Source of the DNA: Candidatus Woesearchaeota archaeon
GTDB lineage: Archaea; Nanobdellota; Nanobdellia; Woesearchaeales; DSVV01
NCBI GenBank assembly: GCA_018661705.1
Contig: JABJHR010000015.1
Coordinates: 3,525-67,524 of the forward strand
Direction: 5' to 3'
Length of the DNA: 64,000 nucleotides
The notes under the pieces are model-generated. The model worked only from the letters and a program-made list of their open reading frames with translations. It made no database searches and was not told the origin of the DNA. How positions within the stretch are numbered: position 1 is the first letter of the stretch; each line of letters starts with the position of its first letter. The translations under genes were made by a program, and so were the position numbers. Of this stretch, positions 1 to 64,000 are shown in pieces.

Positions 1-1
1 T

Positions 2-79
2 GAAGATAAAGAAGTAGCAGATGGTTTTAAAGCTTTTTTTGAGATTCAATGGGATATTGCTAAGAAAGTAAAAAAATAG
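2..79 (+). CDS. 3' end of a CDS that starts upstream of the window (hypothetical protein)
   Basis: Open frame from the window edge to TAG at 77-79. Only 26 codons are visible. Confidence 0.25.
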   Translation, partial: EDKEVADGFKAFFEIQWDIAKKVKK

Positions 80-240
80 TTTTGGGTAATGAGTCTTGGG
101 TTATGGGTGGGTGATCAGTAAGTAGTTATGGGTATCACAGTAGTTGCTCAGAACTTATTTTACTCATAACCAAACCCCATAACTGATTTACCCACAACCA
201 ACTCATTACTCATTACTCAAGACTCAAAACTTAAGAAATA
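80..240. repeat. Long imperfect inverted repeat (palindrome) upstream of nadK
   Basis: The left arm gggtaatgagtcttgggttatgggtgggtgatcagtaagtagttatggg is approximately reverse-complementary to the right arm ccataactgatttacccacaaccaactcattactcattactcaagactc. It contains GGGTNATG and TTACTCA word repeats. Confidence 0.4.
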
Positions 241-270
241 TTTATATACAATAGAGGTTATCATAATAAT

Positions 271-1044
271 ATGCCAAATATATACGTTGTTTATTATAAA
301 CCAAGTGATAAGGAAGAGAGATTATCATTAAAGACAGTTCTTACTACATTAGATAAATATAATATGAAATACAAGGCTATTGAGAGAAAGTTTTGTTATA
401 AAGGTGAATTTAGGGGGGCAAAGTTAATTATTGTTGTTGGTGGTGATGGAACATTCTTAAGAGTTTCACATTATGTAAAAGATGCACCTTTATTTGGAGT
501 AAATTCTCATCATATGAAAAAAGAAGGCTTTTTTATGCATTCTACAAGAATGAATTTTGAAAAAAAGATTAAAAAATTAATAAAAGGGTTTAAAACAAAA
601 AAATTAACTAGATTAGAGGTTGCGATTAACGGAAAAAAACATAATTATCCTGTGTTAAATGATATCTTTTTTGGTCATCGTATTTCATATAAATTATCAC
701 GGTTTGATTTAACAGTAAAAGGGAAGAAAGAACATCAGAAATGTTCAGGACTAATAGCTTCAACACCTGCTGGAAGTTATGCATGGGCTGTAAGTGCAGG
801 TGGTAAAAAAATGCCATTAACATCACAAAAATGGCAATATCTTGTGAGAGAGCAATATGAATTACGATTACATAAGCATAAATTAAAAAAAGGATTTCTT
901 AATAAGAATGATAAGATCAAAATTAACGTTTTAAGAGATACATATGTTCTTGCTTTGGATTCATTGGAAGAGATTAAATTAAAAAAAGGAGATGTTATTA
1001 CAATCTCTATGTCAAAAAAACCATTAAATTATGTTGTGATATAA
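271..1044 (+). CDS. nadK: NAD(+) kinase
   Basis: GGDGTFL motif (VVGGDGTFLR), NDIFF motif, and a size of about 257 aa typical of the archaeal PpnK/NadK family. Confidence 0.8.
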   Translation: MPNIYVVYYKPSDKEERLSLKTVLTTLDKYNMKYKAIERKFCYKGEFRGAKLIIVVGGDGTFLRVSHYVKDAPLFGVNSHHMKKEGFFMHSTRMNFEKKIKKLIKGFKTKKLTRLEVAINGKKHNYPVLNDIFFGHRISYKLSRFDLTVKGKKEHQKCSGLIASTPAGSYAWAVSAGGKKMPLTSQKWQYLVREQYELRLHKHKLKKGFLNKNDKIKINVLRDTYVLALDSLEEIKLKKGDVITISMSKKPLNYVVI

Positions 1045-1677
1045 ATGGAAACTAAAGAAAAATTACATAAATTAAGAAATATTGGGTTTTATTTTATTAC
1101 TGATTCAAACTTAACAAAACTAAGTTCTATAAAACAAGTTGAAATTGCTATTAAAGAAGGTGTTGAAGTTATCCAATACAGAGAAAAATTTCTTGATAGG
1201 AGACAAATGCATGAAACAGCTGTAAAAATAAGAAAAATGACATCTGAAGCAGGTATTTTGTTTATTGTAAATGATTATGTGGATGTTGCAATTAAAGCAA
1301 AAGCAGATGGTGTGCATCTTGGTCAAAATGATTTTGCATTTGAAGAAGCAAGACGAATTGTTCCAGAGGAAATGATGATTGGATTAACTGTTTCAACAGT
1401 AAAACAAGCAATTGAAGCTGAAAAGAAAGGCGCAGATTATATTGCCTTTGGGCCAATTTTTAAGGCTTTAAATCCTAAAAATAAAATTTTAGGTGTTGAT
1501 AAAATTGTTAAGGTTAAAGAAAAAATAGATATTCCAGTTGTTGTGTTTGGTGGTGTTAATAAAAATAATGTTAAAAAAGTTATTGATGTAGAAACAGATG
1601 GTTATATTATTGTTTCTGAGCTATTTTCTAAAAAAGACTTAAATAAAGAAATTAAAGAAGTAATTAAAAAAAAGTAG
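1045..1677 (+). CDS. thiE: Thiamine-phosphate synthase
   Basis: FYFITD, IQYREK, ADGVHLGQND, GADYIAFGPIF and PVVVFGGV motifs match the TMP-TENI fold. The ATG directly abuts the nadK stop. Confidence 0.8.
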   Translation: METKEKLHKLRNIGFYFITDSNLTKLSSIKQVEIAIKEGVEVIQYREKFLDRRQMHETAVKIRKMTSEAGILFIVNDYVDVAIKAKADGVHLGQNDFAFEEARRIVPEEMMIGLTVSTVKQAIEAEKKGADYIAFGPIFKALNPKNKILGVDKIVKVKEKIDIPVVVFGGVNKNNVKKVIDVETDGYIIVSELFSKKDLNKEIKEVIKKK

Positions 1678-1930
1678 GCAGGCATGCCCAATAATGGCCA
1701 TATAAATCAGCTCAAGGTTTAATCCCTGTCCATTCTCCATCTGGCGACCTTGCAAGCACCTGTGCAAAAGCTTAATGCTGCTCCGATCAAGGCCTGACAT
1801 GGTTCGCAAAAGCATAAGTCCTGCAAGACCAAATTTCATTGGCAAGACAAGGACCTTGTGCTAAAATATATGACGCTTACCAGGCTTCAGCTCCTACATA
1901 AGTCCGTTGTAGGTAACAGGTGAGGACTAA
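1678..1930. ncRNA. GC-rich island, candidate structured ncRNA (possibly SRP/7S-like). Strand and identity unresolved
   Basis: About 250 nt with sharply elevated G+C relative to the flanks. Multiple local hairpins, for example CCTACAtaagtccgtTGTAGG. The minus strand carries GUCAGGCC...GGAGCAGCA, reminiscent of the SRP RNA helix-8 motif. It shares a GTCCGT word with repeat families A and B. Confidence 0.3.
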
Positions 1931-2028
1931 CCACCCAGCCTAGCCTACCTAAGTACTTGGAAGAAAGATTGATTTAAAAAGGTTGTGATGATAACTGCTA
2001 TTTCGTAAGATTTTTATATTAGATAAAT

Positions 2029-2697
2029 TTGGATTATATTAGAGGTGTATGGATGGATTTGGCAGTATTATTTGAAGATGTTAAAGGATTGAAACAAGAT
2101 TTCTCTATAGTGAGAGCTGCCAAGATTAAAACAAGTGAAAAAAGATCTCATACAAGTAATCTTAAAAGTCAAGCAAAAGAGCCTCGAGAAAATAATACAA
2201 ATAAAACAGGAAAATCAAAAAAAGAATCAGATAAAAAACAAAAAGACACAACAAGTATTGCAGAGCTTCTTAATACAGTTATTGAAATTGAGGAAAAAGA
2301 TGTAATTGATGTGCAAATTGATTCTATTGATAATAAGGGATATGAAATATCACATATGAAACAATATGCAAAATTAATGCTTCAATATCAACGATTTTTA
2401 GATGCATACTTAAAAGATTATAAACCAGGAGATGCAAATTCTGGAGTAGAGATGCCTGAATATACTGATGCCTTTGCAAGAACAGATGTTGTTGTGCCAA
2501 AAAGAAATTTTGGAGTAGGGCAAGACGTAATGACTCATTCTGAGATAAGAGATATTGTTAGAAGAAAAAGAATGAACTGGGCAATGGGTGGAGAACATAA
2601 CTATGTTTCACCTGACGAAAAAGACAGATACAAAATGTGGAAAATGTGCAGTAAGTTTAATTATATAATGTCAGAAGGATGCTGGTTTACTTTATGA
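2029..2697 (+). CDS. Hypothetical protein
   Basis: 222-aa ORF with no recognised motif. It has a K/E-rich low-complexity segment near the N-terminus. Confidence 0.45.
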   Translation: MDYIRGVWMDLAVLFEDVKGLKQDFSIVRAAKIKTSEKRSHTSNLKSQAKEPRENNTNKTGKSKKESDKKQKDTTSIAELLNTVIEIEEKDVIDVQIDSIDNKGYEISHMKQYAKLMLQYQRFLDAYLKDYKPGDANSGVEMPEYTDAFARTDVVVPKRNFGVGQDVMTHSEIRDIVRRKRMNWAMGGEHNYVSPDEKDRYKMWKMCSKFNYIMSEGCWFTL

Positions 2698-2770
2698 TCT
2701 TATTATTTTATTGAATAGTAATCCCTGATTTTTCATTAACTTTTTATACTATCTTCTCTTGTGAAAGAAT

Positions 2771-3565
2771 ATGATTAATTTTAACTTAGATCCTACAATC
2801 TTTGCAATTGGGCCATTTGAAGTACGTTATTATGGATTAGTTTATGTTATTGGGTTTTTACTAGCGTACCTTTGGTTATGGTGGGGAGTTAAGAAAAAGA
2901 AAATTGATCTTTCAATGGAAGATGTAGATACATTAATTCTTTATCTAATGTTAGGTGTTATCTTAGGTTCTAGACTCTTTCATGTTATTTTTTGGCAGCC
3001 AGTTTATTATTTTACCAATCCTTTGCAGATATTTGCATTTTGGAAAGGCGGAATGGCTTTTCATGGTGGTTTAATTGGTGGTCTTTTAGGGATCTGGTTG
3101 TTTTGTAGGAAAAATGAAATAAAAGAAAAAATAACCTTAGCAAGATTAGCTGATTATTTAGTAATTCCAACTGTTTTTGCTTTGGCATTAGGAAGACTTG
3201 CTAATTTTCTTAATGGAGAATTACCTGGAACAACTACAAATGTAAGTTGGTGTTTTAATTTTCCTGGCTATGAAGGTTGTAGACATCCTTCTCAGCTATA
3301 TGGTGCCTTGAAAAGATTTATTATTTTAGGTATTCTTGTTGTTGTTGATAAATTATATATTGAAAAAAGTTTTGCTGCGGGAAAAAGAATTAAAGATGGT
3401 TTCTTATTCTGGGTGTTTGTTGGATTATTTGGTATTGGTAGATTTATTATTAATTTCTACAGGGATGATCCAAGATGGTTGGGATTAAGTTTAGGACAGT
3501 ATTTAGGAGTAGGAATGTTCTTGTTGGCAGTGGTTGTTTGGTGGAAGTATTATAGAAGGAATTAA
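2771..3565 (+). CDS. lgt: Prolipoprotein diacylglyceryl transferase (bacterial-type Lgt)
   Basis: The whole protein follows E. coli Lgt order. Examples are IGPFEVRYYGLVYVIGF, FWKGGMAFHGGLIGG and ALGRLANFLNGELPG, corresponding to the Lgt signature G-R-x-x-N-F-x-N-x-E-L-x-G. Confidence 0.8.
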   Translation: MINFNLDPTIFAIGPFEVRYYGLVYVIGFLLAYLWLWWGVKKKKIDLSMEDVDTLILYLMLGVILGSRLFHVIFWQPVYYFTNPLQIFAFWKGGMAFHGGLIGGLLGIWLFCRKNEIKEKITLARLADYLVIPTVFALALGRLANFLNGELPGTTTNVSWCFNFPGYEGCRHPSQLYGALKRFIILGILVVVDKLYIEKSFAAGKRIKDGFLFWVFVGLFGIGRFIINFYRDDPRWLGLSLGQYLGVGMFLLAVVVWWKYYRRN

Positions 3566-3593
3566 ACTTAATTAGAAAATAATTAATTTAAAA

Positions 3594-4262
3594 TTACTTC
3601 TCTATAACAAACACACAATGATCTAATTCTAATGGATCTAATGTTTTATAGTCGATAATGTTGATCTTTGCTTCTAATAGTTGTCTTCTGACCATTTCAA
3701 AGATCTTTCTAGGTTGTTTTGTTACATCAATGCTTCTTGCTTTTATAGATAAGAAAGCTCTACCACCTTTTTTCAAGAATTTTAGGTTTTTTAGGAAAAT
3801 ACCAACTTGTGATTTTTGAGAAATATCTTGTATCAGAAAATCTACTTTACAAATCTTTTTTGTATATGTGTCTGGTAAAGCACAATCAGCTAATATTGGA
3901 ATAATATTTTTTCTTTTATGAGCAAGAAAGTATAATTCTCTTAAAACTCTTGATGAAACATCTAACCCAAAGATTAAACCTTTATCACCAACAATATCTG
4001 ATAAATGAGAAGCAGTTGTTCCTGAAGCAACCCCTAAATATAAAATATAATCGCCTTTATTTAGTTTTAAAGGACAGACATTCTTTGCTAATGCAGCTCC
4101 AACTTTACTTTTTGTTGTGCTCCATTCTCTGTATTCTATGCCTCTATCTCTATATAATCTTTCATCATAAACTCTCTTGCCTGGGTTTAAATTTTCAGTG
4201 TAAAATCTAAATCTATTACCTTTCTTTTCCATGTACACTCCAGAGTTTTTTGTTTCCATCAT
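3594..4262 (-). CDS. flpA: Fibrillarin-like rRNA/tRNA 2'-O-methyltransferase
   Basis: About 222 aa. SAM-binding LYLGVASGTTASHLSDIV, an archaeal fibrillarin N-terminus (KRVYDERLY) and a KIINIIDYKTLDP-like C-terminus. Confidence 0.9.
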   Translation of the reverse strand: MMETKNSGVYMEKKGNRFRFYTENLNPGKRVYDERLYRDRGIEYREWSTTKSKVGAALAKNVCPLKLNKGDYILYLGVASGTTASHLSDIVGDKGLIFGLDVSSRVLRELYFLAHKRKNIIPILADCALPDTYTKKICKVDFLIQDISQKSQVGIFLKNLKFLKKGGRAFLSIKARSIDVTKQPRKIFEMVRRQLLEAKINIIDYKTLDPLELDHCVFVIEK

Positions 4263-4876
4263 TTTGATTGTGCCATCTCTAATAATTTTTTGATTTTTTC
4301 TTTCTGTATAACCTTGCCGTGGCCAGGATAAATAACATCCGCAATCTTCAAAATTTTAATTGCAGTTTCTTTTGCTTCTTCATTCTTGAAAAATCCTTCT
4401 TCCATATAATCTTTTCTTATTGCATCGCCTGAAATAATGTGGTTTTCTCCATCTATTTCAACTAAAGCAGAGATGTGAGATTGTACATGCCCCTCTGTAT
4501 TAATAATTTTGACTCCCGCTATGTCCATGTCCTCAGTTTTTCTATATTTTTCTGCGCCACCATCTGGAAACCAAATAAATCTTTTCCCAGAAACGATTTT
4601 TGCATTCTTGAATAAATGAATATTTGAACAATGATCTAAATGCCAGTGACTTTGAATAACATAATCAACTTCATCTGGATTAATATTATTTTCTTCTAAT
4701 GCTTTTACTAATTTTTCTTTTACATACCTATTTCCAGTATCAAAGATGATGTTTTTTTCTCCTTTTATGAAATATACATTGGAACAACTTCGTTTGTATA
4801 TTAAAGCAAGCTTACTATCTTTATCTTGAACTTCTTTTTCGTGTTCTCCTTCTAATATAATCTTTATTTCTGTCAT
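4259..4876 (-). CDS. MBL-fold metallo-hydrolase
   Basis: HxHxDH motif (SHWHLDHCSN) plus downstream His and Asp ligands (GHVQSH, SGDA). It lies between flpA and nop5. Confidence 0.7.
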   Translation of the reverse strand: MTEIKIILEGEHEKEVQDKDSKLALIYKRSCSNVYFIKGEKNIIFDTGNRYVKEKLVKALEENNINPDEVDYVIQSHWHLDHCSNIHLFKNAKIVSGKRFIWFPDGGAEKYRKTEDMDIAGVKIINTEGHVQSHISALVEIDGENHIISGDAIRKDYMEEGFFKNEEAKETAIKILKIADVIYPGHGKVIQKEKIKKLLEMAQSK

Positions 4877-4908
4877 TTTGTGGTTTATTTTTTTAATTTA
4901 ACACTTTA

Positions 4909-4998
4909 GCAAAAAATAATAACATGGCCAGATGAGGCGAAGCCGAGTAGGACTTTCATAGAAAGTCCGTCTGTGCCGGTGTTGTTATTGTTTTTTGC
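4909..4998 (+). repeat. Family A GC-rich palindromic intergenic repeat, copy A1
   Basis: Core GGCCAGatgaGGCGAAGCCGAGTAGGACTTTCatagAAAGTCCGTCTGTGCC. It is flanked by the inverted A/T arms gcaaaaaataataac and gttattgttttttgc. It is shared with the copies near 13996, 28489 and 57221. Confidence 0.6.
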
Positions 4999-5028
4999 AT
5001 CTTATTATCATTTTTTATAACAACATTA

Positions 5029-5904
5029 TTATTTTAATTGTTTCTTTACTTTTGCCATTAATTTTTTTCCATAATCTTTGTTTGGTTTGCCTTTTTCATG
5101 GAAATAATCTACTTTTGCAGCCATTGAAATTGCACTTGCAAGATGTCGTGCTGCTTTTCCATGATCTTTTTGTCTTGAACTAGCAACAATTGGATGATTA
5201 ATTATAATTCCATGCTTTGGGCATGACGATCTTTTATTTTTTAGGTGTCTAAATAATGCTTTCTCTGCTCCAAGCAATTGTATAGTTGAAGAAGTCATTT
5301 CTGCAAGGTTTTCAAGGCTGCCTGCATGAGCAATTAATTCTGCACCAATTTGTGCAGTTGCAACTTCAGTTGTGTTAGGGCAAAGTTTTGCCATTAATTT
5401 TTCAATATATAACTTTTGTTTTTCTCTTAGCTTTACTAATAATGTTATTTCTGTTGCTAAAACCTTTATTTGTGTTACATCTGCTTTGTCAAGGTCTGCA
5501 CCAACACTTTTTACTCCATATTTTTTACTTAATTGTTCTTTGTTCTTATCTAATACTAATTTTGCATAAATTTCATTGTCATTAATCTGCGAATTTAGCT
5601 CTGGAAAGTATAACCCAAACCATTCTCTTAATCTTTTTCCTAGCAAATTAATAGTTCTGTTTAATTCATCAATATTATTAACAGATTGTGAGATTAAATT
5701 GTCTGTTTTAACAGAATTAATAATGTCTTTTGCAGTTTGCTTCATATTTAGTTCATAAAACTGTTTCTGAAACTCAGGTAATTTAGGAAATATAAAATCA
5801 GGATCTTCATCCATTTTTTTGGTTGTTTTTATATCTCTAGCTATCATTTTGTCTTCCTTGAACAAAAATGTGCCAATTATGTTAGTATATTGTCTTTTCT
5901 GCAT
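5029..5904 (-). CDS. nop5: Box C/D snoRNP protein Nop56/58 (Nop5), short form
   Basis: NOP domain motifs (IAHAGSLENLAEM, TIQLLGAEKALFRH, KHGIIINHPIV) and a K-rich C-terminal tail. At 291 aa it is shorter than typical archaeal Nop5, so the coiled-coil insert appears reduced. Confidence 0.8.
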   Translation of the reverse strand: MQKRQYTNIIGTFLFKEDKMIARDIKTTKKMDEDPDFIFPKLPEFQKQFYELNMKQTAKDIINSVKTDNLISQSVNNIDELNRTINLLGKRLREWFGLYFPELNSQINDNEIYAKLVLDKNKEQLSKKYGVKSVGADLDKADVTQIKVLATEITLLVKLREKQKLYIEKLMAKLCPNTTEVATAQIGAELIAHAGSLENLAEMTSSTIQLLGAEKALFRHLKNKRSSCPKHGIIINHPIVASSRQKDHGKAARHLASAISMAAKVDYFHEKGKPNKDYGKKLMAKVKKQLK

Positions 5905-6654
5905 AAAACTAATGTTTGTTCCTGTTGTTTAAAAAGTTTATTGAAAGTAAACTTTATATATCATGAGGTTGCAGCGATAAAAATGCAAGATAAATTACTT
6001 AGTTGGATTAAACCAATTGTAAATCGGAATAGTGAACTTAGAGAGGAAGTACAATATTTAAATGTAGTTTTAGGTACAAATTTACCACACGGAGCGTTAT
6101 TTGATAATTACCGTCCAGATGCGGAACTTTTTCTTAATGGTCCAGACGGTGTTCATGGTGTTGGACATTCAACTAGAGTTTTGATACTTACTGAATTACT
6201 TTCAAGGATGTATCTTGCTAATAATCCTAATTCAATTGATATAATTGCATTAAGAGAAGCAGCAAGATTTCATGATATGGGCAGAATTTATGATTCTTAT
6301 GATTCAGATCATGGTGTTCGTGGTGCTGAATTATATTTAGAAAGGAGTAATGGTCATGTTGATAGTGGAAAAGTGGCATATCTGGTAGAATGGCATGTTC
6401 CTGATGATAAACATGCACCAGAAATGATACCAGAATTAGCTATCCTCAAAGATGCAGATGCTTTAGACCGCGCAAGAGTTCAACATAAAGGTTATGGTTT
6501 AAATCCAAAATTTCTTAGAACAAAAGAAGCAAAAAAATTAATTATAACTGCAGAACATTTATTCTTGGTTAGTCACGGATTAACTTATGTTAATGGCTCT
6601 GATGAATATAGATCAGTTATTCATGCTGCAAAGGCAATAGAGATAGTAAAGTAA
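5890..6654 (+). CDS. HD-domain phosphohydrolase
   Basis: HGVGHSTRV and RFHDMGR match an H...HD metal-binding pattern. An alternative start at M32 (about 5983) would avoid the overlap with the nop5 start. Confidence 0.5.
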   Translation: MSFLHKTNVCSCCLKSLLKVNFIYHEVAAIKMQDKLLSWIKPIVNRNSELREEVQYLNVVLGTNLPHGALFDNYRPDAELFLNGPDGVHGVGHSTRVLILTELLSRMYLANNPNSIDIIALREAARFHDMGRIYDSYDSDHGVRGAELYLERSNGHVDSGKVAYLVEWHVPDDKHAPEMIPELAILKDADALDRARVQHKGYGLNPKFLRTKEAKKLIITAEHLFLVSHGLTYVNGSDEYRSVIHAAKAIEIVK

Positions 6655-6690
6655 TTGTTTGTTGAGATGTTATAATAACAAAATTTTTTA

Positions 6691-6814
6691 TTTGTGCTTT
6701 TATTTTTTAATAATAAATATTTGTGAGAAACATTGGCTCCGCCCTGGTGTAGAAGAATTATACACTGTGTGTTACTCTGCTAAATTAGGTCCGTTAGGAC
6801 ATATCATTCACTAA
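6691..6814. repeat. Family B GC-rich intergenic repeat, copy B1 (between convergent genes)
   Basis: TTTGTGCTTTT...CATTGGCTCCGCCCTGGTGTAGAAGAATTATACACTG...AGGTCCGTTAGGACATATCA. It is nearly identical in layout to the copy at 18728-18836. Confidence 0.5.
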
Positions 6815-6856
6815 TTAATTGGTTCAATATTATTGATCTCTTGTAATGGAAAAAAA

Positions 6857-7540
6857 TCAACCAAGTATAGTTCCCTTAAACTTTTTCCCTTCTAAATAAT
6901 TCTTTATATTACCTAAATCATTGCCGTTAATGATTATTACTTTCATCTTAAATTTCATACATTTCTTTGCAGCAATTGGATCAAATGGTGTGTTTTTGCC
7001 AGGAACCCATCTTCTACCAATAATATCAAGAAATTTATTCCACGTAAGTTTTTTTAATGGTTTTGCATCTTTAAATTTTCTTGGATCTTTATCATAAACA
7101 TAATCAACATTTGTTAAATTCATCATAACATTTGCTTTAATGTTGTGTGCTAATAATACTGCATCCATATCACTGCTATGGCCTGGAGAATATCCTGCCC
7201 CAATAATTATTTTTTTATTTGTTTTAATTGGATCTTCTGGATTATCAATAACTACTCTGTGTGCATCCTTGCCAAACATAATTCTAACAAGCTCTGCATT
7301 TAATCTGGTTGATTTTATACCAACCCAATCTAAATCTACATCTGTTATTTTCTTACCAACAAGGTCTTTAGCTGCACCCTGGTAAATTCTACAAGTTCTA
7401 CCACCGCCACAAACCATTGCTGCTTTGTTTCCTTTCTTTGTAAAATCTAATATTAATTTTCTAAAATTCTTTAAGAATTTAGTATCAACTTTATCTGGAA
7501 CAATCATTGAACCGCCTAATGATAATACAACTGATTTCAT
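6857..7540 (-). CDS. pyrH: Uridylate (UMP) kinase, archaeal type
   Basis: LSLGGS...VCGGG...IIGAGYSPGHSSD matches the amino-acid kinase fold in the archaeal PyrH layout. Length is about 227 aa. Confidence 0.85.
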   Translation of the reverse strand: MKSVVLSLGGSMIVPDKVDTKFLKNFRKLILDFTKKGNKAAMVCGGGRTCRIYQGAAKDLVGKKITDVDLDWVGIKSTRLNAELVRIMFGKDAHRVVIDNPEDPIKTNKKIIIGAGYSPGHSSDMDAVLLAHNIKANVMMNLTNVDYVYDKDPRKFKDAKPLKKLTWNKFLDIIGRRWVPGKNTPFDPIAAKKCMKFKMKVIIINGNDLGNIKNYLEGKKFKGTILG

Positions 7541-7621
7541 GTTTTCACCTTTTTTAATATGTTATGTTCAATATGTTATAATAATCATAAATTTAATCTT
7601 GTATTAATAATTTTGATTAGT

Positions 7622-7966
7622 TTAACTTCCAAATCCAATCAAACTAACGCCGGCAATTATTAATAAAACTCCTACCCATTTACCCATATTCATTTTTTCG
7701 TTTAAATACTTTACTGACAATAGGCAGGTCCAAACATAAGATAATGATATAAATGGATAAAGATACGATAAATCTGCAAATTTAAGAGCAAAGATAAATA
7801 TAAGACTTCCAACAAAATATAAGAATAATCCCATGATTAATTGCCAATTTTTCATTAATTCAAGAATATTAAATTTAAATGTGTTTGAACCCTTTTTTAA
7901 TAATAAACTTGCGGTAGCGCCCATGAAAGTTGCAAAGATTGTTAAGGCAATAGCTATTTGGATCAT
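7622..7966 (-). CDS. Small DMT/EamA-like membrane transporter subunit (half-size)
   Basis: Four predicted TM helices. The start is taken at internal Met19, which gives a 4-nt overlap with the upstream paralog. The ORF track extends it to 8020. Confidence 0.45.
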   Translation of the reverse strand: MIQIAIALTIFATFMGATASLLLKKGSNTFKFNILELMKNWQLIMGLFLYFVGSLIFIFALKFADLSYLYPFISLSYVWTCLLSVKYLNEKMNMGKWVGVLLIIAGVSLIGFGS

Positions 7967-8313
7967 GATTTTGCCCCCAATACACCAACACCAATAATTA
8001 TCAATACAATGCCCGCCCATTTAAACGTATTAATTGTTTCACCAAAAACAAAATGTGAAAGTATAACAACTAAAAAATAACCTAATGCAATCATTGGATA
8101 TAATGTTGATAATTCTCCTCGTTGTAACGCTAATATCAATAATAATGCCGCAATTGCATATAAGAATAAACCAATCCATAACGAATAATTAAAAATAAGT
8201 TCTGTACTAAAAACTAAGTTTTGTGATGCTAACTTATAGAATATTTGGGCAATTGAAATGAATAATGTAGAAATTATGACCAGAATTATTGCACTTAATT
8301 TTGTTTTACCCAT
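7963..8313 (-). CDS. Small DMT/EamA-like membrane transporter subunit (half-size)
   Basis: 116 aa with four TM helices. It is a paralog of the adjacent gene, as in paired small multidrug-resistance-type transporters. Confidence 0.45.
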   Translation of the reverse strand: MGKTKLSAIILVIISTLFISIAQIFYKLASQNLVFSTELIFNYSLWIGLFLYAIAALLLILALQRGELSTLYPMIALGYFLVVILSHFVFGETINTFKWAGIVLIIIGVGVLGAKS

Positions 8314-8348
8314 CTTTTTTCCTTAATTAAACTATTGTAATTAATAAT

Positions 8349-10133
8349 TTAATTTTTAAACAAGACTTCAATCATTGCTGCAAACGCAGGTCTTGTTACA
8401 AACACACCAAATGTTACACCTGCTATTGTTGTTAATGCAAAACCCTTTAACAAACCAGCGCCAGCTGTTAATAATGGTAACATTGCAACGACTGTTGTGA
8501 AATAAGCAGCCATGATAATAAAGAATGCCCTTTTTAATTTTTCTTTCCAATTAAGGTAAAGATCTCCTTTACTTTTTAATGTTTCATCTGTTATAACAAT
8601 CTGATCATCTACACCTGTACCAACAGCAACAATTATAGCTGCAATTGCTGCTAAGTCTAATTGCCAATTTACTAATGTTGCAAAGCCCAAGATTAAGGTG
8701 ACTTCTCCAAGCATTGTTATTAGCATAGGCAGAGCAATTTTTACTTTTTTATATCTCATACTTACTACAAAAATAACAGCTAAGATTGCAAATAAACCAA
8801 CTAATAATGCATTGTTTACAAACTCTTTTCCAAGAGCTGGAGAAACAGTATCGATTTTTTCAATATTAAGTTTAACAGGCAAACTTCCAGTGATTAAAAC
8901 AGTTTGCATACTCTTCATATTTTTTACAGTATCAAGCCTTGCTTCTTGTAATGAGTTACCTGCGCCAGGTCCTGAAATTGCAATGTCTGTTTCTGCTTTT
9001 CCTCTAAGGCCTGCGCCAATTCTTAAACTTTCAACTAATTCATCATCTAAGTAAAGATCAATATTTTTACTTAAGAATTTATCTCCGCCTTCTTCAATGA
9101 TTTCAAGATCTTTAGTTGCTTCTGCTTGTCTTTCTGCTGCTTCTATATCTAATGTTACACCAAATGAGAAACTACATTGATAAACACCATCGCCAATTGG
9201 GCCGCAAGGTCTTCTATGATCAATTGGGAAACTACATTGTGGTGTTCTACATACATTTTTAACATCACTGCCGCCTCTGAAAACAGTTGTATTACCAACT
9301 TTTGCTTCAAACTTACCTTGTCTTCCAATTAAATCTTTTACATCATCTTCATTTGCACCAGCAACTTCTACAATAATATATTTATTGCCAGAAATAAAAT
9401 CTCCAGCTTCTTTAACAACAATATCACTTAAGCCATAAACATTTAACCTTTGTTTTAAGTTCGCAATAATAATTTCCATATCATCTTGTGAAACTTCTAT
9501 TTCTGGTTGTAATAATACTCTTGTTCCACCTTCTAAGTCTAAACCCTTTTTCAAGTTTGTTTGAGGTGCGTCATAAACTGTAAATCCTAAATCTTCAACA
9601 CCAATCACTTCTTCTAATGTTTTTGGGACAGTAATGACTTCTTCAATTTCTTTAGTTACAAGCTCAATACTTCCATTTTCTAATGTTTCATTAACTTCGA
9701 TTGTTTTATTTATTCTTATTTCTTCTGTTTCATTTAATTCTGTTATCTTTATTAATGGTTTTACAATTAATGTGTGTTCTTTCTTTTTCTTGAAGAATGA
9801 ATATGATCGCTTATCTCCATTTTTTTCATAATTACTTAGAGTTTCAAGATTAATAATGTCTCCTTCTTCTAAATTTATAATTGTTTTTTCATAATCTTCT
9901 ACATCATTAATTATTTTTCCATTAATTTTAGTAATAACTTCTCTAAACATTGGCTTATCTTTTGGTTCTGGGTTAAAAATTCCAGCTAAATATGCTGCAC
10001 TATCTTTTTCTACACTTCTAATAGCTACTCCCTTTGCCCATGGATTAGGATGGATTGTAATAATTGCAAATATTAATAATATAATTAGAATAATTACTCT
10101 GCCTTTTTTTATAATCTTTTTAAGGTCGCTCAT
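8349..10133 (-). CDS. secD: Protein-export membrane protein SecD
   Basis: 594 aa. An N-terminal TM is followed by a large extracytoplasmic domain and then a C-terminal six-TM bundle (LVGLFAILAVIFVV...). It overlaps the upstream secF by 4 nt. Confidence 0.75.
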   Translation of the reverse strand: MSDLKKIIKKGRVIILIILLIFAIITIHPNPWAKGVAIRSVEKDSAAYLAGIFNPEPKDKPMFREVITKINGKIINDVEDYEKTIINLEEGDIINLETLSNYEKNGDKRSYSFFKKKKEHTLIVKPLIKITELNETEEIRINKTIEVNETLENGSIELVTKEIEEVITVPKTLEEVIGVEDLGFTVYDAPQTNLKKGLDLEGGTRVLLQPEIEVSQDDMEIIIANLKQRLNVYGLSDIVVKEAGDFISGNKYIIVEVAGANEDDVKDLIGRQGKFEAKVGNTTVFRGGSDVKNVCRTPQCSFPIDHRRPCGPIGDGVYQCSFSFGVTLDIEAAERQAEATKDLEIIEEGGDKFLSKNIDLYLDDELVESLRIGAGLRGKAETDIAISGPGAGNSLQEARLDTVKNMKSMQTVLITGSLPVKLNIEKIDTVSPALGKEFVNNALLVGLFAILAVIFVVSMRYKKVKIALPMLITMLGEVTLILGFATLVNWQLDLAAIAAIIVAVGTGVDDQIVITDETLKSKGDLYLNWKEKLKRAFFIIMAAYFTTVVAMLPLLTAGAGLLKGFALTTIAGVTFGVFVTRPAFAAMIEVLFKN

Positions 10134-11059
10134 TCTGTGCTAACCTCATGTTTTTTTGCTTTTTTCTCTTTGTATTCCATATAAAGTCTTAGAATACCAA
10201 CATTTTGAATCCAAGTATTAAGACTGTCTATTATTAATCCTATTAGAAGAATTGTCATAATTTGAGTAATTACTTCTGATTTTGAAACAATTAATGCAAC
10301 AGTAACAGCTGCTAAAGTTGTTAAATTCATTGTTAAACCAGTTTTAATTGAACTAAATATTCTATCCATATAGTGTCCTTCTTTTCTTTTTAGAACCCTA
10401 ACTGTTAATAGAATGTCTGTATCAACACTGTAACCAATTAATAATAGGAAAGCAACAATTCCTGCAGTGCTTAATTTCATACCCATAATATTAACTATTG
10501 CTAATGTTACTACCATATCACTAAAGGCTGCTAGAATAACCGCAAAACTAGGAACTAATGTTCTAAAATAAATAAATACTACAACGCCCATAAATACAAA
10601 CGCAATTAACAATGCAAACAAAATATCTTTAAAGAAACTTTTTCCTAAACTGGAACCGGTCATTTCAACATTGAATAAATTATGAGCAACATTTGTTTCT
10701 TCTTCAATTGAATCTAAAAATGTATTACTTTCATCTTTGTCTGTTATGTCTGCTTCAATAATCACTGCCATTTGCTTCCCTGCTTCAGTTATTGATTTAA
10801 TATTAATATCTCTTTCAGGATATGAGGCTCTTAATGCGTTTTCTAAAATTTCTTGATCAATGAACTCATCAGTTGGTACAGTAACAACAAGACCACCTTT
10901 CAAAGATACGCCTTTGCTAATAAAATCACCAGTTGTCGCATGCTGAAATCCAAGCTGCATTAAAGCAAGAATTAGTAAAACAATTGGAATTATCAATAGT
11001 TTTTTATAATGCTTAACATAAAACTCTTTTAGCTTGTTTGTTTTGCTATCTTCACTCAT
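10130..11059 (-). CDS. secF: Protein-export membrane protein SecF
   Basis: 309 aa. A TM, a periplasmic loop of about 100 aa, and an SSD-like TM bundle. It is translationally coupled to secD. Confidence 0.7.
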   Translation of the reverse strand: MSEDSKTNKLKEFYVKHYKKLLIIPIVLLILALMQLGFQHATTGDFISKGVSLKGGLVVTVPTDEFIDQEILENALRASYPERDINIKSITEAGKQMAVIIEADITDKDESNTFLDSIEEETNVAHNLFNVEMTGSSLGKSFFKDILFALLIAFVFMGVVVFIYFRTLVPSFAVILAAFSDMVVTLAIVNIMGMKLSTAGIVAFLLLIGYSVDTDILLTVRVLKRKEGHYMDRIFSSIKTGLTMNLTTLAAVTVALIVSKSEVITQIMTILLIGLIIDSLNTWIQNVGILRLYMEYKEKKAKKHEVSTE

Positions 11060-11122
11060 AGCTTAGCAAAAACCTAATTTATTTAAATAGTTTATCATAT
11101 TACAATCATAATAAAGTACAAT

Positions 11123-11914
11123 TTGGGATATAAAATGGCAAAAAAAATACCTCCTTCAAGTGGGGAAAAAACCACTAAAAAGGCAAATTCAGCAGTAAAC
11201 AAAGCAGTTGCTGAGAAAAAACGTAGAAATGTACAAATCAGACTAGTTGGAACATCACATATTGCTAAACAATCTGTTAATGAAGTTAAGGAAAATATAG
11301 CTAAGTTTAAGCCAGATGTTGTAGCAATTGAATTAGATAAACGAAGATTACATGCACTTCTTACAAAAGCTGAATCTAAAACCCCTTTTATGTTAATATT
11401 TAAGATTGGATTTGTAGGTTGGTTATTTGCTAAGATTGGTAGTTGGGGTTCAAAGAAACTTGGAAATACAGTTGGAATGGATCCTGGAGAAGAAATGTTA
11501 ACTGCAGTTAGAGAAGCAAAAAAGAATAATATAAAGATTGCATTGATTGACCAACCAATTGAAATTACATTGGCAAGGTTTTCTAGAAGAATAACATTTA
11601 AGGAGAAAATGAGATTTTTTAAGGATTTAATTAAATCAATATTTTTTCCTAAGAAAGTAATGCGAGAAATGGGTGTAGACATAAAACAAATGGATTTAAC
11701 AAAAGTGCCATCTGCTACATTAATTAAAGGTTTAGTTAAAGTAATGAAAGCAAAGTATCCAAATGCATATTCTGTCTTAGTAGATGAAAGAAATAAAGTA
11801 ATGGCCATGAACTTAATGAGACTAGCAAAGAAACATGATAAGATCCTTGCAATCGTTGGTGCAGGACATTTAGAAGGAATGAAAGAAGATCTGGCAAGGA
11901 TGGCTGGGAAATAA
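11123..11914 (+). CDS. TraB/PrgY-like family protein
   Basis: LVGTSHIAKQS motif and an IVGAGHLEGM C-terminus, typical of the TraB family. Confidence 0.6.
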   Translation: MGYKMAKKIPPSSGEKTTKKANSAVNKAVAEKKRRNVQIRLVGTSHIAKQSVNEVKENIAKFKPDVVAIELDKRRLHALLTKAESKTPFMLIFKIGFVGWLFAKIGSWGSKKLGNTVGMDPGEEMLTAVREAKKNNIKIALIDQPIEITLARFSRRITFKEKMRFFKDLIKSIFFPKKVMREMGVDIKQMDLTKVPSATLIKGLVKVMKAKYPNAYSVLVDERNKVMAMNLMRLAKKHDKILAIVGAGHLEGMKEDLARMAGK

Positions 11915-11976
11915 AAAGGCTATTAAAAATTAGGGTAAAAATAATTAATGGGTAAATTTAATTTAAGAAATAAAAA

Positions 11977-13488
11977 TCAGGGTAAAAACACAGTAAACTT
12001 TGTTCCTTCTCCAATATCTGATTCAACATCAATTACTCCACTATGTAGTTCTATTATTTTCTTTACTATTGCTAGGCCTAAGCCTGTTCCACCTTTTTCT
12101 CTGGTCATGTAATTCTCTGCTTGATAGAATTTATCAAATAAATAAGGAAGTTTACCTTTTTCAATACCTTTTCCTGTGTCTTGAATAGAAAATTCAAAAC
12201 CTTTCTTTTGTTTTTTGGCATTAAAAATTATTTTTCCACTTTTTTCTGTAAATTTAAGAGCATTTGAAAATAAATTAATAATTACTTGCTTAAACAGGTT
12301 TTCATCAATATTAACTATAAGATTTTTTGGAATTTTATTAATAATCTTGATGCCTTTTTTCTTTGCCATTTGGTGATATACTGTTTTATCAACAATCTCA
12401 TGTAGTTTTATTTGGCTCAATTTTAATTTTTGCTTTTTTGCTTCTAACTTTGCTAAACTGAGAATATCATTTATTAGATTATTTAATCTCTCACCTTCAC
12501 TTTTTACTATTATTAATGGTTCTTTCTGTTTTTTTCCTAATTTTCCAAATTCTCCACTTAATAACAAAGAGAGGTAAAGTTTAATATTTGTAAGAGGGGT
12601 TCTTAATTCATGGCTTACAGTGCTGACAAACTCATCTTTTAATTTAGCTAGTTCTTTTTGATGTTCATATTTTTGTTTTGTTTTAGATAATTGTTCTCTT
12701 AATGTTGCTTTATCTACTAGTTTTAGAAATACAACCCTCATGAAAAACAACATTGATAATAATGGAAATGGGTGTTCCATAATAATTAATGCTTGGCTAC
12801 TTCCACCATACATTAAATAGTTCAGGAGGTTAATTATTGGGCTAACTAAGAATAGCATAAAAGCAAAAATAATTGAATTTGCATACCTCCCAGTGATTTT
12901 CCTGTGTTTTTTTGTATTAATAGAAAATATTGGATAAATGAAAACAAGGAATTTTAATGCTTCATAAAAAAAGAAACCAAGGGATTGTCTAAACCCAACA
13001 TGTGTATGGACACTTAACCAGTATAATTGAATTAATGAAGTTATAATTAAAAATCCTATGATTTGAATAAATATGTTTGATTTAAAACCTTCAAGTTTCT
13101 TTTTATGGAGTGGGTATAAAAATGCATTTGCTACTAACAGCAATGCAATTATTTCTAAAGTATTATCTATAATTGGTAAGAAAACTTCTACATTTGGGAC
13201 AGTTATATTGGTAAATGCAATGTATGTAAAAGCAATTGTAATAATTAATCTACTTATCATAAGACTAAAAAATCCAAATATTAAATATTTGAGCTCTTGT
13301 TTCCTTGATTTTCTAAATTCACTAATTAACATATAAGAAATAACAGTGAAAATAATAAATTCTACTAGGCTTTTTAATAATTCTCCATCTGTTGTGCTAA
13401 AAAATAAAGAAATTTTGTTAAATACCTGGATAGTTAATACAAGGAAAATATTCCATACAGATAATAATATTGTTGCTAAATCATTCAT
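11977..13488 (-). CDS. Membrane sensor histidine kinase
   Basis: An N-terminal region of about 270 aa with multiple TM helices. H-box VSHELRTPLT, an N-box, and G-boxes DTGKGI / GGTGLGLAI. Confidence 0.8.
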   Translation of the reverse strand: MNDLATILLSVWNIFLVLTIQVFNKISLFFSTTDGELLKSLVEFIIFTVISYMLISEFRKSRKQELKYLIFGFFSLMISRLIITIAFTYIAFTNITVPNVEVFLPIIDNTLEIIALLLVANAFLYPLHKKKLEGFKSNIFIQIIGFLIITSLIQLYWLSVHTHVGFRQSLGFFFYEALKFLVFIYPIFSINTKKHRKITGRYANSIIFAFMLFLVSPIINLLNYLMYGGSSQALIIMEHPFPLLSMLFFMRVVFLKLVDKATLREQLSKTKQKYEHQKELAKLKDEFVSTVSHELRTPLTNIKLYLSLLLSGEFGKLGKKQKEPLIIVKSEGERLNNLINDILSLAKLEAKKQKLKLSQIKLHEIVDKTVYHQMAKKKGIKIINKIPKNLIVNIDENLFKQVIINLFSNALKFTEKSGKIIFNAKKQKKGFEFSIQDTGKGIEKGKLPYLFDKFYQAENYMTREKGGTGLGLAIVKKIIELHSGVIDVESDIGEGTKFTVFLP

Positions 13489-13894
13489 TTTCTAGGTCTG
13501 GGTTACTGTTATTATTTTTATCACTATTTAAGACCTGGGTTATTACATGCTTTAATTCAACACCTTCAAAAGGTTTCATTATATAATCGTCTGCTCCAAT
13601 ATCCATGCCCATTGCTTCGTCTCTATCTTCGTTTTTAGCTGTAACCATTACTACTTTGGTATTAGCAAGTTCTGGATTTGATTTAATTTTTTTACATACC
13701 TCGTAACCATGAAGTTTTGGAATCATTAAATCAAGAATTACTATGTCTGGCTTTTTCTCTACTACTAGATTGTGGCCAGCTTCCCCATCATGTGCTAAAT
13801 GCACATCATAATCCTTTTCAAGGATCATGGCTTCTGCTTTTGCTATGTTTATATCGTCCTCAACAATCACTATGCTCTTTTTCATGATTAACAC
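13481..13894 (-). CDS. Response regulator, stand-alone receiver domain
   Basis: CheY-like layout: VEDD, phospho-acceptor D in IVILDLMIP, and a conserved T/K (VVMVTAK). It overlaps the histidine kinase start by 8 nt. Confidence 0.8.
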   Translation of the reverse strand: MLIMKKSIVIVEDDINIAKAEAMILEKDYDVHLAHDGEAGHNLVVEKKPDIVILDLMIPKLHGYEVCKKIKSNPELANTKVVMVTAKNEDRDEAMGMDIGADDYIMKPFEGVELKHVITQVLNSDKNNNSNPDLENE

Positions 13895-13995
13895 CTTTTT
13901 GTTTATGATCTTTTTCTATTCTTTTGTGTTTATATATCTTATGGAATAAAGAGATTTGTTTGAATTTTTTTATCTTTTTGTATATGGTGTATACG

Positions 13996-14094
13996 AAAAA
14001 AATAACAACAACCTTGGCACAGACAGACATTTTTTCGCTTTGCTCAAAAATATCCTACTCGGTTTCACCTCGCCTGGCCTTATTGTTATTTCTC
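13996..14094 (-). repeat. Family A GC-rich palindromic intergenic repeat, copy A4 (minus orientation)
   Basis: Reverse complement reads GGCCAGGCGAGGTGAAACCGAGTAGGATATTTTTGAGCAAAGCGAAAAAATGTCTGTCTGTGCC, with A-rich and T-rich inverted flanks. It abuts the stop of the 14086..14874 gene. Confidence 0.55.
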
Positions 14095-14874
14095 TCTAAT
14101 TAAATTTAAAAAATAAACTCTGTTGATTAAATACAACAAATATCCAAACGCAACACTACAGACAATTACAATCTTAGCAAAATTCTGCATAACTAGGATG
14201 TTTTGGCTTGTTTTAAACACAACCCCTGCTACAATGAAGTTAATCAAATAAACTACAATGTAAAATGCAATAAATGCAACTAAAAAGAATATATTAGGCA
14301 TATATGCAAAAGACTTTGATAATGATTTCAAACTAAAGCTAAAACTTTTTTTAATGCTTTTATGCTTGCAAAAACTGTAGTGGACTAAATTAACAAAAGG
14401 ATACAAGAAAAACATTAAAATTAATCCAGCTACTACAAAAATGCTTTGATGGTATTCTTGTTTTATTAAATAAGTAACTATCAATGAAATTGTAAAGTTT
14501 ATTATAATAATTATTAGAAATAATAATATGTTAAGACTCCAAAATTTTTTAAAATCAGACCATTGAAGAGGTTTTTCATTTAGATAACCAAAAACAATGT
14601 TCAGCAATTTTAATTTTGTTAGAGTATAAATAGCAGTCATTATTAATGCGTTGATTAAAACTACTATGGAAAATAAGATAATTGAGCTAAGTTCAAACCT
14701 AGTAAAAACAAAATTAGTCTGGATGCTGAATAACATTATTAATGCAATAAGTACAAGATCAACTAATATCATAAACAATATTTTGCTTGGTTTTGAGAAG
14801 AATAATTTTAATGATTGGAAAATAGTGGACTTATTGATTTTTTCTTTTATTGTAGCAAATTTACTCTTTTTCAT
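14086..14874 (-). CDS. Hypothetical polytopic membrane protein
   Basis: 262 aa with about six hydrophobic helices and no recognised motif. Confidence 0.45.
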   Translation of the reverse strand: MKKSKFATIKEKINKSTIFQSLKLFFSKPSKILFMILVDLVLIALIMLFSIQTNFVFTRFELSSIILFSIVVLINALIMTAIYTLTKLKLLNIVFGYLNEKPLQWSDFKKFWSLNILLFLIIIIINFTISLIVTYLIKQEYHQSIFVVAGLILMFFLYPFVNLVHYSFCKHKSIKKSFSFSLKSLSKSFAYMPNIFFLVAFIAFYIVVYLINFIVAGVVFKTSQNILVMQNFAKIVIVCSVAFGYLLYLINRVYFLNLIREK

Positions 14875-14981
14875 ATGTTCACCCCTTTACACATTTATTC
14901 GTGATAATCTTCTATTATATCTAATAATATAAAAAGGTATTGACAAAATTTATAAGTGATATTGGATAATTTTTATCTAGG

Positions 14982-15257
14982 ATGGAAGAATTATTTACTC
15001 TTGAGCAATGTAAGACAGATCTTAGCTGTAAAGCAAAACTTATTAAAAGGAAAAAGCTTAACTTAGCTAATATTAAAGATAAATTTGATGTTGTTACAGA
15101 TGCTGGGATTGCATTGGTTTTATCCATCAATAAGTTAGAAGTTGTTGTTCATGGTTTTGGAGAAATTGTATTCAAAACAGGGAAAAACATAGAAAAGGTA
15201 AAGTTGAAGAAAATTGCCCAGAAAGTATTTGAATGTGGATTGAATGTAAAGAAATGA
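14982..15257 (+). CDS. Hypothetical small protein
   Basis: 91-aa ORF immediately upstream of cysS and possibly co-transcribed with it. A TATA-like tttataag lies about 30 nt upstream. Confidence 0.3.
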   Translation: MEELFTLEQCKTDLSCKAKLIKRKKLNLANIKDKFDVVTDAGIALVLSINKLEVVVHGFGEIVFKTGKNIEKVKLKKIAQKVFECGLNVKK

Positions 15258-15266
15258 TCTAATAAA

Positions 15267-16664
15267 ATGGCATTAAGATTTTTTAACACATTAACACGAA
15301 AAAAACAAAACTTTAAACCTTTAAAAAAAGGTCAAGTTAGTATTTATAGTTGTGGCCCTACTGTTTATAATTATGCCCATATTGGTAACTACAGGGCTTT
15401 TTTGTCGTCTGATATTCTTAAAAGATATCTCCAATTTAAGAGTTTTAAAGTCAAACATGTAATGAATGTTACTGATGTTGATGATAAAACAATAAGAGAC
15501 TCTAAAAAAGAAGGTAAAAGCCTAAAAGAGTTTACTAAATTTTATACAAAAGCATTTTTAGATGATCTTAACATCTTAAATGTAGAAATTCCAGAATTAA
15601 TGCCTAAAGCAACAGAATGTGTGCCAGATATGATTAAATTAATTCAAACTTTGCTTAAGAAAGGTGTTGCGTATAAAGCAAAGGATGGAATTTACTTTGA
15701 TATCTCTAAACATAAAACTTATGGTAAACTTTCTAAAATTGATCTTACTCAAACAAAGAAAGGTAAAAGAGTAAACAGCGACGAGTATGATAAGACTAAT
15801 CCAAATGATTTTGCGTTATGGAAGTTTTGGGATAAGGAAGATGGTGATGTTTTCTGGGAAGCAGAGTTTGGTAAAGGAAGACCTGGATGGCATATTGAAT
15901 GTAGTGCAATGTCTGAGAAAAATTTAGGTAAAAGCTTTGATATTCATACTGGTGGTGTTGATCTTATTTTTCCTCATCATGAAAATGAAATTGCACAAAG
16001 TGAAGCTGCTTCTGGGAAAGACTTTGTTAAATATTGGTTGCATAATGAATATATTCTTGTAGACGGGAAAAAGATGAGCAAAAGTATGGGGAATTTCTAT
16101 ACTTTAAGGGATTTATTGGATAAAGGTTATTCTGCTAAAGCAATTAGATATTTGCTTATTTCTACTCATTATCGTCAACAATTGAATTTTACACTTGAAG
16201 GTCTAAAAAGTGCTGAAAACACCATTGAAAGAATTAAAGAGTTTGTTGATACACTTAATCGAAAGCTTAAATTAGGTGGGACTAAACATAATAAAGGGAT
16301 TACTAAAATTATTGAAAATATTAACATTGGTTTTGAGGAAGCAATGGATGACGACTTAAATGTATCAGAAGCAGAAGGGTTTTTGTTTGAATTTATCAAG
16401 GAAATGAATAAGATTATGGATACAATTTCTGCAAAAGATGCAAAAACAATACTTGATTTTTTAGGACATCTTGACAAGGTATTGGGGGTAATGGTATTTG
16501 AAGATGAGAAGATCCCTGCAAAAGTAATGACGTTAGCAGAACAAAGACAAAAAGCAAGGGCAGATAAAGATTTTAAGGCTGCTGATAAGTTAAGAGATGA
16601 ACTTAAAGAAAAAGGCTATGAAGTTAAAGATACGAAAGATGGCTTTGTTGTAAAAAAAATCTAA
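15267..16664 (+). CDS. cysS: Cysteine--tRNA ligase
   Basis: Class I HIGH motif (YNYAHIGNYR), KMSKS motif (KMSKSMGN), zinc/Cys ligands (CGPT, HIEC) and a C-terminal DALR-like domain. Confidence 0.9.
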   Translation: MALRFFNTLTRKKQNFKPLKKGQVSIYSCGPTVYNYAHIGNYRAFLSSDILKRYLQFKSFKVKHVMNVTDVDDKTIRDSKKEGKSLKEFTKFYTKAFLDDLNILNVEIPELMPKATECVPDMIKLIQTLLKKGVAYKAKDGIYFDISKHKTYGKLSKIDLTQTKKGKRVNSDEYDKTNPNDFALWKFWDKEDGDVFWEAEFGKGRPGWHIECSAMSEKNLGKSFDIHTGGVDLIFPHHENEIAQSEAASGKDFVKYWLHNEYILVDGKKMSKSMGNFYTLRDLLDKGYSAKAIRYLLISTHYRQQLNFTLEGLKSAENTIERIKEFVDTLNRKLKLGGTKHNKGITKIIENINIGFEEAMDDDLNVSEAEGFLFEFIKEMNKIMDTISAKDAKTILDFLGHLDKVLGVMVFEDEKIPAKVMTLAEQRQKARADKDFKAADKLRDELKEKGYEVKDTKDGFVVKKI

Positions 16665-16807
16665 TTTTTGTTTTATTCTTGTATTTGTTATTACTGTTGT
16701 TCTAATTTTTTTATGTTTATATTTATTAAAAAACATTAAACTATCGCAAAATTCACGACGAGAAATAAAAAGTAAAAAAAAATAAAAAAACAAGTTAAAG
16801 TAAGTTA

Positions 16808-17023
16808 TTATCTTTTCTTTTTCTTAACAACTTTCTTTTTAGCTTTTTTCTTAACGACTTTTTTCTTTTTCACAACTTTCTTCTTAGCTTTCTTTTTCTT
16901 GCCGCCTCGATTCATTGCTACCATAGAAATGTCTCCCTTCTTATCAACGAAGTAAAGATAGCCGCCTTTTTTCTTAATTCCAACTTTTGCTACTTTTATA
17001 ACTTTTGCCATTTTGTATTTCAC
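16808..17023 (-). CDS. Small lysine-rich basic protein (possible nucleic-acid-binding protein)
   Basis: 71 aa. An N-terminal beta-rich segment of about 35 aa (KVGIKKKGGYLYFVDKKGDI) followed by a (K)n/VVKKKK repeat tail. Confidence 0.4.
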   Translation of the reverse strand: MKYKMAKVIKVAKVGIKKKGGYLYFVDKKGDISMVAMNRGGKKKKAKKKVVKKKKVVKKKAKKKVVKKKKR

Positions 17024-17039
17024 CCCTCTAGGTTTTTAA

Positions 17040-17350
17040 GATTTCTTACGGGTTGCTAGTATTTAAATCTTTTGTTTTTTGACGAGGAGGAATTCGGGTA
17101 GTTTGCTAATAATAGTAATTATTCTTTTAATTAATGGGCATATGTCTTTTAAATTTGCTTCTAATCTATGCTTAGGTTTCTTTTAGAATTTTCTTATTGG
17201 GTATGAAAATGATTGACCCCAGCACCGAAGTACTGGAGCCAGAAAACAATGTGCCCGCTGTTTGTTCCAGCTAAAGACTTTGTTGGGGGTGTCTAGACAT
17301 TAGACGGAGAGTCTTTAGCTTTATGAACTTACAGTTTTCGCACATAAGTA
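17040..17350. other. Structured intergenic region (possible leader or ncRNA)
   Basis: Locally GC-enriched. It contains nested hairpins, for example CTAAAGACT...(GTCTAgacatTAGAC)...AGTCTTTAG and CCAGcaccgaagtaCTGG. Confidence 0.25.
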
Positions 17351-17354
17351 TGAT

Positions 17355-17648
17355 TTATGGTATTCCTCTAATCTCAATATGGTGATCTGCAATCACATTT
17401 TGCGTTGTATAATCTAAATTCCATACTTTGAAAAATTGTTTTACTTCTTCTTCGTATGTATATGGTACTAATAACACGCCTTTTCCAATATGTTTTATTT
17501 TTGCTCTCTTTACAATGCCTGATTTTCCATCTCGGCCTTTGAGGGCATAATAATATCTTACTTTATCTTTTTTTTGTAGGTGTTTTGTTGAAAAAGTACA
17601 AAGCACCATTCTTTTTCCATCTTTGATAAAGTTTTCATAATCTTGCAT
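17355..17648 (-). CDS. Hypothetical protein
   Basis: 97-aa ORF with no recognised motif. A palindromic operator-like site lies immediately upstream. Confidence 0.4.
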   Translation of the reverse strand: MQDYENFIKDGKRMVLCTFSTKHLQKKDKVRYYYALKGRDGKSGIVKRAKIKHIGKGVLLVPYTYEEEVKQFFKVWNLDYTTQNVIADHHIEIRGIP

Positions 17649-17741
17649 GTTAACTACTTTAACATTACTTATATATAAATCTTCTTATGTTAATTAAGTT
17701 AACATTAATTAGATTAAATAATTTTAATAAAGTTAACATCC
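17646..17741. promoter_or_regulatory. Repeated ATGTTAAC half-sites including a 19-bp near-perfect palindrome (candidate operator)
   Basis: The site atgttaac appears at 17646. The palindrome ATGTTAATTAAGTTAACAT starts at about 17687. A third site, aagttaacat, lies near 17731. All sit between divergently oriented genes. Confidence 0.3.
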
Positions 17742-18021
17742 CCCTCTTTTTCCCGTGCTTTTGTTAATCTATATAACACAATATTGTATCTACTATTTAA
17801 ACTTTTTTATTTTTTAATATTTTTTTCTAAATTATTTGTTACTTTATTAACTTTAATACTTTTTTTAACTTTTTTTGTTAATTAATATAACTTATTTATT
17901 TACTTTTCTATGAAACTTAATTAACGGGAATTAATAAATAATTATTCTTTGTTAGTTTAATTAACTTTTATGCTTTCTGGTAAAAAAACATATAAATCAT
18001 AGTATCTATTGTGTTAATCAT

Positions 18022-18705
18022 ATGGTTTATGACGACACAACAATAATTATTCCAACTTTTAACGAGGAAAAAAATATTGGGAAATTATTGAAGAAACTTA
18101 AACAAATTCTTCCTAAAGCAAAGATTATTGTTAGTGATGATGGGTCTAGAGATAGAACTCAGGAAATTGCAGTAGAAAAAGGAGCAATATTGCTAGACAG
18201 AAAAAGAAAACCAGTACATGGTTTAACAGTTAGTGTGTTAGATGCAATAATTAAATGTAAAACTGATTTTTTTGTTGTAATAGATGCAGATTTTCAACAC
18301 CCTCCTGAGAAAATTTTAGAAGTGGTTGGTAAACTAAGATCTGGTAAGGATTTAATAATTGGTAATAGAGTTAAAATTCAGGGTGAATGGGGTTTTTTAA
18401 GACTTTTAATCTCAAGGACTGCGTTTTACATGGGATATCTTCGTTTGATTTTCAAGAAATTTCCTAAATATGATCTTGTAAGTGGTTTTTTTGGAGGAAA
18501 AACTAAACTTGCCAAGGAAATTGCTCTCCATAACCAGAAAAAGTTTGAATTAAGAGGCTATAAAGTATTATTTGACCTTCTTAAGTATATGCCAAACACA
18601 ACAAAAGTAGATAAAGTTGATTATGAATTTGGTTTAAGAACAAAAGGTGATTCAAAACTTAGCAAGAAGATTATGTTTTATTATTTTAGGTCTATGTTTA
18701 AGTAA
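18022..18705 (+). CDS. GT2 family glycosyltransferase (dolichyl-phosphate sugar synthase-like)
   Basis: N-terminal IIIPTFNEEKNI, a DDGSRD motif and a DXD-like VIDADFQH, typical of the GT-A fold DPM/DPG synthase-like proteins. Confidence 0.7.
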   Translation: MVYDDTTIIIPTFNEEKNIGKLLKKLKQILPKAKIIVSDDGSRDRTQEIAVEKGAILLDRKRKPVHGLTVSVLDAIIKCKTDFFVVIDADFQHPPEKILEVVGKLRSGKDLIIGNRVKIQGEWGFLRLLISRTAFYMGYLRLIFKKFPKYDLVSGFFGGKTKLAKEIALHNQKKFELRGYKVLFDLLKYMPNTTKVDKVDYEFGLRTKGDSKLSKKIMFYYFRSMFK

Positions 18706-18727
18706 AAAAATTTAAGTAAATAATTCT

Positions 18728-18836
18728 TTTTGTGCTTTTTCATGAGTGACATTGGCTTCGCCCTGGTGTTGAAAAGTATTACACTGCATGTTATGCTACA
18801 ACACTAGGTCCGTTAGGACATGTCACTCACTAAGAC
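18728..18836. repeat. Family B GC-rich intergenic repeat, copy B2 (between convergent genes)
   Basis: TTTGTGCTTTTtcatGAGTGACATTGGCTTCGCCCTGGTGTTGAAAAGTATTACACTG...AGGTCCGTTAGGACATGTCACTCAC. The terminal GAGTGACAT/ATGTCACTC 9-bp stem is specific to this copy. Confidence 0.5.
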
Positions 18837-18862
18837 TTTTTAATTTTTATCTTGGGTAAAAG

Positions 18863-20470
18863 TTATTCTACATAATAAATACTCTTTACTTCTTCATACT
18901 TTTTTTCAAATACAAGTTTATTATTAGGATTCTCTTTTATCTTACTAAATAGTTCTGGTTTTAATTTATCTCTACAATCATTATCAAAGCATACAAAAGG
19001 ACCTGGTATAAAGACAATTGCTGTTACTTGTTCTTTTAATTCAGATGTATCCTTCTTGCTTATCCATTTGTCATATATTGGACTAGCTTCTATTGTAGAA
19101 AAGTAATATGGTATCATTTTAATATCTGTGTAAGCAACATGTACTGGATCTGCTGTTAATATTACTCCTTCAAAATTGTCTGGGAAAAAGTTATAGTATT
19201 CGTCAACAATCACAGGTTTTTCTGCAGGAAATGAATTATATTTTTGATAATTCATATACATTGAACTTCCAAATGAATAGATTATGAAAATGATTAAAAG
19301 AGCGATAGGTAAGATCTTTAACCATGTTTGTTTAATTGTGATGTTGTGATTTGCTGTCTTTTTGTTTGTTTGTGAGAAAATTAATTCCAGAACTTGATTT
19401 AGGCCATAACCACTTAAAATTGCTAAAAAAGGAATAATTACTATTCCAAACCTTGCTTGTTTATTTACTATAATTGTTAAGTAACTATAAAACAAAATAA
19501 TAGACAAAACAATAATTATGAGCTTGTTGTAAGTTTTATTGATTGGTTTTTTTCTTATAATCTGCCAAATAGCAATAACAAAACCAAGCACACCTAAACA
19601 AAGCAAAAGATTATGCTGCAATAATGCAATTAAGTAAAAAAATAATCCTGTAATCTTACTCTCTACGGCGTGTACTAAATTTCCTCCATGGGAAAATGCA
19701 CTAATAAATGGGTATAGGGCAGAACCATACTTGTAATAATTAAAAATAAATAATACAATTATCAATGGCAAAAATCCACTCAGGAAATAGGTAAAATCTT
19801 TGATTAACCTTTTTATTCTTATTTTTAGTTGTTTAGGTTGTTTAAATTGTTCTTTACTTAGTAAAAACTCAAGGAGTAATGTGAGAAGGCAGATTAGAAC
19901 TATCAATCCTTGAGGGTAACGAAAGATAAATGCTAATGCCGCCCCTAAACCAGCCCAGAATAATTGTTTCTTAATAAAAAAGTATGTTGCTAATAATACG
20001 AAAAATGTTGAAGGGACTCCAGTCATTAATCTTAAGCTATTATAAAAAAATAATGGTGTGATGACGTAAATTACAATATTGATAGAAGCAATCTTTTTAT
20101 TGAAGATTTCTTTTGAAATTAGATAAACTAATGAGATTGTGCCTATACTAAACAACAACTCAATAACTCTGCCGGCAATTACTGGATTAAGACCCAGTTT
20201 CCATGCCCCTCCAAATAATAATGGAATCCCTAATGGTCTGATCTCTTCCCATAATCCCACTTGGCCAGAAGAGAAAAGATATTTACCAATTCCAATATAA
20301 ACAGCTTCATCCCACAATACAAAATGATACTTTAATATGAGATGTGAAACATAAGCTACTAAAAAAGTTAATACTATAACATAGAACCAATTAATGTTTT
20401 TGACTCTTTTCAAGATTTTCAAAAAGCCTTTATTCTTTGTTTTAACTAAATTCAACATTAATATCACCAA
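18863..20470 (-). CDS. Polytopic membrane glycosyltransferase, GT-C fold (PMT/ArnT/AglB-like)
   Basis: 535 aa with more than 10 TM helices in the N-terminal two-thirds and a soluble C-terminal domain. Architecture only; no catalytic motif was verified. Confidence 0.5.
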   Translation of the reverse strand: MVILMLNLVKTKNKGFLKILKRVKNINWFYVIVLTFLVAYVSHLILKYHFVLWDEAVYIGIGKYLFSSGQVGLWEEIRPLGIPLLFGGAWKLGLNPVIAGRVIELLFSIGTISLVYLISKEIFNKKIASINIVIYVITPLFFYNSLRLMTGVPSTFFVLLATYFFIKKQLFWAGLGAALAFIFRYPQGLIVLICLLTLLLEFLLSKEQFKQPKQLKIRIKRLIKDFTYFLSGFLPLIIVLFIFNYYKYGSALYPFISAFSHGGNLVHAVESKITGLFFYLIALLQHNLLLCLGVLGFVIAIWQIIRKKPINKTYNKLIIIVLSIILFYSYLTIIVNKQARFGIVIIPFLAILSGYGLNQVLELIFSQTNKKTANHNITIKQTWLKILPIALLIIFIIYSFGSSMYMNYQKYNSFPAEKPVIVDEYYNFFPDNFEGVILTADPVHVAYTDIKMIPYYFSTIEASPIYDKWISKKDTSELKEQVTAIVFIPGPFVCFDNDCRDKLKPELFSKIKENPNNKLVFEKKYEEVKSIYYVE

Positions 20471-22640
20471 AAGTAACTTGGTTAGGAAATTCTTTGAACA
20501 TTAAATAACCATATGGGTATGGGGCAGAATGAAATAAAATTGCGTTGTTTTGAATGGAGGTATTTAACCATGATTTAAGTTTATGATAATCATCAGAGTT
20601 AAAAATTCTTGTTGCAATTACATCTGCATTATTATCAATGGCAGCTTTAGTTAATCTCTCTGTTTGATTAAAATCATTTATTGTAATGTAAACAGGCTTT
20701 ATCTTAGTAATTTTAGATAATTCTGAGAAGTAATCAGCAGGGGTTTGATAATACCATAAAGCATAAGGTTTATTTGTAGAGTTTACAACAATAATTTTTT
20801 CATTAAGATTAATTTTTAATGGTTGACCACCAATAATCGCTTTTCCTCCCTTACCATTATCAGTTTCTATAATTTTCAGAGGTGGAGACATTAGCACGTT
20901 ATTTTTAGTTTTTGTGTCTTGATTTTTTAACATAAGATAACTAAATTTATCTGTAAAACATATAACCTTCTTATTTTTCTTAGCAAGATATGTTGCTGCT
21001 TTTATTTTTGCTGGATGATCACAACAACCAATAACAATGCTGGCATTTTTTCTAATAGCTTGTTCTACTAACATATTAATGCCGTGTGTATCAATTATTA
21101 TGGCAACATCTTTCCTTAAGAATCTGGTTGTTGGATAAAGAACTTTATCAAGAGGCACTTCAAATATAAATTCTCCTTTTTCATTCGGTGCAAACCATTT
21201 TCCTGCATTCTCCATAACTATTGTGCCTGTTGCAAGTTTATTTTCAACACCTGTTAATTTTAATTCTTTTATTCTTCCCCCTTCGTGCCATCCTATATCT
21301 TCTCTTAACTCTTCTTTATCATAAATTAGTTTCTCAGAAAATGTGGCAAGAATTTCTTTACTTGTTGGATTTTTAATTTCTAATCCTAACCAATCTCTTG
21401 TAACTCTATCAACTTGTGAAACAATTATGTCTTTATTTGTTATTTCTACCATGGTTTTTCCTAAGGCCATAGTGTTTGCTTTTTTTAATTCTTTTAATGG
21501 CGGTTTATCTGATAGGGTTTCTTCTGCTTGTGTTGCACTAAATTCAAAATTTGTTTTAAAGCTAATTGGTAATGGTTTGTTGTTTGCAAGTGCATGATCT
21601 ATCTCTGCCCTAATATTATTTCCTACTTTTTTCCAAGAATTAGAAGCTAATTCTAAAAACGCTTTTTTATTTCTACCACAACCAATGGCAACAGTTGTTT
21701 CATAAATAATTGCTTTTAACTCCTCATCTTGTGTTTCTAATGCTGCTTGATCATAATACTTTAATGAGTCACACATCATGCTAACATTTTCTGTTAACCT
21801 TCCTAACATAAATGTTAATTCTGCTATTGTTAAGGAATTATTTGAGTCAAGAGAATAATTAATTTTTGCTTCATCTAAAATCTTGTTTGTTTCTTCAATA
21901 TATTGTGTTTTATTTATGCCTATGCTTTGAAATAAATAATTGAAATCATAATCCTGCGCATATTTATCTGTTGTTGAGTTTCTAATTATCTCTTTTATAG
22001 TTGCGTTTATCTCTCCACCATATTTAAACTCCTCTATCTTAATGTCATTGATTATCATTGTTGGGGCAGTTGTAATGTTATGACTTTTAACAAGAGATGG
22101 AACTAACGGTTCATCTTCATAATCTTTGTCTAATGAAAGAACCACAACATTATCCTTGTATGATTGGCTAACATCATCTAAAACAAAACCTTGAGTAAGA
22201 CTTTCCCCATGATCTTTTTCATAGAAAAACATGATTGTTACATAATCAGCATCACAATCTCTATTTAATTTTTTGATTAAAGAGAAAAATTCTAATTCTA
22301 ACAAGAAGTAATGTCTTTTTAGATAATCAAAATCAATTGTTTTCATCATACTTCTTCCACCAAAACTATTTAATGCAATCCCTACTTTGTGTATGTCTGT
22401 TTTAAGATCAAAAAAACGTTGATTCATAACTGCACACTTATCTCCTCCAATAAATTCAATAAACTCTTGTTCAAGAAAATAGGCGGCTTTATCAACTTCA
22501 TGTGTTTCAATTTCTCTACTGATCTCATCCATCCTATAAAAGTCCAATACATAACTCATAAGAAGTCCAATTGTAAATATCAAAATAGTTAAAACTAAGC
22601 TTGTTACAAAAATCTTTTTTTTAACTTCGTTTGGTGTCAT
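20442..22640 (-). CDS. Membrane-anchored hypothetical protein (732 aa), N-terminal domain paralogous to the next gene
   Basis: A single N-terminal TM. Residues about 30-230 align with the 22666..23301 product (FFVEQELIGE / YFLEQEFIEF; NCDSEEHIVLFYYG / DCDADYVTIMFFYE; NITGPPAVVIDH / NITTAPTMIIND). Confidence 0.5.
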   Translation of the reverse strand: MTPNEVKKKIFVTSLVLTILIFTIGLLMSYVLDFYRMDEISREIETHEVDKAAYFLEQEFIEFIGGDKCAVMNQRFFDLKTDIHKVGIALNSFGGRSMMKTIDFDYLKRHYFLLELEFFSLIKKLNRDCDADYVTIMFFYEKDHGESLTQGFVLDDVSQSYKDNVVVLSLDKDYEDEPLVPSLVKSHNITTAPTMIINDIKIEEFKYGGEINATIKEIIRNSTTDKYAQDYDFNYLFQSIGINKTQYIEETNKILDEAKINYSLDSNNSLTIAELTFMLGRLTENVSMMCDSLKYYDQAALETQDEELKAIIYETTVAIGCGRNKKAFLELASNSWKKVGNNIRAEIDHALANNKPLPISFKTNFEFSATQAEETLSDKPPLKELKKANTMALGKTMVEITNKDIIVSQVDRVTRDWLGLEIKNPTSKEILATFSEKLIYDKEELREDIGWHEGGRIKELKLTGVENKLATGTIVMENAGKWFAPNEKGEFIFEVPLDKVLYPTTRFLRKDVAIIIDTHGINMLVEQAIRKNASIVIGCCDHPAKIKAATYLAKKNKKVICFTDKFSYLMLKNQDTKTKNNVLMSPPLKIIETDNGKGGKAIIGGQPLKINLNEKIIVVNSTNKPYALWYYQTPADYFSELSKITKIKPVYITINDFNQTERLTKAAIDNNADVIATRIFNSDDYHKLKSWLNTSIQNNAILFHSAPYPYGYLMFKEFPNQVTFGDINVEFS

Positions 22641-22665
22641 TTTTTATTTTCGTAATTCAATAAAT

Positions 22666-23301
22666 TTAACTAATGCTATTTACAATTTCTTCATAGCTAG
22701 TTAATTCATTGTTAACATTTGTGTGATCTATAACTACTGCTGGTGGACCTGTAATATTATAATAACCTTCTAAGAATGTTAACTCTTTTGTATAATTAAA
22801 TTCAATTGCAAACACATTTACATCATAATTTTTAACGACTTCATCAAGAATATGCCCTTGTTCTTTTGAATCTTTATTGTCCCGTCCATAGTAAAATAAA
22901 ACTATATGTTCTTCACTGTCACAATTTTCGCTAGATGATTGATATAACAAGTAAGTTCTTATTTGCATTAAATGAAACTTTTTTTTAAGTAAAGCAAAAT
23001 TCTCCTTTCCTAAACTTGATTCCGTATTTGGATTTGTTAATAATAACCCAATATCATAAAGCTCTGTAGATAATGCATTAATTCTTTCTTTTGCTAAACT
23101 GCAATCTAATGTCTCTCCAATAAGTTCTTGCTCAACAAAAAAGCTTTCTGTATTTAGTTCTAAATGTTTTATGAAACGTACTACTTCCTCTTGGTTTCTT
23201 GTTTCTAAATGTTTTCCCAGCAATATTCCCACAACAAACACTATTGCTAAGATTATGATAATTGTTAAAAACCTTTGTTGTTTGTATTTTTTTTGCATCA
23301 T
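22666..23301 (-). CDS. Membrane-anchored hypothetical protein, paralog of the N-terminal domain of the 732-aa neighbour
   Basis: 211 aa with an N-terminal TM. The colinear similarity is listed under 20442..22640. Confidence 0.5.
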   Translation of the reverse strand: MMQKKYKQQRFLTIIIILAIVFVVGILLGKHLETRNQEEVVRFIKHLELNTESFFVEQELIGETLDCSLAKERINALSTELYDIGLLLTNPNTESSLGKENFALLKKKFHLMQIRTYLLYQSSSENCDSEEHIVLFYYGRDNKDSKEQGHILDEVVKNYDVNVFAIEFNYTKELTFLEGYYNITGPPAVVIDHTNVNNELTSYEEIVNSIS

Positions 23302-23327
23302 TATATCACCTTTTTAATATCTTTGGA

Positions 23328-24560
23328 TCACCATTGTTTTTTTGTTTTTAGGACTTCCCCAAATAATGCACCTAACCAATGTAGGACAGTTAATATTGGC
23401 AGTATTACAAAAAAAGCCCAGATTGTAAATGGAAATTTAATTTTTTCTTTTACTTCTTTATGTGCAATGTAAAATATTAATATTCCTAAAAATAGTGCAA
23501 TTAAGATTGGTACCATAATTTTAATATTTTGACCAAGTAAAAATGATTTTGGACTAGTTAAACTAAATATGTGTGACCAAAAAAATCCTTTTATTAACAT
23601 GCTTCTTCTAATTATATGATAAACATTTATTATACTGCCATAACTAACAAAAGCAACACTTCCAACTAATAATAATATCCCCATTACATTTAATGGTAAT
23701 TGGAAGTATGCAAAAAACCCATACTTTTTGTTGAGAAACATTTTTCTATACTTTGTATGGCTTTCTACAAAACCTCTATACCATCTAACTCTTTGTCGCC
23801 ATAATGTCCAGAAACTAGCTGGAACAGAGGTATAAGTTAATGCACTTGTTTCAATATCAATGTCATAACCATAAAACTTTAATCTCATGGCTATTTCAAA
23901 GTCCTCTGTTAAACTTTTTTCATCAAATCCCCCTATTTTGCTTAATATTTTAGTTCTGTATACGCTTAATACACCAGGGGTTACGGAAAGAGTTTTGATA
24001 AAACCCATGAGTTTTCTTGTAATAACTGCTATAATATACTCCATTCTTTGTAATTTTTCATATAGGTTTTTAGGTTTATCAACCATAATAGAGCTAATTG
24101 TAGCACCCATGTTTTTATCTTCAAAATGTTTAACCATTCTCTTCAATGAATCTTCTTTTACATAAGAATCAGCATCAAGGCAAGCAAATAATTCTGTTTT
24201 GCATTTTGCAAGTGCTATGTTTAAAGCAGCTGCTTTTCCTTGATTTTTAGTATTAATTAATGTGAAATTATATTTCTTTTTTAGTGATTCAACTATTTTT
24301 CTTGTTTTATCAGTTGAACCATCATTAACAACTACTATTTTTAGTTTGTTCTTTGGATAATCTAAGTTAAAAGCAGAAATAATTGTTTTTTTAATTCCTT
24401 TTTCTTCATTGTATGCAGGAATTACAATTGTAACCTCTGGTGTTTCTTTCTTTTTAGGGTCTCTTGGTTCATATAAATGTAAAAAGCTAATCCACACTAT
24501 TGTTATGTACAAGCTAATGAAAACAATTATGGCAATTAAAATGCTTGTAATATTAATCAT
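23328..24560 (-). CDS. Processive GT2 glycosyltransferase (cellulose/chitin synthase-like)
   Basis: A TM N-terminus, GT-A motifs (VNDGSTD, LDADS) and the Q-x-x-R-W motif (RQRVRWYRGF), with C-terminal TM helices. Confidence 0.75.
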   Translation of the reverse strand: MINITSILIAIIVFISLYITIVWISFLHLYEPRDPKKKETPEVTIVIPAYNEEKGIKKTIISAFNLDYPKNKLKIVVVNDGSTDKTRKIVESLKKKYNFTLINTKNQGKAAALNIALAKCKTELFACLDADSYVKEDSLKRMVKHFEDKNMGATISSIMVDKPKNLYEKLQRMEYIIAVITRKLMGFIKTLSVTPGVLSVYRTKILSKIGGFDEKSLTEDFEIAMRLKFYGYDIDIETSALTYTSVPASFWTLWRQRVRWYRGFVESHTKYRKMFLNKKYGFFAYFQLPLNVMGILLLVGSVAFVSYGSIINVYHIIRRSMLIKGFFWSHIFSLTSPKSFLLGQNIKIMVPILIALFLGILIFYIAHKEVKEKIKFPFTIWAFFVILPILTVLHWLGALFGEVLKTKKQW

Positions 24561-24594
24561 GACTTAATCCTCTTTTTCTTGTTTTAATTTTGTA

Positions 24595-26061
24595 TTATTT
24601 TGTTTTTTCATATCTCCAAAGCTCTACATTTGGATTTACAAAAATTCTTTTAAACTTATTTGAATTTTCTAATAAAAATAACATGCCTTGTTCATCTTTT
24701 TCCCAAGTTAAACCATTTTTCATTTCTTTTGTGATTAAAATATAATTAATATTGTATCTTTGAAGTAATTCTTCAACTTTTTTTAAGGATCGTGATTGAA
24801 ATAATGTATCTACAAGACTTAAATAATAATCATAATCATCTATAAACTTACTTTTTGAGTCAATTAGAACTTTTCGTTCTGTATAGTATTTAACAATATT
24901 TCCATATGATGGATGTGTAAGAATAATTTCATCTTGAGGAACTTGTTTTCTTACATTAGATAATGCACTTATGAATTCAGCATTTGGTTCTAGCATAGCT
25001 GTTCTTTTAATAAATGAAACCCCTGAAAAAACAATGCCCAAAATAATAATCAACACAGTAATTTGTTTTATTAATTTAAGTTCCCATTTCATTTCAAACA
25101 AAAACAAGAAGCCAAGGCCTGCAAAGATCATAACTATGAAATTTAGATAGCTCACATATTGATGATATACAAATGAAAATACAAATAACAAGATTAGAAG
25201 CAAATAAACTAAAATGTATCTTCTAGTATATTTATCTTGCCAGGTTTTAATTATTCCAAATACACCAAGTATTAATGCAAAAATTCCAAAGCCTTGCGTG
25301 CTCCCTAAATCAGTGATGTATGTTTGTAATATATTTGAAGAAATTATTTGTGTTTTAATAAAACCAAATTTATAATAAACTGGTAGGTAATAATAAAGAG
25401 AAAGCAGTGTGGAAGCAGCCCCTAAAAGCAATGCATATTTCCATTTTTTATTCACATAGGTGTCATAACCTAAAATTAATACAACTCCAATTATTGTATG
25501 AATAATACCAAAAGATGATAATATCAGATAAGGTATTGCTGCAAGATATCTTAAATAATTAATTTTTCGGCTTGAAAATAAGTAAAATCCTAATAATTGT
25601 AGAAAAATAATAAAATAAGTTTGGTCTGGAATTAAAAACGTACGGAGGAATAATGGGGAAAGAATTAATATCATTAATATTGCAAATCTTTGAAAATAAA
25701 CAATTTTAAACCTTTTTAGAATCCTGTTAAATAAAAATACACTTAATAATCCTAATATCATTGCTAATATAAAACTAAGCCACCCTATTGAGACATATCC
25801 ATTTAGAAAACCTAACATTTTATGATATGGTGTGGTAATAACTGGCTTATAAGGAACAATTAAATTATCATGTGGAAGATCTGCAGTAAAAAACTCTTTA
25901 TTTTGTGTTGCAACATAAATATCATAATAACTTTCATCACCCGGTAATATTGGTGCATCTTGTATATATCTTGCAACAGTAGGTATTAATAATAAGATAA
26001 ATGTAACTATTAGGATGTGTGTGAGATAATTCTTTTGTTTTATGTATTTTTTTAATTCCAT
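24595..26061 (-). CDS. Polytopic membrane protein (GT-C-like, hypothetical)
   Basis: 488 aa with about 11 TM helices and a soluble C-terminal domain. It is tandem with a similar gene. Confidence 0.45.
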   Translation of the reverse strand: MELKKYIKQKNYLTHILIVTFILLLIPTVARYIQDAPILPGDESYYDIYVATQNKEFFTADLPHDNLIVPYKPVITTPYHKMLGFLNGYVSIGWLSFILAMILGLLSVFLFNRILKRFKIVYFQRFAILMILILSPLFLRTFLIPDQTYFIIFLQLLGFYLFSSRKINYLRYLAAIPYLILSSFGIIHTIIGVVLILGYDTYVNKKWKYALLLGAASTLLSLYYYLPVYYKFGFIKTQIISSNILQTYITDLGSTQGFGIFALILGVFGIIKTWQDKYTRRYILVYLLLILLFVFSFVYHQYVSYLNFIVMIFAGLGFLFLFEMKWELKLIKQITVLIIILGIVFSGVSFIKRTAMLEPNAEFISALSNVRKQVPQDEIILTHPSYGNIVKYYTERKVLIDSKSKFIDDYDYYLSLVDTLFQSRSLKKVEELLQRYNINYILITKEMKNGLTWEKDEQGMLFLLENSNKFKRIFVNPNVELWRYEKTK

Positions 26062-26070
26062 TTTTTGTAT

Positions 26071-27573
26071 TTAATTAATCATCATACTTTTTATAACTCT
26101 ACACTTGTTTCTGAATATTTGGACACTATTTACTTTATTGCTAACAAAACATTTATCACCCTCTACACTTAATTTTTTGATCTTGTGTTCTTGAGCATTT
26201 TCTGGAGTAAACACCATGTAATCTACATGATACTTATCTAAAATTTCATTTACTTTTATTTTGGAGATTGTTGTGAATAATACATCTAAATCTGATACTA
26301 CTTCATTTGCATTTTCTAAAAATAAGAAGTTAGAGTCTGCAAGATTTTTTCTTTCAGAAAAGTAAGTTACTGCATGTCCCTCTGATATTGAGGAGGCAAT
26401 TCTTGCATCTATTGGTGAGTTTTCTTTCAATTTATTAAGAGCTAAAATTAAATCTGGATTTGTTTGTTCTTGAATAGTTGTTTTTGCAAGCATGATTGAA
26501 GGAACAATGGATGTCGCAATGAATAAAATACATATTAATACAAACAAAGGTTTTTCTATGTATGCAAATCTTGTTGTTTTCAGATAATTATTCAAATGAT
26601 TGTAGGCAATTCCAAATAAAATTACAAGAATAACCCCTAAAAATATAAGTGCAAATTCTAATTTAATTAGTTTCATCCATAATAGGCAAGTTGTTGTTAA
26701 AGCAAAGCTAATAAGTAAATACACTTTTTTATTTTTCCTGTTGAAAAGATAATGATAAGTGATAAATAATCCCAGAACAAACGGAATTATACCAATTAAG
26801 TAAATTGCTTCCCAAATAGGGATCTGATGAAAATATGTTGTGAGGTATTTTGTTGGCATGTTTTGCCAGATAAAGCTAAATCCGTGTTTTAAAAAAGCTT
26901 TCTTGAACACTAACAAATACATCCAAAGCATGACAAATGCTGAAAATAATGTAGTTTCAATCTCAGATTGTTTTAATTTTAAATCTTCTATCTTAACTAA
27001 AACCAAATAAACAATAAGAGATAAAACAAGTAAGATAACTGATGTGTGTGTTAACATCAGAAAGATTATAGTAATTAAAAATAATTTTGTATTTGCACCT
27101 TTATCAATATTAATAAATAAATATAGTAATAACACACTCAATGGAACTGATATTGAGTAAAGGCTAATGGTATTTAATGTTTTATAGAAGTATATTGGAA
27201 TAAAAGCAGAGAAAACAGAAGTAAACAATGAAATATTTTCATTCTTAGTGATTTCTTTAACAAGTAAATAAACTACAAACACAATCGAGCTTGCAAATAA
27301 GTTAGGTAAAACTTTTGCAACAATTATTGGATTGAACAATGTAGTGAAAAATGCAAGGATGTAATGAAATAATGGCAAAAAAACATGTGTTCTACCACCA
27401 TAACTAAGATTATCTCCATACAATGGCACAAAAGTTTCTTTTATGTGCTCAATTTGCCTTAATGTAAAATAAGAGTAATCATCACTAAAATAGTCAGCTT
27501 GAAAGGCAAAAAATATTCTAATTCCTGCCACAATTATGAATATTGCTAATAAAATACCCCACTCTTTCTTCAT
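26071..27573 (-). CDS. Polytopic membrane protein (GT-C-like, hypothetical)
   Basis: 500 aa with the same architecture as the upstream neighbour (TM bundle plus a C-terminal soluble domain of about 120 aa). Confidence 0.45.
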   Translation of the reverse strand: MKKEWGILLAIFIIVAGIRIFFAFQADYFSDDYSYFTLRQIEHIKETFVPLYGDNLSYGGRTHVFLPLFHYILAFFTTLFNPIIVAKVLPNLFASSIVFVVYLLVKEITKNENISLFTSVFSAFIPIYFYKTLNTISLYSISVPLSVLLLYLFINIDKGANTKLFLITIIFLMLTHTSVILLVLSLIVYLVLVKIEDLKLKQSEIETTLFSAFVMLWMYLLVFKKAFLKHGFSFIWQNMPTKYLTTYFHQIPIWEAIYLIGIIPFVLGLFITYHYLFNRKNKKVYLLISFALTTTCLLWMKLIKLEFALIFLGVILVILFGIAYNHLNNYLKTTRFAYIEKPLFVLICILFIATSIVPSIMLAKTTIQEQTNPDLILALNKLKENSPIDARIASSISEGHAVTYFSERKNLADSNFLFLENANEVVSDLDVLFTTISKIKVNEILDKYHVDYMVFTPENAQEHKIKKLSVEGDKCFVSNKVNSVQIFRNKCRVIKSMMIN

Positions 27574-27608
27574 AATTCCCTTAATGAGTATATTTATTTA
27601 TATATGTT

Positions 27609-28346
27609 TTGAATAAAAATAGTATGAAAAAGTATATATATCACGGGAAATTACACCTTACTATGGAAAATACAGAGGAAAGACTGAGTGTAGGGAGTTC
27701 ATTTATTGATGATTTCTTAAATGGCGGTTATGAGAAGGACATTATTACAACTATCTATGGTCCTGCAAGCAGTGGAAAAACAACTTTTTGTTTACTTGCA
27801 TGTATTTCTGCAGTAAAACAAGGTAAAAAAGTAATTTTTATAGATACTGAAGGAGGATTTTCAATTTCTAGATTTAAGCAACTTTGTGATGAAGAAGGTG
27901 TACTAGAAAATATCTTTATTCTAAAACCAACTAATTTTCAAGAACAAAATCAATCAATTACTAGGCTTAATAACATGATTAATGAACATGTTGGATTAAT
28001 AGTAGTGGATACAATTGGAATGCTATATAGGGTGGAGTATGGAAAAAAATCAAATATTAGGGATGTTAATAATTTGTTGAGCCAGCAAATTAATTTATTA
28101 ATTGAAATAACTAGAAAACATAACATTCCGGTATTATTAACAAATCAAGTGTATAGTGACTTTGAAATAAAGGATGCAGTTAAGATAGTTGGTGGCGATC
28201 TTATTAATTATGCTAGCAAATGCATGATTGAACTAAAAAAAGCAAAAGGTAGTGTAAGGGGAGCAGTCCTTAGAAAACATAGAAGTTTACCTGAAAAAAA
28301 TATTGCATTCAAGATTGTTGAAAAAGGATTTGAGATGGCAGATTAG
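27609..28346 (+). CDS. radB: RecA-superfamily ATPase, RadB/KaiC-like
   Basis: Walker A GPASSGKTTFCL, Walker B LIVVDTI, and a size of about 230 aa typical of archaeal RadB. The true start may be Met19 (MENTEERL). Confidence 0.7.
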   Translation: MNKNSMKKYIYHGKLHLTMENTEERLSVGSSFIDDFLNGGYEKDIITTIYGPASSGKTTFCLLACISAVKQGKKVIFIDTEGGFSISRFKQLCDEEGVLENIFILKPTNFQEQNQSITRLNNMINEHVGLIVVDTIGMLYRVEYGKKSNIRDVNNLLSQQINLLIEITRKHNIPVLLTNQVYSDFEIKDAVKIVGGDLINYASKCMIELKKAKGSVRGAVLRKHRSLPEKNIAFKIVEKGFEMAD

Positions 28347-28443
28347 ATTTTAATTTTAATTTTGTTTATGCTAATTTCTTAGGTATGTTTTGTAATTTTA
28401 TTGAATGTTTATTATTTGAAATAAAAAAATCCTAGTGAAAAAA

Positions 28444-28478
28444 AGCCTGGCGGCGAGTGTAGAAGAGTATTTTCATAA
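28444..28478. repeat. Family B-like fragment adjacent to repeat A2
   Basis: gcctggcggcgagtgtagaagagtattttcata resembles the B core GCCCTGGTGTAGAAGAATTATACA. Confidence 0.3.
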
Positions 28479-28488
28479 TTTTTTTAAT

Positions 28489-28571
28489 ACAAAAAACAAT
28501 AAAGGCCAGGCGAAGCGAAGCTGAGTAGGACTTTTGAAAAAAGTCCGTCTGTGCCATTATTGTTGTTTTTT
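28489..28571 (+). repeat. Family A GC-rich palindromic intergenic repeat, copy A2
   Basis: caaaaaacaataaa|GGCCAGGCGAAGCGAAGCTGAGTAGGACTTTTGaaaAAAGTCCGTCTGTGCC|attattgttgttttttg. Confidence 0.6.
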
Positions 28572-28695
28572 GTTATTCTACTGTATTCTGAAAATAAACA
28601 TTAGGTCCAAAGGACGTGTTTCCCGTGATTTTTTTCTTTCTAATTATAATAAAATCATCAAAACATTTAAATAACTAATAACAAATAAACAACTT

Positions 28696-29955
28696 ATGAA
28701 AAAAGAGGAGTTTTATGCATTAATGGCTGTTATCATAGTTATTGGTGGGTTGATTGTTGTTGTATTTAGTGATTCTGACAAAGTTGGTCAAGGTATTCAA
28801 GCAGTTAGTACATTAAAAACACTTTCTGAAATTAAATGTTATGACAAAGATGATGGAATTAATTTTGAAGTTGCGAGTGAAACAGCAGGATTAATGAAAC
28901 TGCGTAATGGTCTTGAGCAATATAGTGTTAAGAAAGATGGGTGTTTAAATGAAAAAGTTGTTGAGTATTATTGCGATGCGCAATATATTAAAGTAGAACT
29001 TGGTGTTTGTGATGCAGGGAAAACTTGTATTAGTGGTAAATGTCAAAAAATGAGTATGTTAAAGAAAATTGTGCCGCCAAGAATTGATCCTTCTTTTTTA
29101 AAACCAAAAAGAAGAGTTATAGAAAAAGTATTTATTCCAAATAATTGGGTTGTTCCAGACATAGTAAGTCCTTATAAGGAATCAGGAGAAGAATGTGAAA
29201 CTCATGTAGAATGTAAAAGTAAAACCTGTACTAAACCAGTTGATCAATTAATGGATTCTGGTTCTGAAAATTATTGTGCATATATCTCTGAAGAAATTAA
29301 ATATTGGTTACAATCAGGACAACAAACACAAGCTAACAAGTTTATTAATCAAAATTTAGTTAATTTTCCAACACAAGGGAAAACTAATGAAGAAGTTTTA
29401 AAGTCAATTTCTAAATGGATTCATAATAATATTATGGATAACGTTAATTTAAGTAGTACTGAAAAAGGAGCTTATACTGCAGAAGATTATGTTTCTAATC
29501 AAATTGATGCACAAGGTTGTACGGATTTTGGTGTTATTTTTGCTGCATTTGCAAGAGCAAAAGGTTTTCCTACAATTTTAGTTGAAACTTATTCGTTAGC
29601 ATACCTTCATGAATTAGAACAAGGTAATAAACCAAACTATATTCCTGGGCATTTCTTTGCTAATGTTTATTTTGGTGGAGAATGGCATGTTTATAATCCA
29701 AATAATAATGATGGTGTGGGTGGGACAGGTACTTTTTTAACTCCAATTTATAATGAAGATTGTTTTGAGGACGATTCTTTATCTGGTCCTGAAGGTTGTT
29801 ATGAATTTGTAAATTCTTATAACGAAAATCTAGAATTAGATTATCAAAAATATGTTGTTACTAACAAAGGCCTAGATTTCTGGGATATGCATGGAGAAGG
29901 AAGTTGTATTGTTGATGCAAATACTGCATTGTTAGGGGTTTATGGATTACAGTAG
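28696..29955 (+). CDS. Secreted transglutaminase-like (Cys-His-Asp core) protein with N-terminal Cys-rich module
   Basis: N-terminal signal/TM anchor. A six-Cys module of about 70 aa (CYDKDDGIN...DGC...VEYYC...C..GK.C.SGKC) is shared with the next gene. A transglutaminase-like core follows (QGCTDFGVIFAAFARAKG ... HFFANVYFGGEWHVYNP). Confidence 0.55.
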   Translation: MKKEEFYALMAVIIVIGGLIVVVFSDSDKVGQGIQAVSTLKTLSEIKCYDKDDGINFEVASETAGLMKLRNGLEQYSVKKDGCLNEKVVEYYCDAQYIKVELGVCDAGKTCISGKCQKMSMLKKIVPPRIDPSFLKPKRRVIEKVFIPNNWVVPDIVSPYKESGEECETHVECKSKTCTKPVDQLMDSGSENYCAYISEEIKYWLQSGQQTQANKFINQNLVNFPTQGKTNEEVLKSISKWIHNNIMDNVNLSSTEKGAYTAEDYVSNQIDAQGCTDFGVIFAAFARAKGFPTILVETYSLAYLHELEQGNKPNYIPGHFFANVYFGGEWHVYNPNNNDGVGGTGTFLTPIYNEDCFEDDSLSGPEGCYEFVNSYNENLELDYQKYVVTNKGLDFWDMHGEGSCIVDANTALLGVYGLQ

Positions 29956-30226
29956 ATAACAGCTGTTCTAACTTTTTTATTTAGCAAATTAAAAAAATAT
30001 AATCGGCCAAATGAAAAAGAACATTATTTTTTGAATTGTGTTTGGTTCTGGAACAAAAAACCCACCACTGATTGCAACATATAAACCAATAATGAAATAT
30101 ATTACTACTAGCCAGAACCACCATTTCTTAATTAGTTTTTTACATTCCATGTTTTTATTATTATTTTTTCAGTTTATATGTTTTTCTACAAAAGTTTTAA
30201 ATATGATATAATATAATTATAGATAT

Positions 30227-33200
30227 ATGAAAAAAGAGTTTAAGATTATCTTTATTATTTTAATGCTTGTTTTAGCTGTATTTCTAACTGCATGTGATGG
30301 TGATTTAGCAGGGGAAGCACGTAAAGCAATAAAGAGAGTAAAAGGTTTACCAGCATATGATAATGTTAAGATAAAATGTACTGATTCTGATGGTGGAATA
30401 AACCTGAATGAAAAAGGAATTACAAAAGGAATGTATAGGGGCAAATATAAAATAAAAAGAGATGGTTGTAATAAAAGAGGAAAGGTTGTTGAGTATTTTT
30501 GTGATAGAAATAATAAGGTAAAAAGGATTGTTAAGAAATGCCCTAGTGGTGGTAAGTGTTATAAAGGTAGTTGTTTAAAATGTACTGATTCTGATGGTGG
30601 AATAAACCTAGAAGAAAAAGGTGAAACAAAAGGATTAATCTTGATGAAAAATGGAAAAAAGAAACAGGTTACTAAAAATGATTATTGTAAAAGAGGTAAG
30701 TTGAGAGAATACTTTTGTGGTCGCGATAATAAAATTAAATCTAAACTAAAAAGTTGTGATGGTGGTGGGGTTTGTGAATCTGGTGAATGTGTGGGGGGTT
30801 CTTTATGGACGTCTCTAGATGGTCCGCCTGGAGCAGGAAGAATAAGAAAATTAATCCAAAATCCTAACCAGCCTTATGAATTATACACACTTAACCGTCT
30901 AGGAGTTTATAAGTCTGTAAATAAGGGAGAAAACTGGCAATTAATTATTGATTCTAAAAATGTTGAAGTTGAGTCTATTGTTATTTTTGAAGATAAATTG
31001 TTTGTTTCTGGTGATGGTGTTTATTATTTAAATGAAGGTAATAATGATTTAATTAAAATTAATGGTGGTTGGTGGAATGAAATATTTGTAAGTGATAACA
31101 AACTTTTGATTTCTAGAAGAGACGGGGCAATTGAAGACGTTAAACTAATGTATGTAGATTTGGAGAATTCGTATACGGATTTGGATTCTTCCGACTGGAA
31201 TTATATCTCCCCCTCTGTTGAAGAATTAATAGATTTAGAGCCACCAAGTGAGAGCCAATACCAATTTAGTGTAGGAATTCCTCAAGTCTTAGCAATTGAA
31301 AACAGAATTTTTGCTAATGTTATTCTTGAAGTTGATGAAGCAAGCGAGTACACTAATGGTCATTTGTATGTCTCAAAGAATAATGGGGAAACATGGGATA
31401 AAGTTGATCTTGACCTTGATATTCCTCCTAACAAAATTCAGCCAATTATTAGTAATATTATCCAAAATCCTAATAATCCAAACCATATTTTATTGATGTT
31501 AAGGCATCCCATTATTCATGAATATAAATATCCTATTTCTCAATTATTAAGAGAATCTTATGATGGTGGAATAACTTGGCAACCAGTAACAGATTTAGAT
31601 GATATAGAATCTAATGGATTTCTTGGTGGAAGTATAGATGGATTGATTTATTATTTACTGGATGCTTATAGTGGTTTATCTATATTTAAATTAGATGGTT
31701 CTAATCACAAAATAATTGATATGCCAGAAATTGCTGGTCACGAAATGAGATTAGAGGATTTCCTAGTTGATCCTTATGATTCAAATATTGTATATGGAAA
31801 AACTGGACAAATTTGGGAATTTGGTTTAGTTAAGTCAGAAGATAAGATGAAAACTTGGAAAAAAATGGATAAGGATATTACAGCTTCATCACCCACTATT
31901 GTAAAAATTGATCCAACAGATCCAAACACTATTTTTACTTCTTCAAATATTCTTCAGGAAGATTACTACACTAATGACGGTGGGGTTACTTGGAAATATT
32001 TTTCACCCACAGCTTCAGTAGATGAAGTTAGCATTGATCCTCATAACCCTAATAATATTCTCATTGTAGATGAAATGACCCATGTTTTTTCCTCAAAAAA
32101 TGGGGGTCAAAATTTTGAAGAAATTAATTATAATGGATTTTATGGAAATAAAATATTTGATTTTGAAATAACTTCTGGCAATAATAAAAAAATATATGTC
32201 TCAAACTTGGGCACAGGTATTTCACAATCTGATGATTTTTCAGACTACAAAGAATTAGGTCAATGGAGTTGGAGGCATTTAACTAGTTCCTCTGATTATG
32301 CTTATGATATTGAAATTGATCCAGATGACGAGAATATTCTTTATGCCAGTTACTCACCTAAAATATTTGAAAATCATTCTGCAATCTTGAAATATGATCC
32401 TAATGATGATGGCTTTGGTTGGAGTGAAATATTAAAGGTAGAAAAATCAAAAGGAATAACCTCATTAGAATTTGATAAGATTAATTCAAATAATTTTTAT
32501 GCAGGTGTAGTTGGTGAAAAGGGAGTAATTTATCATAGCAATGATAAAGGAGATAGTTGGTCTAATTTAAATGAAGATTTAACTTTCTCAACTATTCATG
32601 CAATTGCTGTTGATCCTAATAATGAAAATGTTGTTTATGCTGCTCCTTGGGGTGGTGGTTTATTTGTTTCTCAAGATAATGGTGATTCTTGGCAAAAGAT
32701 AGAAACTCCAACAATTTCTATCCCTGCAATTATTGTTGATCCTGAATATTCTAATCACTTAATTATTGCAGATAGAACAGCACCTAAAATCTATGAGTCT
32801 TTCAATGCTGGCCAGAACTGGAACGAGCTTGTTAGTTTAGATAAAAGGGATTATTATAGGATTAGTACTATGGTTTTACATAATGGTGAACTTTATTTTA
32901 ATGTATTCAATAAAGTTACTGGTATGATCTCTTTGTTTGTTAATGGTCCTATGTCTGGGACAACATTTAAACTAGATGTTGGCGGAACATCACTTAAAAA
33001 TTCTAATGCTGGTACGCCAGTGGAAATTTCTAATGGTGTTGAGGGCGATATTATCATAAACTTTTTTTCTGATGATAATAATCTTTATTCAATTAGTCAC
33101 ATTTATGGTGTGAATAAATTAGAAGGAAGTAATTGGGTTGATATCTCTCCTGAAGTTAACATGGGTTTTAATAATATTATCTCTGATGGGGATAACAATC

Positions 33201-35020
33201 TTTACATCAGCGGGGCTTCAGATATTGATATGGATTTAAATTTTAGAATTGGTGATCCCAATATTGTTAATAATATCTATAAAAGTACAAATAATGGAGC
33301 AACTTGGGTTCCACTTTTAGAAAACAATCAATTTAATAGTGGAATTAAGAAAGTATTACAACATCCAACTAATAATAATATTCTTTTTGCTGCTACAGGT
33401 ACTGGTTTATATATTTCATTAGATCAAGGAAATAGTTGGGCTTTGCAAAATGGTTTAAACTTTAAGAACATTGGTTCAATGAGTGTTACTAATGATAATG
33501 TTTATGTTGGAACACTTGGTGGTGGTGTTTATGTTGGAAAAATAAAACCAGGTGTTATAATATCAACATTTGATGAGGGTTATGTTGGGAACATAAATCC
33601 AAATTTTTTAGTAACTTGGTCTGCTACCAATGGACCATTTCCAGAGATCTTTAACATTCAGCTAAAAGTTGATCCAACTAATTCAAATATAATTTATGCT
33701 ACTTCATTTCCTGGTGGTGTGTTTAAATCTACAGATGGTGGAATAACATGGATGGAAAGTAATTTTGCCTTGCCAAGTTTTGAAGTTCTAGATCCTTTTA
33801 CACAAGGGTATTATAGTTTAGAAATAGATCCAAATAATTCTGATGTCCTTTATTTAGGTATATTTGGTAAAGGTGTTTACAAATCAGAGGATGGGGCATC
33901 TACTTGGATTCCAATGTATGGTTCCATGGGACAAAATAAAAAAATCATGAAAAAAGGTATTACTCAAATAAAAGTTGATTCCACTGATTCAAACAAAGTA
34001 TACTTAGCAACTAATGACGGTGTTTATATCTCTGATAATGGGGCGGAAAGTTGGGAAGAGATAAATAAAGGTCTACAAACGCCTGATATAAAATCATTAA
34101 GGGTTGTTGATGATATAGTGTATGTTGGAACAGCAGGATATGGTATGTATGTTTTTAATCCAACAGAAGAAGAATGGCAAAATTTAGGAAGGACATTATC
34201 TGGTGGTTGGTGGAAACCATGGGGTAGAAGAATGTATCAATTTTCTACATTGTTATTTGATCCAGATGTGCCAGGTAAAATTTATTTTGGGAATTTCCCG
34301 GGTGGTTTTTATATTAGCGAGGATAATGGTGGTAGTTGGAAAGATTCAAGTATTGGTTTAGGAAATGACGGTGTTTTCTCTTTAAGTGTACAGCCAGATA
34401 ATCATAATATTCTTTGGGCAGGAACATATAATGGTATATCAAAATCAACAGATAAAGGAAAAACGTGGGTTATGAAAGGAAAGAATGGTGTTGAAGATTT
34501 GAAACAGAATGAAGCTTGGGAAGCTTGGGAAAATAATGTTCCTGGAATAATTCCTCCTGAGCAATGGCCCTATAATATTGTTATTGATAATAATGATCTT
34601 GAAATTATGTATATCTCAACAAAAAATGGTAGGAACATGGGGTTCTGTAATAGAAACTGTGAAAAAGAAAATTGTGATGAAAATAATTTTTGTGGGATTG
34701 TTATGAAATCAATAAATGGAGGAGAAAGTTGGTTTGAAATAATGAATGGATTAGATTGGAGCAGTGAATTTTATACTCTTATAATTTATCCGCCTAACCA
34801 TGATGTTTTATTTTTAAGTACTGATTATGGTGTTTTTCTAAGTATGGACGCAGGAAGTAATTGGGAGTCCATGGATGATGGATTACCAACTAAAAATAAT
34901 AATGTAAGAGATAATGTGGCAGATAATTTGGCTCTGAGCGTAGATAATCAATATTTATTCTTAGGCCTTGTAAAATATGGTGTTTGGAAAGCAGATTTAA
35001 GTAAGTTGGATTTATCCTAA
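30227..35020 (+). CDS. Giant secreted BNR/Asp-box repeat lipoprotein (multi-beta-propeller, sortilin/Ycf48-like) with duplicated N-terminal Cys-rich module
   Basis: Signal peptide with lipobox LTAC. Two tandem copies of the six-Cys module (CTDSDGGIN...EYFC...C..G.C). About 18 S-x-D-x-G-x-[ST]-W BNR repeats (STDGGITW, SNDKGDSW, SQDNGDSW, STDKGKTW, SINGGESW and others) spread over about 1400 aa. Confidence 0.8.
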   Translation: MKKEFKIIFIILMLVLAVFLTACDGDLAGEARKAIKRVKGLPAYDNVKIKCTDSDGGINLNEKGITKGMYRGKYKIKRDGCNKRGKVVEYFCDRNNKVKRIVKKCPSGGKCYKGSCLKCTDSDGGINLEEKGETKGLILMKNGKKKQVTKNDYCKRGKLREYFCGRDNKIKSKLKSCDGGGVCESGECVGGSLWTSLDGPPGAGRIRKLIQNPNQPYELYTLNRLGVYKSVNKGENWQLIIDSKNVEVESIVIFEDKLFVSGDGVYYLNEGNNDLIKINGGWWNEIFVSDNKLLISRRDGAIEDVKLMYVDLENSYTDLDSSDWNYISPSVEELIDLEPPSESQYQFSVGIPQVLAIENRIFANVILEVDEASEYTNGHLYVSKNNGETWDKVDLDLDIPPNKIQPIISNIIQNPNNPNHILLMLRHPIIHEYKYPISQLLRESYDGGITWQPVTDLDDIESNGFLGGSIDGLIYYLLDAYSGLSIFKLDGSNHKIIDMPEIAGHEMRLEDFLVDPYDSNIVYGKTGQIWEFGLVKSEDKMKTWKKMDKDITASSPTIVKIDPTDPNTIFTSSNILQEDYYTNDGGVTWKYFSPTASVDEVSIDPHNPNNILIVDEMTHVFSSKNGGQNFEEINYNGFYGNKIFDFEITSGNNKKIYVSNLGTGISQSDDFSDYKELGQWSWRHLTSSSDYAYDIEIDPDDENILYASYSPKIFENHSAILKYDPNDDGFGWSEILKVEKSKGITSLEFDKINSNNFYAGVVGEKGVIYHSNDKGDSWSNLNEDLTFSTIHAIAVDPNNENVVYAAPWGGGLFVSQDNGDSWQKIETPTISIPAIIVDPEYSNHLIIADRTAPKIYESFNAGQNWNELVSLDKRDYYRISTMVLHNGELYFNVFNKVTGMISLFVNGPMSGTTFKLDVGGTSLKNSNAGTPVEISNGVEGDIIINFFSDDNNLYSISHIYGVNKLEGSNWVDISPEVNMGFNNIISDGDNNLYISGASDIDMDLNFRIGDPNIVNNIYKSTNNGATWVPLLENNQFNSGIKKVLQHPTNNNILFAATGTGLYISLDQGNSWALQNGLNFKNIGSMSVTNDNVYVGTLGGGVYVGKIKPGVIISTFDEGYVGNINPNFLVTWSATNGPFPEIFNIQLKVDPTNSNIIYATSFPGGVFKSTDGGITWMESNFALPSFEVLDPFTQGYYSLEIDPNNSDVLYLGIFGKGVYKSEDGASTWIPMYGSMGQNKKIMKKGITQIKVDSTDSNKVYLATNDGVYISDNGAESWEEINKGLQTPDIKSLRVVDDIVYVGTAGYGMYVFNPTEEEWQNLGRTLSGGWWKPWGRRMYQFSTLLFDPDVPGKIYFGNFPGGFYISEDNGGSWKDSSIGLGNDGVFSLSVQPDNHNILWAGTYNGISKSTDKGKTWVMKGKNGVEDLKQNEAWEAWENNVPGIIPPEQWPYNIVIDNNDLEIMYISTKNGRNMGFCNRNCEKENCDENNFCGIVMKSINGGESWFEIMNGLDWSSEFYTLIIYPPNHDVLFLSTDYGVFLSMDAGSNWESMDDGLPTKNNNVRDNVADNLALSVDNQYLFLGLVKYGVWKADLSKLDLS

Positions 35021-35106
35021 ATTAAATGAATTAATTTTAAATATTTATAGATAGAAATCTTGGAATAGGTTAAAGAAAAGAAATAATTAAGAAAAAATAA
35101 AAATAC

Positions 35107-35706
35107 TTATTCTTCCATGAATACTTCTACATCATACTTCATTTCTTTTTCATCTTTGATCATGCCTTTTGCTTTCATGTAGTCTCTTGCAAAGATGTAG
35201 AATAGTAAGCCTAAGCTTTTCTTTCCTTTGTTGTTACATGGTATAACTAAATCAATGTTATTTGATTGATTGTTTGTATCACATAAAGCAACAACTGGAA
35301 TACCAACATGTAATGCGTCTCCGATTGCATTTCTGTCTGGCCATGAATCAGTTACAACTATAACTTTTGCTTCCATAAAGCTTTCAAGGTTTGGATTAGT
35401 TAAAATACCTGGTGGATATCTTCCTGGGAAAACTCTGATTCCAGTCATCTCATTAACCATCTTTAATGCTTTCCAACCATTTTCTCTCTTACTGATAAGT
35501 ATGATGTCTTCTGGTTCATATTGTGAAAGAAAACTAATCATTGTTCTAATTCTTTCATCTACTTTTTCTAGGTTTAATACGCATAAACCATCTGGTCTAA
35601 TCTTGTAAATGAATTTTTCCATATATTTTGTTTTAAATTTTGTCCCAATGTGTATGCCTGCTTTAAGGTATGTTTTTGTAGGCATTAGGAATTGTTCGTC
35701 AGCCAT
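35107..35706 (-). CDS. rps2: 30S ribosomal protein uS2
   Basis: Archaeal/eukaryal-type S2 (YLKAGIHIGTK...; GIPVVALCDTNN). A GGAGG motif lies 8 nt upstream of the ATG. Confidence 0.9.
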   Translation of the reverse strand: MADEQFLMPTKTYLKAGIHIGTKFKTKYMEKFIYKIRPDGLCVLNLEKVDERIRTMISFLSQYEPEDIILISKRENGWKALKMVNEMTGIRVFPGRYPPGILTNPNLESFMEAKVIVVTDSWPDRNAIGDALHVGIPVVALCDTNNQSNNIDLVIPCNNKGKKSLGLLFYIFARDYMKAKGMIKDEKEMKYDVEVFMEE

Positions 35707-35985
35707 TTTATTTGTCCTCCAATTAAATTGTTAAAATGAATCTTTTCATTTAACTTTTTTTTAATCAGCACAGAATAAGTCTTGTGCTGCAATATTCTCA
35801 GCCTTGCAACTGTTGATATTTGGTCCTTTTCAGCTATTCCAAATATCTGGCTAATATACATAAGGATCTTCTGGCCCTTTATAAAGGTTTTCCTGGATGT
35901 AGGGGTTTTTATGTGTGCTTAAGACTGTATATCATCTAAATTTAACAAACTAATAAAAAAATTAAGAAATAAAAAAACCATATGC

Positions 35986-36519
35986 TTATTCAGCAGGTGG
36001 TGGTTCATCAAGTTTTTCTTCTTCTGTGTCATCACTTGTTTCTTCTGCAACTTCTTCTGTTGTTTCTTCTTGAGGTGGTTCTGGTAATTCCTCTTCTGTG
36101 TTTTCACTTGTTTCTTCTGTAACTTCTTCAGTTTTTTCTTCTTCAACTGTAGCTTCTTCTTCAGGTTCTGCTGTTGCTTCTTCTGCAACTTCTTCAGCAG
36201 GAGCTTCTTCACCAAAGTCTTCTGAATCATTTCCTTCTGGAATTAACTCATCTTCTACTTTAGCTTTTTCTTTTTTTGGAGCTGCTTCTTCTGGTTTAGA
36301 TTGAGCTTCACCAACAACTTCCGCAAACCCTACTTTTTTGAGGACTTTTGATACTCTTACTCTTACTTCATCTCCCTCTTTAGTATTTGGAATGAATAGT
36401 ACAAATCCTTGTTTTCTAGCTATCCCATCTCCTTTTTCGCCAACTGCCTCTATCTTTACATCTATTTCTTCCCCTTCTTTAACTGGGGCAAAATTTCTTC
36501 CATGTCCACTTCTTTCCAT
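35986..36519 (-). CDS. TRAM-domain protein with long acidic E/T/P-rich C-terminal tail
   Basis: An N-terminal TRAM-like OB fold of about 65 aa (EEIDVKIEAVGEKGDGIARKQGFVLFIPNTKEGDEVRVRV). The tail of about 110 aa is low-complexity acidic. Confidence 0.6.
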   Translation of the reverse strand: MERSGHGRNFAPVKEGEEIDVKIEAVGEKGDGIARKQGFVLFIPNTKEGDEVRVRVSKVLKKVGFAEVVGEAQSKPEEAAPKKEKAKVEDELIPEGNDSEDFGEEAPAEEVAEEATAEPEEEATVEEEKTEEVTEETSENTEEELPEPPQEETTEEVAEETSDDTEEEKLDEPPPAE

Positions 36520-36715
36520 TTTTTATATTTCACCTACTACCTAATATTGTATGTTAAATACAACTTAAAGCCTAGAGAACATATTGGAATTTTTAAAGGT
36601 TACTAAAATTTCAGGTGTTTTGCATGTTTTTGAGTTTGTATCTTAGGTTATTTTAACTATCATCCAAACACAAATACTAACAACATTTAAAAAGCCACAC
36701 CCTAATCTCTTTGAT

Positions 36716-37249
36716 ATGCCAGAATATAGTTATGATATTAAAATTCCCAAAGATAGGGTTGCTGTGTTAATAGGAAAAAACGGCGAAGTAAAGAAAGCAC
36801 TAGAAGAACTTACACACACCAAGATTTCAGTTGATAGTAGAGAAGGTGATGTGATTGTTGTAGGTGAAGATCCATTAACATTATTTTCTACTAGAGATAT
36901 TATTAGGGCTATTGCAAGAGGTTTTAACCCAGATTTAGCTCAGTTATTACTTAAATCTGATTATATGTTTGAGCTTGTTGAACTCAAAGATTTTGTTAAA
37001 AATAAAAATCAAATGCCGCGAATTAAAGGAAGGATAATTGGGAAAGATGGTAAATCTAGGGAGATTATTGAATCTTTAACAGACACATATGTCTGTATAT
37101 ATGGTAAAACCATTGGGATCATTGGTTTAGGAGAAGACGTTGCAGTTGCTAGGAGAGCAATAGAAAGCCTTGTTGCAGGAAGCCCGCATTCTAATGTTTA
37201 TAAGTGGTTAGAGAAAAAAAGAAGAGAAAAAAAGCTTGACTTTGTTTAG
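36716..37249 (+). CDS. KH-domain RNA-binding protein (archaeal Dim2/Pno1-like aKH)
   Basis: Two KH-like modules with VLIGKNGE and IIGKDGKSRE GxxG loops, in about 177 aa. Confidence 0.7.
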   Translation: MPEYSYDIKIPKDRVAVLIGKNGEVKKALEELTHTKISVDSREGDVIVVGEDPLTLFSTRDIIRAIARGFNPDLAQLLLKSDYMFELVELKDFVKNKNQMPRIKGRIIGKDGKSREIIESLTDTYVCIYGKTIGIIGLGEDVAVARRAIESLVAGSPHSNVYKWLEKKRREKKLDFV

Positions 37250-37268
37250 TCAAACTTGTTTTGTTGTT

Positions 37269-38171
37269 CTATGATTTCAATTGTTTATTAATTTCAGCTT
37301 TTATAACTTTGTAAGGCTGTGCCCCTTGAAGTACTTCCCCATTAATTATTAATGTTGGGGTAAACTTAACTCCATTTGCTTTACCTTCTGTTATATCTTT
37401 ATCAACTTCTTCAGATTTTTCATGATTTGTTAAGCATTCCACAAATAAATCATAATCATCAAAATCCATTAACTCTGCCATATCTAATAAATCTTGTTCT
37501 GTTTCTTTTGGCAAATCACTGAAATATAACGCGTTATGAAATTCAATAAATCTATTTTGATCGTTTGCACATTCTGAAGCTTCTGCAGCAAGCTTAGACA
37601 GTGGATGTAATTCTTCGTTTGGAAATTGTTTATGATATATTAGAATTTTATTTCCAAAATCTTTTTTAATGTCTTTTAGTGTAACTTGCATCTCTGCGCA
37701 GTATTCACAATAAAAGTCAGAATACTCATAAATTGTTACTGTTTTTGTAATTGGAGTAACTGGTTGTGTATACTTATAAACAAAAAATAAAACCATCACA
37801 ATAATTACTAATAATATTAAATAACTCCAAAAGCTACCTTCTTTTTTTCCATTTTTTCCATTTTTTCCCATTACTATCACCCTTGTGTCTTCTTCACCTT
37901 TTTGTTTTTTAGGTGTAAGATTTTTTTTAGAATTTTTTTTAATTGTTTTTTTATCTGCCTCTTTTGGATCTACTTTTGCAGGTTTATTTATTATATCTTT
38001 AACTGCTTTTTTCTTTTTTTCCTCTTCTTTAATTTTTTTATCAACCACTTTTAGTTTTTCTTCAATCTTTTTTTTACCTTTTATATACTCCTCTTTTTTT
38101 ACAATGCCTGCTCTATAAGTTTTTTCAAAATGATCTAATTGTTTTTTTAACCGCTTTTTTTCGTTTTTCAT
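37269..38171 (-). CDS. Membrane-anchored DsbA/thioredoxin-like oxidoreductase with K-rich N-terminal region
   Basis: CEYC redox motif, a single TM (LILLVIIVMVLFFVY) and a lysine-rich coiled N-terminus. Confidence 0.55.
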   Translation of the reverse strand: MKNEKKRLKKQLDHFEKTYRAGIVKKEEYIKGKKKIEEKLKVVDKKIKEEEKKKKAVKDIINKPAKVDPKEADKKTIKKNSKKNLTPKKQKGEEDTRVIVMGKNGKNGKKEGSFWSYLILLVIIVMVLFFVYKYTQPVTPITKTVTIYEYSDFYCEYCAEMQVTLKDIKKDFGNKILIYHKQFPNEELHPLSKLAAEASECANDQNRFIEFHNALYFSDLPKETEQDLLDMAELMDFDDYDLFVECLTNHEKSEEVDKDITEGKANGVKFTPTLIINGEVLQGAQPYKVIKAEINKQLKS

Positions 38172-38435
38172 TTTTATCCACTCTCTTATTGCTATGTTTT
38201 ATCGTATTATGTACTATTATATTAACTTTTTTGATTTTTACTTTATATTTTGTTTTGCCATATATTTATAACTATTAAGTAACTTAATTAACCCATAAGG
38301 TTTTTGAGTTTATATTAATTTATGTTTCAGAGTAATCAATTCAGTGATATTTGGCATAATTAATGCCTTGTTATTTAAAATAGTCTCTTATCTAATTCAA
38401 TAATATTTATATAAAGTCCTAACATCCTGGTTTAT

Positions 38436-40022
38436 ATGGATTCCATAAAATCAAAAAAGAATGATGATATCATCAAAGGCACAATTATTGGTGGTGCTTT
38501 TAATAAGATTTTAATTAGACAAAAAACTAATCAAAATATTGAATTAGGGGAGCTTCTTGTTTCAGGAAAAAATCCTAAAATTCTACTTCAAGCATATGAT
38601 CTTATATATGGGAGCCAACTTTCACAAAATCATTTGGAATTGATTTCTGGTATGAAATTAGAACAAGGATCTTCATTAGAATTTATGGATGGGGAGCTAA
38701 GAAATTATAATCTTGTTGTTGCAAAAAATCTTATGGCATTAGATACAAACAATATTAGTAAATCTTTGCCATCTTTTTTTTCAGATGTAAATGCTTTGTC
38801 TAACGATGATTTAAAATTCTTTTCCCTGCCAAATAATCCTTTATTTTTTGGTAATCTTAGAAGTGGTTCTAATGTTTTAGAACAAACAATTAACTTAGAT
38901 GCCAAAAAAGTTTTACCTGAACATATACTTATTACTGCATCAACAGGTAAAGGAAAAAGTAATCTCACCTCTTGTTTGTTATGGTCTTTGATTGATAAAG
39001 ATGCGTGCGGCATTTTAATTTTAGATCCCCATGATGAATATTATGGTAGAAATAAAATTGGATTAAAGGATTTTTCAAAGAATTCTTTAGACAATACAAC
39101 ACAAAAAAATAAAGTGGTTTATTATTCTAAATCTCCACTTCCTGGCACAATGTCATTAAAAATTAATCTCAGTAAAATTAAACCATCACATTTTAATGGT
39201 GTGGTTAATTGGAGTGATGCACAGTATGAAGCACTTATAGCTTATCATCGTAAATATAAACAAGATTGGATTAAAGCAATATTAACTGAACAAGAAATTA
39301 ATGGTTTTCATGAAACAACATTAGCGGTTATTAAAAGGCGATTGTTAAACATATTAGACCTCCAATCTTTTGATGGGAAAATAATTTGTCAAGGTATATT
39401 TGATTTTGATGCTGGTGAAACCACTATTAGTGATGTTTGTCATGAACTAGAATTAGCAAATACAGTAATCATTGATACTTCTAATCTTTCTAGTAATGTT
39501 GAAGTTTTAGTTGGTTCTTTGATAAGTACTGAACTTTTTTATAAATATAAACGATATAAAACAACAGGCGTGTTAAAAGAAAAACCAGTTATTTCAATTG
39601 TAATTGAAGAAGCGCCGCGTGTTTTGGGAAAAGAAGTTCTAGAAAAAGGATCAAACATTTTTAGTACTCTAGCTAGGGAAGGAAGGAAATTTAAGGTTGG
39701 ATTAATTGCAATTACTCAACTCCCATCCCTTATTCCAAGACAAATCCTTGCAAATATGAACACTAAAATTATTTTAGGTATGGAAATGGGTGTTGAAAGA
39801 AGAGCAATTATTGAGTCTTCTGCACAAGATCTTAGTGATGATGAGAAAAATATTGCTTTATTAGATAAAGGAGAGGCAATTATTACTAGTAATTTTGTAA
39901 AATTTGCAACACCTATTAAAATGCCACTTTTTGAAGAAATGGTGAAAAAAGAGCAAAATTCAGCTAAAAACTCACAAAATTTAAATGTTAGGAATGATTA
40001 TACTAGTATTGGGGGTGCTTAA
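38436..40022 (+). CDS. herA: HerA/FtsK-like hexameric ATPase (HerA helicase family)
   Basis: N-terminal HAS-barrel-like region, Walker [15 protein letters not shown] and Walker B VIIDTSN, and an arginine-finger region. The size matches archaeal HerA. Confidence 0.7.
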
Positions 40023-40023
40023 T

Positions 40024-40611
40024 ATGGCATTTATTAATATGACACAGAATAAAAGAACAATTAATAAAATAGTATTCTTTTTTACATTAGTATTTTTAAT
40101 CAGTATTTTATCAAATATTGTTGTTGCAGATAAATTTTATATCTTTGAAAAAACTAATGAATTAATCCAAGTAGATGGTCATAAGATAATTTTGGTTGAT
40201 GCTACAACAGAAAGTGAATGTATCTTTACAATTGATGGTGAAGGATTTGTTATTGCTAAAGATCATGAAGATGGAACTAATGAAGTTGATATCTTTGTTA
40301 AAGAAGCAATTCCAATAAGAACAAAAGGAGAAAATTCAGTATATTGTTCTGCTCTAATTGATGTTAAAATTCCAAGGAAAGTTCAGGAAGTGGAAACTGT
40401 TGATGAAACAGATAATTCTGATGATCAAACTGCAGTACAAGACCTTGATGAAAATGTAGTAGAATCTGCAGATACAACTGATGTAACCGATACAACAGAT
40501 GATGCTGTCGAAGACTCAACAGAAGATACAACAAAAAAAGAAGCTAAAAAAGGGTGGTTTACTAGATTAATTAATTCAATTACAAACTGGCTTGATAGCT
40601 TGGTGAATTAA
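40024..40611 (+). CDS. Membrane-anchored protein with acidic D/T/E-rich C-terminal tail
   Basis: ATG 1 nt after the herA stop. A TM (IVFFFTLVFLISILSNIVVA), a beta-rich middle segment and a D/T-rich tail. The ORF track extends the start to 39985, inside herA. Confidence 0.4.
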   Translation: MAFINMTQNKRTINKIVFFFTLVFLISILSNIVVADKFYIFEKTNELIQVDGHKIILVDATTESECIFTIDGEGFVIAKDHEDGTNEVDIFVKEAIPIRTKGENSVYCSALIDVKIPRKVQEVETVDETDNSDDQTAVQDLDENVVESADTTDVTDTTDDAVEDSTEDTTKKEAKKGWFTRLINSITNWLDSLVN

Positions 40612-40614
40612 TAA

Positions 40615-41865
40615 ATGAAGTTTGCACACTTAGCAGATGCACATATTGGAAGTTGGAGAGACCCTAAGTTAAGTGATGCAAGTTTAATTGCATTTCTTAA
40701 AGCAATGGATCTTTGTGTAAGTAAGGCTGTAGATTTTATTTTAATTAGTGGGGATTTGTTTAATACTTCATTGCCTTCTATTGATCGTTTAAAAGAGGTT
40801 GTTAAGAAATTAAAACAAGTTAAAGAATCAAATATTGAGGTATATATCGTGCCAGGGAGCCATGATTTCTCTCCAAGTGGAAAAACCATGTTGGATGTTC
40901 TTGAATATGCGGGATTGGTTAAAAACGTTGTTAAAGGAGAAGTAAGAGATGATAAACTTTACTTGAAATTTACAACTGATCAAAAAACAGGTGTAAAGAT
41001 TACAGGCATGCTAGGTAAAAGGGGCATGCTGGAAAAAAGTTTTTATGAAACTCTAGATCTAGAATCACTTGAACAAAAACAAGGATTTAAAATTTTTATG
41101 TTTCATACTGCTTTAACAGAACTTAAACCTAAAGACTTAGCGGAAATGGACTCTGCACCATTATCATTTTTACCCAAAGGTTTTGATTACTATGCGGGTG
41201 GCCATATACATCAGGTTATTGAAAAACGTGAAACTGATTATGGATTAATCACTTACCCTGGGGCATTGTTTCCTAATTCATTCAAAGAAATAGAGCAATT
41301 TAATCCAGGTGGTTTTTATATTTATGAAGAAGGGAAGGTTGAATATTGTCCTGTTCCTGTATTTGATGTTGTTTCTATTAATTTAAATTGTAATCAAAAA
41401 TCTCCCCAAGAAATTAGAACAATGATTTTACAGGAGATAAACAGATTATTGCCAGATGATAATACAAATGTAAAAGATTATTCAAAAACAATTGTTACTC
41501 TTAGATTGCACGGAGTGTTAAGTGAAGGCAAGGTAACAAATATTGGATTTAGTGATGTATTTGAAAGAATATATGAAAAAGGAGTTTATTTTATTATGAA
41601 GAATACATTGAGATTAACAACAAAGGATTTTGAAGAAATAATGATCGCAGCTGATAAGAGTCATGATTTTGAAAGTAGTTTAATTAAGGAGCATTTGGGA
41701 AAAGCAAAACTTGAATTAAACTTAGAAAAAAAGTATAAATTTGATGATCCTGAATTTTTAAAAGAATTTATGATGGTATTAGATATTGAAAAACAAGAAG
41801 GGGAAAGAAATATTGATTTTGAACAACGTTTAGAAAATAATTTTGATAAGTTCTTAGAAATTTGA
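40615..41865 (+). CDS. mre11: Mre11/SbcD-like calcineurin-fold nuclease
   Basis: Phosphoesterase motifs I (HLADAHIG), II (GDLFN), III (GSHD) and V (GGHIH) in Mre11 order. No rad50 or nurA follows. Confidence 0.65.
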   Translation: MKFAHLADAHIGSWRDPKLSDASLIAFLKAMDLCVSKAVDFILISGDLFNTSLPSIDRLKEVVKKLKQVKESNIEVYIVPGSHDFSPSGKTMLDVLEYAGLVKNVVKGEVRDDKLYLKFTTDQKTGVKITGMLGKRGMLEKSFYETLDLESLEQKQGFKIFMFHTALTELKPKDLAEMDSAPLSFLPKGFDYYAGGHIHQVIEKRETDYGLITYPGALFPNSFKEIEQFNPGGFYIYEEGKVEYCPVPVFDVVSINLNCNQKSPQEIRTMILQEINRLLPDDNTNVKDYSKTIVTLRLHGVLSEGKVTNIGFSDVFERIYEKGVYFIMKNTLRLTTKDFEEIMIAADKSHDFESSLIKEHLGKAKLELNLEKKYKFDDPEFLKEFMMVLDIEKQEGERNIDFEQRLENNFDKFLEI

Positions 41866-41899
41866 TACTAAAATAAAAAGTAAGAAAAAAATAAAAAAG

Positions 41900-43459
41900 T
41901 TATACCTCTGCTGTTTCTAGTGGCTCTTCTATTGCTGGTGTTGTTTCTCCAGATACTTCTTCTAATAATTCGTCAATTACTTTTCTAAACTCTGTATCTT
42001 CTGCTACTAAATCACCTTCTACTTCATAGCCATTTCCAAGTCTATGGTATCTGCAACCAAAAACAAAACTAGGGACACCACCATAAGAATTGAATTTACT
42101 AAAGATTGCTTCATGTTCTTGAGGAATTGTTTTTTCTATTTCTTCTGTTATTGTGTTATCTTTTGTATCAAATTCCCAATGATAAGCTTCAATCTTTCCT
42201 TGTTCTACATATTCTTTAACAACACCATCGTATGTTGCCTTAATCCATTTACAGTGTGGGCAAGTTGTAGTTGAAAACATAAATACTAATGGTTTTCCAT
42301 CTTCAGACAAACAAAGATCTCCTTCTGCAATTGAAAATGTTCCAATTCCTTTCTCAGCAAGTTCTGTGTTTTCTTCTACGTTATCAATGGAGTTAACATA
42401 TACAACTTTTGCTTTTGTTTTTAGATCTTCAATATATGTTCCAACTTCTGTTTGTAAGGCTGTATTTGTGACTGATTCAATTATATCATTTTTTAAGTCT
42501 TCTAATGTTGATTTTTTCTCTGCTACTTTAATTACATGGTAACCAAAGCTAGTTTTTACTGCTTCAGAAACTTCATCAACATTAAGATCAAATGCAGTAT
42601 TTTCAAATTCAGGAACCATCATACCTCTGCCGAACCATCCTAAATCTCCGCCCATTGGAGCAGAAGGCCCATCAGAATATTCTTTTGCTAATTCTGCAAA
42701 ATCATCTCCTGCTTTTGCTTTTCCAATAACTTCTTCAATTATTGTTAAAGCTTCTTCTTCTGTTCTTTCTTTTTCACAGGTATCGATGCCTTCATAACAA
42801 ACTAAAATATGTGATGCTTTTACAGAAGTTAATGTGTCTTTATTTGCATCGTAATATGCTTTAATTTCTTCTTCTGTTGGTTCTTGTCCACCAAGTTCAG
42901 ATTCAATTAATTTGTTAAGTAGTAATTGTTCTCTATAATTTGCAACTAATTCATCATAAGTTAAGCCTTCTTCTGCTAATCTTACTTTAAATTCTTCTTC
43001 AGTAATGCCCATTTGCAAATATAATTCTTCTATTTTTGCTACAACTTCTGAACTACTAACTTCTAATTCTAATTCTGTTGCTTTTTGTACTAATAATTCT
43101 TTAACAATCATTTGTTCAAGAATATTTTCTTTAAATTCAGTTGTTTCTGCAGCTTGTTTATAATATTCTGGTAGTTTTGCTATTTCTGCATTTAAATCAT
43201 CAACTGTTATTTCCTTTCCATCAACTGTTACAAGGAGATTAGCATCAACTTGGTCTGGCTTTGGTAAAAGTTTGCCCATGTTTACTATGAAAATACCAAT
43301 TGCAATTATTGCAACAACAGAAAGAACAATTGTCCAAATGTTTGATTTTTCATCTTTTTCTTTAGAAGAAACATGATGTTGGTGAGTTTTTGTTTTGTGC
43401 GTGTGCTGTGTTTTGTGGTTTTCTACTTTTTTATTATTTTTTTCTGTCAAGAATATCAT
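41900..43459 (-). CDS. Membrane-anchored parvulin-type peptidyl-prolyl isomerase fused to a C-terminal thioredoxin-like domain
   Basis: An N-terminal TM and a SurA-like helical region. A parvulin domain (KASHILV...GGDLGWF...GYHVIKV) is followed by a thioredoxin-like domain with a CPHC motif. Confidence 0.6.
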   Translation of the reverse strand: MIFLTEKNNKKVENHKTQHTHKTKTHQHHVSSKEKDEKSNIWTIVLSVVAIIAIGIFIVNMGKLLPKPDQVDANLLVTVDGKEITVDDLNAEIAKLPEYYKQAAETTEFKENILEQMIVKELLVQKATELELEVSSSEVVAKIEELYLQMGITEEEFKVRLAEEGLTYDELVANYREQLLLNKLIESELGGQEPTEEEIKAYYDANKDTLTSVKASHILVCYEGIDTCEKERTEEEALTIIEEVIGKAKAGDDFAELAKEYSDGPSAPMGGDLGWFGRGMMVPEFENTAFDLNVDEVSEAVKTSFGYHVIKVAEKKSTLEDLKNDIIESVTNTALQTEVGTYIEDLKTKAKVVYVNSIDNVEENTELAEKGIGTFSIAEGDLCLSEDGKPLVFMFSTTTCPHCKWIKATYDGVVKEYVEQGKIEAYHWEFDTKDNTITEEIEKTIPQEHEAIFSKFNSYGGVPSFVFGCRYHRLGNGYEVEGDLVAEDTEFRKVIDELLEEVSGETTPAIEEPLETAEV

Positions 43460-43737
43460 CCTCCGTTTTTTGTTGTTTTTTATTTTATGTTAATTTTAAA
43501 TTGTACTTTGTGTGTACTTGATTAGCGGGACATTCTTCATTAATATATTTTGTGTATCTTTTAATAATTTAATACCTTTAATTCTCTCTAATTCTTAGTC
43601 ATAAAAATCGAAAGATTTAAAAACAAATAGACTAAACTTGGTCTAACTTAAGAAGGTGTATGCGTGTAAATGCATTCAAAGGGATGCGTACTTGTTTATG
43701 CAACATAATACCAAATAATGTGGGTTGACAATTATGG

Positions 43738-44088
43738 ATGAGGAAAATCAAGATGACGATGGGGCATCACATCATTGCAAGCCTAAGGGGATGCTCTATA
43801 AATTTAATAAATAATACTTCTAGATTAAACTCTCTTCTAAACCAAGTTGTTATTGAAGCAAATTTTCATAAAGTTGGAGAAATTTCTACAATTATTAAAG
43901 AAGATACATTATCATCTTTTGTTTTGTTATCTGAATCTCACATTAGTATATATTCAAACCCAGAAAATGGCCATGTTGAATTGGATGTTTTTTGCTGCAG
44001 TGGCGAAGATTCTGCAAGATTAGCCATAAATTCATTAATCAAGCATTTAAACCCAGAATCTCATCAGGTTAAGGAGATACCAAGGTAA
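43738..44088 (+). CDS. Pyruvoyl-dependent decarboxylase proenzyme, SpeH family (AdoMetDC or derived arginine decarboxylase), paralog 1
   Basis: The self-cleavage motif LSESHISIY and an FCCSGE motif match the small archaeal/bacterial SpeH family. Confidence 0.7.
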   Translation: MRKIKMTMGHHIIASLRGCSINLINNTSRLNSLLNQVVIEANFHKVGEISTIIKEDTLSSFVLLSESHISIYSNPENGHVELDVFCCSGEDSARLAINSLIKHLNPESHQVKEIPR

Positions 44089-44162
44089 GCGACACTTAAT
44101 GGTTGTTAAAATTCAATTAAAAATGGCAATATTTATAAAAGATAAATGGAGTTTTTATTAAA

Positions 44163-44504
44163 ATGACGGGGACAATGGGTGTGCATCTACTGGCAAATAT
44201 TTTTGGTTGTCCAGTTGAGGTTTTAAATTATGAAGCAGATGTGGCTAGGCTTCTTAATGAAGTTGTTGTTGATGCTAAATTAACTAAAGTTAGTGAAAGT
44301 CATTTTCAATTTGATCCTGTCGGTGTTACTTCAGTTATTTTATTAGCAGAGTCTCATATTAGCATTCATACTTGGCCAGAGCACGGAAGTGCTGCCGTTG
44401 ATATTTTCTGTTGTAGCGGTGAAGAAGCTGCAAATCGTGCATTTAAGGCTTTGCTTGAACGGTTTAAACCCGAAAAACATGATTGTCAGATTATCAAGAG
44501 ATGA
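44163..44504 (+). CDS. speH: S-adenosylmethionine decarboxylase proenzyme (SpeH family), paralog 2
   Basis: LAESHISIHTWPE and FCCSGE motifs, colinear with the upstream paralog. Confidence 0.8.
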   Translation: MTGTMGVHLLANIFGCPVEVLNYEADVARLLNEVVVDAKLTKVSESHFQFDPVGVTSVILLAESHISIHTWPEHGSAAVDIFCCSGEEAANRAFKALLERFKPEKHDCQIIKR

Positions 44505-44858
44505 CCTATAGTTTGAAGTTAGTAGTCTTAAGTTAATGGTTCTAAATTAGTGGTTTTAAGTTCGGAATTCTCTGTTGGGTTTTACATTCTCCAGTGATTA
44601 CCATTCAAAAACTATATGTTGCATAACAAAAATATTTATATATCAGAAGAAATTAAAATTATCAGGCATCTTGTGGTGGCTTACTTCTCACTACACAATA
44701 TGTTGTGTTTGTTGTTTTGTGTTATGACAATTGTGAAGTTTGCCAAGTCGAGTAATTAAAACTCATGATGATGTAATTTTTTAAATTTGAATTATCCAAA
44801 ATTAAAAAATTTGAAGAGATGTCAAGAACCACCATATTATTGTATGATGGAATTTTAA

Positions 44859-47333
44859 ATGTTTAAAAAGGGTGTTAACATGGAAGGAACTGTTGGAGAA
44901 ATATTACATATTAAAAAAAGAGACGGAGATTTAATGAATTTTGATCTTTCAAAGATTGCTGCTGCTATTTTTAGGGCAGCTAAAGAAGTTGGCGGTACAG
45001 ATCCAACGTTAGCAGATGAACTTGCAAAGGAAGTTTATTCTCATCTTAAAACAAAGGGGTTTCCAAATAATGCTCCTACAGTAGAAGAAATTCAGGATTC
45101 TATAGAAAAAGTTTTAATTGAAAAAGGGCATGCTCAAACTGCAAAAGCATTTATTCTTTATAGAGTTAAAAGGAAAAAACTTAGAGACGCAAAAACAGCA
45201 ATTGGTGTTAAAGATGATATCAAAATGACACTAAATGCCGTAAAAGTTCTAGAACGAAGATATTTACTTAAGGATAAGGATGGTAGAGTTATTGAAACTT
45301 GTGGTCAAATGTTTAGAAGGGTTGCTAGTTTTATTGCAGAAGCTGATAGAAATTATGGAGCGTCAGAAGAAAATGTAAAAGCTTGTGAAGGAGAATTTTA
45401 TGATTTAATGACAAAACTTGAGTTTTTACCAAATAGTCCTACATTTACTGGTGCAAATACTAAAGTTGGGCAATTAAGCGCTTGTTTTGTATTACCTATT
45501 GGGGATTCAATGGAAGAAATCTTTGAAGCAATTAAACAAACTGCATTAATTCACAAAAGTGGTGGTGGTACAGGATTTAGTTTTTCTCGTCTAAGACCTC
45601 ATAATGATCGTGTTTTATCTACAAAAGGGGTGGCATCTGGTCCTGTATCTTTTATGGCTGTGTTTGATGCTGCAACAGAAACAGTAAAACAAGGTGGTAC
45701 AAGAAGAGGAGCAAACATGGGGATCTTGAGAATTGATCATCCAGACATAATGGATTTTATTACAGCAAAAGAAAAAACAAATAGATTAAACAATTTTAAT
45801 ATTTCTATTGCCATTACAGATAAATTCATGGATGCTTTAGAAAAAGATGAAGAATATGAGTTGTTAAGTCCTAGAGATCAAACTGTGATAGATAAACTTA
45901 AAGCAAAAAATGTGTTTGAATTAATTGTAACTAAGGCTTGGGAAAATGGAGAACCAGGGATTATTTTTATTGATAAAATAAACAAATATAATCCTACTCC
46001 AGAAGTTGCTGAGATTGAAAGTACAAATCCTTGTGGAGAACAACCATTATTGCCTTTTGAGTCTTGTAATTTAGGTTCTATTAACCTTTCTACTACTCTT
46101 AAAGAAGAGAATGGAGAAACAAAAGTAGATTATGATAAACTTAAAAGAATTATTTATTCTGCAGTACATTTTCTTGATAATGTAATTGATATGAATAAAT
46201 TTCCTTTACTTCAAATTGAAGAAATGACTAGAGCTAATAGAAAAATAGGTCTTGGTGTTATGGGATTTGCTAACATGTTGTTAAGGTTGGGTGTTCGTTA
46301 TAATTCTGATGAAGGAATTAAAATTGCAGAAGAAGTTATGGGATTTGTTGATAGAGAATCAAAAAAAGCATCTCAGGAATTAGCTAAGAAAAGAGGGCCT
46401 TTCCCAAATTATAGTAAAAGTATTTACAAAGATGGGGAATTAATGAGAAATGCAACTACAACAACAATTGCTCCAACAGGGACATTAAGTATTCTTGCTA
46501 ATTGTTCTAGTGGTGTTGAACCATTATTTGCAATTTCTTACATTAGAAATATTATGGATAATACTGAACTTGTTGAAACAAACCCGGTGTTTTTAGATGT
46601 TGCAAAGAAAGAAGGTTTTTATTCTGAAGAATTACTAAAAAAAGTGGCAATGCAAGGTAGTATTCAAAATATGGAAGAAATTCCTGAAGAAATTAGAAAG
46701 CCGTTTGTAATTTCACACGACATTTCACCTGTTTGGCACACTAGGATGCAAGCTGCTTTCCAAAAGCATGTTGATAATGCAGTTTCAAAAACAGTTAATT
46801 TCCCAAATTCTGCAACAATTGAAGAAGTAAGAGAAGTTTATTTATTAGCTTACAAACTTGGTTGTAAAGGAGTAACTGTTTATAGGGATGGTAGTAGAGA
46901 TGAACAAGTTTTGAATATTGGTGTTGTTAATAAAGGAGATAAATCTAACCCTGTTGTTAAAGAAATAACTCCGGAAGTTATTCCAACTATAATACAAGAA
47001 ACAACAAATGATACTAGTGAAGTTAAAGAAGCAACAATTGATCCGACAGTTTCAAATGATCCTAACATTGTTGCAAATCTTCAAGCACAATCAACAGGAA
47101 ATGTCATTGATTCAAACATAACAGATTCAAATGTAATTCCTCCAACTGTAAATGTTTCAAACATAACAGCTAGTTCGGTAGCGGTTGATGCAACTAAAGA
47201 AGCTATTCTTAAGGCACAAGAAGCATTGCCAGACAAGAAAAAAATATACTGTCCAGAATGCAATGAAAAACTTACACAACAAGAAGGGTGTGTGATTTGT
47301 CCTAATTGTAGTTTTTCAGCCTGTCATATGTGA
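44859..47333 (+). CDS. nrdJ: Class II (adenosylcobalamin-dependent) ribonucleotide reductase NrdJ, with C-terminal low-complexity linker and zinc ribbon
   Basis: ATP cone (KRDGDLMNFDLSKI), catalytic-site Cys/Asn/Glu region (NPCGEQPLLPFESCNLGSINL), and C-terminal CPECN...CVICPNC. The probable true start is Met8 (44880). Confidence 0.85.
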   Translation: MFKKGVNMEGTVGEILHIKKRDGDLMNFDLSKIAAAIFRAAKEVGGTDPTLADELAKEVYSHLKTKGFPNNAPTVEEIQDSIEKVLIEKGHAQTAKAFILYRVKRKKLRDAKTAIGVKDDIKMTLNAVKVLERRYLLKDKDGRVIETCGQMFRRVASFIAEADRNYGASEENVKACEGEFYDLMTKLEFLPNSPTFTGANTKVGQLSACFVLPIGDSMEEIFEAIKQTALIHKSGGGTGFSFSRLRPHNDRVLSTKGVASGPVSFMAVFDAATETVKQGGTRRGANMGILRIDHPDIMDFITAKEKTNRLNNFNISIAITDKFMDALEKDEEYELLSPRDQTVIDKLKAKNVFELIVTKAWENGEPGIIFIDKINKYNPTPEVAEIESTNPCGEQPLLPFESCNLGSINLSTTLKEENGETKVDYDKLKRIIYSAVHFLDNVIDMNKFPLLQIEEMTRANRKIGLGVMGFANMLLRLGVRYNSDEGIKIAEEVMGFVDRESKKASQELAKKRGPFPNYSKSIYKDGELMRNATTTTIAPTGTLSILANCSSGVEPLFAISYIRNIMDNTELVETNPVFLDVAKKEGFYSEELLKKVAMQGSIQNMEEIPEEIRKPFVISHDISPVWHTRMQAAFQKHVDNAVSKTVNFPNSATIEEVREVYLLAYKLGCKGVTVYRDGSRDEQVLNIGVVNKGDKSNPVVKEITPEVIPTIIQETTNDTSEVKEATIDPTVSNDPNIVANLQAQSTGNVIDSNITDSNVIPPTVNVSNITASSVAVDATKEAILKAQEALPDKKKIYCPECNEKLTQQEGCVICPNCSFSACHM

Positions 47334-47343
47334 TTATAATAAG

Positions 47344-47416
47344 TTTGGAAGGTTATGGGTTTGGAAGGTTTGGAAGGATTTTATCTTCCTAACTTTCTAT
47401 ACTTTCCTAACCTTCA
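47344..47416. repeat. Family C repeat: a GGTTTGGAAGG tandem array opposed to an AACCTTC/CTTCCTAAC array, copy C1
   Basis: tttggaaggttatgggtttggaaggtttggaagga...tcttcctaactttctatactttcctaaccttc forms an imperfect hairpin built from roughly 10-bp units. Confidence 0.45.
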
Positions 47417-47432
47417 ATACATTTAAAAGAAA

Positions 47433-48077
47433 ATGGTACCAAGAAAATTTGGTTTTGTACATGTTTACACTGGTGATGGTAAAGGGAAAACTACTGCGGC
47501 TATGGGATTAGCATTGAGAGCAATTGGTCAAGGATTTAAGGTTTTTATTATCCAATTTCTTAAAGGTGGAGCGTATACTGGAGAATTTATCTCTATGAAG
47601 AATTTTCTCCCTAAAGAAAATAAAGAAATTGTACAATTTGGAGAAGGATGTGTTAAGGAACTTAAACAATTCAAATTACAAGGTTTTCAAAAAGGAGCAC
47701 GAAAAGAAAATTGTGAATATTTTGATTATATCAGAGAAGATATTGAATGTGGGAATTGTCGTGAATGTTTTTTAGATGATGAAAAACAAAAAAAATCATC
47801 GCGAGAAGCATTTGCTCTTGCAAGCGATATTCTTAGTAGTGAAAAATATGATCTTGTGGTATTAGATGAAATTAATAATGCAATAAGTCATAAATACATT
47901 TCAGTTAATGAAGTAATTGAATTAATTCAAAAAAAAGCACCGCGGATAGAATTGGTTTTAACTGGAAGGTGTGCACCACCAGAAATTATTCAGGTGGCAG
48001 ATTTAGTAACAGAAATGAAATGTATTAAACATTACTATGAAAATGGTGTGTTTGCAAGGAGAGGAATTGAATATTAA
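47433..48077 (+). CDS. cobO: Corrinoid adenosyltransferase (CobO/CobA-like)
   Basis: P-loop HVYTGDGKGKTTAA, conserved FIIQFLKGG and VLDEIN motifs, and a size of about 214 aa. Confidence 0.75.
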   Translation: MVPRKFGFVHVYTGDGKGKTTAAMGLALRAIGQGFKVFIIQFLKGGAYTGEFISMKNFLPKENKEIVQFGEGCVKELKQFKLQGFQKGARKENCEYFDYIREDIECGNCRECFLDDEKQKKSSREAFALASDILSSEKYDLVVLDEINNAISHKYISVNEVIELIQKKAPRIELVLTGRCAPPEIIQVADLVTEMKCIKHYYENGVFARRGIEY

Positions 48078-48256
48078 CAAAAATTTAAGGCAAAGTTAAG
48101 TCATCAACAATATTGCTTCGCTTCAATATGATAGACAACAAAGTATGTTAAAGCATTAAATTGTGAAAATGACAACTAATCGGTAAACACAATTAACTTA
48201 ACATTGCCAAAATTTAAAAATACTTAAGTATACCTTAAGTATATGGGGGACTTTAA

Positions 48257-50350
48257 ATGCCTGTTTTAAAGGTTAGTAAAAGAGACGGAAGCCTAGTTGT
48301 TTTTAATAAAGAAAAAATATCTGGTGCTATTTTCAATGCAGCGTATGCAGTAGGAGGCTCTGATAAAGATAGGGCTGATCACCTAGCAGATATTGTTGTT
48401 AAGAAAGTTAATGAAAAATATGGGGATGAAGTTCCAACGGTAGAAGATATTCAAGATTTAGTTGAAAGAGTTTTAATTGAAGAACATCATATTAAAACTG
48501 CTAAAGCATATATCCTATATCGTGAAAAAAAGACAAGATTAAGAGAACTAAAAAAATCCTTGGTTGGAACTTTTGTAGCTAAGAAACTTAGTTATAATGC
48601 ATTAAAAATATTGAAAGAAAGATATTTGATGAAGGATGAAAATGGAGCAATTGCTGAAACCCCTTTGGGTATGTTTCGTAGAGTAGCACATAATGTTGCA
48701 AAAGCAGATAAGATTTATAACGATTTTGATCCAAAAAAATCAGAAGAGATTTTTAATGAAGCAATGGATAATCTTTATTTCTTACCAAATTCTCCTACCT
48801 TAATGAATGCAGGAACACAAATGCAACAACTTAGTGCATGTTTTGTTCTTCCAATTGAAGATTCTATTGAGAGTATTTACATGGCACTGAGAAATGCTGC
48901 CATTATCCATCAAAGTGGTGGTGGAACAGGATTTAGTTTTTCTGGTTTAAGACCAAAAGGAGACATTATTGGTTCAACAAGAGGACCTAGTTCTGGGCCA
49001 AAATCCTTTATTGAATTGTTTGATAAGTCAACAGAAATAATAAAAAAAGGTGGTAGAAGAAGGGGCGCAAATATGGGTGTTCTTAGAGTTGATCATCCTG
49101 ATGTTTTAGATTTTATCAATGCAAAAGAAAATACAGAAGTATTAACAAATTTTAATCTTTCAGTTGGATTAACAAGTAAATTTATTCAGGCACTAAAGAG
49201 AGATAACATGTATGATCTTATTAACCCTAAAACGGGAGAGGTAGTTCGTAAATTACCTGCGAGGGAAGTTTTTGATTTAATTGCAACCATGGCTTGGAAA
49301 AATGGTGAACCAGGAATACTTTTCTTAGATACTATTAATAAAGAAAATCCCTTGGCAAGTTTGGGAGAGATAAAAACAACAAATCCTTGTGGAGAAGTTC
49401 CTTTGTTACCCTATGAATCATGTAATTTAGGATCTATTAACTTATATCACATGGTTGAAGGAAAAGAAGTTGATTATGAAAAGCTAAGAAAAACAGTTTG
49501 GTTAGCGATACATTTTCTTGATAATGTTATTGAAATGAATAAATACCCACTTAAAGAAATTGAAACTATTACTAAAGCAAATAGGAAGATTGGGCTTGGT
49601 GTAATGGGTTTTTCAGATATGCTTTATAGGTTAGGAATTAAATATGATAGCGAGGAGGGTTTAAAGTTTGCTGAAAAATTAATTGGATTTATTTATGAAG
49701 AAGCAAAAAAAGCATCAATAGAACTTGCAAAGCGAAGAGGAGTTTTTACAAATTGGAAAAAAAGTAAATATGTCGAAGAAGGAATTAAACTAAGAAATGG
49801 AACACTTCTTTCAATTGCACCAACCGGAACATTAAGTATGATTGCAGATTGTAGTGGTAGTATTGAACCAAATTTTGCCTTGTCTTACATTAAACGAGTT
49901 ATGGGTGGAGAAGAATTTTTATTTGTGAACAAACATTTTGCAGATGTTGCCAGAGAAAGAGGATTTTATTCAGAGGAATTAATGAAAAAAATTGCAAATA
50001 AAGGATCAATACAAAGTTTTAGGGAAATTCCTAAAGATGTTAGAGATGTTTTTGTTACTAGTCACGATATTTCTGCAGAATATCATGTTAGAATGCAGGC
50101 TGCATTTCAGAAACATGTTGATAATGCAGTTTCTAAAAGTGTAAATCTAAGATATACTGCACAAAAAGACGATATGGCTAACATTTTTAAATTAGCACAT
50201 GAGTTGGGTTGTAAAGGAATTACTGTATATAGGGATGGTAGTAGAGATAATCAAGTTTTGAATGTTGAGTATGATAAAAATTTATCACAAAAGCAAGAAA
50301 GAAGAATTGTTAAAAAACGTAGAGTTCCTAATAAATGTGAAACTTGTTGA
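48257..50350 (+). CDS. nrdJ: Class II (adenosylcobalamin-dependent) ribonucleotide reductase NrdJ, second paralog
   Basis: ATP cone (SKRDGSLVVFNKEKI), NPCGEVPLLPYESCNLGSINL, and a C-terminal CETC tail. It is colinear with the upstream nrdJ. Confidence 0.85.
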   Translation: MPVLKVSKRDGSLVVFNKEKISGAIFNAAYAVGGSDKDRADHLADIVVKKVNEKYGDEVPTVEDIQDLVERVLIEEHHIKTAKAYILYREKKTRLRELKKSLVGTFVAKKLSYNALKILKERYLMKDENGAIAETPLGMFRRVAHNVAKADKIYNDFDPKKSEEIFNEAMDNLYFLPNSPTLMNAGTQMQQLSACFVLPIEDSIESIYMALRNAAIIHQSGGGTGFSFSGLRPKGDIIGSTRGPSSGPKSFIELFDKSTEIIKKGGRRRGANMGVLRVDHPDVLDFINAKENTEVLTNFNLSVGLTSKFIQALKRDNMYDLINPKTGEVVRKLPAREVFDLIATMAWKNGEPGILFLDTINKENPLASLGEIKTTNPCGEVPLLPYESCNLGSINLYHMVEGKEVDYEKLRKTVWLAIHFLDNVIEMNKYPLKEIETITKANRKIGLGVMGFSDMLYRLGIKYDSEEGLKFAEKLIGFIYEEAKKASIELAKRRGVFTNWKKSKYVEEGIKLRNGTLLSIAPTGTLSMIADCSGSIEPNFALSYIKRVMGGEEFLFVNKHFADVARERGFYSEELMKKIANKGSIQSFREIPKDVRDVFVTSHDISAEYHVRMQAAFQKHVDNAVSKSVNLRYTAQKDDMANIFKLAHELGCKGITVYRDGSRDNQVLNVEYDKNLSQKQERRIVKKRRVPNKCETC

Positions 50351-50547
50351 TTTTCTTTCTGAGTTGTTTGTTCTGTTTTTTCTTAAAATACGTTTTTTTT
50401 TAATTTATACAGTATATTTATAGGGTCTAATCTGTTTGTTTAGAGTGATTTTAGGAGTATTTTTATAAGAAACTATATAAACAAGATATTATCTATATAT
50501 TAAGTTATATTAGTTAGTAGAATATATGTTAGATAGGTGTTAAAAAG

Positions 50548-51000
50548 ATGACAAACCCAGGTGAAAGTCCAGGTGGAAACGCCGGTGGTGGCTTTGGATC
50601 GAGCATTGGTGGATTATTTTCCCAAAAGAAATCTCCACAACAGCAAGTAGATTTAGAACTTGGTGGTGTTGTAAGGGATGTAACTAGGAGATTAAAGGTT
50701 TTAGAAGAAAGGCTTACAACAGATCGGAAAAATATTCAATTAAATCAACAAAATGTTCTTGCAGCTAGTAAAAAAGTTAATGTTGAAATTAAGAATACTT
50801 ATCTTGAAATTAATGAATTAAAGAAAGAATTATCTCTTATTAAAGAGCAAATTGCTATGCTGATGACTGCTTTGAAAGAAACAGCAAGTAAAGAAGATGT
50901 AAAAACAATGGAAAAATATGTTGATCTTTGGGAACCATTAAATTTTGTTACAAAAAGAGAAGTGGAATCTTTAATTAGAAGAATTATTAACGAGAAATAG
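50548..51000 (+). CDS. Hypothetical coiled-coil protein with Gly-rich N-terminus
   Basis: 150 aa. An N-terminal G/S-rich segment is followed by heptad-like coiled coil. Confidence 0.4.
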   Translation: MTNPGESPGGNAGGGFGSSIGGLFSQKKSPQQQVDLELGGVVRDVTRRLKVLEERLTTDRKNIQLNQQNVLAASKKVNVEIKNTYLEINELKKELSLIKEQIAMLMTALKETASKEDVKTMEKYVDLWEPLNFVTKREVESLIRRIINEK

Positions 51001-51034
51001 GATTAAGAAAAATAAAATAGCAGATAAGTAAAAA

Positions 51035-51778
51035 ATGGGATTTTTGAATAATATCATTGGAAAACCTTCAGGGCCTGGAGAACCTGCGCCAGCAACAAAA
51101 GTAGAAATGAAAGGCCCACCTACTGACAGAGTCATTGCAATGAGACAGCATGGCTTAAGTAATAATCAAATTATTCAGGCACTTCAAAATGAAGGCCATA
51201 ATTCAACTGAGATTTTGGATGCAATAAATCAAGCTGATTTAAAAGGAGGTGTTGAAATGTCACCAAATCAATCAGGACAACCTGTACCAGCACAAATGCC
51301 GGGACAACCGTCACAACCACCACAACAACCACCAGGAGCTTCTCCTGCGCAAGGCCCAGGACCAATGAGTCCACCAGGACAGCCTTTACCGCCAGGATTT
51401 GGTTCGCCTGCACCAGCAATGGGACAGGAAGCTAGAGAAGAGGGTCCAGCACTAGAAAGAATTGAAGAACTAGCAGAAGCTATTATTGATGAAAAGTGGA
51501 ATGAGATTGTCAAGAGCATTAATAAAATTGCTGAGTGGAAAGAACGGACAGATGCAAAAATTACTCAAATGGAACAAAAGTTTGAGGATTTAAAGCATAA
51601 TTTTGATACTTTACACAAAGGTGTCTTAGGGAAAATAGGAGACTATGACAGTACATTAACAAATATCAGTTCAGAAATTAAGGCAATGGATAAAGTGTTT
51701 CAAAAAGTATTGCCTGTTATGACAGAAAATGTTAATGAGCTTAGTAGGATAACACAAGACATGAAGAAAAAAGCTTAA
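51035..51778 (+). CDS. Hypothetical protein with small helical N-domain, P/Q-rich linker and C-terminal coiled coil
   Basis: A P/Q/G-rich linker (QPVPAQMPGQPSQPPQQPPGASPAQGPGPMSPPGQP) sits between an N-terminal module of about 70 aa and a helical region of about 110 aa. Confidence 0.4.
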   Translation: MGFLNNIIGKPSGPGEPAPATKVEMKGPPTDRVIAMRQHGLSNNQIIQALQNEGHNSTEILDAINQADLKGGVEMSPNQSGQPVPAQMPGQPSQPPQQPPGASPAQGPGPMSPPGQPLPPGFGSPAPAMGQEAREEGPALERIEELAEAIIDEKWNEIVKSINKIAEWKERTDAKITQMEQKFEDLKHNFDTLHKGVLGKIGDYDSTLTNISSEIKAMDKVFQKVLPVMTENVNELSRITQDMKKKA

Positions 51779-51897
51779 TGCTAATGCATTGCTTTTTAAT
51801 TTTTTTAATTCCTTGTCTTTTACATTATGCTTTTCATATATGTATTTTATTATAATTTATCAAGATTACAACTTACTAACTGTTGTGGGGTAATTAA

Positions 51898-52539
51898 ATG
51901 AATCTGTTGTGGCAAAGTTTTTGGTTTTTTATGGTTGTTCTTGTTTTAATTATTTTTTTCTACCATATTTGGTTTCTAAGAAATCCTAAGGTTAAACCTA
52001 CTAAAAAGGGATATGTCATAAGTCCTGCGTCTGGAAAAATCATACATATCATTAAATATAATCAGAACACAGCTAAAATTAAAAAAGGAAGATTTGGAAA
52101 AATAATGACCCTCACTAAAGATGTTTCTAAGAAAGGTTATTTAATTTGTATTGCAATGAATATCTTTAATGTGCATTTTCAACGTTCTCCTATTCCAGGG
52201 AATGTAAAAAAAGTTAATTACTTTAAAGGAAAATTAAGAAATATATTTCTTAATCCAGATGGGTTAAGATTTATTGATAATGAGAGAAATGAAATCTTAA
52301 TTGGGGCAAGATCAGAAAATAAGAATTTTAATGTTAAAATTATCCAAATTGCAGGAATGGCTGCAAGGCGAATTCATTGTTATGTTAAAAATAATCAAAA
52401 ACTCAAGACTACTGATTTATTAGGTGTTATTAAATTTGGTAGCATGGTTGTATTAGTTATACCTGATCATATTAATCTTATGGTTAAGGAAAATGAGAAA
52501 GTTCATGTTGGTAAAACAAAAATAGGGAAACTCTCATAG
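51898..52539 (+). CDS. psd: Phosphatidylserine (archaetidylserine) decarboxylase-like proenzyme, archaeal short type
   Basis: 213 aa with an N-terminal TM and a candidate G-S self-cleavage site (KFGSMVV). It is adjacent to a CDP-alcohol phosphatidyltransferase. Confidence 0.55.
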   Translation: MNLLWQSFWFFMVVLVLIIFFYHIWFLRNPKVKPTKKGYVISPASGKIIHIIKYNQNTAKIKKGRFGKIMTLTKDVSKKGYLICIAMNIFNVHFQRSPIPGNVKKVNYFKGKLRNIFLNPDGLRFIDNERNEILIGARSENKNFNVKIIQIAGMAARRIHCYVKNNQKLKTTDLLGVIKFGSMVVLVIPDHINLMVKENEKVHVGKTKIGKLS

Positions 52540-52563
52540 GTAAACTTTCATAGAGGTGAAAAG

Positions 52564-53100
52564 ATGAAATATTTTAATATACATAAATTACTGAAACTTG
52601 CCGATTTTGTTACTTTATTGAATGTTGTTTCTGGTGTTTTAGCAATTATGTTTGCTATTTCTGGAAATTTTAATTTAGCAGCAATATTTCTTATAGGGGC
52701 TGTTATGTTTGATGCTTTGGATGGCAGAGTTGCGAGAATGTTTTTCCATAAAACTTCAGAAAAACAAAAGGATTTTGGAAAACAATTAGATAGTCTGGCA
52801 GATGTTATTAGTTTTGGTGTTGCCCCAGCAATTATTGGTTATATGATGGGGTTTAGATCATGGTATTGGATAATTGTGTTATTGCTTTATGTTTGTTGCG
52901 GTGTTTTAAGATTAGCGAGGTTTAACATTACAAAATCACAAACTCTTTTTGAAGGACTTCCAATTACTGTTGGCGGTGTTATTATTGCTTTGTTGATATT
53001 TGTAGCAAATTTTCAAACTTGGCCATTGTTAATTATGCCTTATGTTTATTTAATCATGGCAATATTAATGATTTCATCAATTTCAATTAAGAAAATATAA
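52564..53100 (+). CDS. CDP-alcohol phosphatidyltransferase (archaetidylserine synthase-like)
   Basis: D-x2-D-G-x2-A-R-x(8-16)-G-x3-D-x3-D motif (DALDGRVARMFF...GKQLDSLADVISFG) in a multi-TM protein. Confidence 0.75.
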   Translation: MKYFNIHKLLKLADFVTLLNVVSGVLAIMFAISGNFNLAAIFLIGAVMFDALDGRVARMFFHKTSEKQKDFGKQLDSLADVISFGVAPAIIGYMMGFRSWYWIIVLLLYVCCGVLRLARFNITKSQTLFEGLPITVGGVIIALLIFVANFQTWPLLIMPYVYLIMAILMISSISIKKI

Positions 53101-53118
53101 TTAATAGGTGGTGTTAAT

Positions 53119-53583
53119 ATGATTCAAGAATTGATATATACAATGTTCACAAATAAAGTAGTTTTAAGTCTTATCTTTGTTTTTATTGCAGCGGAAATTA
53201 TTAAATTAATTACTTTTGCCTATAAACAAAAGTGTTTTTCCCCCTCTTGTTTAGTTAAGGGCGGTGGGATGCCAAGTACACACACATCATTGGTAAGCAC
53301 ATTAACATTTTCAGTGTTATTTAATTTTGGTTTTTCTATTCTATGGGTTGCGATTGCAGTTTTTTCCATAATTGTTGCAAGAGACGCATTTGGTGTTAGA
53401 AAACATGCTGGAGAACATGCAAAGTTATTGAACATTATGTTGCAAGACTCTAAGCTAAGAAAAAAATATGAAAATAAGTCTGGGAAAAAGCAAATGCAGG
53501 AAAGTATTGGTCATACGCCAATTGAAGTTTTTGCAGGCGTTATTCTTGGCTTAATAATTTCATTAATAATCTTCATTATTTAG
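53119..53583 (+). CDS. Divergent PAP2/DUF212-family membrane protein
   Basis: A GGMPSTHTS motif and four TM helices, resembling the acid phosphatase/vanadium haloperoxidase-related DUF212 family. Confidence 0.5.
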   Translation: MIQELIYTMFTNKVVLSLIFVFIAAEIIKLITFAYKQKCFSPSCLVKGGGMPSTHTSLVSTLTFSVLFNFGFSILWVAIAVFSIIVARDAFGVRKHAGEHAKLLNIMLQDSKLRKKYENKSGKKQMQESIGHTPIEVFAGVILGLIISLIIFII

Positions 53584-53593
53584 AGGTGTAAAA

Positions 53594-54142
53594 ATGATTT
53601 TGAAACTTATGCTACAAACATTATGGTTGTTTTTACCTGCTTTATTAGCAAATTTAACGCCCCCTTTAGTTAGAAATTATTTTAAATTTATGGCAAAACC
53701 AATTGATATGGGGCTAAAGTTTAGGGGGAAACGATTATTAGGAAATAATAAAACGATTAGAGGTATAGTTTGTGGTGTTATTGTGGGTATTCTCGTGGCA
53801 GGTATACAAAGATTACTTTATACCCTTGAAGCATTCCAATGGCTTAGTTTAATTGATTATTCTCAAACTTGTGTGCTTTTGCTTGGATTCTTATTAGGGT
53901 TTGGAGCATTATTTGGAGATGTTGTAGAAAGCTTTTTCAAAAGGCAATTTAATGTTAAACCAGGAAAACCATTTATTCCTTTTGACCAAATTGACTTTTT
54001 AGTTGGGGCGTGGTTGTTTTTATTATTTGTTTATGTTCCGTCTTGGCAAGTTATTGTAATCTTACTGGTTATGGGGATATTATTACATCTATTATCTAAT
54101 ATCATTGGTTATCTAATTGGTGTAAATAAAGAAATGTTTTAA
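53594..54142 (+). CDS. carS: CDP-archaeol synthase (CDP-2,3-bis-O-geranylgeranyl-sn-glycerol synthase)
   Basis: About 180 aa with five TM helices, a conserved GNNKTIRG loop and the C-terminal region typical of CarS (DUF46). Confidence 0.7.
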   Translation: MILKLMLQTLWLFLPALLANLTPPLVRNYFKFMAKPIDMGLKFRGKRLLGNNKTIRGIVCGVIVGILVAGIQRLLYTLEAFQWLSLIDYSQTCVLLLGFLLGFGALFGDVVESFFKRQFNVKPGKPFIPFDQIDFLVGAWLFLLFVYVPSWQVIVILLVMGILLHLLSNIIGYLIGVNKEMF

Positions 54143-54153
54143 TTTTATTATGA

Positions 54154-55740
54154 TTATTTTTTATTTCCTTTGCCTTTTTTGTTTTTTTTTGTTTTTTTAA
54201 TTGGTTTATTATTGATATTTTTAATTACTTTTTTCTTTGGTTTTATCTTAACTGCTTTTACAATTACTTTTTTAGTTTTTTCAACAACTCTTTTTACTGT
54301 TTTTTTAGGTTCTGTTGTTGTTTTGACTTTTTTAGAAAACTTTTCAACCTCATCAATATCCTTTTTTAAATTGTTAATTTTGGAACTTAGGTTTATTATT
54401 TCCTTGTTTATTTCATCTTTGCTTGACTTATCTTTTACTTCTTTACTTATCTTTGAGATTTGTGTTGTTATATTTGCAAGATCTTTTTCTTTCAAGGAAA
54501 TATGTGATAAAGCGTCTGTAGTTAATTCTAACTTTTCTTTTAATTTGTCTAAGTCTTTTTTACCTACAAATTCATCTAATTTACTGAGTTTTTTAGTTTC
54601 TTTTAAAAGATAACTTGTTCTTTCTTCTAATTCATCTATTTCTTTCTTTAAATTTTGGTATTTTGAAGTATTTGCTTCTAATAACTTTTCGACTTCTTTT
54701 TTTAAGACAATATTATTTTTAATTTTATCAAGGTCTTCTTTTACTTTCCCAAATTCGTTGTCAAGCTTATTAATTTCTTTCTTTGTTAAATCTTTTTTCC
54801 CTTCGGCTTTTTTAATCTTAAATTGAAGATTTTCAACAGAAAATTGTATGTCTTTGAATCTGTTTTCTGTTTTTTTAAGTTCATTTTCAAAGCTTTTCTT
54901 ATCAGTTACCTTTTCAAGAGCTTTTTTCATTTCTTCTATGTTTACAAGTGGTTTAATTGAATTAGAAAGTTTTAATATTGTACTGTTGAGTTCATTTGTT
55001 TCTGACCACACATTATTAATTTTTTTTGTTAATTCTTGTCTTTGTTCATCTATTTTTTTATTAGTTGTTTTTTCAATATTTTTTCTTGTTTTCTCAGTTT
55101 TTTCAAGTGATTTAATAGACTTGGATTGTTTTGATATCTTGTCATTAAGTCCATTTGTTTCTGACCAAACCCCGCTGATCTTTTTGTTCATTTCTTGTTT
55201 TTGTTTGTGTATTTCTTTATTTACTTCTTTTCTTGGAATAAAATTTCTCTCAACATCTTCGACTTCTACTCCAAAATTAAATAAATGGTCTAAACGTTTA
55301 TCTATTTCTTTTAAACTTCTATCTATTTTTAATGTAAATTTATTAAATTCTAACTTTTTTATGAATTTATTTTTTAAATCAGAAATTTCATTACGGAATG
55401 CAGTAACGTCATTCTTTAATCCTAATGCTTTTTTTAGTTCAGATCTTTTATATTTCTCTTTCTCTACATGTTTCATTAATTTTTTATTTAATTTGTTGCT
55501 AGACTTTACTTCTGAATCTATTCTTTTATTTATTTTGTTTGTAGTATTCTTAAGATCATCTTTTAAATCTTTTATTAGACTATTATGCTCCTTTCTAAGC
55601 TGAGTTACTTCTGCAAAAAGCTTTACATAGTCTTCTTTGCTTATGAATTTCTCATCTGAATTTTCTTTAAGTAGTTTCATATCTTTTTTTACATTAGAAA
55701 AAGCCCTAGTTACTCTTTTATCAAGTTTGTTAACATCCAT
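54154..55740 (-). CDS. Long coiled-coil protein with lysine-rich C-terminal tail
   Basis: 528 aa, almost entirely heptad-like K/E/L-rich coiled coil, with a terminal KKxK basic tail. Confidence 0.5.
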   Translation of the reverse strand: MDVNKLDKRVTRAFSNVKKDMKLLKENSDEKFISKEDYVKLFAEVTQLRKEHNSLIKDLKDDLKNTTNKINKRIDSEVKSSNKLNKKLMKHVEKEKYKRSELKKALGLKNDVTAFRNEISDLKNKFIKKLEFNKFTLKIDRSLKEIDKRLDHLFNFGVEVEDVERNFIPRKEVNKEIHKQKQEMNKKISGVWSETNGLNDKISKQSKSIKSLEKTEKTRKNIEKTTNKKIDEQRQELTKKINNVWSETNELNSTILKLSNSIKPLVNIEEMKKALEKVTDKKSFENELKKTENRFKDIQFSVENLQFKIKKAEGKKDLTKKEINKLDNEFGKVKEDLDKIKNNIVLKKEVEKLLEANTSKYQNLKKEIDELEERTSYLLKETKKLSKLDEFVGKKDLDKLKEKLELTTDALSHISLKEKDLANITTQISKISKEVKDKSSKDEINKEIINLSSKINNLKKDIDEVEKFSKKVKTTTEPKKTVKRVVEKTKKVIVKAVKIKPKKKVIKNINNKPIKKTKKNKKGKGNKK

Positions 55741-55761
55741 AATTACACCTCACTATTAAAA

Positions 55762-55847
55762 GTTTGAAAGGTTTGGAGGGTTTGAAGGGTTTGGAAGGTT
55801 TTAATAAACCTTTTTAACCTTTCATACCATTAGAACCTTTATAATCC
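55762..55847. repeat. Family C repeat: a GTTTGRARGG tandem array opposed to an AACCTTT array, copy C2
   Basis: gtttgaaaggtttggagggtttgaagggtttggaaggtttt...aaacctttttaacctttcataccattagaacctttataatcc. Confidence 0.45.
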
Positions 55848-55998
55848 TTTTATTTTCTGTTACTATAACTATAATATCTGCTTATTATATCTATTAATAT
55901 ATAAACTTTATTGTAATGTAGACGAGAAATTTGGAAATTAATTGTTGACTGGTGACGAAAAAGGGTTTTTTGTATGTTTGTTTAGATGTTTTAAAATT

Positions 55999-57177
55999 TT
56001 ACTCTTCCAATACTTTCAACGCAATTAACTCTTTCCCTTCAAATAGTTTTAAAGAAGCTCCACCACCTGTGCTGACATGGGTCATGTGTTTATCAAAACC
56101 AAATTTCTCTAATGCAGCTGCGCTGTCTCCACCACCAACAATTGTTGTTGCATTTGTTTCAGCCATTGCATCTGCAATTAGTTTTGTACCATCTGCAAAT
56201 TCTGGTTTTTCATACATGCCCATTGGTCCATTCCAAGAAATTGTTTCAGCTTGTTGAATTATAATTCTATATCTTTCTATTGTTTTTGGGCCAATGTCAA
56301 GCGCCATTTGATTATCTTGAATCTGATTAATATCTACTACCTCTGGTGTTGATTCTGGTGTTTCTGCAACAACTGCATCAATTGGTAAGGTTATTTTTGG
56401 ATTATTAAGGAATTCTTTTATTAGAAATTCATTATCTTCTGTAAATCCTTCTTTATCTATTTTTGTTTTTCCAATGTTATTTCCTGCAACTTTACAAAAT
56501 AAAAATCCTAATGAACCACCAAGAAGAATTTTATCAGCTGTTTTGAATAAATTTTGTATTGCACTAAGTTTATCTGCTTTTATCCCGCCAATAATTGAAA
56601 CAAATGGTGTTTTTGGATTTTCAATTGTACGTTTAATCATATCAAGTTCTTTTTTAATGAGTAATCCAACACATTTTTCTTCTACAAATTTTGGAACAGA
56701 AGTCATTGAAGCATGGTCACGATGACAATTACTAAATGCATCTTCAACAAATACATCCATGTCTTTTGCTAATAACTTACCAAATTCATCTCTTTCTTCT
56801 TGCAATTCAGATTTTTCATTAGGATTAAACCGTAAATTTTCTAACATGATTAAACAATTATCTGGATTATTTGCATCATGATTGCTTGTATTCCAATCAT
56901 CAATTTTTTTAATTGGCATGTCTATTAATTTACCTAATAATTCAGAAATTTTGTCTGTTTTTAAGTAAGGTTCATTATTTTTTGGTCTTCCAGCATGACA
57001 TGCAAAAATTACTTGTTTTGGCATTTGCTTAAGAATGAAATTTATTGTTGGTACTGTTAACTTTATTCTAAAATCGTTAGTTATCTCTCCTGTTTTCTCG
57101 TCTATTGGAACATTATAGTCAACTCTGATGAAAACTTTCTTATCTTTGAAGTCAATGTCTTCTACTGTTTTTAACAT
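55999..57177 (-). CDS. pgk: Phosphoglycerate kinase
   Basis: N-terminal VFIRVDYNVP, conserved GGGASLKLFEGKEL, and ATP-binding GGGDSAAA motifs. Confidence 0.9.
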   Translation of the reverse strand: MLKTVEDIDFKDKKVFIRVDYNVPIDEKTGEITNDFRIKLTVPTINFILKQMPKQVIFACHAGRPKNNEPYLKTDKISELLGKLIDMPIKKIDDWNTSNHDANNPDNCLIMLENLRFNPNEKSELQEERDEFGKLLAKDMDVFVEDAFSNCHRDHASMTSVPKFVEEKCVGLLIKKELDMIKRTIENPKTPFVSIIGGIKADKLSAIQNLFKTADKILLGGSLGFLFCKVAGNNIGKTKIDKEGFTEDNEFLIKEFLNNPKITLPIDAVVAETPESTPEVVDINQIQDNQMALDIGPKTIERYRIIIQQAETISWNGPMGMYEKPEFADGTKLIADAMAETNATTIVGGGDSAAALEKFGFDKHMTHVSTGGGASLKLFEGKELIALKVLEE

Positions 57178-57220
57178 ATCTTCACCTTTTTTAATTCCAT
57201 TATTAATTTATAGTGTTGAA

Positions 57221-57310
57221 CAAAATAACATCATGGCCAGGCGAGCCGTTAGGCGAGTAGGATATTTGCGTAGCAAATTTCCGTCTGTGCCGTTATTGTT
57301 GTTATTTTGT
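57221..57310 (+). repeat. Family A GC-rich palindromic intergenic repeat, copy A3
   Basis: acaaaataacatca|GGCCAGGCGAGCCGTTAGGCGAGTAGGATATTTGCgtaGCAAATTTCCGTCTGTGCC|gttattgttgttattttgt. Compensatory changes occur in the inner stem relative to A1 and A2. Confidence 0.6.
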
Positions 57311-57339
57311 ATGTCTATTACTAGTAATAATTAACAAAT

Positions 57340-58353
<1,014 letters not shown>

Positions 58354-58442
58354 TTATTTTTATTAATTATTACTCATATTAATGCCAATTATTATATCGT
58401 ATATAAATATTATGAAGAATTAGATCTAATTAGCTAAATTCA

Positions 58443-59699
58443 TTACTTTAAACTTTGTAGATATTCTATTCTTTGAGTGTAAATTTTCCTTAGTTCTTGG
58501 TGTGTATCAGGATGTCTGTCAAGCATTACATTCTTTTTGTCAATAATTTCTTGAATAAATGAGCTTGGTATTGAAGCTCTGTCTTGCCAACCAAAATGAT
58601 GTGCTCGCCATTCTCCAACATCGTTTATATCTAAATATGGGCATCTTTCTAATAATGCTTCATATAATGTTTCTTTAGAGTATGAGCTGAAGATTTTTAA
58701 TGTCTCAAAATGGTCTAAAACATTTTCTAATGCAACCTGTGGATCACATCTTTTTCCACCACCATCATAAATAATACATTTTTCTAAAAGGTAAACAGCT
58801 TTACTTACCCATTCTTGTTCAAATTCAGGAGAAATTAAAACACCTTCTCCGATCCCTGGCAAAAAGTCAGTGCCTGGTTTTTGATTAGGAACATTAGTTT
58901 CATCTTGTTTTGCTAGCCCAAATCTTCCTTCTAAATAAATGAGATTAAATACAAAATCATCTGTGAAGTATTGTTGATTTTCTGCTACAAATCTTTGAAC
59001 TTCTTTTTCTGTATTTATACAGCCAATTGTTGTTAATGTGATTGAGCCAATTGTATATCTTGCATCTGAATAATAAGGCTCCTCTCTGAACTCGGCATGT
59101 TTTTCTTCCATTCTTTCAACAAATTTTTCTAAACCATCTCTTATGGAAGCACCACTTGCACTTATATCTCCTAAAACCATATGTATTTTTCTTACATGTT
59201 GTGGTTCCTCTTTTTCAAAAATCTTTTTTTCTCCAGAGCTATATACAACCCAGCTTTTTCCATCTCCATCTGGGTTTTCTCTTTGTGCTAATCGCATTTG
59301 TTGTTTTGCTCTATAACCTAATTTATATATAACTTTAGAAATGTCAAAATTAAGTGCGCCCCTAAGAATTACATATTGGTCAATGTAATTTCTTTCACCA
59401 CATTCTTGTTTTCCATTTTCATCTGCTTTTCTTCTATCTCCCCATGTTTCTTTTAACATTGAGGCCATTGTATCAGATAACATAATTCTTTCTATGCCTG
59501 CTTTTAATACATCACTAAAGAAATCTTTATGAACATAATCAATTAGATCAGATTGTGTACAAACTCTTCTTGTTTCAGGGGTAGAAGCAATAAATCTTTG
59601 TATTCTTTCATCTAATTCAAAATCCTTGCTAGAATTCTCTATTTTGTATAATGCAAAATTAGGCCCTGGGTCTCTTTCTACTATCTTTAATAAATCCAT
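58443..59699 (-). CDS. Hypothetical protein (418 aa)
   Basis: No recognised motif. Amino-acid composition (R/D/G/W-rich) differs somewhat from the K/I/N-rich neighbours. Confidence 0.5.
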   Translation of the reverse strand: MDLLKIVERDPGPNFALYKIENSSKDFELDERIQRFIASTPETRRVCTQSDLIDYVHKDFFSDVLKAGIERIMLSDTMASMLKETWGDRRKADENGKQECGERNYIDQYVILRGALNFDISKVIYKLGYRAKQQMRLAQRENPDGDGKSWVVYSSGEKKIFEKEEPQHVRKIHMVLGDISASGASIRDGLEKFVERMEEKHAEFREEPYYSDARYTIGSITLTTIGCINTEKEVQRFVAENQQYFTDDFVFNLIYLEGRFGLAKQDETNVPNQKPGTDFLPGIGEGVLISPEFEQEWVSKAVYLLEKCIIYDGGGKRCDPQVALENVLDHFETLKIFSSYSKETLYEALLERCPYLDINDVGEWRAHHFGWQDRASIPSSFIQEIIDKKNVMLDRHPDTHQELRKIYTQRIEYLQSLK

Positions 59700-59785
59700 T
59701 ACTTCACCAGATTAAAAGGGAAGGTGGATTTGTTTATAAAATTTATGTGATTAATTTTTTCTTTTTCTTTCTATTTCACACAAGA

Positions 59786-59797
59786 TTTATATATAAA
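59786..59797 (+). promoter_or_regulatory. Candidate TATA box for alaS (leaderless-type spacing)
   Basis: tttatatataaaaa is centred about 28 nt upstream of the alaS ATG, in a divergent intergenic region. Confidence 0.35.
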
Positions 59798-59818
59798 AAC
59801 CCTCTTTTCACATAGATA

Positions 59819-62332
59819 ATGGGAGACAAAGACTTAAAGAGGAAGTTTAAGGCAATCGCTAGTAAAGATCCTGATAAATATTATGCTACGTCTGTATTAA
59901 AACAAGAAGGTTTTGTGAGAAAGCAGTGTAAATGTGGTACATTCTTTTGGACAACTAATTCAGATCAAAAGATTTGTGATGATCCTGCTTGTTCTGGCGG
60001 ATTTAGATTTATAGGTAAGGGCTTAGTTAAAGAAGAATTAGATTATGTTGGTGTATGGCAGAAATTTGCTAAGCATTTTAAGAAATTAGGATATACACCA
60101 ATTCAAAGATATCCAGTTGTAGCAAGATGGAGAGATGATACTGATTTTGTTCAGGCTTCCATATATGATTTTCAACCTTATGTTGTTTCTGGAGAGGTTA
60201 AACCACCAGCTAACCCATTAGTTGTGCCTCAATTTTGTTTAAGATTTAATGATATTGATAATGTTGGAATTACAGGGGCGCATTTTACAGGGTTTGTAAT
60301 GATTGGACAGCATGCATTTTTACCTCCAAAAGAATTTAACCAAACTCAATATTTCAAAGACATTCATTCTTGGCTTACTAAAGGTTTGGGCTTACCAAAT
60401 CATGAGATTACTTACCATGAAGATGCATGGGCAGGCGGTGGAAATTTTGGGCCGTGTATGGAATTTTTTTGCCGTGGATTAGAATTAGGTAATCAAGTTT
60501 ATATGCAATATGAAGTACTTCCGGGTGGAAAACAAAAAGAACTTAATCTTAAAGTATTGGATATGGGGATGGGCCATGAAAGAAATGCATGGTTTGCTAA
60601 AGCATCTGCTACTAGTTATGAAGCTGTTTTTCCAACTGTTTGTAAAAAATTATATAGTTCAACTGGATTAAAAGTTGATCAACAACTTATGAAGAAATTT
60701 TTACCTTATGCGTCTTACCTTAACGTAGATGAAGTTGATAATATTGATAAAGCATGGCAGATGGTAGCTAAAAAAGTAGGGGTTAATGTAAAAGAACTAA
60801 AAGAATTTATTCAACCATTATCTGGCATTTATTCTATTGGTGATCATACTAGAAGTTTGCTTGTTGCATTAAATGATGGTGCTTTGCCAAGTAATGTTGG
60901 TGGTGGTTATAATCTGCGTGTAATATTAAGACGAGCTTTAAGTTTTATTGATCAGTATGGCTGGGATATTGATTATATTAAAGTAGCAGAATGGCATGCT
61001 GATTATTTGAAGAAATTATTTCCAGAGCTAAAAGAAAATCTTAATGAAGTTGCTGAAATATTAAAAGTAGAGAAAAATAAATATGAAAATACTAAACAAA
61101 AATCTTCTCAAATTGTTGAAAGGTTGATTAAAAGTAAGGAAAAGATTGATAATGCGAAATTAATGAATCTTTATGATTCTCAAGGAATCTCTCCTGAAAT
61201 AATTAGAGAAGCAGCAGTAAAACAGAAAATGAAAGTAATTATTCCTGATAACTTCTATGCACAAGTTGCTGAATTACATGAAAAGAAAGAACAAAAACAT
61301 GCAACTGTTAAAAAAGGCAAATTAGATTTAGATGATGTAAAGGAAACAGAAGGATTGTATTTTGATGATTGGAAGAAGTTGAAATTTGCAGGGAAAATTG
61401 TTAAAATAATTGATAATAATGTTGTCTTAAATAAAACCAGCTTTTATCCAACTTCAGGTGGGCAAATTCACGATCTTGGAACCTTAAATGGGAAAGAAGT
61501 AGAGACTGTTTTCAAACAAGGAAATGTTGTTTTGCATAAATTAAAAGATGTTTCGGGCTTTAAAGTTGGGAATGATGTCGAGGGAATTATTGATAAAGAT
61601 AGAAGAAAACAATTATCTCAGCATCATACTGCAACACACATTATTAATGCTGCTGCAAGACGTGTTCTTGGAAGGCATATTAATCAAGCAGGAGCTAAAA
61701 AAACAATGGAAAAAGCACATATTGATCTTACTCATTATAATAGTTTAACTGATGAAGAAGTAAAGAAGATTGAAATAGAAGCAAATAAAATTATTGATAA
61801 AGATATTCCTGTTAGAAAGAAATTTTATAGTAGAGATGGGGCAGAAAAAAAGTTTGGTATGACTATTTATCAAGGCGGAGCTGTTCCAGGTGATAAATTA
61901 AGAATAGTTGAAATTCCTGAAGTAGAGGTAGAAGCATGCGGTGGAACCCATCTTAATTCTACTAAAGAAGTTGATGAAATTAAAATACTAAAAGCTTCAA
62001 AGATCCAAGATGGAATTATTAGAGTTGTATTTACAGCAGGGAAAGCAGCAAAGAAAGAACAAGCGGGCATGCAAGGAATTCTTGAAGGATTGTGTAAAGA
62101 ACTAGAATGTGTTGGTAAGAGTAACTTAATTCCTGCAAGAGCTGATGAATTATTTAGATTATGGAAAAAAGTTGTTAAGAAAAAGAAAGAAGCAAATAAA
62201 GAGTTAGTAAGTAAAGATGAATTTAAAGGCAATTGTGATGAAATTATTTCTAAAACCTGTGATATATTAAGAACACAACCAGAACATTTAGTAAAGGCAG
62301 TTAAAAGGTTTAAGAAAGAATTAGAGATGTGA
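59819..62332 (+). CDS. alaS: Alanine--tRNA ligase, archaeal type
   Basis: 837 aa. Class II catalytic core, an editing domain with HxxxH...CxxxH zinc motifs (HHTATHIINAAARR; ACGGTH), and a C-terminal DHHA1-like region. Confidence 0.9.
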   Translation: MGDKDLKRKFKAIASKDPDKYYATSVLKQEGFVRKQCKCGTFFWTTNSDQKICDDPACSGGFRFIGKGLVKEELDYVGVWQKFAKHFKKLGYTPIQRYPVVARWRDDTDFVQASIYDFQPYVVSGEVKPPANPLVVPQFCLRFNDIDNVGITGAHFTGFVMIGQHAFLPPKEFNQTQYFKDIHSWLTKGLGLPNHEITYHEDAWAGGGNFGPCMEFFCRGLELGNQVYMQYEVLPGGKQKELNLKVLDMGMGHERNAWFAKASATSYEAVFPTVCKKLYSSTGLKVDQQLMKKFLPYASYLNVDEVDNIDKAWQMVAKKVGVNVKELKEFIQPLSGIYSIGDHTRSLLVALNDGALPSNVGGGYNLRVILRRALSFIDQYGWDIDYIKVAEWHADYLKKLFPELKENLNEVAEILKVEKNKYENTKQKSSQIVERLIKSKEKIDNAKLMNLYDSQGISPEIIREAAVKQKMKVIIPDNFYAQVAELHEKKEQKHATVKKGKLDLDDVKETEGLYFDDWKKLKFAGKIVKIIDNNVVLNKTSFYPTSGGQIHDLGTLNGKEVETVFKQGNVVLHKLKDVSGFKVGNDVEGIIDKDRRKQLSQHHTATHIINAAARRVLGRHINQAGAKKTMEKAHIDLTHYNSLTDEEVKKIEIEANKIIDKDIPVRKKFYSRDGAEKKFGMTIYQGGAVPGDKLRIVEIPEVEVEACGGTHLNSTKEVDEIKILKASKIQDGIIRVVFTAGKAAKKEQAGMQGILEGLCKELECVGKSNLIPARADELFRLWKKVVKKKKEANKELVSKDEFKGNCDEIISKTCDILRTQPEHLVKAVKRFKKELEM

Positions 62333-62337
62333 TTCTT

Positions 62338-63456
62338 TTATATTCCAATTCCTAATAATGCCATTGTCCAATTTGAATATAATTCTATGTCATTGCTTTT
62401 TAGGTTTAATGGTTTGGTGTAATCAGTTTGTTTTTCATAAAGCAATTCTTTTTTCCTTATTGATTCAATTAATTCTTCTGCTTTTTCTTCTAAACCAATT
62501 GTAATTAAACATCTAATCAAGGTCATAGATTCTAATTTGTCTAATTTTTCAGTTATTGCTACTGATCTTTTTTTTGTTTCACTGATAACTTCTATTGCTT
62601 CTGTTTTAAATCCTGCTTTGTAGAGGGTTGCTGCCCAATAAAAATTTGTAGAAGATAATGGTTTTTCTTCTCTACCTTTTTCATCTAATACTGCAGAATT
62701 CTTTAATAATCCATTTTCTTGATATAAGTTACTTTGCATTATGCGTTTTATCATATCTCTAGCTTCTTCTAAATGACCTAGCTCTATCATTGTGTTTGTA
62801 TAATCTACATTTGCTCTAGAATAAACTTCGTAGAATGATTGTATACCATGGCTTCTTTTAAATCTATAACTACAGTTTAAAAAACCATCTTCTCTCATTA
62901 GCTTGCTTGATTTTATTGCTTTTAGGGTTTTTTGTGCTTCTTCTTCTAATCCTAATTTATTTAATCTTCTTGCCCAATTAAGGTTAAAGTGTGCTTCTGT
63001 AATCCATACTAAATCATTTTCATAAAAATGTTGTGGAGTATATTCTCTAATTAATATTATTTCTGGTATTTTTTTCTCTTCACTGATAACCCATTCAGGT
63101 TCATCTCCCCATCCTCTTTCCACATGTTTGAAAGTTATACTTTCATCTCCAAACACATATTGTTGATTGTCATTTGCTGATGCATTTATTTCTCTATTTT
63201 TTATCTTTTTATAGAATTCTAATGCAGATTCATCAGAACCTATTTCAGTTAATAATTCAAGATAAGATAGAACATCAATGAAAAAGATTTTATTTTTGTC
63301 ACCACTATGAACATAGAAATTATTTGTGGGTTCTCTCATCATATTATCATATGTTGCAAAACTTGGAATAGAATCAAATATTTGGACTGCTTCTCTTAAT
63401 CTATCTACTTTAAGTTTCATATAAATCCCCCTATTCATAAAGAAATCAATTTGCAT
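62338..63456 (-). CDS. Hypothetical helical-repeat protein
   Basis: 372 aa, predicted all-alpha with TPR-like periodicity and no catalytic motif. Confidence 0.45.
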   Translation of the reverse strand: MQIDFFMNRGIYMKLKVDRLREAVQIFDSIPSFATYDNMMREPTNNFYVHSGDKNKIFFIDVLSYLELLTEIGSDESALEFYKKIKNREINASANDNQQYVFGDESITFKHVERGWGDEPEWVISEEKKIPEIILIREYTPQHFYENDLVWITEAHFNLNWARRLNKLGLEEEAQKTLKAIKSSKLMREDGFLNCSYRFKRSHGIQSFYEVYSRANVDYTNTMIELGHLEEARDMIKRIMQSNLYQENGLLKNSAVLDEKGREEKPLSSTNFYWAATLYKAGFKTEAIEVISETKKRSVAITEKLDKLESMTLIRCLITIGLEEKAEELIESIRKKELLYEKQTDYTKPLNLKSNDIELYSNWTMALLGIGI

Positions 63457-63560
63457 TTATAAAGTTTAAGAAATAGTTTTGGATGTAATTTAGTTTGTTA
63501 GATTCTAATTGACTTGAACCTATCGATAAATTTATATATTTTAGCTACTTATTATATTAT

Positions 63561-63821
63561 ATGAATAAATCTAAGATACTAGGTATTGTGATAATAATGT
63601 TGTTATTATTGTTTGTAGCTTTTGCAGTTTACAAATTCAGTGATGCACCAAGCGTATGTTATGATAGCGCAGAGATTGATCCTGTAACTGATGAAATTAA
63701 ACCTGTTGGTGGATGTAATCCTGAGTATGGGTCAGTTCTTTCAGAAATGACTTTACCATTTATTTTATGGTTGATTATTTTTGTAATATCACTAGTATTA
63801 TATTCCAAATCAAAGAAATAA
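63561..63821 (+). CDS. Small two-TM membrane protein
   Basis: 86 aa with hydrophobic helices at both ends. Confidence 0.3.
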   Translation: MNKSKILGIVIIMLLLLFVAFAVYKFSDAPSVCYDSAEIDPVTDEIKPVGGCNPEYGSVLSEMTLPFILWLIIFVISLVLYSKSKK

Positions 63822-63825
63822 TGGG

Positions 63826-64000
63826 GTTTATATTTATTCTTTTTTCTCAACAGGTTTCATATCAATCTTTAATTTAATTTCTTCAGAAACTTCTATATCT
63901 CCTTTGCCATCAAAGTCAATCTTATCTGCTTTACATACTGCTAAAAGATCTCCCATTGTAAACTCTAGTTCTTTTCTGGTTTTTTCATCACATTCAATTG
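63826..64000 (-). CDS. 3' end of a CDS that starts beyond the window (hypothetical)
   Basis: Open minus-strand frame to the window edge, reading ...ELEFTMGDLLAVCKADKIDFDGKGDIEVSEEIKLKIDMKPVEKKE-stop. Confidence 0.3.

Follow-up and report, generated by a model that had tools for sequence, protein, structure and literature searches.

In archaeal SRP RNA, helix 6 is normally the helix to which SRP19 binds. RNAs of this class (Rfam family RF01857; for example, those of Methanocaldococcus jannaschii and Archaeoglobus fulgidus) are about 300–320 nt long. Their ends are closed by helix 1, their Alu domain is built from helices 2–4 with a UGUNR motif and base pairs between loops L2 and L1.2, and a long helix 5 connects this domain with helix 8 and its asymmetric and symmetric loops. 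In a 2010 survey, SRP19 and helix 6 co-occurred in every archaeal group surveyed, and only GRRA loops were recorded at the tip of helix 8 (PMC2905702). The large bacterial SRP RNA (Bacillus subtilis type, RF01854) also has an Alu domain, joined to an unbranched helix 5–helix 8 rod without helix 6, and an SRP54 homologue is alone in its S domain. Bacterial 4.5S-type RNAs (RF00169) have no Alu domain, no helix 1 and little of helix 5. The apical loop of bacterial SRP RNAs can depart from GNRA: URRC is termed a "widespread alternative", and URRU is a less frequent one (PMC4091067).

The stretch of DNA analysed here (the window) is 64,000 nt long, and the original prediction had placed a structured non-coding RNA in a GC-rich island at positions 1678–1930, naming SRP/7S RNA on the minus strand as its first candidate. 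When all 64 kb were scanned with the covariance models of Rfam 15 at their gathering thresholds, there was a sole match, RF01857 (Archaea_SRP), at 1676–1950 on the minus strand. This 275 nt match scores 133 bits (E 4.2e-30) and covers positions 1–317 of the 317 in the model; it passes the curated gathering score for archaeal SRP RNA (96.5 bits) over the full model and spans both the Alu and the S domains. The covariance check proposed with the prediction thus upheld its first candidate and the location of the island, although the feature is slightly longer than had been drawn.

The window RNA is colinear with archaeal SRP RNA over its full length. It has the same end closure by helix 1, Alu helices 2–4, UGUNR motif, L2/L1.2 pairs, long helix 5 and two helix 8 loops, and it is preceded by an archaeal promoter. 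It differs in its shorter length, in the absence of helix 6 and hence of the adenosine clamp and the primary SRP19 site, and in its apical loop, which is UGAU on a U·C closing position rather than the GRRA of all archaeal groups surveyed in 2010 (PMC2905702). The combination of an Alu domain with an unbranched helix 5–helix 8 rod recalls the large bacterial RNA, as would an S domain occupied by SRP54 alone, and URRC or URRU loops are found in some bacteria (PMC4091067). Unlike the bacterial large SRP RNA, it scores as archaeal, has an archaeal Alu 5′ sequence and a TATA promoter, and lies in a fibrillarin/Nop neighbourhood; there is also no evidence here for an Alu partner resembling the HBsu of the B. 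subtilis type. We consider the minus strand of 1676–1950 very probably to be the SRP RNA gene of a Woesearchaeota-like DPANN archaeon. The island is an ordinary universal housekeeping RNA gene, but an under-described structural variant in which helix 6 is absent and the apical loop is of the URRY type. Its parts are given below, position p of the RNA corresponding to window position 1951 − p.

1676–1950, minus strand: SRP (7S) RNA gene, 275 nt (RF01857 match; gapless 275-nt alignment with three relatives, 94% of cells paired)
1943–1950 (RNA 1–8), minus strand: 5′ strand of helix 1, paired with 1676–1683 (RNA 268–275) in the Rfam alignment
1888–1941 (RNA 10–63), minus strand: Alu 5′ domain, with helices 2, 3 and 4, loops L2 and L1.2 and the UGUNR motif
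RNA 11–14 with 59–62: helix 2
RNA 15–20 with 28–33: helix 3, with loop L2 UUAGUCC
RNA 33–37: UGUNR motif, UGUUA
RNA 38–43 with 53–58: helix 4, with loop L1.2 ACGGACUUA
1806–1885 (RNA 66–145), minus strand: helix 5, 5′ strand
1686–1771 (RNA 180–265), minus strand: helix 5, 3′ strand
1772–1805 (RNA 146–179), minus strand: helix 8, predicted SRP54 M-domain site (aligned to the Rfam helix 8 consensus; binding expected from established SRP structures)
1785–1790, minus strand: apical loop U-UGAU-C, a URRU tetraloop with a U·C closing position, in place of GNRA
1808–1811 (RNA 140–143), minus strand: UUUU facing UUUU at 1766–1769 (RNA 182–185), a tandem U·U tract where helix 6 would branch

The G+C content is 47.6% for 1676–1950 and 46.2% for 1678–1930, against 29.9% for the whole window, and the best 250-nt frame of the island (1696–1945, G+C 0.476) exceeds the all-frame mean by about 4.6 SD. 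The GC excess noted in the original prediction is therefore real, but it ranks second in the window and not first as had been stated. That rank belongs to 51230–51479 (0.512), which matches no RNA family and lies inside an ORF (51035–51778), in a Pro/Gln/Gly-rich low-complexity linker; as this peak is coding, the island retains the strongest non-coding GC excess. The statement that the island holds no ORF also needs amendment, since a mechanical 68-aa ORF with a TTG start overlaps it at 1639–1845 on the minus strand, though nothing supports this ORF as a gene. ARAGORN found no tRNA gene in the 64-kb window.

The fallback readings of the island were a cluster of degenerate copies of repeat families, called A and B, or a different housekeeping RNA, for instance that of RNase P. 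A repeat origin was suggested by a word reported twice on the plus strand, AUAAGUCCG, and the word AAGTCCG(T) is indeed common to the island and to a repeat family at 4905–4996 and 28483–28574. Within the island, only the 8-mer ATAAGTCC recurs (at 1814 and 1898), with a G following the second copy only. The plus-strand word AUAAGUCC reads GGACUUAU on the RNA strand, where one copy forms part of loop L1.2 and the other part of the 5′ strand of helix 5. Comparison of the island with the rest of the window by blastn gave at best a 14-nt word (E 0.05), and the repeat elements matched over 7–10 nt; the common word AAGTCCGT is 8 nt (E 1.3). The repeat search linked the island only to an A-rich tract. 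Pairwise likeness to families A and B is thus limited to one common 8-mer, and neither RNase P RNA nor any other housekeeping RNA is matched in the 64-kb window at Rfam gathering thresholds. The Rfam scan, the repeat search and blastn-short (7–14-nt words only) refute both fallbacks, to which we assign a vanishingly small probability.

The repeats themselves deserve a brief description. An intergenic element is present at 4905–4996, at 28483–28574 and 57275–57317 (both plus strand), and in inverted orientation at 13990–14032; it is probably one of the two families, A or B. The copies at 4905–4996 and 28483–28574 fold as a three-way junction with a long AU-rich stem, a small hairpin and an 8-bp hairpin (z −5.7 and −4.0). 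Both hairpins carry compensatory differences between the copies, the small one being GGC-GAA-GCC in one and AGC-GAA-GCU in copy 2, and the 8-bp one changing from GGACUUUC/GAAAGUCC to GGACUUUU/AAAAGUCC. The element at 4905–4996 matches no Rfam family. A hammerhead ribozyme was considered for it and rejected, as the core varies in its positions from copy to copy and none of the Rfam hammerhead models gives a match. A second repeat pair, 6724–6814 and 18743–18833, is 80% identical; the copy at 18743–18833 forms a four-way, cloverleaf-like junction with a 10-bp closing stem (−38.1 kcal/mol, z −5.7), and that at 6724–6814 folds poorly (z about 0). Finally, several direct-repeat families relate 45067–46933 to 48426–50280 at 71–80% identity; the offset is about 3350 nt in each, which points to a pair of large paralogous genes in tandem.

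The minus strand of the island forms many stems, as had been predicted, with an MFE fold of −102.7 kcal/mol (z −3.4). Transfer of the Rfam alignment to the sequence gives a comparative fold of 108 pairs, 90 of them canonical (−95.1 kcal/mol), from which the MFE fold differs in the S domain. Helix 1 has eight pairs, which are 100% paired in four relatives and include three with compensatory changes. In the Alu domain, the loops L2 and L1.2 can form the pairs G24–C49, U25–A48, C26–G47 and C27–G46 (GUCC/GGAC), the middle pair differing on both sides from the Rfam consensus GGC/GCC. Helix 8 displays the asymmetric loop GAAC(C) and the symmetric loop formed by CAGG (1793–1796) and AGCA (1779–1782), and the loop columns GAAC(C)...CAGG...AGCA are invariant in 72 DPANN sequences. 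The helix-8-like motif recognized earlier on this strand, GUCAGGCCUUGAUCGGAGCAGCA, maps to 1776–1798.

The window RNA aligns without gaps over 275 nt with its relative L128 at 82% identity, and of the 90 pairs 2 are broken, 65 being unchanged, 15 retained through a change on one side and 8 compensatory. In the alignment of four 275-nt relatives (A5), 94.2% of cells are paired, compared with 35–44% in slid controls, and 18 pairs are double-changed. For the S domains of 72 DPANN sequences (A2, 142 nearly gapless columns), RNAalifold independently arrives at a single unbranched hairpin. Here 94.8% of cells are paired (38–54% when slid), 28 of 37 pairs are compensatory, double changes occur in 454 cells, and the observed values were reached by 0 of 500 shuffles. 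The Alu 5′ domain (A3; 62 sequences, 61 distinct) gives 91.7% paired cells against 34–51% in slid controls, and its loop–loop pairs covary, one position being CG in 47, UA in 8 and GU in 4. Compensatory change thus maintains each part of the fold, namely helix 1, the Alu domain with its loop–loop pairs, helix 5 and helix 8, in three close 275-nt relatives and in 72 DPANN sequences.

The surroundings of the RNA include signals and genes as follows.

1972–1980, minus strand: archaeal TATA box TTTTTAAAT, spanning −30 to −22 relative to the start of the RNA (read from the sequence; putative function)
1666–1673, minus strand: eight-T run, a candidate archaeal oligo-T terminator, starting 2 nt past the RNA 3′ end
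271–1044, plus strand: NAD kinase, a flanking gene
1045–1677, plus strand: ThiE, convergent with the SRP RNA gene and overlapping its 3′ end by 2 nt
Other flanking genes: an unknown 222-aa ORF, Lgt and fibrillarin

In DPANN relatives, CTTAAATA/TTTAAAWA boxes lie upstream of the SRP RNA start at about the same distance. The eight-T run coincides with the final codons of thiE, which is transcribed towards it, and T runs 3′ of the SRP RNA gene are also present in several DPANN relatives, including L037 and L118. With a putative promoter and terminator at its two ends, the locus resembles a transcribed gene. Its gene order is the same as in the Woesearchaeota contig L190, which reads TrmB, NAD kinase, ThiE, a gap, a 209-aa ORF, Lgt, fibrillarin and Nop, and the gap between ThiE and the 209-aa ORF holds a 275-nt Archaea_SRP match. 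The fibrillarin of the window has its nearest named relatives in Candidatus Woesearchaeota (68% identity); fibrillarin, Nop and the Woesearchaeota-like proteins identify the host as archaeal.

The loss of helix 6, which the original prediction did not notice, is evident from the Rfam alignment, in which the window RNA has 3 nt where the model has 40 consecutive positions separating helix 5 from helix 8. The helix 6 hairpin with its GNAR loop, which is the SRP19 site and provides the adenosine clamp to helix 8, is not present. The canonical metagenomic archaeal SRP RNAs L176, L157 and L132 (315 nt, about 252 bits) have helix 6 at those 40 positions, in the form of an 18-bp-class hairpin with a GGAA loop, and share the Alu 5′ motif of the window RNA. 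With helix 6 gone, helix 5 leads directly on to helix 8 and the S domain is an unbranched rod. At the point where helix 6 would branch lies the tandem U·U tract, in which C139 is followed by UUUU (140–143) and helix 8, and on the facing strand UUUU (182–185) precedes G186, so that G–C pairs flank the tract. The same columns (A2 columns 52–55 with 94–97) are mostly Watson–Crick in relatives, two of four in L128 and three of four in L192, which argues that the region is helical and is no remnant of a junction. The window copy, with its four tandem U·U and the U·C closing position, is judged to be somewhat weaker than its relatives.

These departures could also be read as damage to a decaying SRP RNA pseudogene or relic, with a working gene elsewhere. 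Such a reading would account for the missing helix 6 and the non-canonical loop, and the four tandem U·U and the U·C closing position are not shared by the closest relatives. We consider it very unlikely, since the architecture is kept, with abundant compensatory changes, in over 70 DPANN sequences, and only 2 of 90 pairs are broken relative to the 82%-identical L128. The SRP54-binding nucleotides are invariant, the promoter and terminator signals are intact, and the syntenic position is occupied in L190.

The 40-position deletion is not confined to the window, as Rfam alignments place it also in L085, L118, L037, L042 (Nanohaloarchaea), L015, L190 and L192. In metagenomes, a scan for the Alu motif GCTAGGCTGGG-N13-CCTGTNACC yielded 68 loci, and a metagenome scan for near-identical S domains with the pattern AACCATGTCAGGCCTTGATCGGAGCAGCAT gave 0 matches. 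The spacing from the Alu motif to CAGG falls into two classes, with 29 loci in a short class (145–152 nt; the window has 148) and 14 in a long class (188–193 nt). All 18 short-class loci that were scanned with Rfam match Archaea_SRP, at 100–167 bits, and helix 6 is deleted in both of the alignments shown among them. To judge from these data, loss of helix 6 is common among uncultured archaea. Most of the short-spacing loci retain a GGAA loop, and a URRY loop is therefore no necessary companion of helix 6 loss. The pattern fits an order of events in which helix 6 would have been lost first and the loop changed later in sub-lineages. Three metagenome contigs (L177, L183 and L184) carry SRP RNAs of archaeal type with a GAACCGAGUCAC... 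stretch, followed by about 50 nt of extra sequence and a second helix-8-like motif, GAGAGGUCGGGAACGAAGCAGC; this may be an unusual helix 6/8 arrangement.

The absence of a GNRA apical loop had been remarked on in the original prediction as a possible mismatch with SRP RNA. The observation was correct, and the loop is a conserved lineage trait rather than an error. A GNRA (GRRA) tetraloop is not present on helix 8 of the window RNA, where the context is CC-U-UGAU-C-GG; in the closest relatives (L128, L190 and L192) it is UC-C-UGAC-G-GA, that is, the URRC loop UGAC on a 3-bp stem with a C–G closing pair. A scan for GTCAGGCCNTGANCGGAGCAGC in one genome per GTDB species gave at least 120 matches, which together with the window's own scaffold make 121 listed loci, distributed among the loop variants U..U (89), U..C (29) and C..C (3). 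Among the matches listed, the DPANN genomes are MAGs of Pacearchaeota, Woesearchaeota, Nanoarchaeota and Nanohaloarchaea, and the bacteria are Phycisphaerae and other Planctomycetota, Acholeplasmataceae and other Mollicutes, and Bacilli. In Phycisphaerae and Acholeplasmataceae, 4.5S-type RNAs carry exactly the helix 8 core of the window RNA, GUCAGGCC-UUGAUC-GGAGCAGC; they differ from it in having no Alu domain or helix 1 and lacking most of helix 5. Among the bacterial loci listed, L009, L005, L021 and about 40 more are 4.5S-type RNAs with an identical helix 8 core and a UGAU or UGAC loop. As the same core is found in Planctomycetota and Mollicutes, the URRY loop recurs in unrelated lineages.

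Horizontal transfer of a bacterial-type large SRP RNA would account at once for the absence of helix 6 and for the URRY loop. In its favour, the exact helix 8 motif is found in Phycisphaerae, Acholeplasmataceae and other bacteria, URRC and URRU are known bacterial alternatives (PMC4091067), and two Pacearchaeota-type RNAs, L006 and L013, match Bacteria_large_SRP best (RF01854; 71 and 60 bits). When the models of the clan compete for the window RNA or for one of its close relatives, Archaea_SRP (113–133 bits) nevertheless comes out ahead of the bacterial model, and most Pacearchaeota-type RNAs score higher on the archaeal model once sub-threshold matches are shown. The window RNA also has the UGUNR motif and an archaeal-type Alu 5′ sequence, the motif of the metagenome scan, in common with canonical archaeal RNAs that bear helix 6. 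Furthermore, the short-spacing metagenomic loci, all archaeal where scanned, include helix-6-less intermediates with GGAA, which fit loss of helix 6 within the lineage followed by a change of the loop. We therefore regard transfer as very unlikely and favour an archaeal SRP RNA that was reduced in place.

Without helix 6, the RNA has neither the primary SRP19 site nor the helix 6/8 adenosine clamp, and we looked for the protein partners in the window and in the loci of its relatives. No SRP19 was found by phmmer and hmmsearch (M. jannaschii and human SRP19, and a profile) in the ORFs of the window and of L001–L121, which represent a small part of any genome; a GTPase motif search of the same ORFs, with the same small coverage of each genome, found no SRP54 or FtsY. 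Database searches for SRP19 gave only methanogen and Archaeoglobus-type sequences among the matches listed and are uninformative on DPANN. For complete nanohaloarchaeal genomes, Ffh, FtsY and SRP RNA are listed and SRP19 is not (PMC10266531), and the nanohaloarchaeal SRP RNA L042 is one of those without helix 6. SRP19 is dispensable in Haloferax on the evidence of a deletion, as cited in PMC2905702. Taken together, the co-occurrence of helix 6 and SRP19, the result in Haloferax and the nanohaloarchaeal gene list suggest that SRP19 has probably been lost here, leaving a two-component particle of SRP54 and RNA.

By analogy with established SRP biology, the M domain of SRP54 would bind the symmetric and asymmetric loops of helix 8, and the particle would capture signal sequences on ribosomes engaged in translation. 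Docking of FtsY and activation of the GTPases would be guided by the apical loop together with the distal region of helix 5, and the Alu domain would reach the ribosomal factor site and slow elongation. We further propose that this particle functions with no SRP19 in the customary position.

For the window itself the outcome is a matter of routine annotation, in that the island can be labelled an SRP RNA gene. Elsewhere in DPANN this step would often fail. Typical SRP RNAs of Pacearchaeota and Woesearchaeota score 68–96 bits on Archaea_SRP, under the 96.5-bit threshold, and others are called Bacteria_large_SRP (52–71 bits) or Bacteria_small_SRP. Examples of RNAs that are below threshold or carry a bacterial label are L006, L013, L048, L002, L018, L069, L004, L072 and L096, all on Pacearchaeota or Woesearchaeota MAG contigs. 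Given such scores and labels, routine annotation will miss or mislabel the SRP RNA in DPANN genomes. In the searchable literature, coverage of which is incomplete, we found no description of an archaeal SRP RNA variant without helix 6 or with a URRY loop, the only related account being that of the bacterial URRC and URRU loops; an earlier description may exist.

We lean slightly towards a broader interpretation, in which a large part of DPANN (Woesearchaeota, Pacearchaeota, Nanohaloarchaeota and unnamed metagenomic lineages) would have reduced the S domain to the bacterial two-component form, losing helix 6 and presumably SRP19 and keeping the archaeal Alu domain, and in which sub-lineages would have exchanged the receptor-docking GNRA loop for URRY, a loop taken up separately by several bacterial phyla. 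If true, this would contradict the textbook view of helix 6 and SRP19 as constant parts of the archaeal SRP, and it would account for the many DPANN annotations in which the SRP RNA is overlooked or mislabelled. A set of uncultured archaeal lineages without helix 6, some of them also without GNRA, would then be evidence from nature that archaea can do without SRP19 and the helix 6/8 clamp, a conclusion already suggested by deletion of SRP19 in Haloferax. The recurrence of URRY in helix-6-less archaea and in unrelated bacteria offers a test case for what docking to FtsY requires of the apical loop.

Follow-up and report, generated by a model that had tools for sequence, protein, structure and literature searches.

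REP palindromes carry a conserved 5' tetranucleotide of the GTAG type. ERIC (IRU) and Correia (NEMIS) elements, found in Enterobacteria and Neisseria, are imperfect palindromes of about 100-150 bp which lie in transcribed intergenic regions in either orientation and form long RNA hairpins. ERIC sequences are conserved across genera above expectation, and some copies occupy orthologous sites. Transposition of the IS200/IS605 kind leaves no target-site duplication. In archaea, transcription termination requires only oligo-T, and the DPANN archaea have genomes that are among the smallest and most streamlined of all cellular genomes. A REPIN is defined as an inverted REP doublet forming a hairpin, with conserved ends and a variable spacer; REPIN-RAYT systems are inherited vertically over time, and their co-option for attenuation is possible (PMC3337134).

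The window studied here, a stretch of 64,000 nucleotides, comes from a Woesearchaeota MAG and contains four copies (A1 to A4) of a repeat hereafter called family A. A sequence-only reading had pointed to these four sites, and all of them were recovered, with slightly shifted limits. Their similarity goes beyond generic A/T tracts: the core pattern GAGTAGGA..TT..AA..TCCGTCTGTGCC had three matches in the window against 0.00 expected, and a covariance model built on family A gave the four copies 84-93 bits (E 1e-18 to 1e-20), with no further match in the window. Each unit is about 95 bases long and is composed of a GC-rich core (52-64 nt in the window copies) mounted on a long A/U helix of 13-18 bp (13-17 bp in the window copies). 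The core had been described as one hairpin; instead, it forms a three-way junction with two hairpins, made of a helix P1, a hairpin P2, the junction strand GAGUA and a hairpin P3 of variable length. Folding z-scores of the window copies ranged from -4.9 to -5.9. The features are as follows.

4909-4998, + strand: copy A1, whole (-38.5 kcal/mol, z -5.9; covariance model 89.8 bits; 16-bp arms)
4909-4998, + strand: A1 parts, with A-rich 5' arm 4909-4925, core 4926-4977, GGTG internal loop 4978-4981 and T/G-rich 3' arm 4982-4998
4926-4977, + strand: A1 core, with P1 5' strand 4926-4933 (GGCCAGAT), GA 4934-4935, P2 4936-4944 (GGC-GAA-GCC), GAGTA 4945-4949, P3 hairpin 4950-4968 and P1 3' strand 4969-4977 (GTCTGTGCC), bulged T at 4974
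13995-14096, - strand: copy A2, whole (84.4 bits; 17-bp arms)
14016-14079, - strand: A2 core, with P1 5' strand 14079-14072 (GGCCAGGC), GA 14071-14070, P2 14069-14061 (GGT-GAA-ACC), GAGTA 14060-14056, long P3 14055-14025 and P1 3' strand 14024-14016
28489-28573, + strand: copy A3, whole (93.2 bits; 14-bp arms)
28504-28555, + strand: A3 core, with P1 5' strand 28504-28511, GA 28512-28513, P2 28514-28522 (AGC-GAA-GCT), GAGTA 28523-28527, P3 28528-28546 and P1 3' strand 28547-28555
57220-57310, + strand: copy A4, whole (92.5 bits)
57235-57291, + strand: A4 core, with P1 5' strand 57235-57242, GA 57243-57244, P2 57245-57254 (GCC-GTTA-GGC), GAGTA 57255-57259, P3 57260-57282 and P1 3' strand 57283-57291

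A1 lies 30 nt past the nop5 stop codon and is antisense to both nop5 (5029-5904, -) and an MBL-fold gene (4259-4876, -). A2 is sense to a response regulator (13481-13894, -) and to an ORF (14086-14874, -) whose TAA stop falls within the 5' arm of the repeat. A3, located 143 nt after a RadA/RadB-like gene (27609-28346, +), is sense to this gene and to a transglutaminase-like gene (28696-29955, +). Finally, A4 is antisense and lies between gap (57340-58335, -) and pgk (55999-57177, -), 29 nt past gap, in the interval between the gap stop codon and the TATA-like box of pgk. Thus, the earlier statement that A1 and A3 are antisense to both neighbours was right for A1 and wrong for A3, which is on the same strand as its neighbours; the other antisense copy is A4, and A2 is sense. 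No mobile-element gene was found among the window ORFs scanned.

The fold was analyzed on 60 distinct copies. P1 carries an invariant bulged U and a G.U pair, and P2 is a 3-bp stem with GA/GA flanks, closed by tandem G.A/A.G pairs; about three junction bases only are unpaired. Stems vary in length, and the family includes an optional extension module of P2. Overall, 97.9% of the cells pair and compensatory changes affect 24 of the 31 pairs; none of 500 shuffles reached the observed value, and slid controls gave approximately 48%. In their long inner stem, A3 and A4 do differ by the compensatory changes from which selection on structure had been proposed, and covariation strongly confirms the proposal. 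G.U pairs outnumber A.C pairs (25:5, p ~3e-4; 92:5 when the two fixed wobble columns are counted); therefore, one specific strand folds. Indeed, with the covariance model one strand reaches about 100 bits and its complement about 20, and A2 folds at -32.2 kcal/mol versus -13.9 on the opposite strand. The asymmetry was similar with or without a co-oriented upstream gene (29:1 and 33:6), indicating that it is not set by neighbouring transcription. The conserved feature of family A is the fold of one specific strand. The arms are complementary inside each copy and differ among copies and genomes (AACAAC/GTTGTT, GTGATGAT/ATCATCAC, CCATTCAT/ATGAATGG, TTACTATTCC/GGAATAGTAA), with covariation in 12 of 12 arm pairs; the centre is nearly invariant.

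Searching with the core pattern and the covariance model showed that the family is repeated well outside the window: four related archaeal MAGs together contain about 60 more copies. A single MAG had 34 exact-core copies and the three others had 2-4 apiece; the covariance model added 17 diverged copies. Family A was not found in approximately 130 kb of other DPANN loci, nor in the viral contigs, phages and plasmids searched. In Rfam 15, the sole gathering-level match in the window was the SRP RNA (1676-1950), with no match to family A. At E values up to 10, A3 and a hammerhead-like copy gave chance-level matches only, and no account of the family was found in the searchable literature. Copies are always intergenic and occur in all orientations (classes of 15, 14, 13 and 11 among 53 classifiable copies). 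The observation that every copy directly follows a gene 3' end was correct for the four in the window but does not extend to the family: about 75% of copies follow one or more gene 3' ends, and 13 of the 53 are located between divergent genes, for example in the alaS spacer and in the SRP-RNA spacer of a sister genome. Four tight inverted doublets were detected among the ~64 copies, together with nested and 5'-truncated copies. An integron attC site was considered and rejected, as both orientations occur among copies that are scattered between housekeeping genes such as nop5, gap, pgk, alaS and the riboflavin genes; no integrase was seen at the copy loci and window ORFs examined.

Copies differ between related genomes, as gains and losses. 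In the sister genome, the alaS spacer contains a copy and the SRP-RNA spacer a type-2 element; both are missing from the window. Past nop5, one relative has no copy in the spacer and another has one in sense orientation, and the copy of the window is antisense; the gap-pgk site is without a copy in L049. These differences in presence and absence were seen between fairly distant genomes, and deletion could give the same pattern. A4 has an orthologue in the gap-pgk spacer of the sister genome (L047:9868-9971, L007). The two cores are identical at 56 of 57 positions, compared with 81% for SRP RNA and 72-84% for the neighbouring coding sequences. This 98% core identity, which includes stem and loop positions that vary among paralogues, is more than a selfish repeat should show. 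The conservation of A4 points to a host-level function, gene conversion or a recent replacement.

Among the three roles put forward by the sequence-only reading, a REP/MITE-like mobile repeat fitted best: family A is multi-copy, strictly intergenic, present in any orientation, confined to few lineages and subject to turnover. The part of this proposal that failed concerns the defining features of MITEs. The check for target-site duplication was negative in 59 copies, where identical flanking k-mers occurred at chance level (k=2, 6 of 59 with 5.97 expected; k=3, 3 with 1.9 expected; none at k=4 or k=5), no conserved insertion motif was found at the copies, and it is the centre that is conserved, with variable termini. 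A MITE defined by conserved terminal inverted repeats was rejected, the arms keeping only their complementarity. Like MITEs (Sulfolobus SM elements; haloarchaeal PATEs, derived from IS200/IS605), family A consists of small non-coding units that lie between genes in many copies, end in inverted repeats, show nested insertions and are present in some relatives and absent from others; unlike them, it has neither conserved termini nor target-site duplications, and no parent sharing its ends was found in the sequence examined. The resemblance to bacterial REPs and REPINs lies in short length, high copy number, strictly intergenic location and either orientation. However, family A is archaeal and carries a single asymmetric three-way junction on a stem, whereas a REPIN comprises two REPs around a variable spacer; the GTAG of family A precedes P3, but the junction around it has no equivalent in REPs. 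ERIC and Correia elements are near-symmetric palindromes, in contrast to the strand-specific branched core described here, and the terminal inverted repeats of Correia elements are conserved and accompanied by a TA duplication, where family A has variable termini and no duplication. With about an even chance of being right, we describe family A as a non-coding structured repeat that is dispersed in genomes of Woesearchaeota (DPANN) and restricted in lineage, similar in behavior to REP/REPIN, ERIC or Correia elements. Its multi-copy intergenic spread in any orientation and its turnover between related genomes are observed.

The repeat might have evolved in the host as a bidirectional terminator or mRNA 3'-end stabilizer, the copies being punctuation needed by compact genomes. 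The shape agrees with this idea: as in intrinsic terminators, a stable hairpin is directly followed by a T-run, with at least four T in the 3' arm in 48 of 59 copies, the equivalent on the other strand in 47 and both in 45. Location behind gene ends, in all four window copies and in about three quarters of the family, also agrees, as does A4, kept in the sister genome exactly between the gap stop and the pgk promoter. As a general role, however, termination does not hold. A quarter of the copies touch no gene 3' end, which departs from the location of intrinsic terminators at the 3' end of a transcription unit, and between divergent genes there is nothing to terminate. Moreover, neither the asymmetric, sequence-invariant branched junction, conserved across genomes, nor the strand-specific G.U pairs are explained; other Woesearchaeota with equally compact genomes lack the family in the loci searched, and nested or truncated copies and doublets would not be expected. 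We consider this explanation quite unlikely. A set of small structured RNA genes, each transcribed independently and serving in trans or as protein-binding RNAs with the junction as functional domain, would account for the ncRNA-like conservation and covariation, the variable-length stems, the optional P2 module and the invariant junction, as well as for a core better conserved than SRP RNA at the orthologous site. This role, also among those first proposed, was not supported by the upstream regions. In 61 anchored copies, relative entropy was ~0 from -80 to -17, with no positional TATA/BRE, although promoters in the carrier genomes are otherwise readily recognized, and many copies begin at most 36 nt past the upstream stop codon or overlap it. 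The patchy distribution, the copy numbers differing among close relatives and the truncated and nested copies also argue against it, and we regard it as very unlikely.

The fold is strand-specific whatever the transcription context, which would suit a REP-like substrate, folded as single-stranded DNA and both cut and copied by a RAYT/IS200-type HUH (Y1) nuclease present in single copy, that is an archaeal REP-RAYT system. Several features are in line with such a substrate: the conserved bulged T in the GC stem, the inverted doublets, the lack of target-site duplication, as for IS200/IS605, and GTAG directly 5' of P3, which is invariant in copies found with the exact pattern because this pattern required it (variant copies read ATAG). 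Loops of the C-GAA-G, C-GTA-G and C-GTTA-G types, as seen at P2 and P3, form very stable DNA mini-hairpins. The vertical persistence and co-option described for REPIN-RAYT systems (PMC3337134) would also fit. The single transposase in about 0.5 Mb, from partly sampled genomes, is a Y1 gene (L017:5417-5911) in the copy-rich MAG, with a family A copy ~125 nt upstream. However, judged by its profile scores, this gene is a standard IS200 (NF033573, 108 bits; RAYT model 37.7, cut-off 80), and its homologues in other DPANN genomes have no family A copy nearby. The ends of the resident IS200 (GAAACGTACGGTAAATGCC...GGATAGTACGTTTC downstream and AAAAAGCGAAGCTTTTT upstream) are kept among homologues and are unlike family A; a PATE-like element derived from IS200/IS605 was rejected on this mismatch of the hairpin ends. 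No RAYT gene and no multi-copy or repeat-flanked nuclease was found in the ~0.5 Mb examined, and no recurring protein family in ~380 kb of sequence; an ORF in L009 flanked by two inverted copies is, by sequence resemblance and operon context, a riboflavin synthase. Furthermore, in family A the tip is conserved and the stem varies, the opposite of the REPIN layout. A REP-RAYT system appears rather improbable. The repeat could also carry a self-cleaving ribozyme, either a hammerhead variant or a new class. Like the hammerhead, family A is built on a three-way junction whose junction bases are invariant and whose stems vary, one helix being lengthened by tandem G.A/A.G pairs; those beside P2 correspond to the hammerhead domain 2 motif, some diverged copies read CUGAUGA-GGCGAAGCC-GAA, and the copies L013:788 and L033:6011 match CUGAUGA...GAA. 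Nevertheless, the other elements of the catalytic core are either lacking or engaged in base pairs: the equivalents of C3-A6 are paired and covary (CAG/CUG, CGG/CCG, GCACAU/AUGUGC), the A15.1-U16.1 pair is missing, and most copies read CAGGCGA...GAG, with G at the invariant A14 and A6 positions. Neither hammerhead nor other ribozyme models matched at E up to 10, even in the hammerhead-like copy. We hold a ribozyme to be extremely unlikely. A box C/D sRNA was rejected on the 3' strand (GUCUGUGCC), which has no D box; the C-box-like string occurs in rare variants only, with a weak snoRNA match (15 bits, E=5).

For the lineage-restricted structured repeat that we favor, new copies would be made by a trans-acting machinery recognizing the junction core rather than the termini, and acting on RNA or on single-stranded DNA of the folding strand. 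Recognition of the junction core would explain why the centre is near-invariant while the arms merely stay complementary. Once the element is inserted, transcription from either side would meet a long hairpin and then a U-run. Where it follows a gene, as at about three quarters of sites, the element would serve as a transcript-end or insulator hairpin; such a role may account for the strong constraint on at least one copy. The terminator-like hairpin and U-run, present in both directions, are best read as a secondary trait of the repeat.

A fixed centre with free ends is the reverse of classical MITEs and REPINs, and therefore implies recognition aimed at the branched junction. It is possible, though unlikely, that the invariant junction (bulged U, fixed G.U, tandem G.A, UA/G) forms the recognition site or active site of a system not described before, either a repeat-plus-nuclease pair or an RNA class. 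The former would be the first archaeal REP-like partnership of a repeat with a nuclease, through an enzyme other than a canonical RAYT; the latter would be an RNA of a new class, protein-binding or catalytic, with an estimated 60 copies at least in DPANN genomes of ~1 Mb and under stronger constraint than SRP RNA. Since DPANN genomes are so small and streamlined, one would not expect a single structured repeat to take up several percent of the little intergenic DNA they have. The better conservation of one copy than of SRP RNA between genera means either a host function or a homogenizing process. In addition, family A is a clean RNA or ssDNA motif, supported by covariation and missing from Rfam. 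The repeats could be used as lineage markers, and a covariance model of the family would improve the annotation of Woesearchaeota genomes. Several copies were located at contig ends, where family A repeats break MAG assemblies.

The four family-A copies reported in the window by the sequence-only reading were found where it had placed them, and when aligned they show a GC-rich core of 52-64 nt flanked by an A-rich arm on the 5' side and a T/G-rich arm on the 3' side. Antisense orientation to both neighbours, proposed for A1 and A3, held for A1 only: A3 is sense and A4 is antisense.

4909-4998, + strand: A1, flanked by nop5 and an MBL-fold gene, then fibrillarin; antisense to both neighbours.
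13995-14096, - strand: A2, between an unknown ORF and a response regulator; sense.
28489-28573, + strand: A3, between a radA/radB-like gene and a transglutaminase-like gene; sense.
57220-57310, + strand: A4, between gap and pgk; antisense to both neighbours.

All these neighbours are ordinary housekeeping genes. The window is archaeal, with about 30% G+C and an SRP RNA at 1676-1950, and no tRNA genes were found in it. The core pattern matched three times in the window vs 0.00 expected from shuffling, and a covariance model run on the window scored the four copies at 84-93 bits and matched nothing else.

Folding against shuffled controls gave z-scores of -4.9 to -5.9 per copy, and the strand carrying GGCCAG folded better than its complement (-32.2 vs -13.9 kcal/mol for A2). 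The core had been described as a hairpin; it does form a folded structure, not as a single hairpin but as a three-way junction, with the following parts in 5' to 3' order from P1:

P1: GGC-CAGRY paired with RUCUG-U-GCC, including a bulged U and a G.U pair.
GA dinucleotide: directly after the 5' strand of P1.
P2: 3 bp, capped by GAA, GUUA or GAUA.
GAGUA strand: directly after P2.
P3: GGAY...RUCC, 4 to about 14 bp, leading straight back into P1.
Outer helix: beyond P1, a small internal loop and then 13-18 A/U-rich bp, often G-C-closed.

In all 60 distinct copies, the pyrimidine that precedes GA is compatible with the purine that follows the second GA (C-G in 51, U-A in 7, U.G in 2, incompatible in 0), with the U-A cases possibly stemming from few lineages. 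P2 is thus probably longer than its 3 bp, comprising in addition a Watson-Crick pair and tandem G.A/A.G, which would leave only U, A and G unpaired in the junction.

In the pattern-based alignment, 97.5% of cells were paired and 20 of 31 pairs had changes on both sides. The corresponding values in the 60-copy model alignment were 97.9% and 24 of 31, and P1 itself covaries, A-U being replaced by G-C in 8 copies. None of 500 shuffles reached the observed pairing, a count that is not a probability because the 60-copy alignment was itself fitted to the model, from copies that are related to one another; slid controls gave about 48%. The case is made by the slid controls together with the diversity of pair types: the structure is under selection, as had been proposed from compensatory changes in the window copies. 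The arms also vary among genomes while remaining complementary (AACAAC/GUUGUU, GUGAUGAU/AUCAUCAC, CCAUUCAU/AUGAAUGG, UUACUAUUCC/GGAAUAGUAA). Family A is a real, statistically solid structured repeat family.

The two strands are not equivalent. G.U exceeded A.C by 25:5 outside two nearly fixed wobble columns, and by 92:5 with these columns included. Therefore one particular strand folds alone, as RNA or single-stranded DNA, and the conserved feature is a single-strand fold, not a double-stranded palindrome. For about half of the copies, any transcription would yield the non-folding strand, and the G.U excess was alike in both halves defined by transcription context (29:1 and 33:6), indicating that transcription from neighbouring genes is not what maintains the strand-specific fold.

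Several known structures were considered and rejected. The sequence CUGAUGA...GAA in diverged copies suggests a hammerhead; its bases are paired and covarying, and no model matches. K-turn, box C/D and loop-E readings of GA/GA and AGUA place the bulge on the wrong strand and lack a D box; moreover, the tandem G.A forms part of a regular helix, closed by Y25-R39. The foot of P1 does not fit the geometry of a bulge-helix-bulge splicing motif (1x2-4 internal loop, 3 bp, 1-nt bulge on the same strand).

GTDB species representatives were scanned with the pattern GGCCAG-N-GAGTAGG-N-GTCTGTGCC, which returned 44 loci. The matches fell in the Woesearchaeota MAG SI047_bin3 (34), in Bin_274 (2), the Nanoarchaeota MAG Modern_marine.mb.116 (3) and the MAG SRP077602_co2_322 (4). 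The last is labelled Methanosarcinales, and its genes match those of the window at 51-54%, in the same order. Three further matches in high-GC bacteria lacked the fold and were attributed to chance. A covariance model built from 47 unique copies detected 17 additional copies with diverged cores in the same loci. Among the diverged variants, some read CCGG/CUGG-AUGA...GAAUA, others have a longer P1, and others again a conserved extra hairpin inserted in P2. This optional hairpin, in the P2 loop, is about 40 nt long in L047:271-409, L036:5145-5284 and L018:3912-4073, with GTGAGYGAG...CTCRCTCAC conserved; it is possibly an additional structural module or a mini-element nested in the copy. A type-2 core retains the arms, the P1/P3 frame, the bulged U and the UA/G junction, with P2 as a long GC-rich hairpin (GGGGGUGGGGGUUGCCCC...). 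No type-2 element was found in the window; those in related MAGs are:

L035:7881-7999, - strand: type-2 element.
L033:6130-6253, + strand: type-2 element.
L041:6394-6517, + strand: type-2 element.
L022:162-278, + strand: type-2 element.

The window, with 4 copies in 64 kb, and L047, with 3 in 21 kb, give unbiased densities; extrapolated, these would correspond to about 60-140 copies per 1-Mb genome. No family-A copy was detected across 73 kb from four other Woesearchaeota loci, and about 59 kb of further DPANN loci held one truncated copy only. IMG/VR viral contigs, annotated phages and plasmids gave no match. Copies lie exactly at contig ends in L008, L044, L017 and L054, and two contig ends overlap by 141 nt beside one copy; the repeat appears to fragment MAG assemblies.

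Loci L047 and L048 belong to the same species as SI047_bin3 and have gene order in common with window positions 50.5-62.3 kb. The gap-pgk spacer contains the element in both genomes, antisense in both. The two cores are identical at 56 of 57 positions and agree in their P2 and P3 variants. About 8 differences separate the arms, and the remaining spacer sequence does not align. Between the same genomes, identity was 80.7% for SRP RNA, 84% for the gap and alaS coding sequences and 72% for pgk, and at the SRP RNA rate we calculated a chance of about 7e-5 for at most one difference in 57. This conservation, which includes stem positions variable among paralogues, is not fully explained by any testable reading.

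Other spacers differ between relatives, as the sequence-only reading had proposed to check. In the sister genome, a copy that the window lacks separates alaS from its divergent neighbour. The same genome carries a type-2 element (L041) that separates the SRP RNA from the next promoter; the corresponding spacer of the window, 78 nt long, holds none. A more distant relative (GAPDH 81% identical) retains alaS-gap-pgk with a gap-pgk spacer of only 11 nt, an empty site. Downstream of nop5, three states were observed: fibrillarin abutting in one relative, a sense copy cut by the contig end in another, and antisense A1 plus an extra gene in the window. Copies also occur as tight inverted doublets (four), as 5'-truncated fragments stacked ahead of complete copies and, in one case, as a complete copy between the two halves of another. 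The target-site duplications that a mobile repeat might have left were not found around the copies, nor was a conserved target motif.

Nop5 and fibrillarin are usually adjacent in archaea, and they lie 1 nt apart in a relative. At 3594-5904 (- strand) of the window, the pair is split by A1 and a 205-aa metallo-beta-lactamase-fold gene.

The 53 classifiable copies comprised 15 co-directional sense, 14 co-directional antisense, 13 divergent and 11 convergent cases, and none was inside a gene. Promoters are conspicuous in these genomes (e.g. AAGATTTATATATAAAA before alaS), and no positional sequence signal of a dedicated promoter was found upstream of the arm. In many copies the arm starts at most 36 nt from the upstream stop codon, and the A2 arm contains that of its upstream gene. 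The copies are therefore not independently promoted genes, and the suggestion of a small RNA gene family found no support. A TATA-like box beside A4 was rejected as a promoter of the element, being the pgk promoter on the other strand.

A second conserved intergenic motif, TTTTTTACTAGGTCC-NNN-GGACRTGTTTCYC..GGAATTTTTT, is a short GTCC/GGAC hairpin flanked by T-runs. It is often less than about 100 nt from a family-A copy, in no fixed arrangement. As with family A, the alaS spacer contains it in the sister genome but not in the window.

18795-18841, + strand: second motif, window.
28592-28637, + strand: second motif, window.
L017:544, 1697 and 5279, and L047:6182: examples of 13 more in the loci.

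No protein recurred across about 380 kb, and no mobile-element genes were found among the scanned window ORFs. Two candidate partners were assessed. In L009, an ORF is bracketed by two inverted family-A copies; from its sequence and its riboflavin-operon neighbours it looks like a riboflavin synthase, and it was rejected as a transposase. A tblastn search with IS608 TnpA, used only as a lead, matched a 164-aa ORF in L017, which is an IS200/IS605 Y1 transposase (Pfam Y1_Tnp, 1e-29; NCBIfam IS200, 108 bits) scoring 37.7 against the RAYT model, under the cut-off of 80. About 125 nt upstream of this gene there is a family-A copy. The conserved IS200-type end hairpins of the gene recur in its homologues from other DPANN genomes; these hairpins are unlike family A, and no family-A copy was found near the homologues. 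The enzyme was thus rejected as partner, an ordinary IS200 transposase with unrelated ends, and the adjacency is taken as coincidental. Such homologues, of about 144 aa and 55-75% identity, occur commonly in DPANN metagenomes and, where contigs are long enough, each occupies a single fixed locus across samples.

L017:5330-6010 with L044:300-441: IS200-type element of SI047_bin3, with the 164-aa Y1 transposase and conserved end hairpins.

Family A behaves as a non-autonomous repeat of the REP/ERIC/Correia kind, dispersed and lineage-restricted, with bacterial REP/ERIC-type elements closest in kind. Of the REP/MITE-like repeat first envisaged, the REP-like part fits best; membership among MITEs does not, given the absence of duplications and the variable ends. 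Family A differs from the REP/ERIC/Correia kind in that its centre is conserved and branched, whereas its ends vary while still pairing. On the features tested, it falls outside the MITE, REPIN-RAYT, hammerhead, C/D and attC families. This inverted conservation, the lack of duplications and the context-independent strand asymmetry argue for recognition of the junction in one folded strand, by whatever agent would propagate or maintain the repeat. With its hairpin-plus-U-run symmetry, present in 45 of 59 copies, the element is likely to have a transcript-end or insulator effect at any site reached by transcription from a gene, which may be why the gap-pgk copy is held tightly. Family A matched no Rfam family at gathering or permissive thresholds, and nothing relevant was found in the searchable literature (core sequence; DPANN/Woesearchaeota ribozymes, MITEs and structured repeats). 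That it marks a genuinely new repeat-enzyme system or RNA class seems to us rather unlikely.

Three other features of the window were also recorded. The first, upstream of the NAD kinase gene, is unusual for a genome of 30% G+C. In the second, the barrel domain of the 44859-47333 gene is matched in two separate stretches, a pattern that may reflect an insertion, e.g. an intein.

78-224: 35-nt G-rich/C-rich inverted repeat, 77 nt apart, 74% complementary.
44859-47333 and 48257-50350, + strand: two ribonucleotide reductase large-subunit genes, with a corrinoid adenosyltransferase gene between them.
57340-58335, - strand: GAPDH of the bacterial type (type I), whose closest relatives outside Woesearchaeota are bacterial (about 70% identity).

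Follow-up and report, generated by a model that had tools for sequence, protein, structure and literature searches.

A low-copy, GC-rich palindromic repeat with intact, eroded and interrupted copies in intergenic spacers of a Woesearchaeota archaeon

A GC-rich, hairpin-rich intergenic element, called here family B, is repeated within the window, the whole 64-kb stretch of DNA analysed, as two copies (B1 and B2) and an eroded third one (B3) at 77-80% identity. The pairing is intact in B2, partly lost in B1 and most degraded in B3, and B is missing from the corresponding gene junctions of related genomes. We therefore regard B, with about even confidence, as a low-copy, lineage-restricted, MITE-like GC-rich palindromic repeat and not as a conserved functional RNA. 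The copies and their flanking genes are located as follows.

5983-6654, + strand: HD-domain gene (Pfam PF01966), 5' neighbour of B1
6691-6701, + strand: TTTGTGCTTTT leader of B1, 23 nt ahead of the core
6722-6816, + strand: B1 core (repeat search and blastn against B2)
6857-7540, - strand: pyrH, UMP kinase (Pfam AA_kinase; NCBI name UMP kinase)
18022-18705, + strand: GT2 glycosyltransferase gene (Pfam PF00535), 5' neighbour of B2
18729-18739, + strand: TTTGTGCTTTT leader of B2, 3 nt ahead of the inverted repeat
18741-18835, + strand: B2 core, the intact copy (repeat search and blastn against B1)
18863-20470, - strand: GT-C (PMT_2) glycosyltransferase gene (Pfam PF13231)
28436-28471, + strand: eroded B3, 5' part, a GCC-UGGC-GGC mini hairpin followed by GAGTGTAGAAGAGTATT
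28568-28625, + strand: B3, 3' part, TACTGTATTCTG...ACATTAG, a GTCC-AAA-GGAC hairpin (28602-28615 including the preceding TAG), then GTGT

B1 and B2 align without gaps over 91 nt at 80.2% identity (blastn, E 3.6e-19) and carry the same ordered blocks, TTTGTGCTTTT, CATTGGCTYCGCCCTGGTGT, GGTGTW-N9-WACACTG and AGGTCCGTTAGGACATRTCA. The 11-mer TTTGTGCTTTT occurs twice in the window, each time just upstream of a B copy, so that the unit of about 95 nt reaches about 107-126 nt if this leader is counted. Both copies lie between convergent genes (HD/pyrH and GT2/GT-C) in the sense orientation of the upstream gene, and B3 is flanked by co-directional genes. These data bear out an earlier note on this DNA in its description of a repeated, hairpin-rich intergenic element: the position of the two copies (both on the + strand), the block set (4 of 4 blocks in both), the gene names and the convergent arrangement at both junctions (Pfam) all stood. 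B1 is 100% identical across three samples (L001, L002 and L017), and the B2 sequence is unchanged in a second sample (L032). A coding function was rejected, as the 21-codon open reading frame of B2 is broken by a stop in B1.

The minimum-energy fold of B2 is a four-way junction (-38.2 kcal/mol) in which a 10-bp inverted-repeat stem closes two mini hairpins and one long hairpin. The helices of B2, and their counterparts in B1, are listed below.

18743-18752 and 18820-18829: terminal inverted repeat of B2, TGAGTGACAT and ATGTCACTCA, 10/10 pairs, 12/14 when extended
18754-18762: P2 of B2, predicted fold
18763-18807: P3 of B2, predicted fold
18808-18819: P4 of B2, predicted fold
6725-6733 and 6801-6809: P1 arms of B1, 6/9 pairs kept and 3/9 broken
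6735-6743: P2 of B1, GGC-UCC-GCC
6744-6788: P3 of B1, long hairpin
6789-6800: P4 of B1, GUCC-GUUA-GGAC

Against shuffled sequences, the z of the B2 fold was -5.45 for the + strand, which folds better because of G-U pairs, and -3.79 for the - strand. The covariance model (R1) scores B2 at 118.8 bits and also matches the reverse complements, with 42 and 29 bits, which makes B a pseudo-palindrome. The fold of B1 is indistinguishable from that of shuffles (z -0.51); its pairing is eroded in both P1 and P3, and all three P1 mismatches are uncompensated. All three copies keep the GC-rich P2 and P4 hairpins, and P2 of B3 retains pairing with a different sequence, a pattern that could reflect selection on structure. 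The covariation proposed in the earlier note as a check on B was at chance level: a single A-U/U-A change in P3 is compensatory (1 of 25 pairs), and with two sequences only the observed score was reached by 277 of 500 shuffles. The positions of the differences between B1 and B2 are compatible with a random distribution (clustering, p 0.11-0.16), so that they do not demonstrate purifying selection on a core, and a conserved core within a variable periphery was rejected as a sign of selection.

The stability of B2 raises the alternative that this copy is a lineage-specific cloverleaf small RNA gene with its own promoter, B1 and B3 being decaying duplicate pseudogenes. Besides its very stable fold and better-folding + strand, B2 shares with the SRP RNA of its host a high GC content against a genomic background of 30%; an AT-rich, TATA-like TTTAAGTAAAT (18711-18721) lies about 28 nt ahead of the inverted repeat, a spacing comparable to that of the SRP RNA gene; and T5 runs occur within 8 nt downstream. 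The compensatory change in P3 and the re-paired P2 of B3 point the same way. However, TATA-like words are ubiquitous in the AT-rich DNA here, B1 has neither a T-run terminator nor an aligned promoter, covariation does not exceed chance, no Rfam family corresponds to B, and the element is not conserved in any relative, even at 84.5% DNA identity. B lacks what marks a conserved structured non-coding RNA, having no orthologue in relatives and so few compensatory pairs; we consider a small RNA gene a serious rival reading, though a less probable one.

At the gathering threshold, the sole Rfam match in the whole window was Archaea_SRP, with none for B; when the cutoff was relaxed to E 10, both B regions yielded only noise matches of 11.8-17.1 bits. 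Like a tRNA cloverleaf, B has a closing stem followed by a small, a long and a small arm; unlike in a tRNA, one small arm pairs 3 bp around a 3-nt loop and the other 4 bp around a 4-nt loop, and there is no D-loop or T-loop consensus. A tRNA was rejected, since ARAGORN found 0 tRNA genes in the whole window and Rfam gave no tRNA match at E up to 10. By inspection, B contains none of the boxes or core motifs of C/D box, H/ACA, K-turn, hammerhead or twister RNAs.

The search for further copies was extended outside the window. No extra copy was found in the adjoining sequence (L001, L022-L025) or in the second sample (L032). The pattern GTCCNNNNGGACCN{20,50}ACACCAGGGCNNNGCC, verified to match B1 and B2, gave 11 matches in 185,579 species genomes, none archaeal, and these are attributed to chance because all are in high-GC bacteria. 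A 24-position pattern returned only B1 itself from the JGI metagenomes, the 5' and 3' blocks, scanned against viral contigs, produced a single chance match in coding-looking DNA and then none, and BLAST of B against phages gave no match. It should be kept in mind that the public collections scanned barely contain this genome, which limits the weight of this absence of further copies.

At the orthologous junctions, B was absent in every relative whose junction could be examined. In the sister genome (L003/L004) HD and pyrH overlap, and in a second relative 7 nt lie between them. At the GT2/GT-C junction, the genes overlap by 62 nt in the sister genome (L026/27), a 34-nt spacer separates them in L030, and an extra HD/DUF4202-like gene lies between them in L018, L028 and L019. 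L018 is 84.5% identical to the window at the DNA level, yet it lacks B. By the condition that the earlier note set for its own refutation, the idea of a conserved structured element largely fails, because public scans gave no further copies and sister genomes do not conserve the junctions. We also rejected the idea that the HD gene had moved between the two junctions: the HD gene of the window is the positional orthologue of that of the sister genome (39% identity), and it is unrelated to the HD/DUF4202 gene that relatives carry between GT2 and GT-C.

The location of B1 and B2, both between convergent genes and sense to the upstream one, would also suit a cis-acting 3'-end module, that is, a bidirectional terminator or roadblock, or a protective 3'-UTR stem-loop comparable to bacterial REP stem-loops, which protect mRNAs from 3' exonucleases. 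Such a role would be helped by the ability of the pseudo-palindrome to fold on both strands, and no run of T5 or longer separates the GT-C gene from B2, so that the GT-C transcript probably reads into the element. By contrast, the HD, GT2 and pyrH genes each have T-runs between stop codon and element, and most of their transcripts should therefore end before B. The bidirectional terminators put forward in the earlier note found no positive evidence: no hairpin-plus-T-run site was detected in 6400-7100 or 18500-19100, the T-runs of the flanking genes are outside the element, and a T5 follows the stem only on the + strand of B2, 8 nt downstream. In addition, the junctions of relatives work without a spacer, their genes overlapping or abutting, B3 lies between co-directional genes, and the structure of B1 is eroded. 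A 3'-end module thus appears quite improbable.

The third copy is informative because it is interrupted by a member of another GC-rich repeat of the window, family A, whose copies are given here together with the insert.

4906-5000, + strand: family A copy
13993-14098, - strand: family A copy
28484-28578, + strand: family A copy
57215-57314, + strand: family A copy
28472-28567, + strand: family A copy A2 with its AT-rich arms, within the P3 hairpin of B3 (A-HMM, E 5e-26)

A B-like fragment upstream of A2 had been noticed before, and a matching 3' fragment, TAGGTCCAAAGGAC at 28602-28615, is also present downstream. The 10-mer GTGTAGAAGA occurs in the window only at 6747 and 28457, and TAGGTCC-N3-4-GGAC only at three sites, in B1, B2 and B3, with 0 occurrences in 100 shuffles. 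After removal of A2, the 5' part of B3 is colinear with B1 and B2, and the B-HMM matches the joined flanks with an E of 0.12-0.37. In B1 and B2, the two flanks of A2 form one uninterrupted stretch; A2 is therefore an insertion into a complete B copy and not part of a composite ancestor. It follows that such spacers accumulate insertions. The insert is bracketed by TATT at 28468-28471 and 28564-28567, possibly a 4-bp target duplication.

This arrangement bears on the proposal of the earlier note that A and B come from one superfamily or composite element, as its diverged members or its parts, which we find very improbable. Several observations speak for it: A2 is bracketed by B-like fragments; the 9-mer mini hairpin GGCGAAGCC is common to B2 (- strand) and A1 (+ strand); GC-rich repeats of the distant relative L019 also contain a hairpin with a GAA loop and, after it, GUCU or GUCAC; and the 5' block of B2 resembles L019c (Smith-Waterman score 27 versus 16.2 +/- 2.1), a similarity that B1 does not have. 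However, GGCGAAGCC is the sole word that the families share beyond trivial ones such as the 6-mer GTCCGT on which the proposal partly relied, Smith-Waterman alignments of B with six A copies were no better than shuffles (p 0.17-0.96), and the profile HMMs and covariance model gave no cross-matches between A and B. The architectures differ as well, family A having long AT-rich (A-rich/T-rich) stem arms capped by a three-way junction, with the core GGCCRG-GCGA-hairpin-GAGKAGGA-hairpin-TYCGTCYGTGCC, and B a four-way junction. The sister genus has A and lacks B, and A2 is an insertion into B3, not its component. The superfamily is largely refuted at the sequence level. The families have some traits in common: each has a structured, GC-rich core set in AT-rich spacers, varies in its presence at orthologous sites and contains a mini hairpin of 3 bp with a loop of the GAA type. 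Family A shows compensatory changes at 14 of 36 pairs and is conserved across two genera. A 12-bit match to the RAGATH-1 hammerhead belongs to family A and was discarded as insignificant.

The series from intact B2 through eroded B1 to interrupted B3, together with the absence of B at orthologous junctions, fits decayed copies of a mobile element, the one interpretation of the earlier note that gained ground. According to this MITE-like reading, B would be selfish DNA, formerly mobile or duplicative, with copies spreading by transposition or a similar copy mechanism under an enzyme presumably encoded elsewhere or lost. Copies may have landed or survived in spacers just past gene 3' ends, where they would do least harm. 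They then decayed, B2 staying intact, B1 losing P1 and P3 pairing and B3 becoming heavily eroded before a family A element inserted into it and split it. Any RNA-level effect of B, on 3'-UTR structure or as a help to termination, would be incidental.

MITE-type repeats such as the Correia elements of Neisseria, the Rickettsia palindromic elements, the enterobacterial ERIC sequences and the SM MITEs of Sulfolobus provide the closest comparators. Like them, B is about 100 nt long and non-coding, with strong hairpin potential and terminal inverted repeats (10/10 pairs in B2, degenerate at 6/9 in B1); it lies between genes, in particular beyond their 3' ends, has filled and empty sites between related genomes, and includes decayed copies and a nested repeat insertion. 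Unlike them, it was seen in 2-3 copies, at about 80% identity, within the 64-kb window, and it has a GC content above that of its host, a leader word at variable distance and no clear target-site duplication. CTTTTT on either side of B2 (18735-18740 and 18836-18841) is weak evidence of such a duplication, as T-rich words are common there and nothing comparable is seen at B1. Another MITE hallmark, a cognate autonomous element, related full-length IS or transposase with matching ends, was not found in the window, where none of 30 proteins scanned had a Pfam match to a transposase or integrase. Active MITEs have many near-identical copies, from which the 2-3 copies seen here, at 77-80% identity, are far removed. 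The variable distance of TTTGTGCTTTT from B is not explained by simple transposition.

Bacterial REP/BIME elements are 20-40 nt single hairpins with a conserved GTAG/CTAC head, present in hundreds of copies and flanking a RAYT gene; they are mobilised by RAYT (IS200/IS605-like Y1) transposases, and in 3' UTRs they can stabilise or terminate transcripts. B resembles them as a GC-rich imperfect palindrome between convergent genes, and differs in being a low-copy, 95-nt four-way junction with four helices. It has no common GTAG head (GTGTAG in B1, GTGTTG in B2), and the Pfam scan detected no RAYT-like gene or Y1 transposase in the window.

In our literature search, no account of such elements in Woesearchaeota or DPANN turned up. 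If the MITE-like reading is right, B would be a small, previously unrecorded repeat family among the mobile and repetitive sequences of DPANN archaea, which have received little study, and family A within B3 would be a clean nested insertion, arguing that A is or was mobile. A broader and improbable proposal groups B and A with two further elements, the A-armed one of the sister genome and the 'TCATGAGACG + mini hairpin' repeats found in a more distant Woesearchaeote, as an undescribed and diverse set of junction-forming hairpin elements in DPANN archaea. These would either be moved by some enzyme in the form of structured single-stranded DNA or RNA, or act as lineage-specific cloverleaf small RNAs, with B2 as an active copy. 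B opens no long-standing question, and it illustrates that GC-rich islands in these AT-rich genomes are not automatically conserved regulatory RNAs. Better targets for RNA discovery in the same window are the covarying family A and a conserved element at 17199-17294.

Family B, a GC-rich intergenic repeat, occurs in the window (30% GC overall) at the following positions:

6722-6816: B1, between the HD gene and pyrH
18741-18835: B2, between the GT2 gene and the GT-C (PMT_2) gene
28436-28471 and 28568-28625: B3, an eroded copy in two fragments

A repeat search of the window paired 6724-6814 with 18743-18833 at 80% identity over 91 nt without gaps, and blastn of B1 against the window retrieved B2 at E 3.6e-19, all remaining matches being AT-rich noise (E of at least 0.02). 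These results bear out the earlier note's claim that B1 and B2 form a repeat pair, and the flanking genes that it named are indeed convergent at both copies. The leader TTTGTGCTTTT, 5' of the B core, occurs exactly twice in the window (6691 and 18729), at 23 nt from the core in B1 and 3 nt in B2. ENA scaffold HAWL17-1_SAMN05224534 scaffold_9 (315 kb) matches the window at 100% identity.

The minimum-energy fold over the 95 aligned columns is a four-way junction in B1 and B2 alike, with these predicted helices:

P1: closing stem, in B2 a perfect 10-nt inverted repeat TGAGTGACAT/ATGTCACTCA
P2: GGC-UYC-GCC
P3: long hairpin with base CUGGUGUWG/CWAMAYUAG
P4: GUCC-GUUA-GGAC

The fold is very stable in B2 (-38.2 kcal/mol; z -5.45 on the plus strand and -3.79 on the minus strand); in B1, where three uncompensated mismatches disrupt P1 and a fourth lies in P3, it is not stable compared to shuffles (z -0.5 and -0.9). 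Covariation is uninformative with two sequences, as one compensatory pair was observed and 277 of 500 shuffles equalled the observed score. The differences between B1 and B2 seem clustered in distal P3, a pattern that random placement fits too (permutation test, p 0.11-0.16), and therefore no selected core is claimed. In 128 kb of window and relatives, a covariance model built on B1 and B2 matched nothing but the two copies and, at 42 and 29 bits, the reverse complement of each, which makes B a pseudo-palindrome.

The motif TAGGTCC-N3-4-GGAC was found at three sites in the window (B1, B2 and 28602-28615) and in 0 of 100 shuffles, and the 10-mer GTGTAGAAGA is restricted within the window to 6747, in B1, and 28457. 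The B-like fragment previously reported upstream of A2, a copy of the second structured repeat family (family A), proved genuine; a second fragment lies downstream, and the two flank A2 in the order and strand of B. When A2 is excised, the flanks are colinear with B1 and B2 and, once joined, match the B profile HMM at E 0.12-0.37 (in 64 kb). Because the bases abutting A2 (GTATT on one side, ACTG on the other) are contiguous in B1 and B2, A2 (roughly 28472-28567, possibly with a TATT duplication) entered the P3 hairpin of a B copy that was already in place. In the eroded B3, P1 is gone, five of nine P3 base pairs are left, P4 is kept but its loop differs, and the P2 position still has a GC mini hairpin of 3 bp, of other sequence. 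Since the genes on either side of B3 (RadB-like and transglutaminase-like) are co-directional, the proposed location of B at convergent junctions holds for B1 and B2 but not for B3, that is, for two of the three copies.

Family A occurs four times in the window, and three further copies lie in the sister genome L003:

Window 4906-5000, plus strand
Window 28484-28578, plus strand
Window 57215-57314, plus strand
Window 13993-14098, minus strand
L003 12456-12536
L003 20190-20284
L003 618-714

Compensatory changes across two Woesearchaeota genera support 14 of its 36 predicted pairs, and family A is a robust, well-supported structured element conserved in both genera. Its predicted structure is a three-way junction atop a long A-rich/T-rich stem, and between the long arms of this stem the core reads GGCCRG-GCGA-(covarying mini hairpin)-GAGKAGGA-(variable hairpin)-TYCGTCYGTGCC. 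The mini hairpin is framed by a tandem GA...GA, which hints at a motif resembling a K-junction or hammerhead stem II. Where family A sits at the orthologous nop5/fibrillarin junction, its orientation relative to the operon differs, antisense in the window and sense in the sister genome, and away from this junction the position of the copies is not conserved. Together with the presence of A2 inside B3, this suggests that family A is or was mobile. The earlier note had joined A and B in one superfamily, a relationship that the sequences did not uphold: none of the A copies aligned significantly with B (p 0.17-0.96 for Smith-Waterman scores relative to shuffles), the A and B profile HMMs did not cross-match, the common 9-mer GGCGAAGCC is a widespread stable mini hairpin, and the common GTCCGT word is a trivial 6-mer. 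The physical association of A and B is a nested insertion, and a true superfamily is very improbable indeed. In L003, a hairpin element at 14890-15020, adjoining the SRP RNA gene, has family-A-like arms (CAACAACAACAATAATGGC ... GCCATTGTTGTT) around an entirely different GC-rich core.

At the HD/pyrH junction of the sister loci L003 and L004, where synteny is conserved (pyrH 69% identical, HD orthologue 39%), the HD orthologue overlaps pyrH, leaving zero spacer; the gap is 7 nt in a second relative. GT2 and GT-C overlap by 62 nt in the sister loci L026/L027 and are 34 nt apart in L030, and three further loci (L018, L028 and L019) carry a 188-196-aa HD/DUF4202-like gene between them. The closest relative, L018, shares 84.5% DNA identity with the window across GT2; the other two are more distant. 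When window 18706-18862 is compared with L018 1284-1893, the HD/DUF4202-like gene is missing from the window and B2 occupies its site, so that B2 arrival coincides with gene loss at this junction. Neither the B-HMM nor the covariance model detected B in the relatives' junction loci. Because these junctions are without B and the B1 and B2 sequences are identical across further samples of the same species, both copies are lineage-specific gains, in spacers with which relatives dispense. On L017 (JGI Ga0209558_1095252, 1 kb), the HD gene is represented by its final ~120 nt, immediately 5' of B1, and is preceded (within positions 1-305) by an apparent N-terminus of seryl-tRNA synthetase; the contig is either chimeric or comes from a rearranged variant.

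Lineage-specific gain and the decay series agree with the decayed mobile element envisaged in the earlier note, but none of the 30 window proteins scanned proved to be a transposase or integrase. The best-supported reading, to which we give roughly an even chance, is that B is a low-copy MITE-like palindromic repeat that was once mobile or duplicative and whose three copies represent successive stages of decay; B would add one small member to a known type of genomic feature. The alternative idea of terminator modules found no backing, as no hairpin-plus-T-run terminator was detected at B1 or B2; a selected 3'-end module is quite improbable. The T-runs of HD, GT2 and pyrH fall between the respective stop codon and the B element (GT-C alone has none ahead of B2), and B is thus mostly bracketed by its neighbours' own termination signals. 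For ncRNA gene signals of this genome, a useful template is:

1676-1950, minus strand: archaeal SRP RNA gene (133 bits)

The TATA-like CTTTTTAAAT of this gene is clear and lies ~21 nt upstream, and its 3' end is followed directly by a T8 run; ARAGORN found no tRNA in the window. Judged by the SRP RNA gene, B2 shows signals that an independent sRNA gene could have: a TATA-like word near -28 and, shortly 3', T5 runs. B1 has neither signal in register. That B2 is a young sRNA gene with the other copies as pseudogenes seems rather unlikely.

Across 185,579 species-representative genomes, a strict pattern fitting both B1 and B2 returned 11 loci, each a chance match in a high-GC bacterium; the source species was not matched either and is therefore evidently not part of that collection. 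A 24-position pattern matched B1 alone, on a 1-kb JGI contig, and searches of viral and phage sequences yielded either nothing or chance matches. These negatives show that B has no close relatives elsewhere in the collections scanned; they constrain B copy number only weakly, since the source genome is poorly represented there.

More promising RNA candidates than B are family A and a conserved GC-rich intergenic element upstream of a 97-aa gene and GT2:

Window 17199-17294, plus strand
L019 ~9095-9180
L003 1-100, reverse complement

This element, kept in three Woesearchaeota genera with invariant stretches GCCAGAAAACAATGTGC and TTTGTTGGGGGTGTCTAGA, has no Rfam match and is a candidate undescribed conserved ncRNA. 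L019, from a more distant Woesearchaeote, also holds a GC-rich repeat family that starts with TCATGAGACG, followed by the mini hairpin GGCTTCGCC or GGACTTCGTCC:

1339, plus strand
7290, plus strand
1258, minus strand
~11990, plus strand

The B2 5' block TCATGAGTGACATTGGCTTCGCCC resembles one of these copies (Smith-Waterman 27 versus 16.2 +/- 2.1), a likeness absent from B1. Repeat families D2, D6, D8, D10, D14 and D17 of the window are matching blocks of two large paralogous genes (44859-47333 and 48257-50350; 71-80% DNA identity in several blocks), between which lies a corrinoid adenosyltransferase gene.

Follow-up and report, generated by a model that had tools for sequence, protein, structure and literature searches.

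A native herA-mre11 pair, probably a reduced end-processing cluster, with a lineage-specific gene inserted between its members in a Woesearchaeota archaeon

The 64-kb stretch of Woesearchaeota DNA analysed here (below, the window) contains three consecutive genes on the forward strand: herA, a middle gene termed Mid, and mre11. All three open reading frames recognized by an earlier sequence-only reading were confirmed at their positions by the ORF list, and the same three are called in five public assemblies. The genes and the signals read from the sequence around them are the following.

38406..38415, forward strand: TATA-box-like element TTTATATAAA, ~25 nt before the herA ATG (read from the sequence)
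38436..40022, forward strand: herA, 528 aa (ORF list, Pfam and PDB profile matches)
40011..40017, forward strand: Shine-Dalgarno-like motif GGGGGTG, 6 nt before the Mid ATG, within the 3' end of herA (read from the sequence)
40024..40611, forward strand: Mid, the middle gene, 195 aa (homologue-supported ATG at 40024)
40602..40606, forward strand: Shine-Dalgarno-like motif GGTGA, 8 nt before the mre11 ATG, within the 3' end of Mid (read from the sequence)
40615..41865, forward strand: mre11, 416 aa (Pfam Metallophos, match to P. furiosus Mre11)
41900-43459, minus strand: SurA/PPIC-type PPIase-thioredoxin gene, converging downstream of mre11

The full middle ORF encompasses 39985-40611, with the homologue-supported start at the ATG in position 40024; the GGGGGTG motif upstream would support this start as well as translational coupling. 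The middle protein had initially been described as 196 aa long, which has to be revised to 195 aa and a stop codon, while the 1-nt gap after the herA stop stands; the Mid stop is followed by a 3-nt spacer, and the GGTGA before mre11 may play a Shine-Dalgarno role. TTTATATAAA is a candidate archaeal promoter that could drive a leaderless or short-leader herA-mid-mre11 transcript (a scan for sigma-70 promoters and terminators is uninformative for an archaeon). The trio is neighbored by a DsbA-like gene and the PPIase gene, both on the minus strand, the latter correctly recognized from the outset as lying on the opposite strand. Contigs of the same organism added ~10 kb on the left and ~3 kb on the right of the window, with genes for an FG-GAP surface protein, a PEP-utilizer, TrmB and a class-I tRNA synthetase.

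HerA is a translocase of dsDNA that forms hexamers, and its usual partner is NurA. The product of the first gene contains the DUF87/HerA central domain (Pfam, 2e-24, residues 138-366), with the Walker A motif ASTGKGKS (168-175) and the Walker B motif IVIEE (388-392), and no transmembrane segment (highest 19-residue Kyte-Doolittle hydropathy: 1.31). The best NCBIfam models, HerA_Thermprot and helicase_HerA, were matched far below their equivalog cutoffs (NF040937: 93.1 bits vs 800; NF040819: 84.9 bits vs 970); the protein is a member of a divergent DPANN clade. With the single sequence as a query, the best PADLOC HerA model scored 96.9 bits, nearly the same as the NCBIfam repair model with 93.1 bits, hence single-profile scores do not discriminate; the NCBIfam model of the DNA-translocating ATPase CedD gave a weak match (68 bits), below the repair-HerA score. 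The comparison of repair-type with defence-type HerAs, proposed earlier as a check, was decided by the family profile, which favours the repair HerAs by at least 12 orders of magnitude (PDB: 4D2I, Sulfolobus HerA, 5e-32; 9X1L, T. kodakarensis HerA in the HerA-NurA complex, 2e-26; defence HerAs, 2e-14 or worse). The alignment with 4D2I comprises residues 19-204 and 293-465, including the A-x-T-G-x-G-K-S motif, and covers the N-terminal barrel. The defence HerAs (SIR2-HerA and DUF4297-HerA; 8XAU, 8WIV, 9C1M, 8ZIQ) have an ATPase core of the same HerA/FtsK type and likewise combine an ATPase gene with a nuclease-like gene, but their similarity to the family is confined to the C-terminal ATPase region. 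On these alignments, the protein is a repair-type HerA with both the N-terminal barrel and the FtsK-type ATPase core predicted to be present.

Mre11 is a Mn-dependent endonuclease and 3'-5' exonuclease, and its stable action without a Rad50/SbcC partner is not known in most organisms. The third protein matches Pfam Metallophos (1e-13), while its best NCBIfam model, Mre11_Pyroc, was reached with 114 bits against a 600-bit cutoff. Searches of the PDB identified P. furiosus Mre11 (1II7/4HD0; 3e-26 for the single sequence, ~3e-35 to 5e-35 for the family profile), and the profile matched exclusively Mre11/SbcD chains. Seven of the eight catalytic and metal-binding residues are kept (D8, H10, D47, H83, H164, H197 and H199, equivalent to D8, H10, D49, H85, H173, H206 and H208 of the P. 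furiosus enzyme), the exception being N84, replaced by S82. Motif III thus reads GSHD rather than GNHD, a feature conserved at >=90% in 53 sequences (the Mre11 of the window and 52 homologues), and since Ser here occupies the position of the Mn-binding Asn, the nuclease chemistry may differ. The phosphoesterase and capping domains span residues 1-270, and as the alignment with the P. furiosus protein reaches residues 270-273 of the query (288-294 of the template), the capping domain is taken to be present. The C-terminal ~140 aa are helical, with a few conserved positions, and resemble the Rad50-binding domain (RBD) in size, but no similarity to RBD-containing chains (3AV0 and 3QG5) could be detected. 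By its profile matches, the third protein is an Mre11/SbcD-type nuclease, nearest to P. furiosus Mre11.

Among hundreds of Woesearchaeota/Nanoarchaeota species HerA shows ~60% identity (54-64% in tblastn comparisons with the 80 species loci that were fetched), and a relative is encoded in at least 575 pattern-matched stretches from GTDB species representatives. In 53 of the 80 species loci (63 of them informative) mre11 is found downstream of herA on the same strand. The two genes abut or overlap directly in 14 species; an overlap of 4 nt is seen in four species, and a distance within 10 nt in four more. Many species show only loose linkage, the two genes being separated by as much as 8 kb of unrelated genes, and in 8 species there is none, so that synteny does not prove that HerA and Mre11 co-operate. 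Across species, over 40 unrelated gene families occupy the interval, among them giant surface proteins and a lysine-biosynthesis operon, and the surroundings are of the housekeeping type (MCM, OapB/C, GatA/B, AspRS, adenylate kinase). Both genes are near-universal in the lineage, and the pair is vertically inherited like a housekeeping gene. The three-gene module of HerA, membrane protein and phosphoesterase envisaged in the sequence-only reading is not a general unit: Mid accompanies the pair in only four of the 80 loci, in addition to two metagenome or assembly contigs (L086 and L087).

Mid carries a single strongly hydrophobic segment (residues 16-34, Kyte-Doolittle 2.72). Its N-terminus combines positive charges (1-15), a hydrophobic stretch (16-35) and an A-x-A-like site, VVA|D, and residues 1-35 are predicted to act as a signal peptide or signal anchor. 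Next come a small domain rich in beta structure, in which two Cys are conserved (36-114; low-confidence AF2 model and family alignments), a disordered linker rich in D, T and E (115-176; of its 62 residues 13 are D, 11 are T and 8 are E) and a C-terminal amphipathic helix (177-195; low-confidence AF2 model). The confidence of the model (pLDDT 53) is too low for a fold search. Pfam and PADLOC returned no match for Mid, and NCBIfam a single weak one (E 0.011, 16 bits vs a cutoff of 85). An exhaustive HMMER search of 1.84 billion proteins collected 26 representatives of the family, and a word-indexed search 2 clusters. The identity of Mid to its relatives is 42%, 28% and 23%, compared with 58-64% for HerA from the same genomes. 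Its rate of evolution is two to three times that of the neighbouring genes, and its GC content equals theirs. From the charge distribution and the A-x-A-like site, Mid is predicted to face outward, with all but ~15 residues outside the cell. As it is predicted to face outward and evolves rapidly, Mid is most likely the passenger product of a lineage-specific orphan gene family, with a probable function in the envelope, and is probably not a subunit of the cytoplasmic machine. All seven family members examined sit, tightly spaced, between herA and mre11, a pattern to be expected of a functional partner as well.

As had been noted from the sequence, neither rad50 nor nurA accompanies the herA-mre11 pair: none was found among the scanned or read ORFs of the window and its ~13 kb of flank. 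The search combined Pfam analysis of large or unassigned ORFs, reading of the translations without hits, and regular expressions for Rad50/SMC motifs (Walker A, zinc hook, signature). Within ±10 kb of herA in the 80 relatives it likewise revealed no NurA and no ORF with a Rad50/SMC-type Walker A. Several candidates were rejected: a 528-aa K-rich coiled-coil ORF of the window (54154-55740) has no P-loop; 900-aa proteins encoded between herA and mre11 (loci L063, L066 and L078) show neither a Pfam match nor a Walker A that would identify them as Rad50; 250-300-aa proteins encoded right after herA in several relatives, considered as short NurA, have no Pfam match and are helical or coiled-coil-like; and the family fam230, considered as a cryptic NurA, has a VapC-type PIN fold (DUF3368). 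A search of the literature on Rad50, Mre11 and HerA in DPANN or Woesearchaeota found nothing relevant.

In 45-46 of the 80 related loci a UPF0175-like gene is paired with a COG2405 PIN-like gene, mostly located upstream of herA and in its orientation; the pair overlaps the herA start in several relatives and is often translationally coupled to herA. No such pair was found in the ~77 kb available for the organism of the window. According to the literature, UPF0175 occurs only with COG2405, and the pair is typically toxin-antitoxin-like (PMC5499597). The relatives' pair agrees with this class in composition (one protein has a C-terminus resembling UPF0175, the other a DUF3368 PIN fold); unlike typical toxin-antitoxin components, however, its proteins are larger and ~50% identical across the order-level lineage.

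The locus is probably a native, vertically inherited herA-mre11 pair forming a reduced archaeal end-processing cluster, in which the inserted lineage-specific Mid is most probably a passenger and Rad50 and NurA, if any, are encoded elsewhere. The suggestion that the genes form a reduced repair operon is supported: both HerA and Mre11 are nearest to canonical archaeal repair proteins, and the order herA-then-mre11 is conserved across Woesearchaeota. The archaeal herA-mre11-rad50-nurA operon (Sulfolobus, Pyrococcus/Thermococcus) has the same order on the same strand, and its proteins are aligned with those of the window over the N-terminal and ATPase parts of HerA and over the nuclease and capping domains of Mre11, with the catalytic His/Asp kept. 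Unlike that four-gene operon, the present cluster includes neither rad50 nor nurA (nor do the ~77 kb here or the ±10 kb in the 80 relatives), harbours an unrelated gene for a predicted exported protein between herA and mre11, has GSHD for GNHD, and encodes two proteins far below the NCBIfam cutoffs. By analogy with the Sulfolobus, Pyrococcus and Thermococcus homologues, the most likely joint substrates of HerA and Mre11 would be DNA double-strand breaks or stalled forks, where Mre11 would nick and trim the ends and HerA would supply ATP-driven DNA translocation and unwinding. In S. acidocaldarius, Mre11 is co-immunoprecipitated with HerA (PMC2288612). The Mid gene would have been inserted into the herA-mre11 interval in this subclade and would be co-transcribed here with both neighbours, as suggested by the 1-nt and 3-nt spacers and the internal Shine-Dalgarno-like motifs, giving a small secreted or membrane-anchored, presumably disulfide-containing product with an acidic tail.

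The sequence-only reading had also considered a defence or DNA-translocation system, which does not agree with near-universal, ~60% identical genes among housekeeping neighbours, with no adjacent effector or defence gene and with a HerA devoid of transmembrane segments. An antiviral HerA-plus-effector system with the Mre11-like phosphoesterase as the effector is very improbable, although PADLOC HerA models score the ATPase with up to 96.9 bits and Mre11 weakly matches the PADLOC 'Effector endonuclease' and NCBIfam antiphage phosphoesterases. Against it stand the vertical conservation and housekeeping context of the genes, the strong preference of the HerA family profile for repair proteins and the restriction of the Mre11 profile matches to Mre11/SbcD. 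PADLOC detected no SIR2, DUF4297 or other defence effector near the locus, the sole trace being the weak generic endonuclease match of Mre11; no defence genes were found in the ~77 kb of this organism or in the ±10 kb around herA in the 80 relatives, and no relatives in 2.9 million viral contigs. It is also improbable, if somewhat less so, that Mid is a functional third subunit, either a membrane tether or regulator of HerA-Mre11 or a part of a HerA-driven DNA uptake or export apparatus (Ced-like or FtsK-like). The position of the seven members between herA and mre11, the short spacers with Shine-Dalgarno-like motifs suggestive of co-translation, and, for DNA transport, the CedD match speak for this role. 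However, Mid is missing from 76 of the 80 loci with otherwise equivalent herA-mre11 pairs, other species have dozens of unrelated genes in its slot, it evolves rapidly, and its predicted topology leaves nearly the whole protein outside the cell. Moreover, the CedD score is lower than that of repair HerA, and in contrast to Ced/FtsK-like translocation systems there is neither a membrane-embedded ATPase nor a polytopic membrane partner, Mid having one N-terminal hydrophobic segment.

A further alternative, unlikely but the least so of those considered, is that Woesearchaeota have lost rad50 and nurA altogether, and that HerA-Mre11, possibly with the COG2405 PIN-like nuclease, constitute the whole end-resection apparatus. 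It is consistent with the absence of both genes from the window, the flanks and the vicinity of herA in the 80 species, with the position of the PIN pair upstream of herA in most of the 46 loci that have it, and with the altered motif III throughout the Mre11 family; the literature reports a Rad50-independent Mre11 function in Halobacterium and, in Deinococcus, a HerA-NurA that operates without Mre11-Rad50 (PMC12977600). The absence, however, covers only ~20 kb per genome, Mre11 retains a moderately conserved helical C-terminus comparable in size to a Rad50-binding domain, the PIN pair is missing from the organism's own ~77 kb and is of a toxin-antitoxin-like kind (PMC5499597), and regional synteny is generally conserved, so that adjacency may not reflect function. 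We speculate, with slightly less confidence still than in the loss itself, that Woesearchaeota and perhaps other DPANN use a HerA-Mre11 core with a GSHD Mre11 and without Rad50 and NurA, to which most species might add a domesticated COG2405 PIN-like nuclease and its UPF0175-like partner, both encoded directly upstream of herA, as a replacement of NurA.

The arrangement is an ordinary, reduced set of repair genes. The result mainly corrects the annotation of the 'ATP-binding protein' and 'metallophosphoesterase' in hundreds of Woesearchaeota genomes, which correspond to a repair-type HerA and Mre11, and identifies the middle gene as a clade-specific insertion and not as a part of a new system. 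If it is true that these archaea with reduced genomes lack Rad50 and NurA, HerA-Mre11, perhaps together with the PIN nuclease, would represent a new minimal design of end resection.

The three consecutive open reading frames proposed by the sequence-only reading (herA, a gene for a membrane-anchored protein with a D/T/E-rich tail, hereafter Mid, and mre11) are indeed present, separated by spacers of 1 nt (herA/Mid) and 3 nt (Mid/mre11), and the opposite-strand PPIase noticed after mre11 was identified as a convergent PPIase-thioredoxin gene:

37269-38171 (-), DsbA-like membrane-anchored thioredoxin, predicted extracytoplasmic folding catalyst, divergent, 5' of herA
38436-40022 (+), herA, 528 aa
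40024-40611 (+), Mid, start ATG 40024, 195 aa
40615-41865 (+), mre11, 416 aa
41900-43459 (-), SurA-N/PPIC PPIase fused to a thioredoxin-like domain, predicted extracytoplasmic folding catalyst, convergent, 3' of mre11

The longest middle ORF begins at 39985; the ATG at 40024 was preferred because the homologous proteins start immediately ahead of the hydrophobic segment. A TATA-like element (TTTATATAAA) lies ~25 nt 5' of the herA ATG and the internal start codons are preceded by GGGGGTG (Mid) and GGTGA (mre11), which suggests that the three genes may form a single transcript with coupled translation.

HerA matches the Pfam HerA central domain (2e-24) and has no transmembrane segment; an identical protein, named "ATP-binding protein [Candidatus Woesearchaeota archaeon]" by NCBI, is encoded on contigs of up to 315 kb in marine metagenome assemblies, which places the organism among the DPANN archaea. 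Comparisons of the single sequence were ambiguous, with the NCBIfam repair HerA models scoring 93 and 85 bits, far under their cutoffs, and the top PADLOC HerA model 97 bits. Decisive for its predicted assignment to the repair type, rather than to the defence type also considered in the sequence-only reading, was a family profile of 20 members. It matched Sulfolobus HerA (4D2I) with 5e-32, aligning in the N-terminal barrel/Walker A and C-terminal parts, and 9X1L (T. kodakarensis HerA of the HerA-NurA complex, according to the depositors' paper) with 2e-26, whereas all defence-system HerAs scored 2e-14 or worse, with the alignment confined to the C-terminal ATPase region.

The best PDB match of Mre11 is P. 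furiosus Mre11 (3e-26 for the single sequence, 3e-35 for a family profile of 26 sequences), followed by M. jannaschii Mre11 and bacterial SbcD, and the search returned no match beyond Mre11/SbcD. Residue-by-residue alignment to the P. furiosus protein indicates that D8, H10, D47, H83, H164, H197 and H199 are retained, while Ser82 replaces Asn84, so that motif III reads GSHD (residues 81-84; window 40855-40866) instead of the canonical GNHD. The resulting GSHD-x-SPSGKT signature is at least 90% conserved across 53 aligned family sequences (the window's Mre11 and 52 homologues). The C-terminal region (~140 residues) is moderately conserved, and its sequence is not detectably similar to that of known Rad50-binding domains.

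The earlier description of a herA/membrane protein/Mre11 module without rad50 or nurA is correct for this locus: neither gene was found in the 64-kb window or in ~13 kb of additional flank. Motif scans, together with Pfam scans of the recurrent and inserted genes, did not reveal them in ~1.1 Mb around herA from 80 species either, and a literature search returned nothing on Rad50 or NurA elsewhere in Woesearchaeota genomes. An ORF at 54154-55740 (-), encoding a 528-aa, lysine-rich protein with coiled-coil-like sequence throughout and no Pfam match, was rejected as Rad50 or SMC because it has no P-loop; GC content reaches its minimum for the window here (24% at 54-56 kb).

Contigs of GTDB species representatives encode HerA relatives of 54-64% identity (tblastn); at least 575 stretches were confirmed and 80 loci fetched, labelled without exception as Woesearchaeota, Nanoarchaeota or similar. 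Downstream of herA, on the same strand, mre11 is present in 53 of the 80; it is nearby on the opposite strand in 2, not found within 3.6-10 kb in 8, and could not be placed in 17 where the contig end is too close. Among the 53 same-strand loci, the two genes are adjacent or overlapping in 14 (4 with an ATGA-type 4-nt overlap), separated by about one gene in 19, and by 1.4-8 kb in 20. The interval is variable across species (0 to 8 kb in L006-L085; e.g. L024:11521-19523, L035:11605-18014, L063:11893-15759) and contains more than 40 unrelated, mostly co-directional protein families, including a GGDEF protein, a glycosidase-phosphatase, a LysX/Y/Z/J/K lysine-biosynthesis block, giant surface proteins, 900-aa proteins without a Pfam match, and many orphans. 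The recurrent neighbours of herA are housekeeping genes (Obg-like GTPase, OapB/OapC, MCM, GatA/GatB, AspRS, adenylate kinase, TruD). No defence genes were seen among the neighbours in these loci, and no relatives of the window's HerA were found in 2.9 million viral contigs. Together with the wide conservation, this argues for a vertically inherited core gene pair rather than a defence island. Many Woesearchaeota carry genes for the origin-associated OapC and OapB, a small GTPase and an MCM-domain protein within 10 kb of herA (e.g. L007:2213-3722 (-) and L033:1280-2497 (-)), so herA-mre11 may be located close to a replication origin in this lineage.

Another two-gene pair accompanies herA in 45-46 of the 80 loci, mostly upstream on the same strand and often overlapping its start (e.g. 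L008:8728-9279 (+) with L008:9276-9965 (+); L009:2109-3352; L010:8770-10007). The C-terminus of the first product (~184 aa) is weakly UPF0175-like in 12 of 16 members; the second (~230 aa, DUF3368) has an AF2 model with pLDDT 91, for which every structural neighbour is a PIN domain of VapC type, and conserved residues D7, E43, D125 and E126. According to a survey of the PIN superfamily (PMC5499597), UPF0175 occurs only with COG2405/DUF3368, and such pairs are treated as putative toxin-antitoxin modules. Here the pair is conserved as a core gene would be, and it resembles a domesticated pair of toxin-antitoxin type. It might be a HerA-associated nuclease; however, synteny is conserved generally around herA, and the pair is absent from the ~77 kb available for the window organism.

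Mid has no match in Pfam or PADLOC and one weak match in NCBIfam (E 0.011, 16 bits vs a cutoff of 85). A word-indexed search of 5.8 billion proteins returned its own cluster and one relative. When 1.84 billion representatives were searched exhaustively with HMMER, 26 proteins of 100-235 aa were recovered, with one extra weak match inside a 1,428-aa protein. Behind a positively charged N-terminus, the sequence has a single strongly hydrophobic segment whose end reads VVA|D (AAD or AQG in relatives); it continues with a beta-rich stretch of ~80 residues, in which two cysteines are conserved, a disordered linker (52% D/T/E) and a conserved C-terminal amphipathic helix (KKG-x3-R-x6-F). According to the positive-inside rule, nearly all of Mid is predicted to be outside the cell. 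The herA-mre11 pair with this two-cysteine, predicted exported protein is flanked by the two predicted extracytoplasmic folding catalysts.

The three-gene arrangement is conserved in part: all seven Mid members analysed (including the distant P0124 and P0132) sit between DUF87/HerA and Metallophos/Mre11 genes, but Mid is found in only 4 of the 80 species loci (L006, L029, L055, L036). Members with readable flanks usually have the DsbA-like gene upstream and the PPIase downstream, as in the window (L029, L055 and the further contigs L086 and L087). Mid diverges much faster than its partners (42%, 28% and 23% identity to relatives; in the same genomes HerA reaches 58-64% and Mre11 52-58%), and its GC content equals that of its neighbours. 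A role in cytoplasmic repair is unlikely for a protein with this predicted topology, although its strict positional conservation in the herA-mre11 slot gives that role some probability. The simplest reading is that Mid would be a clade-specific insertion into a permissive herA-mre11 interval, retained there since.

The window has a GC content of ~30% and contains no tRNA genes; its other features include:

1676-1950 (-), archaeal SRP RNA (Rfam RF01857, 133 bits)
30227-35020 (+), giant surface protein of a kind typical for DPANN (1597 aa, secreted), with repeats of BNR/sortilin type and, at the N-terminus, Cys-rich repeats
43738-44088 (+) and 44163-44504 (+), adjacent AdoMet-decarboxylase-like paralogues (PF02675) of 116 aa (111 aa in public assemblies) and 113 aa
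44859-47333 (+) and 48257-50350 (+), tandem ATP-cone ribonucleotide reductase large-subunit-type genes, the former extended at its C-terminus by a long Ser/Thr/Asn/Val-rich stretch that ends in a Cys-rich, zinc-ribbon-like motif
47433-48077 (+), CobA/BtuR-like gene between these two

Of the two possibilities raised initially, the reduced repair operon is supported in the form of a reduced repair-type pair, while a defence or DNA-translocation system is unsupported, given the housekeeping context and the lack of relatives among the viral contigs searched. In this locus herA and mre11 form a reduced arrangement of repair-type genes, conserved across Woesearchaeota, with a gene for a predicted exported orphan protein inserted between them in one subclade. 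It differs from the canonical herA-mre11-rad50-nurA operon in that rad50 and nurA are unlinked, the herA-mre11 interval is variable, and motif III of Mre11 has a conserved change from Asn to Ser. The finding is of modest interest as it stands, and would gain interest if Rad50 and NurA were truly absent genome-wide.
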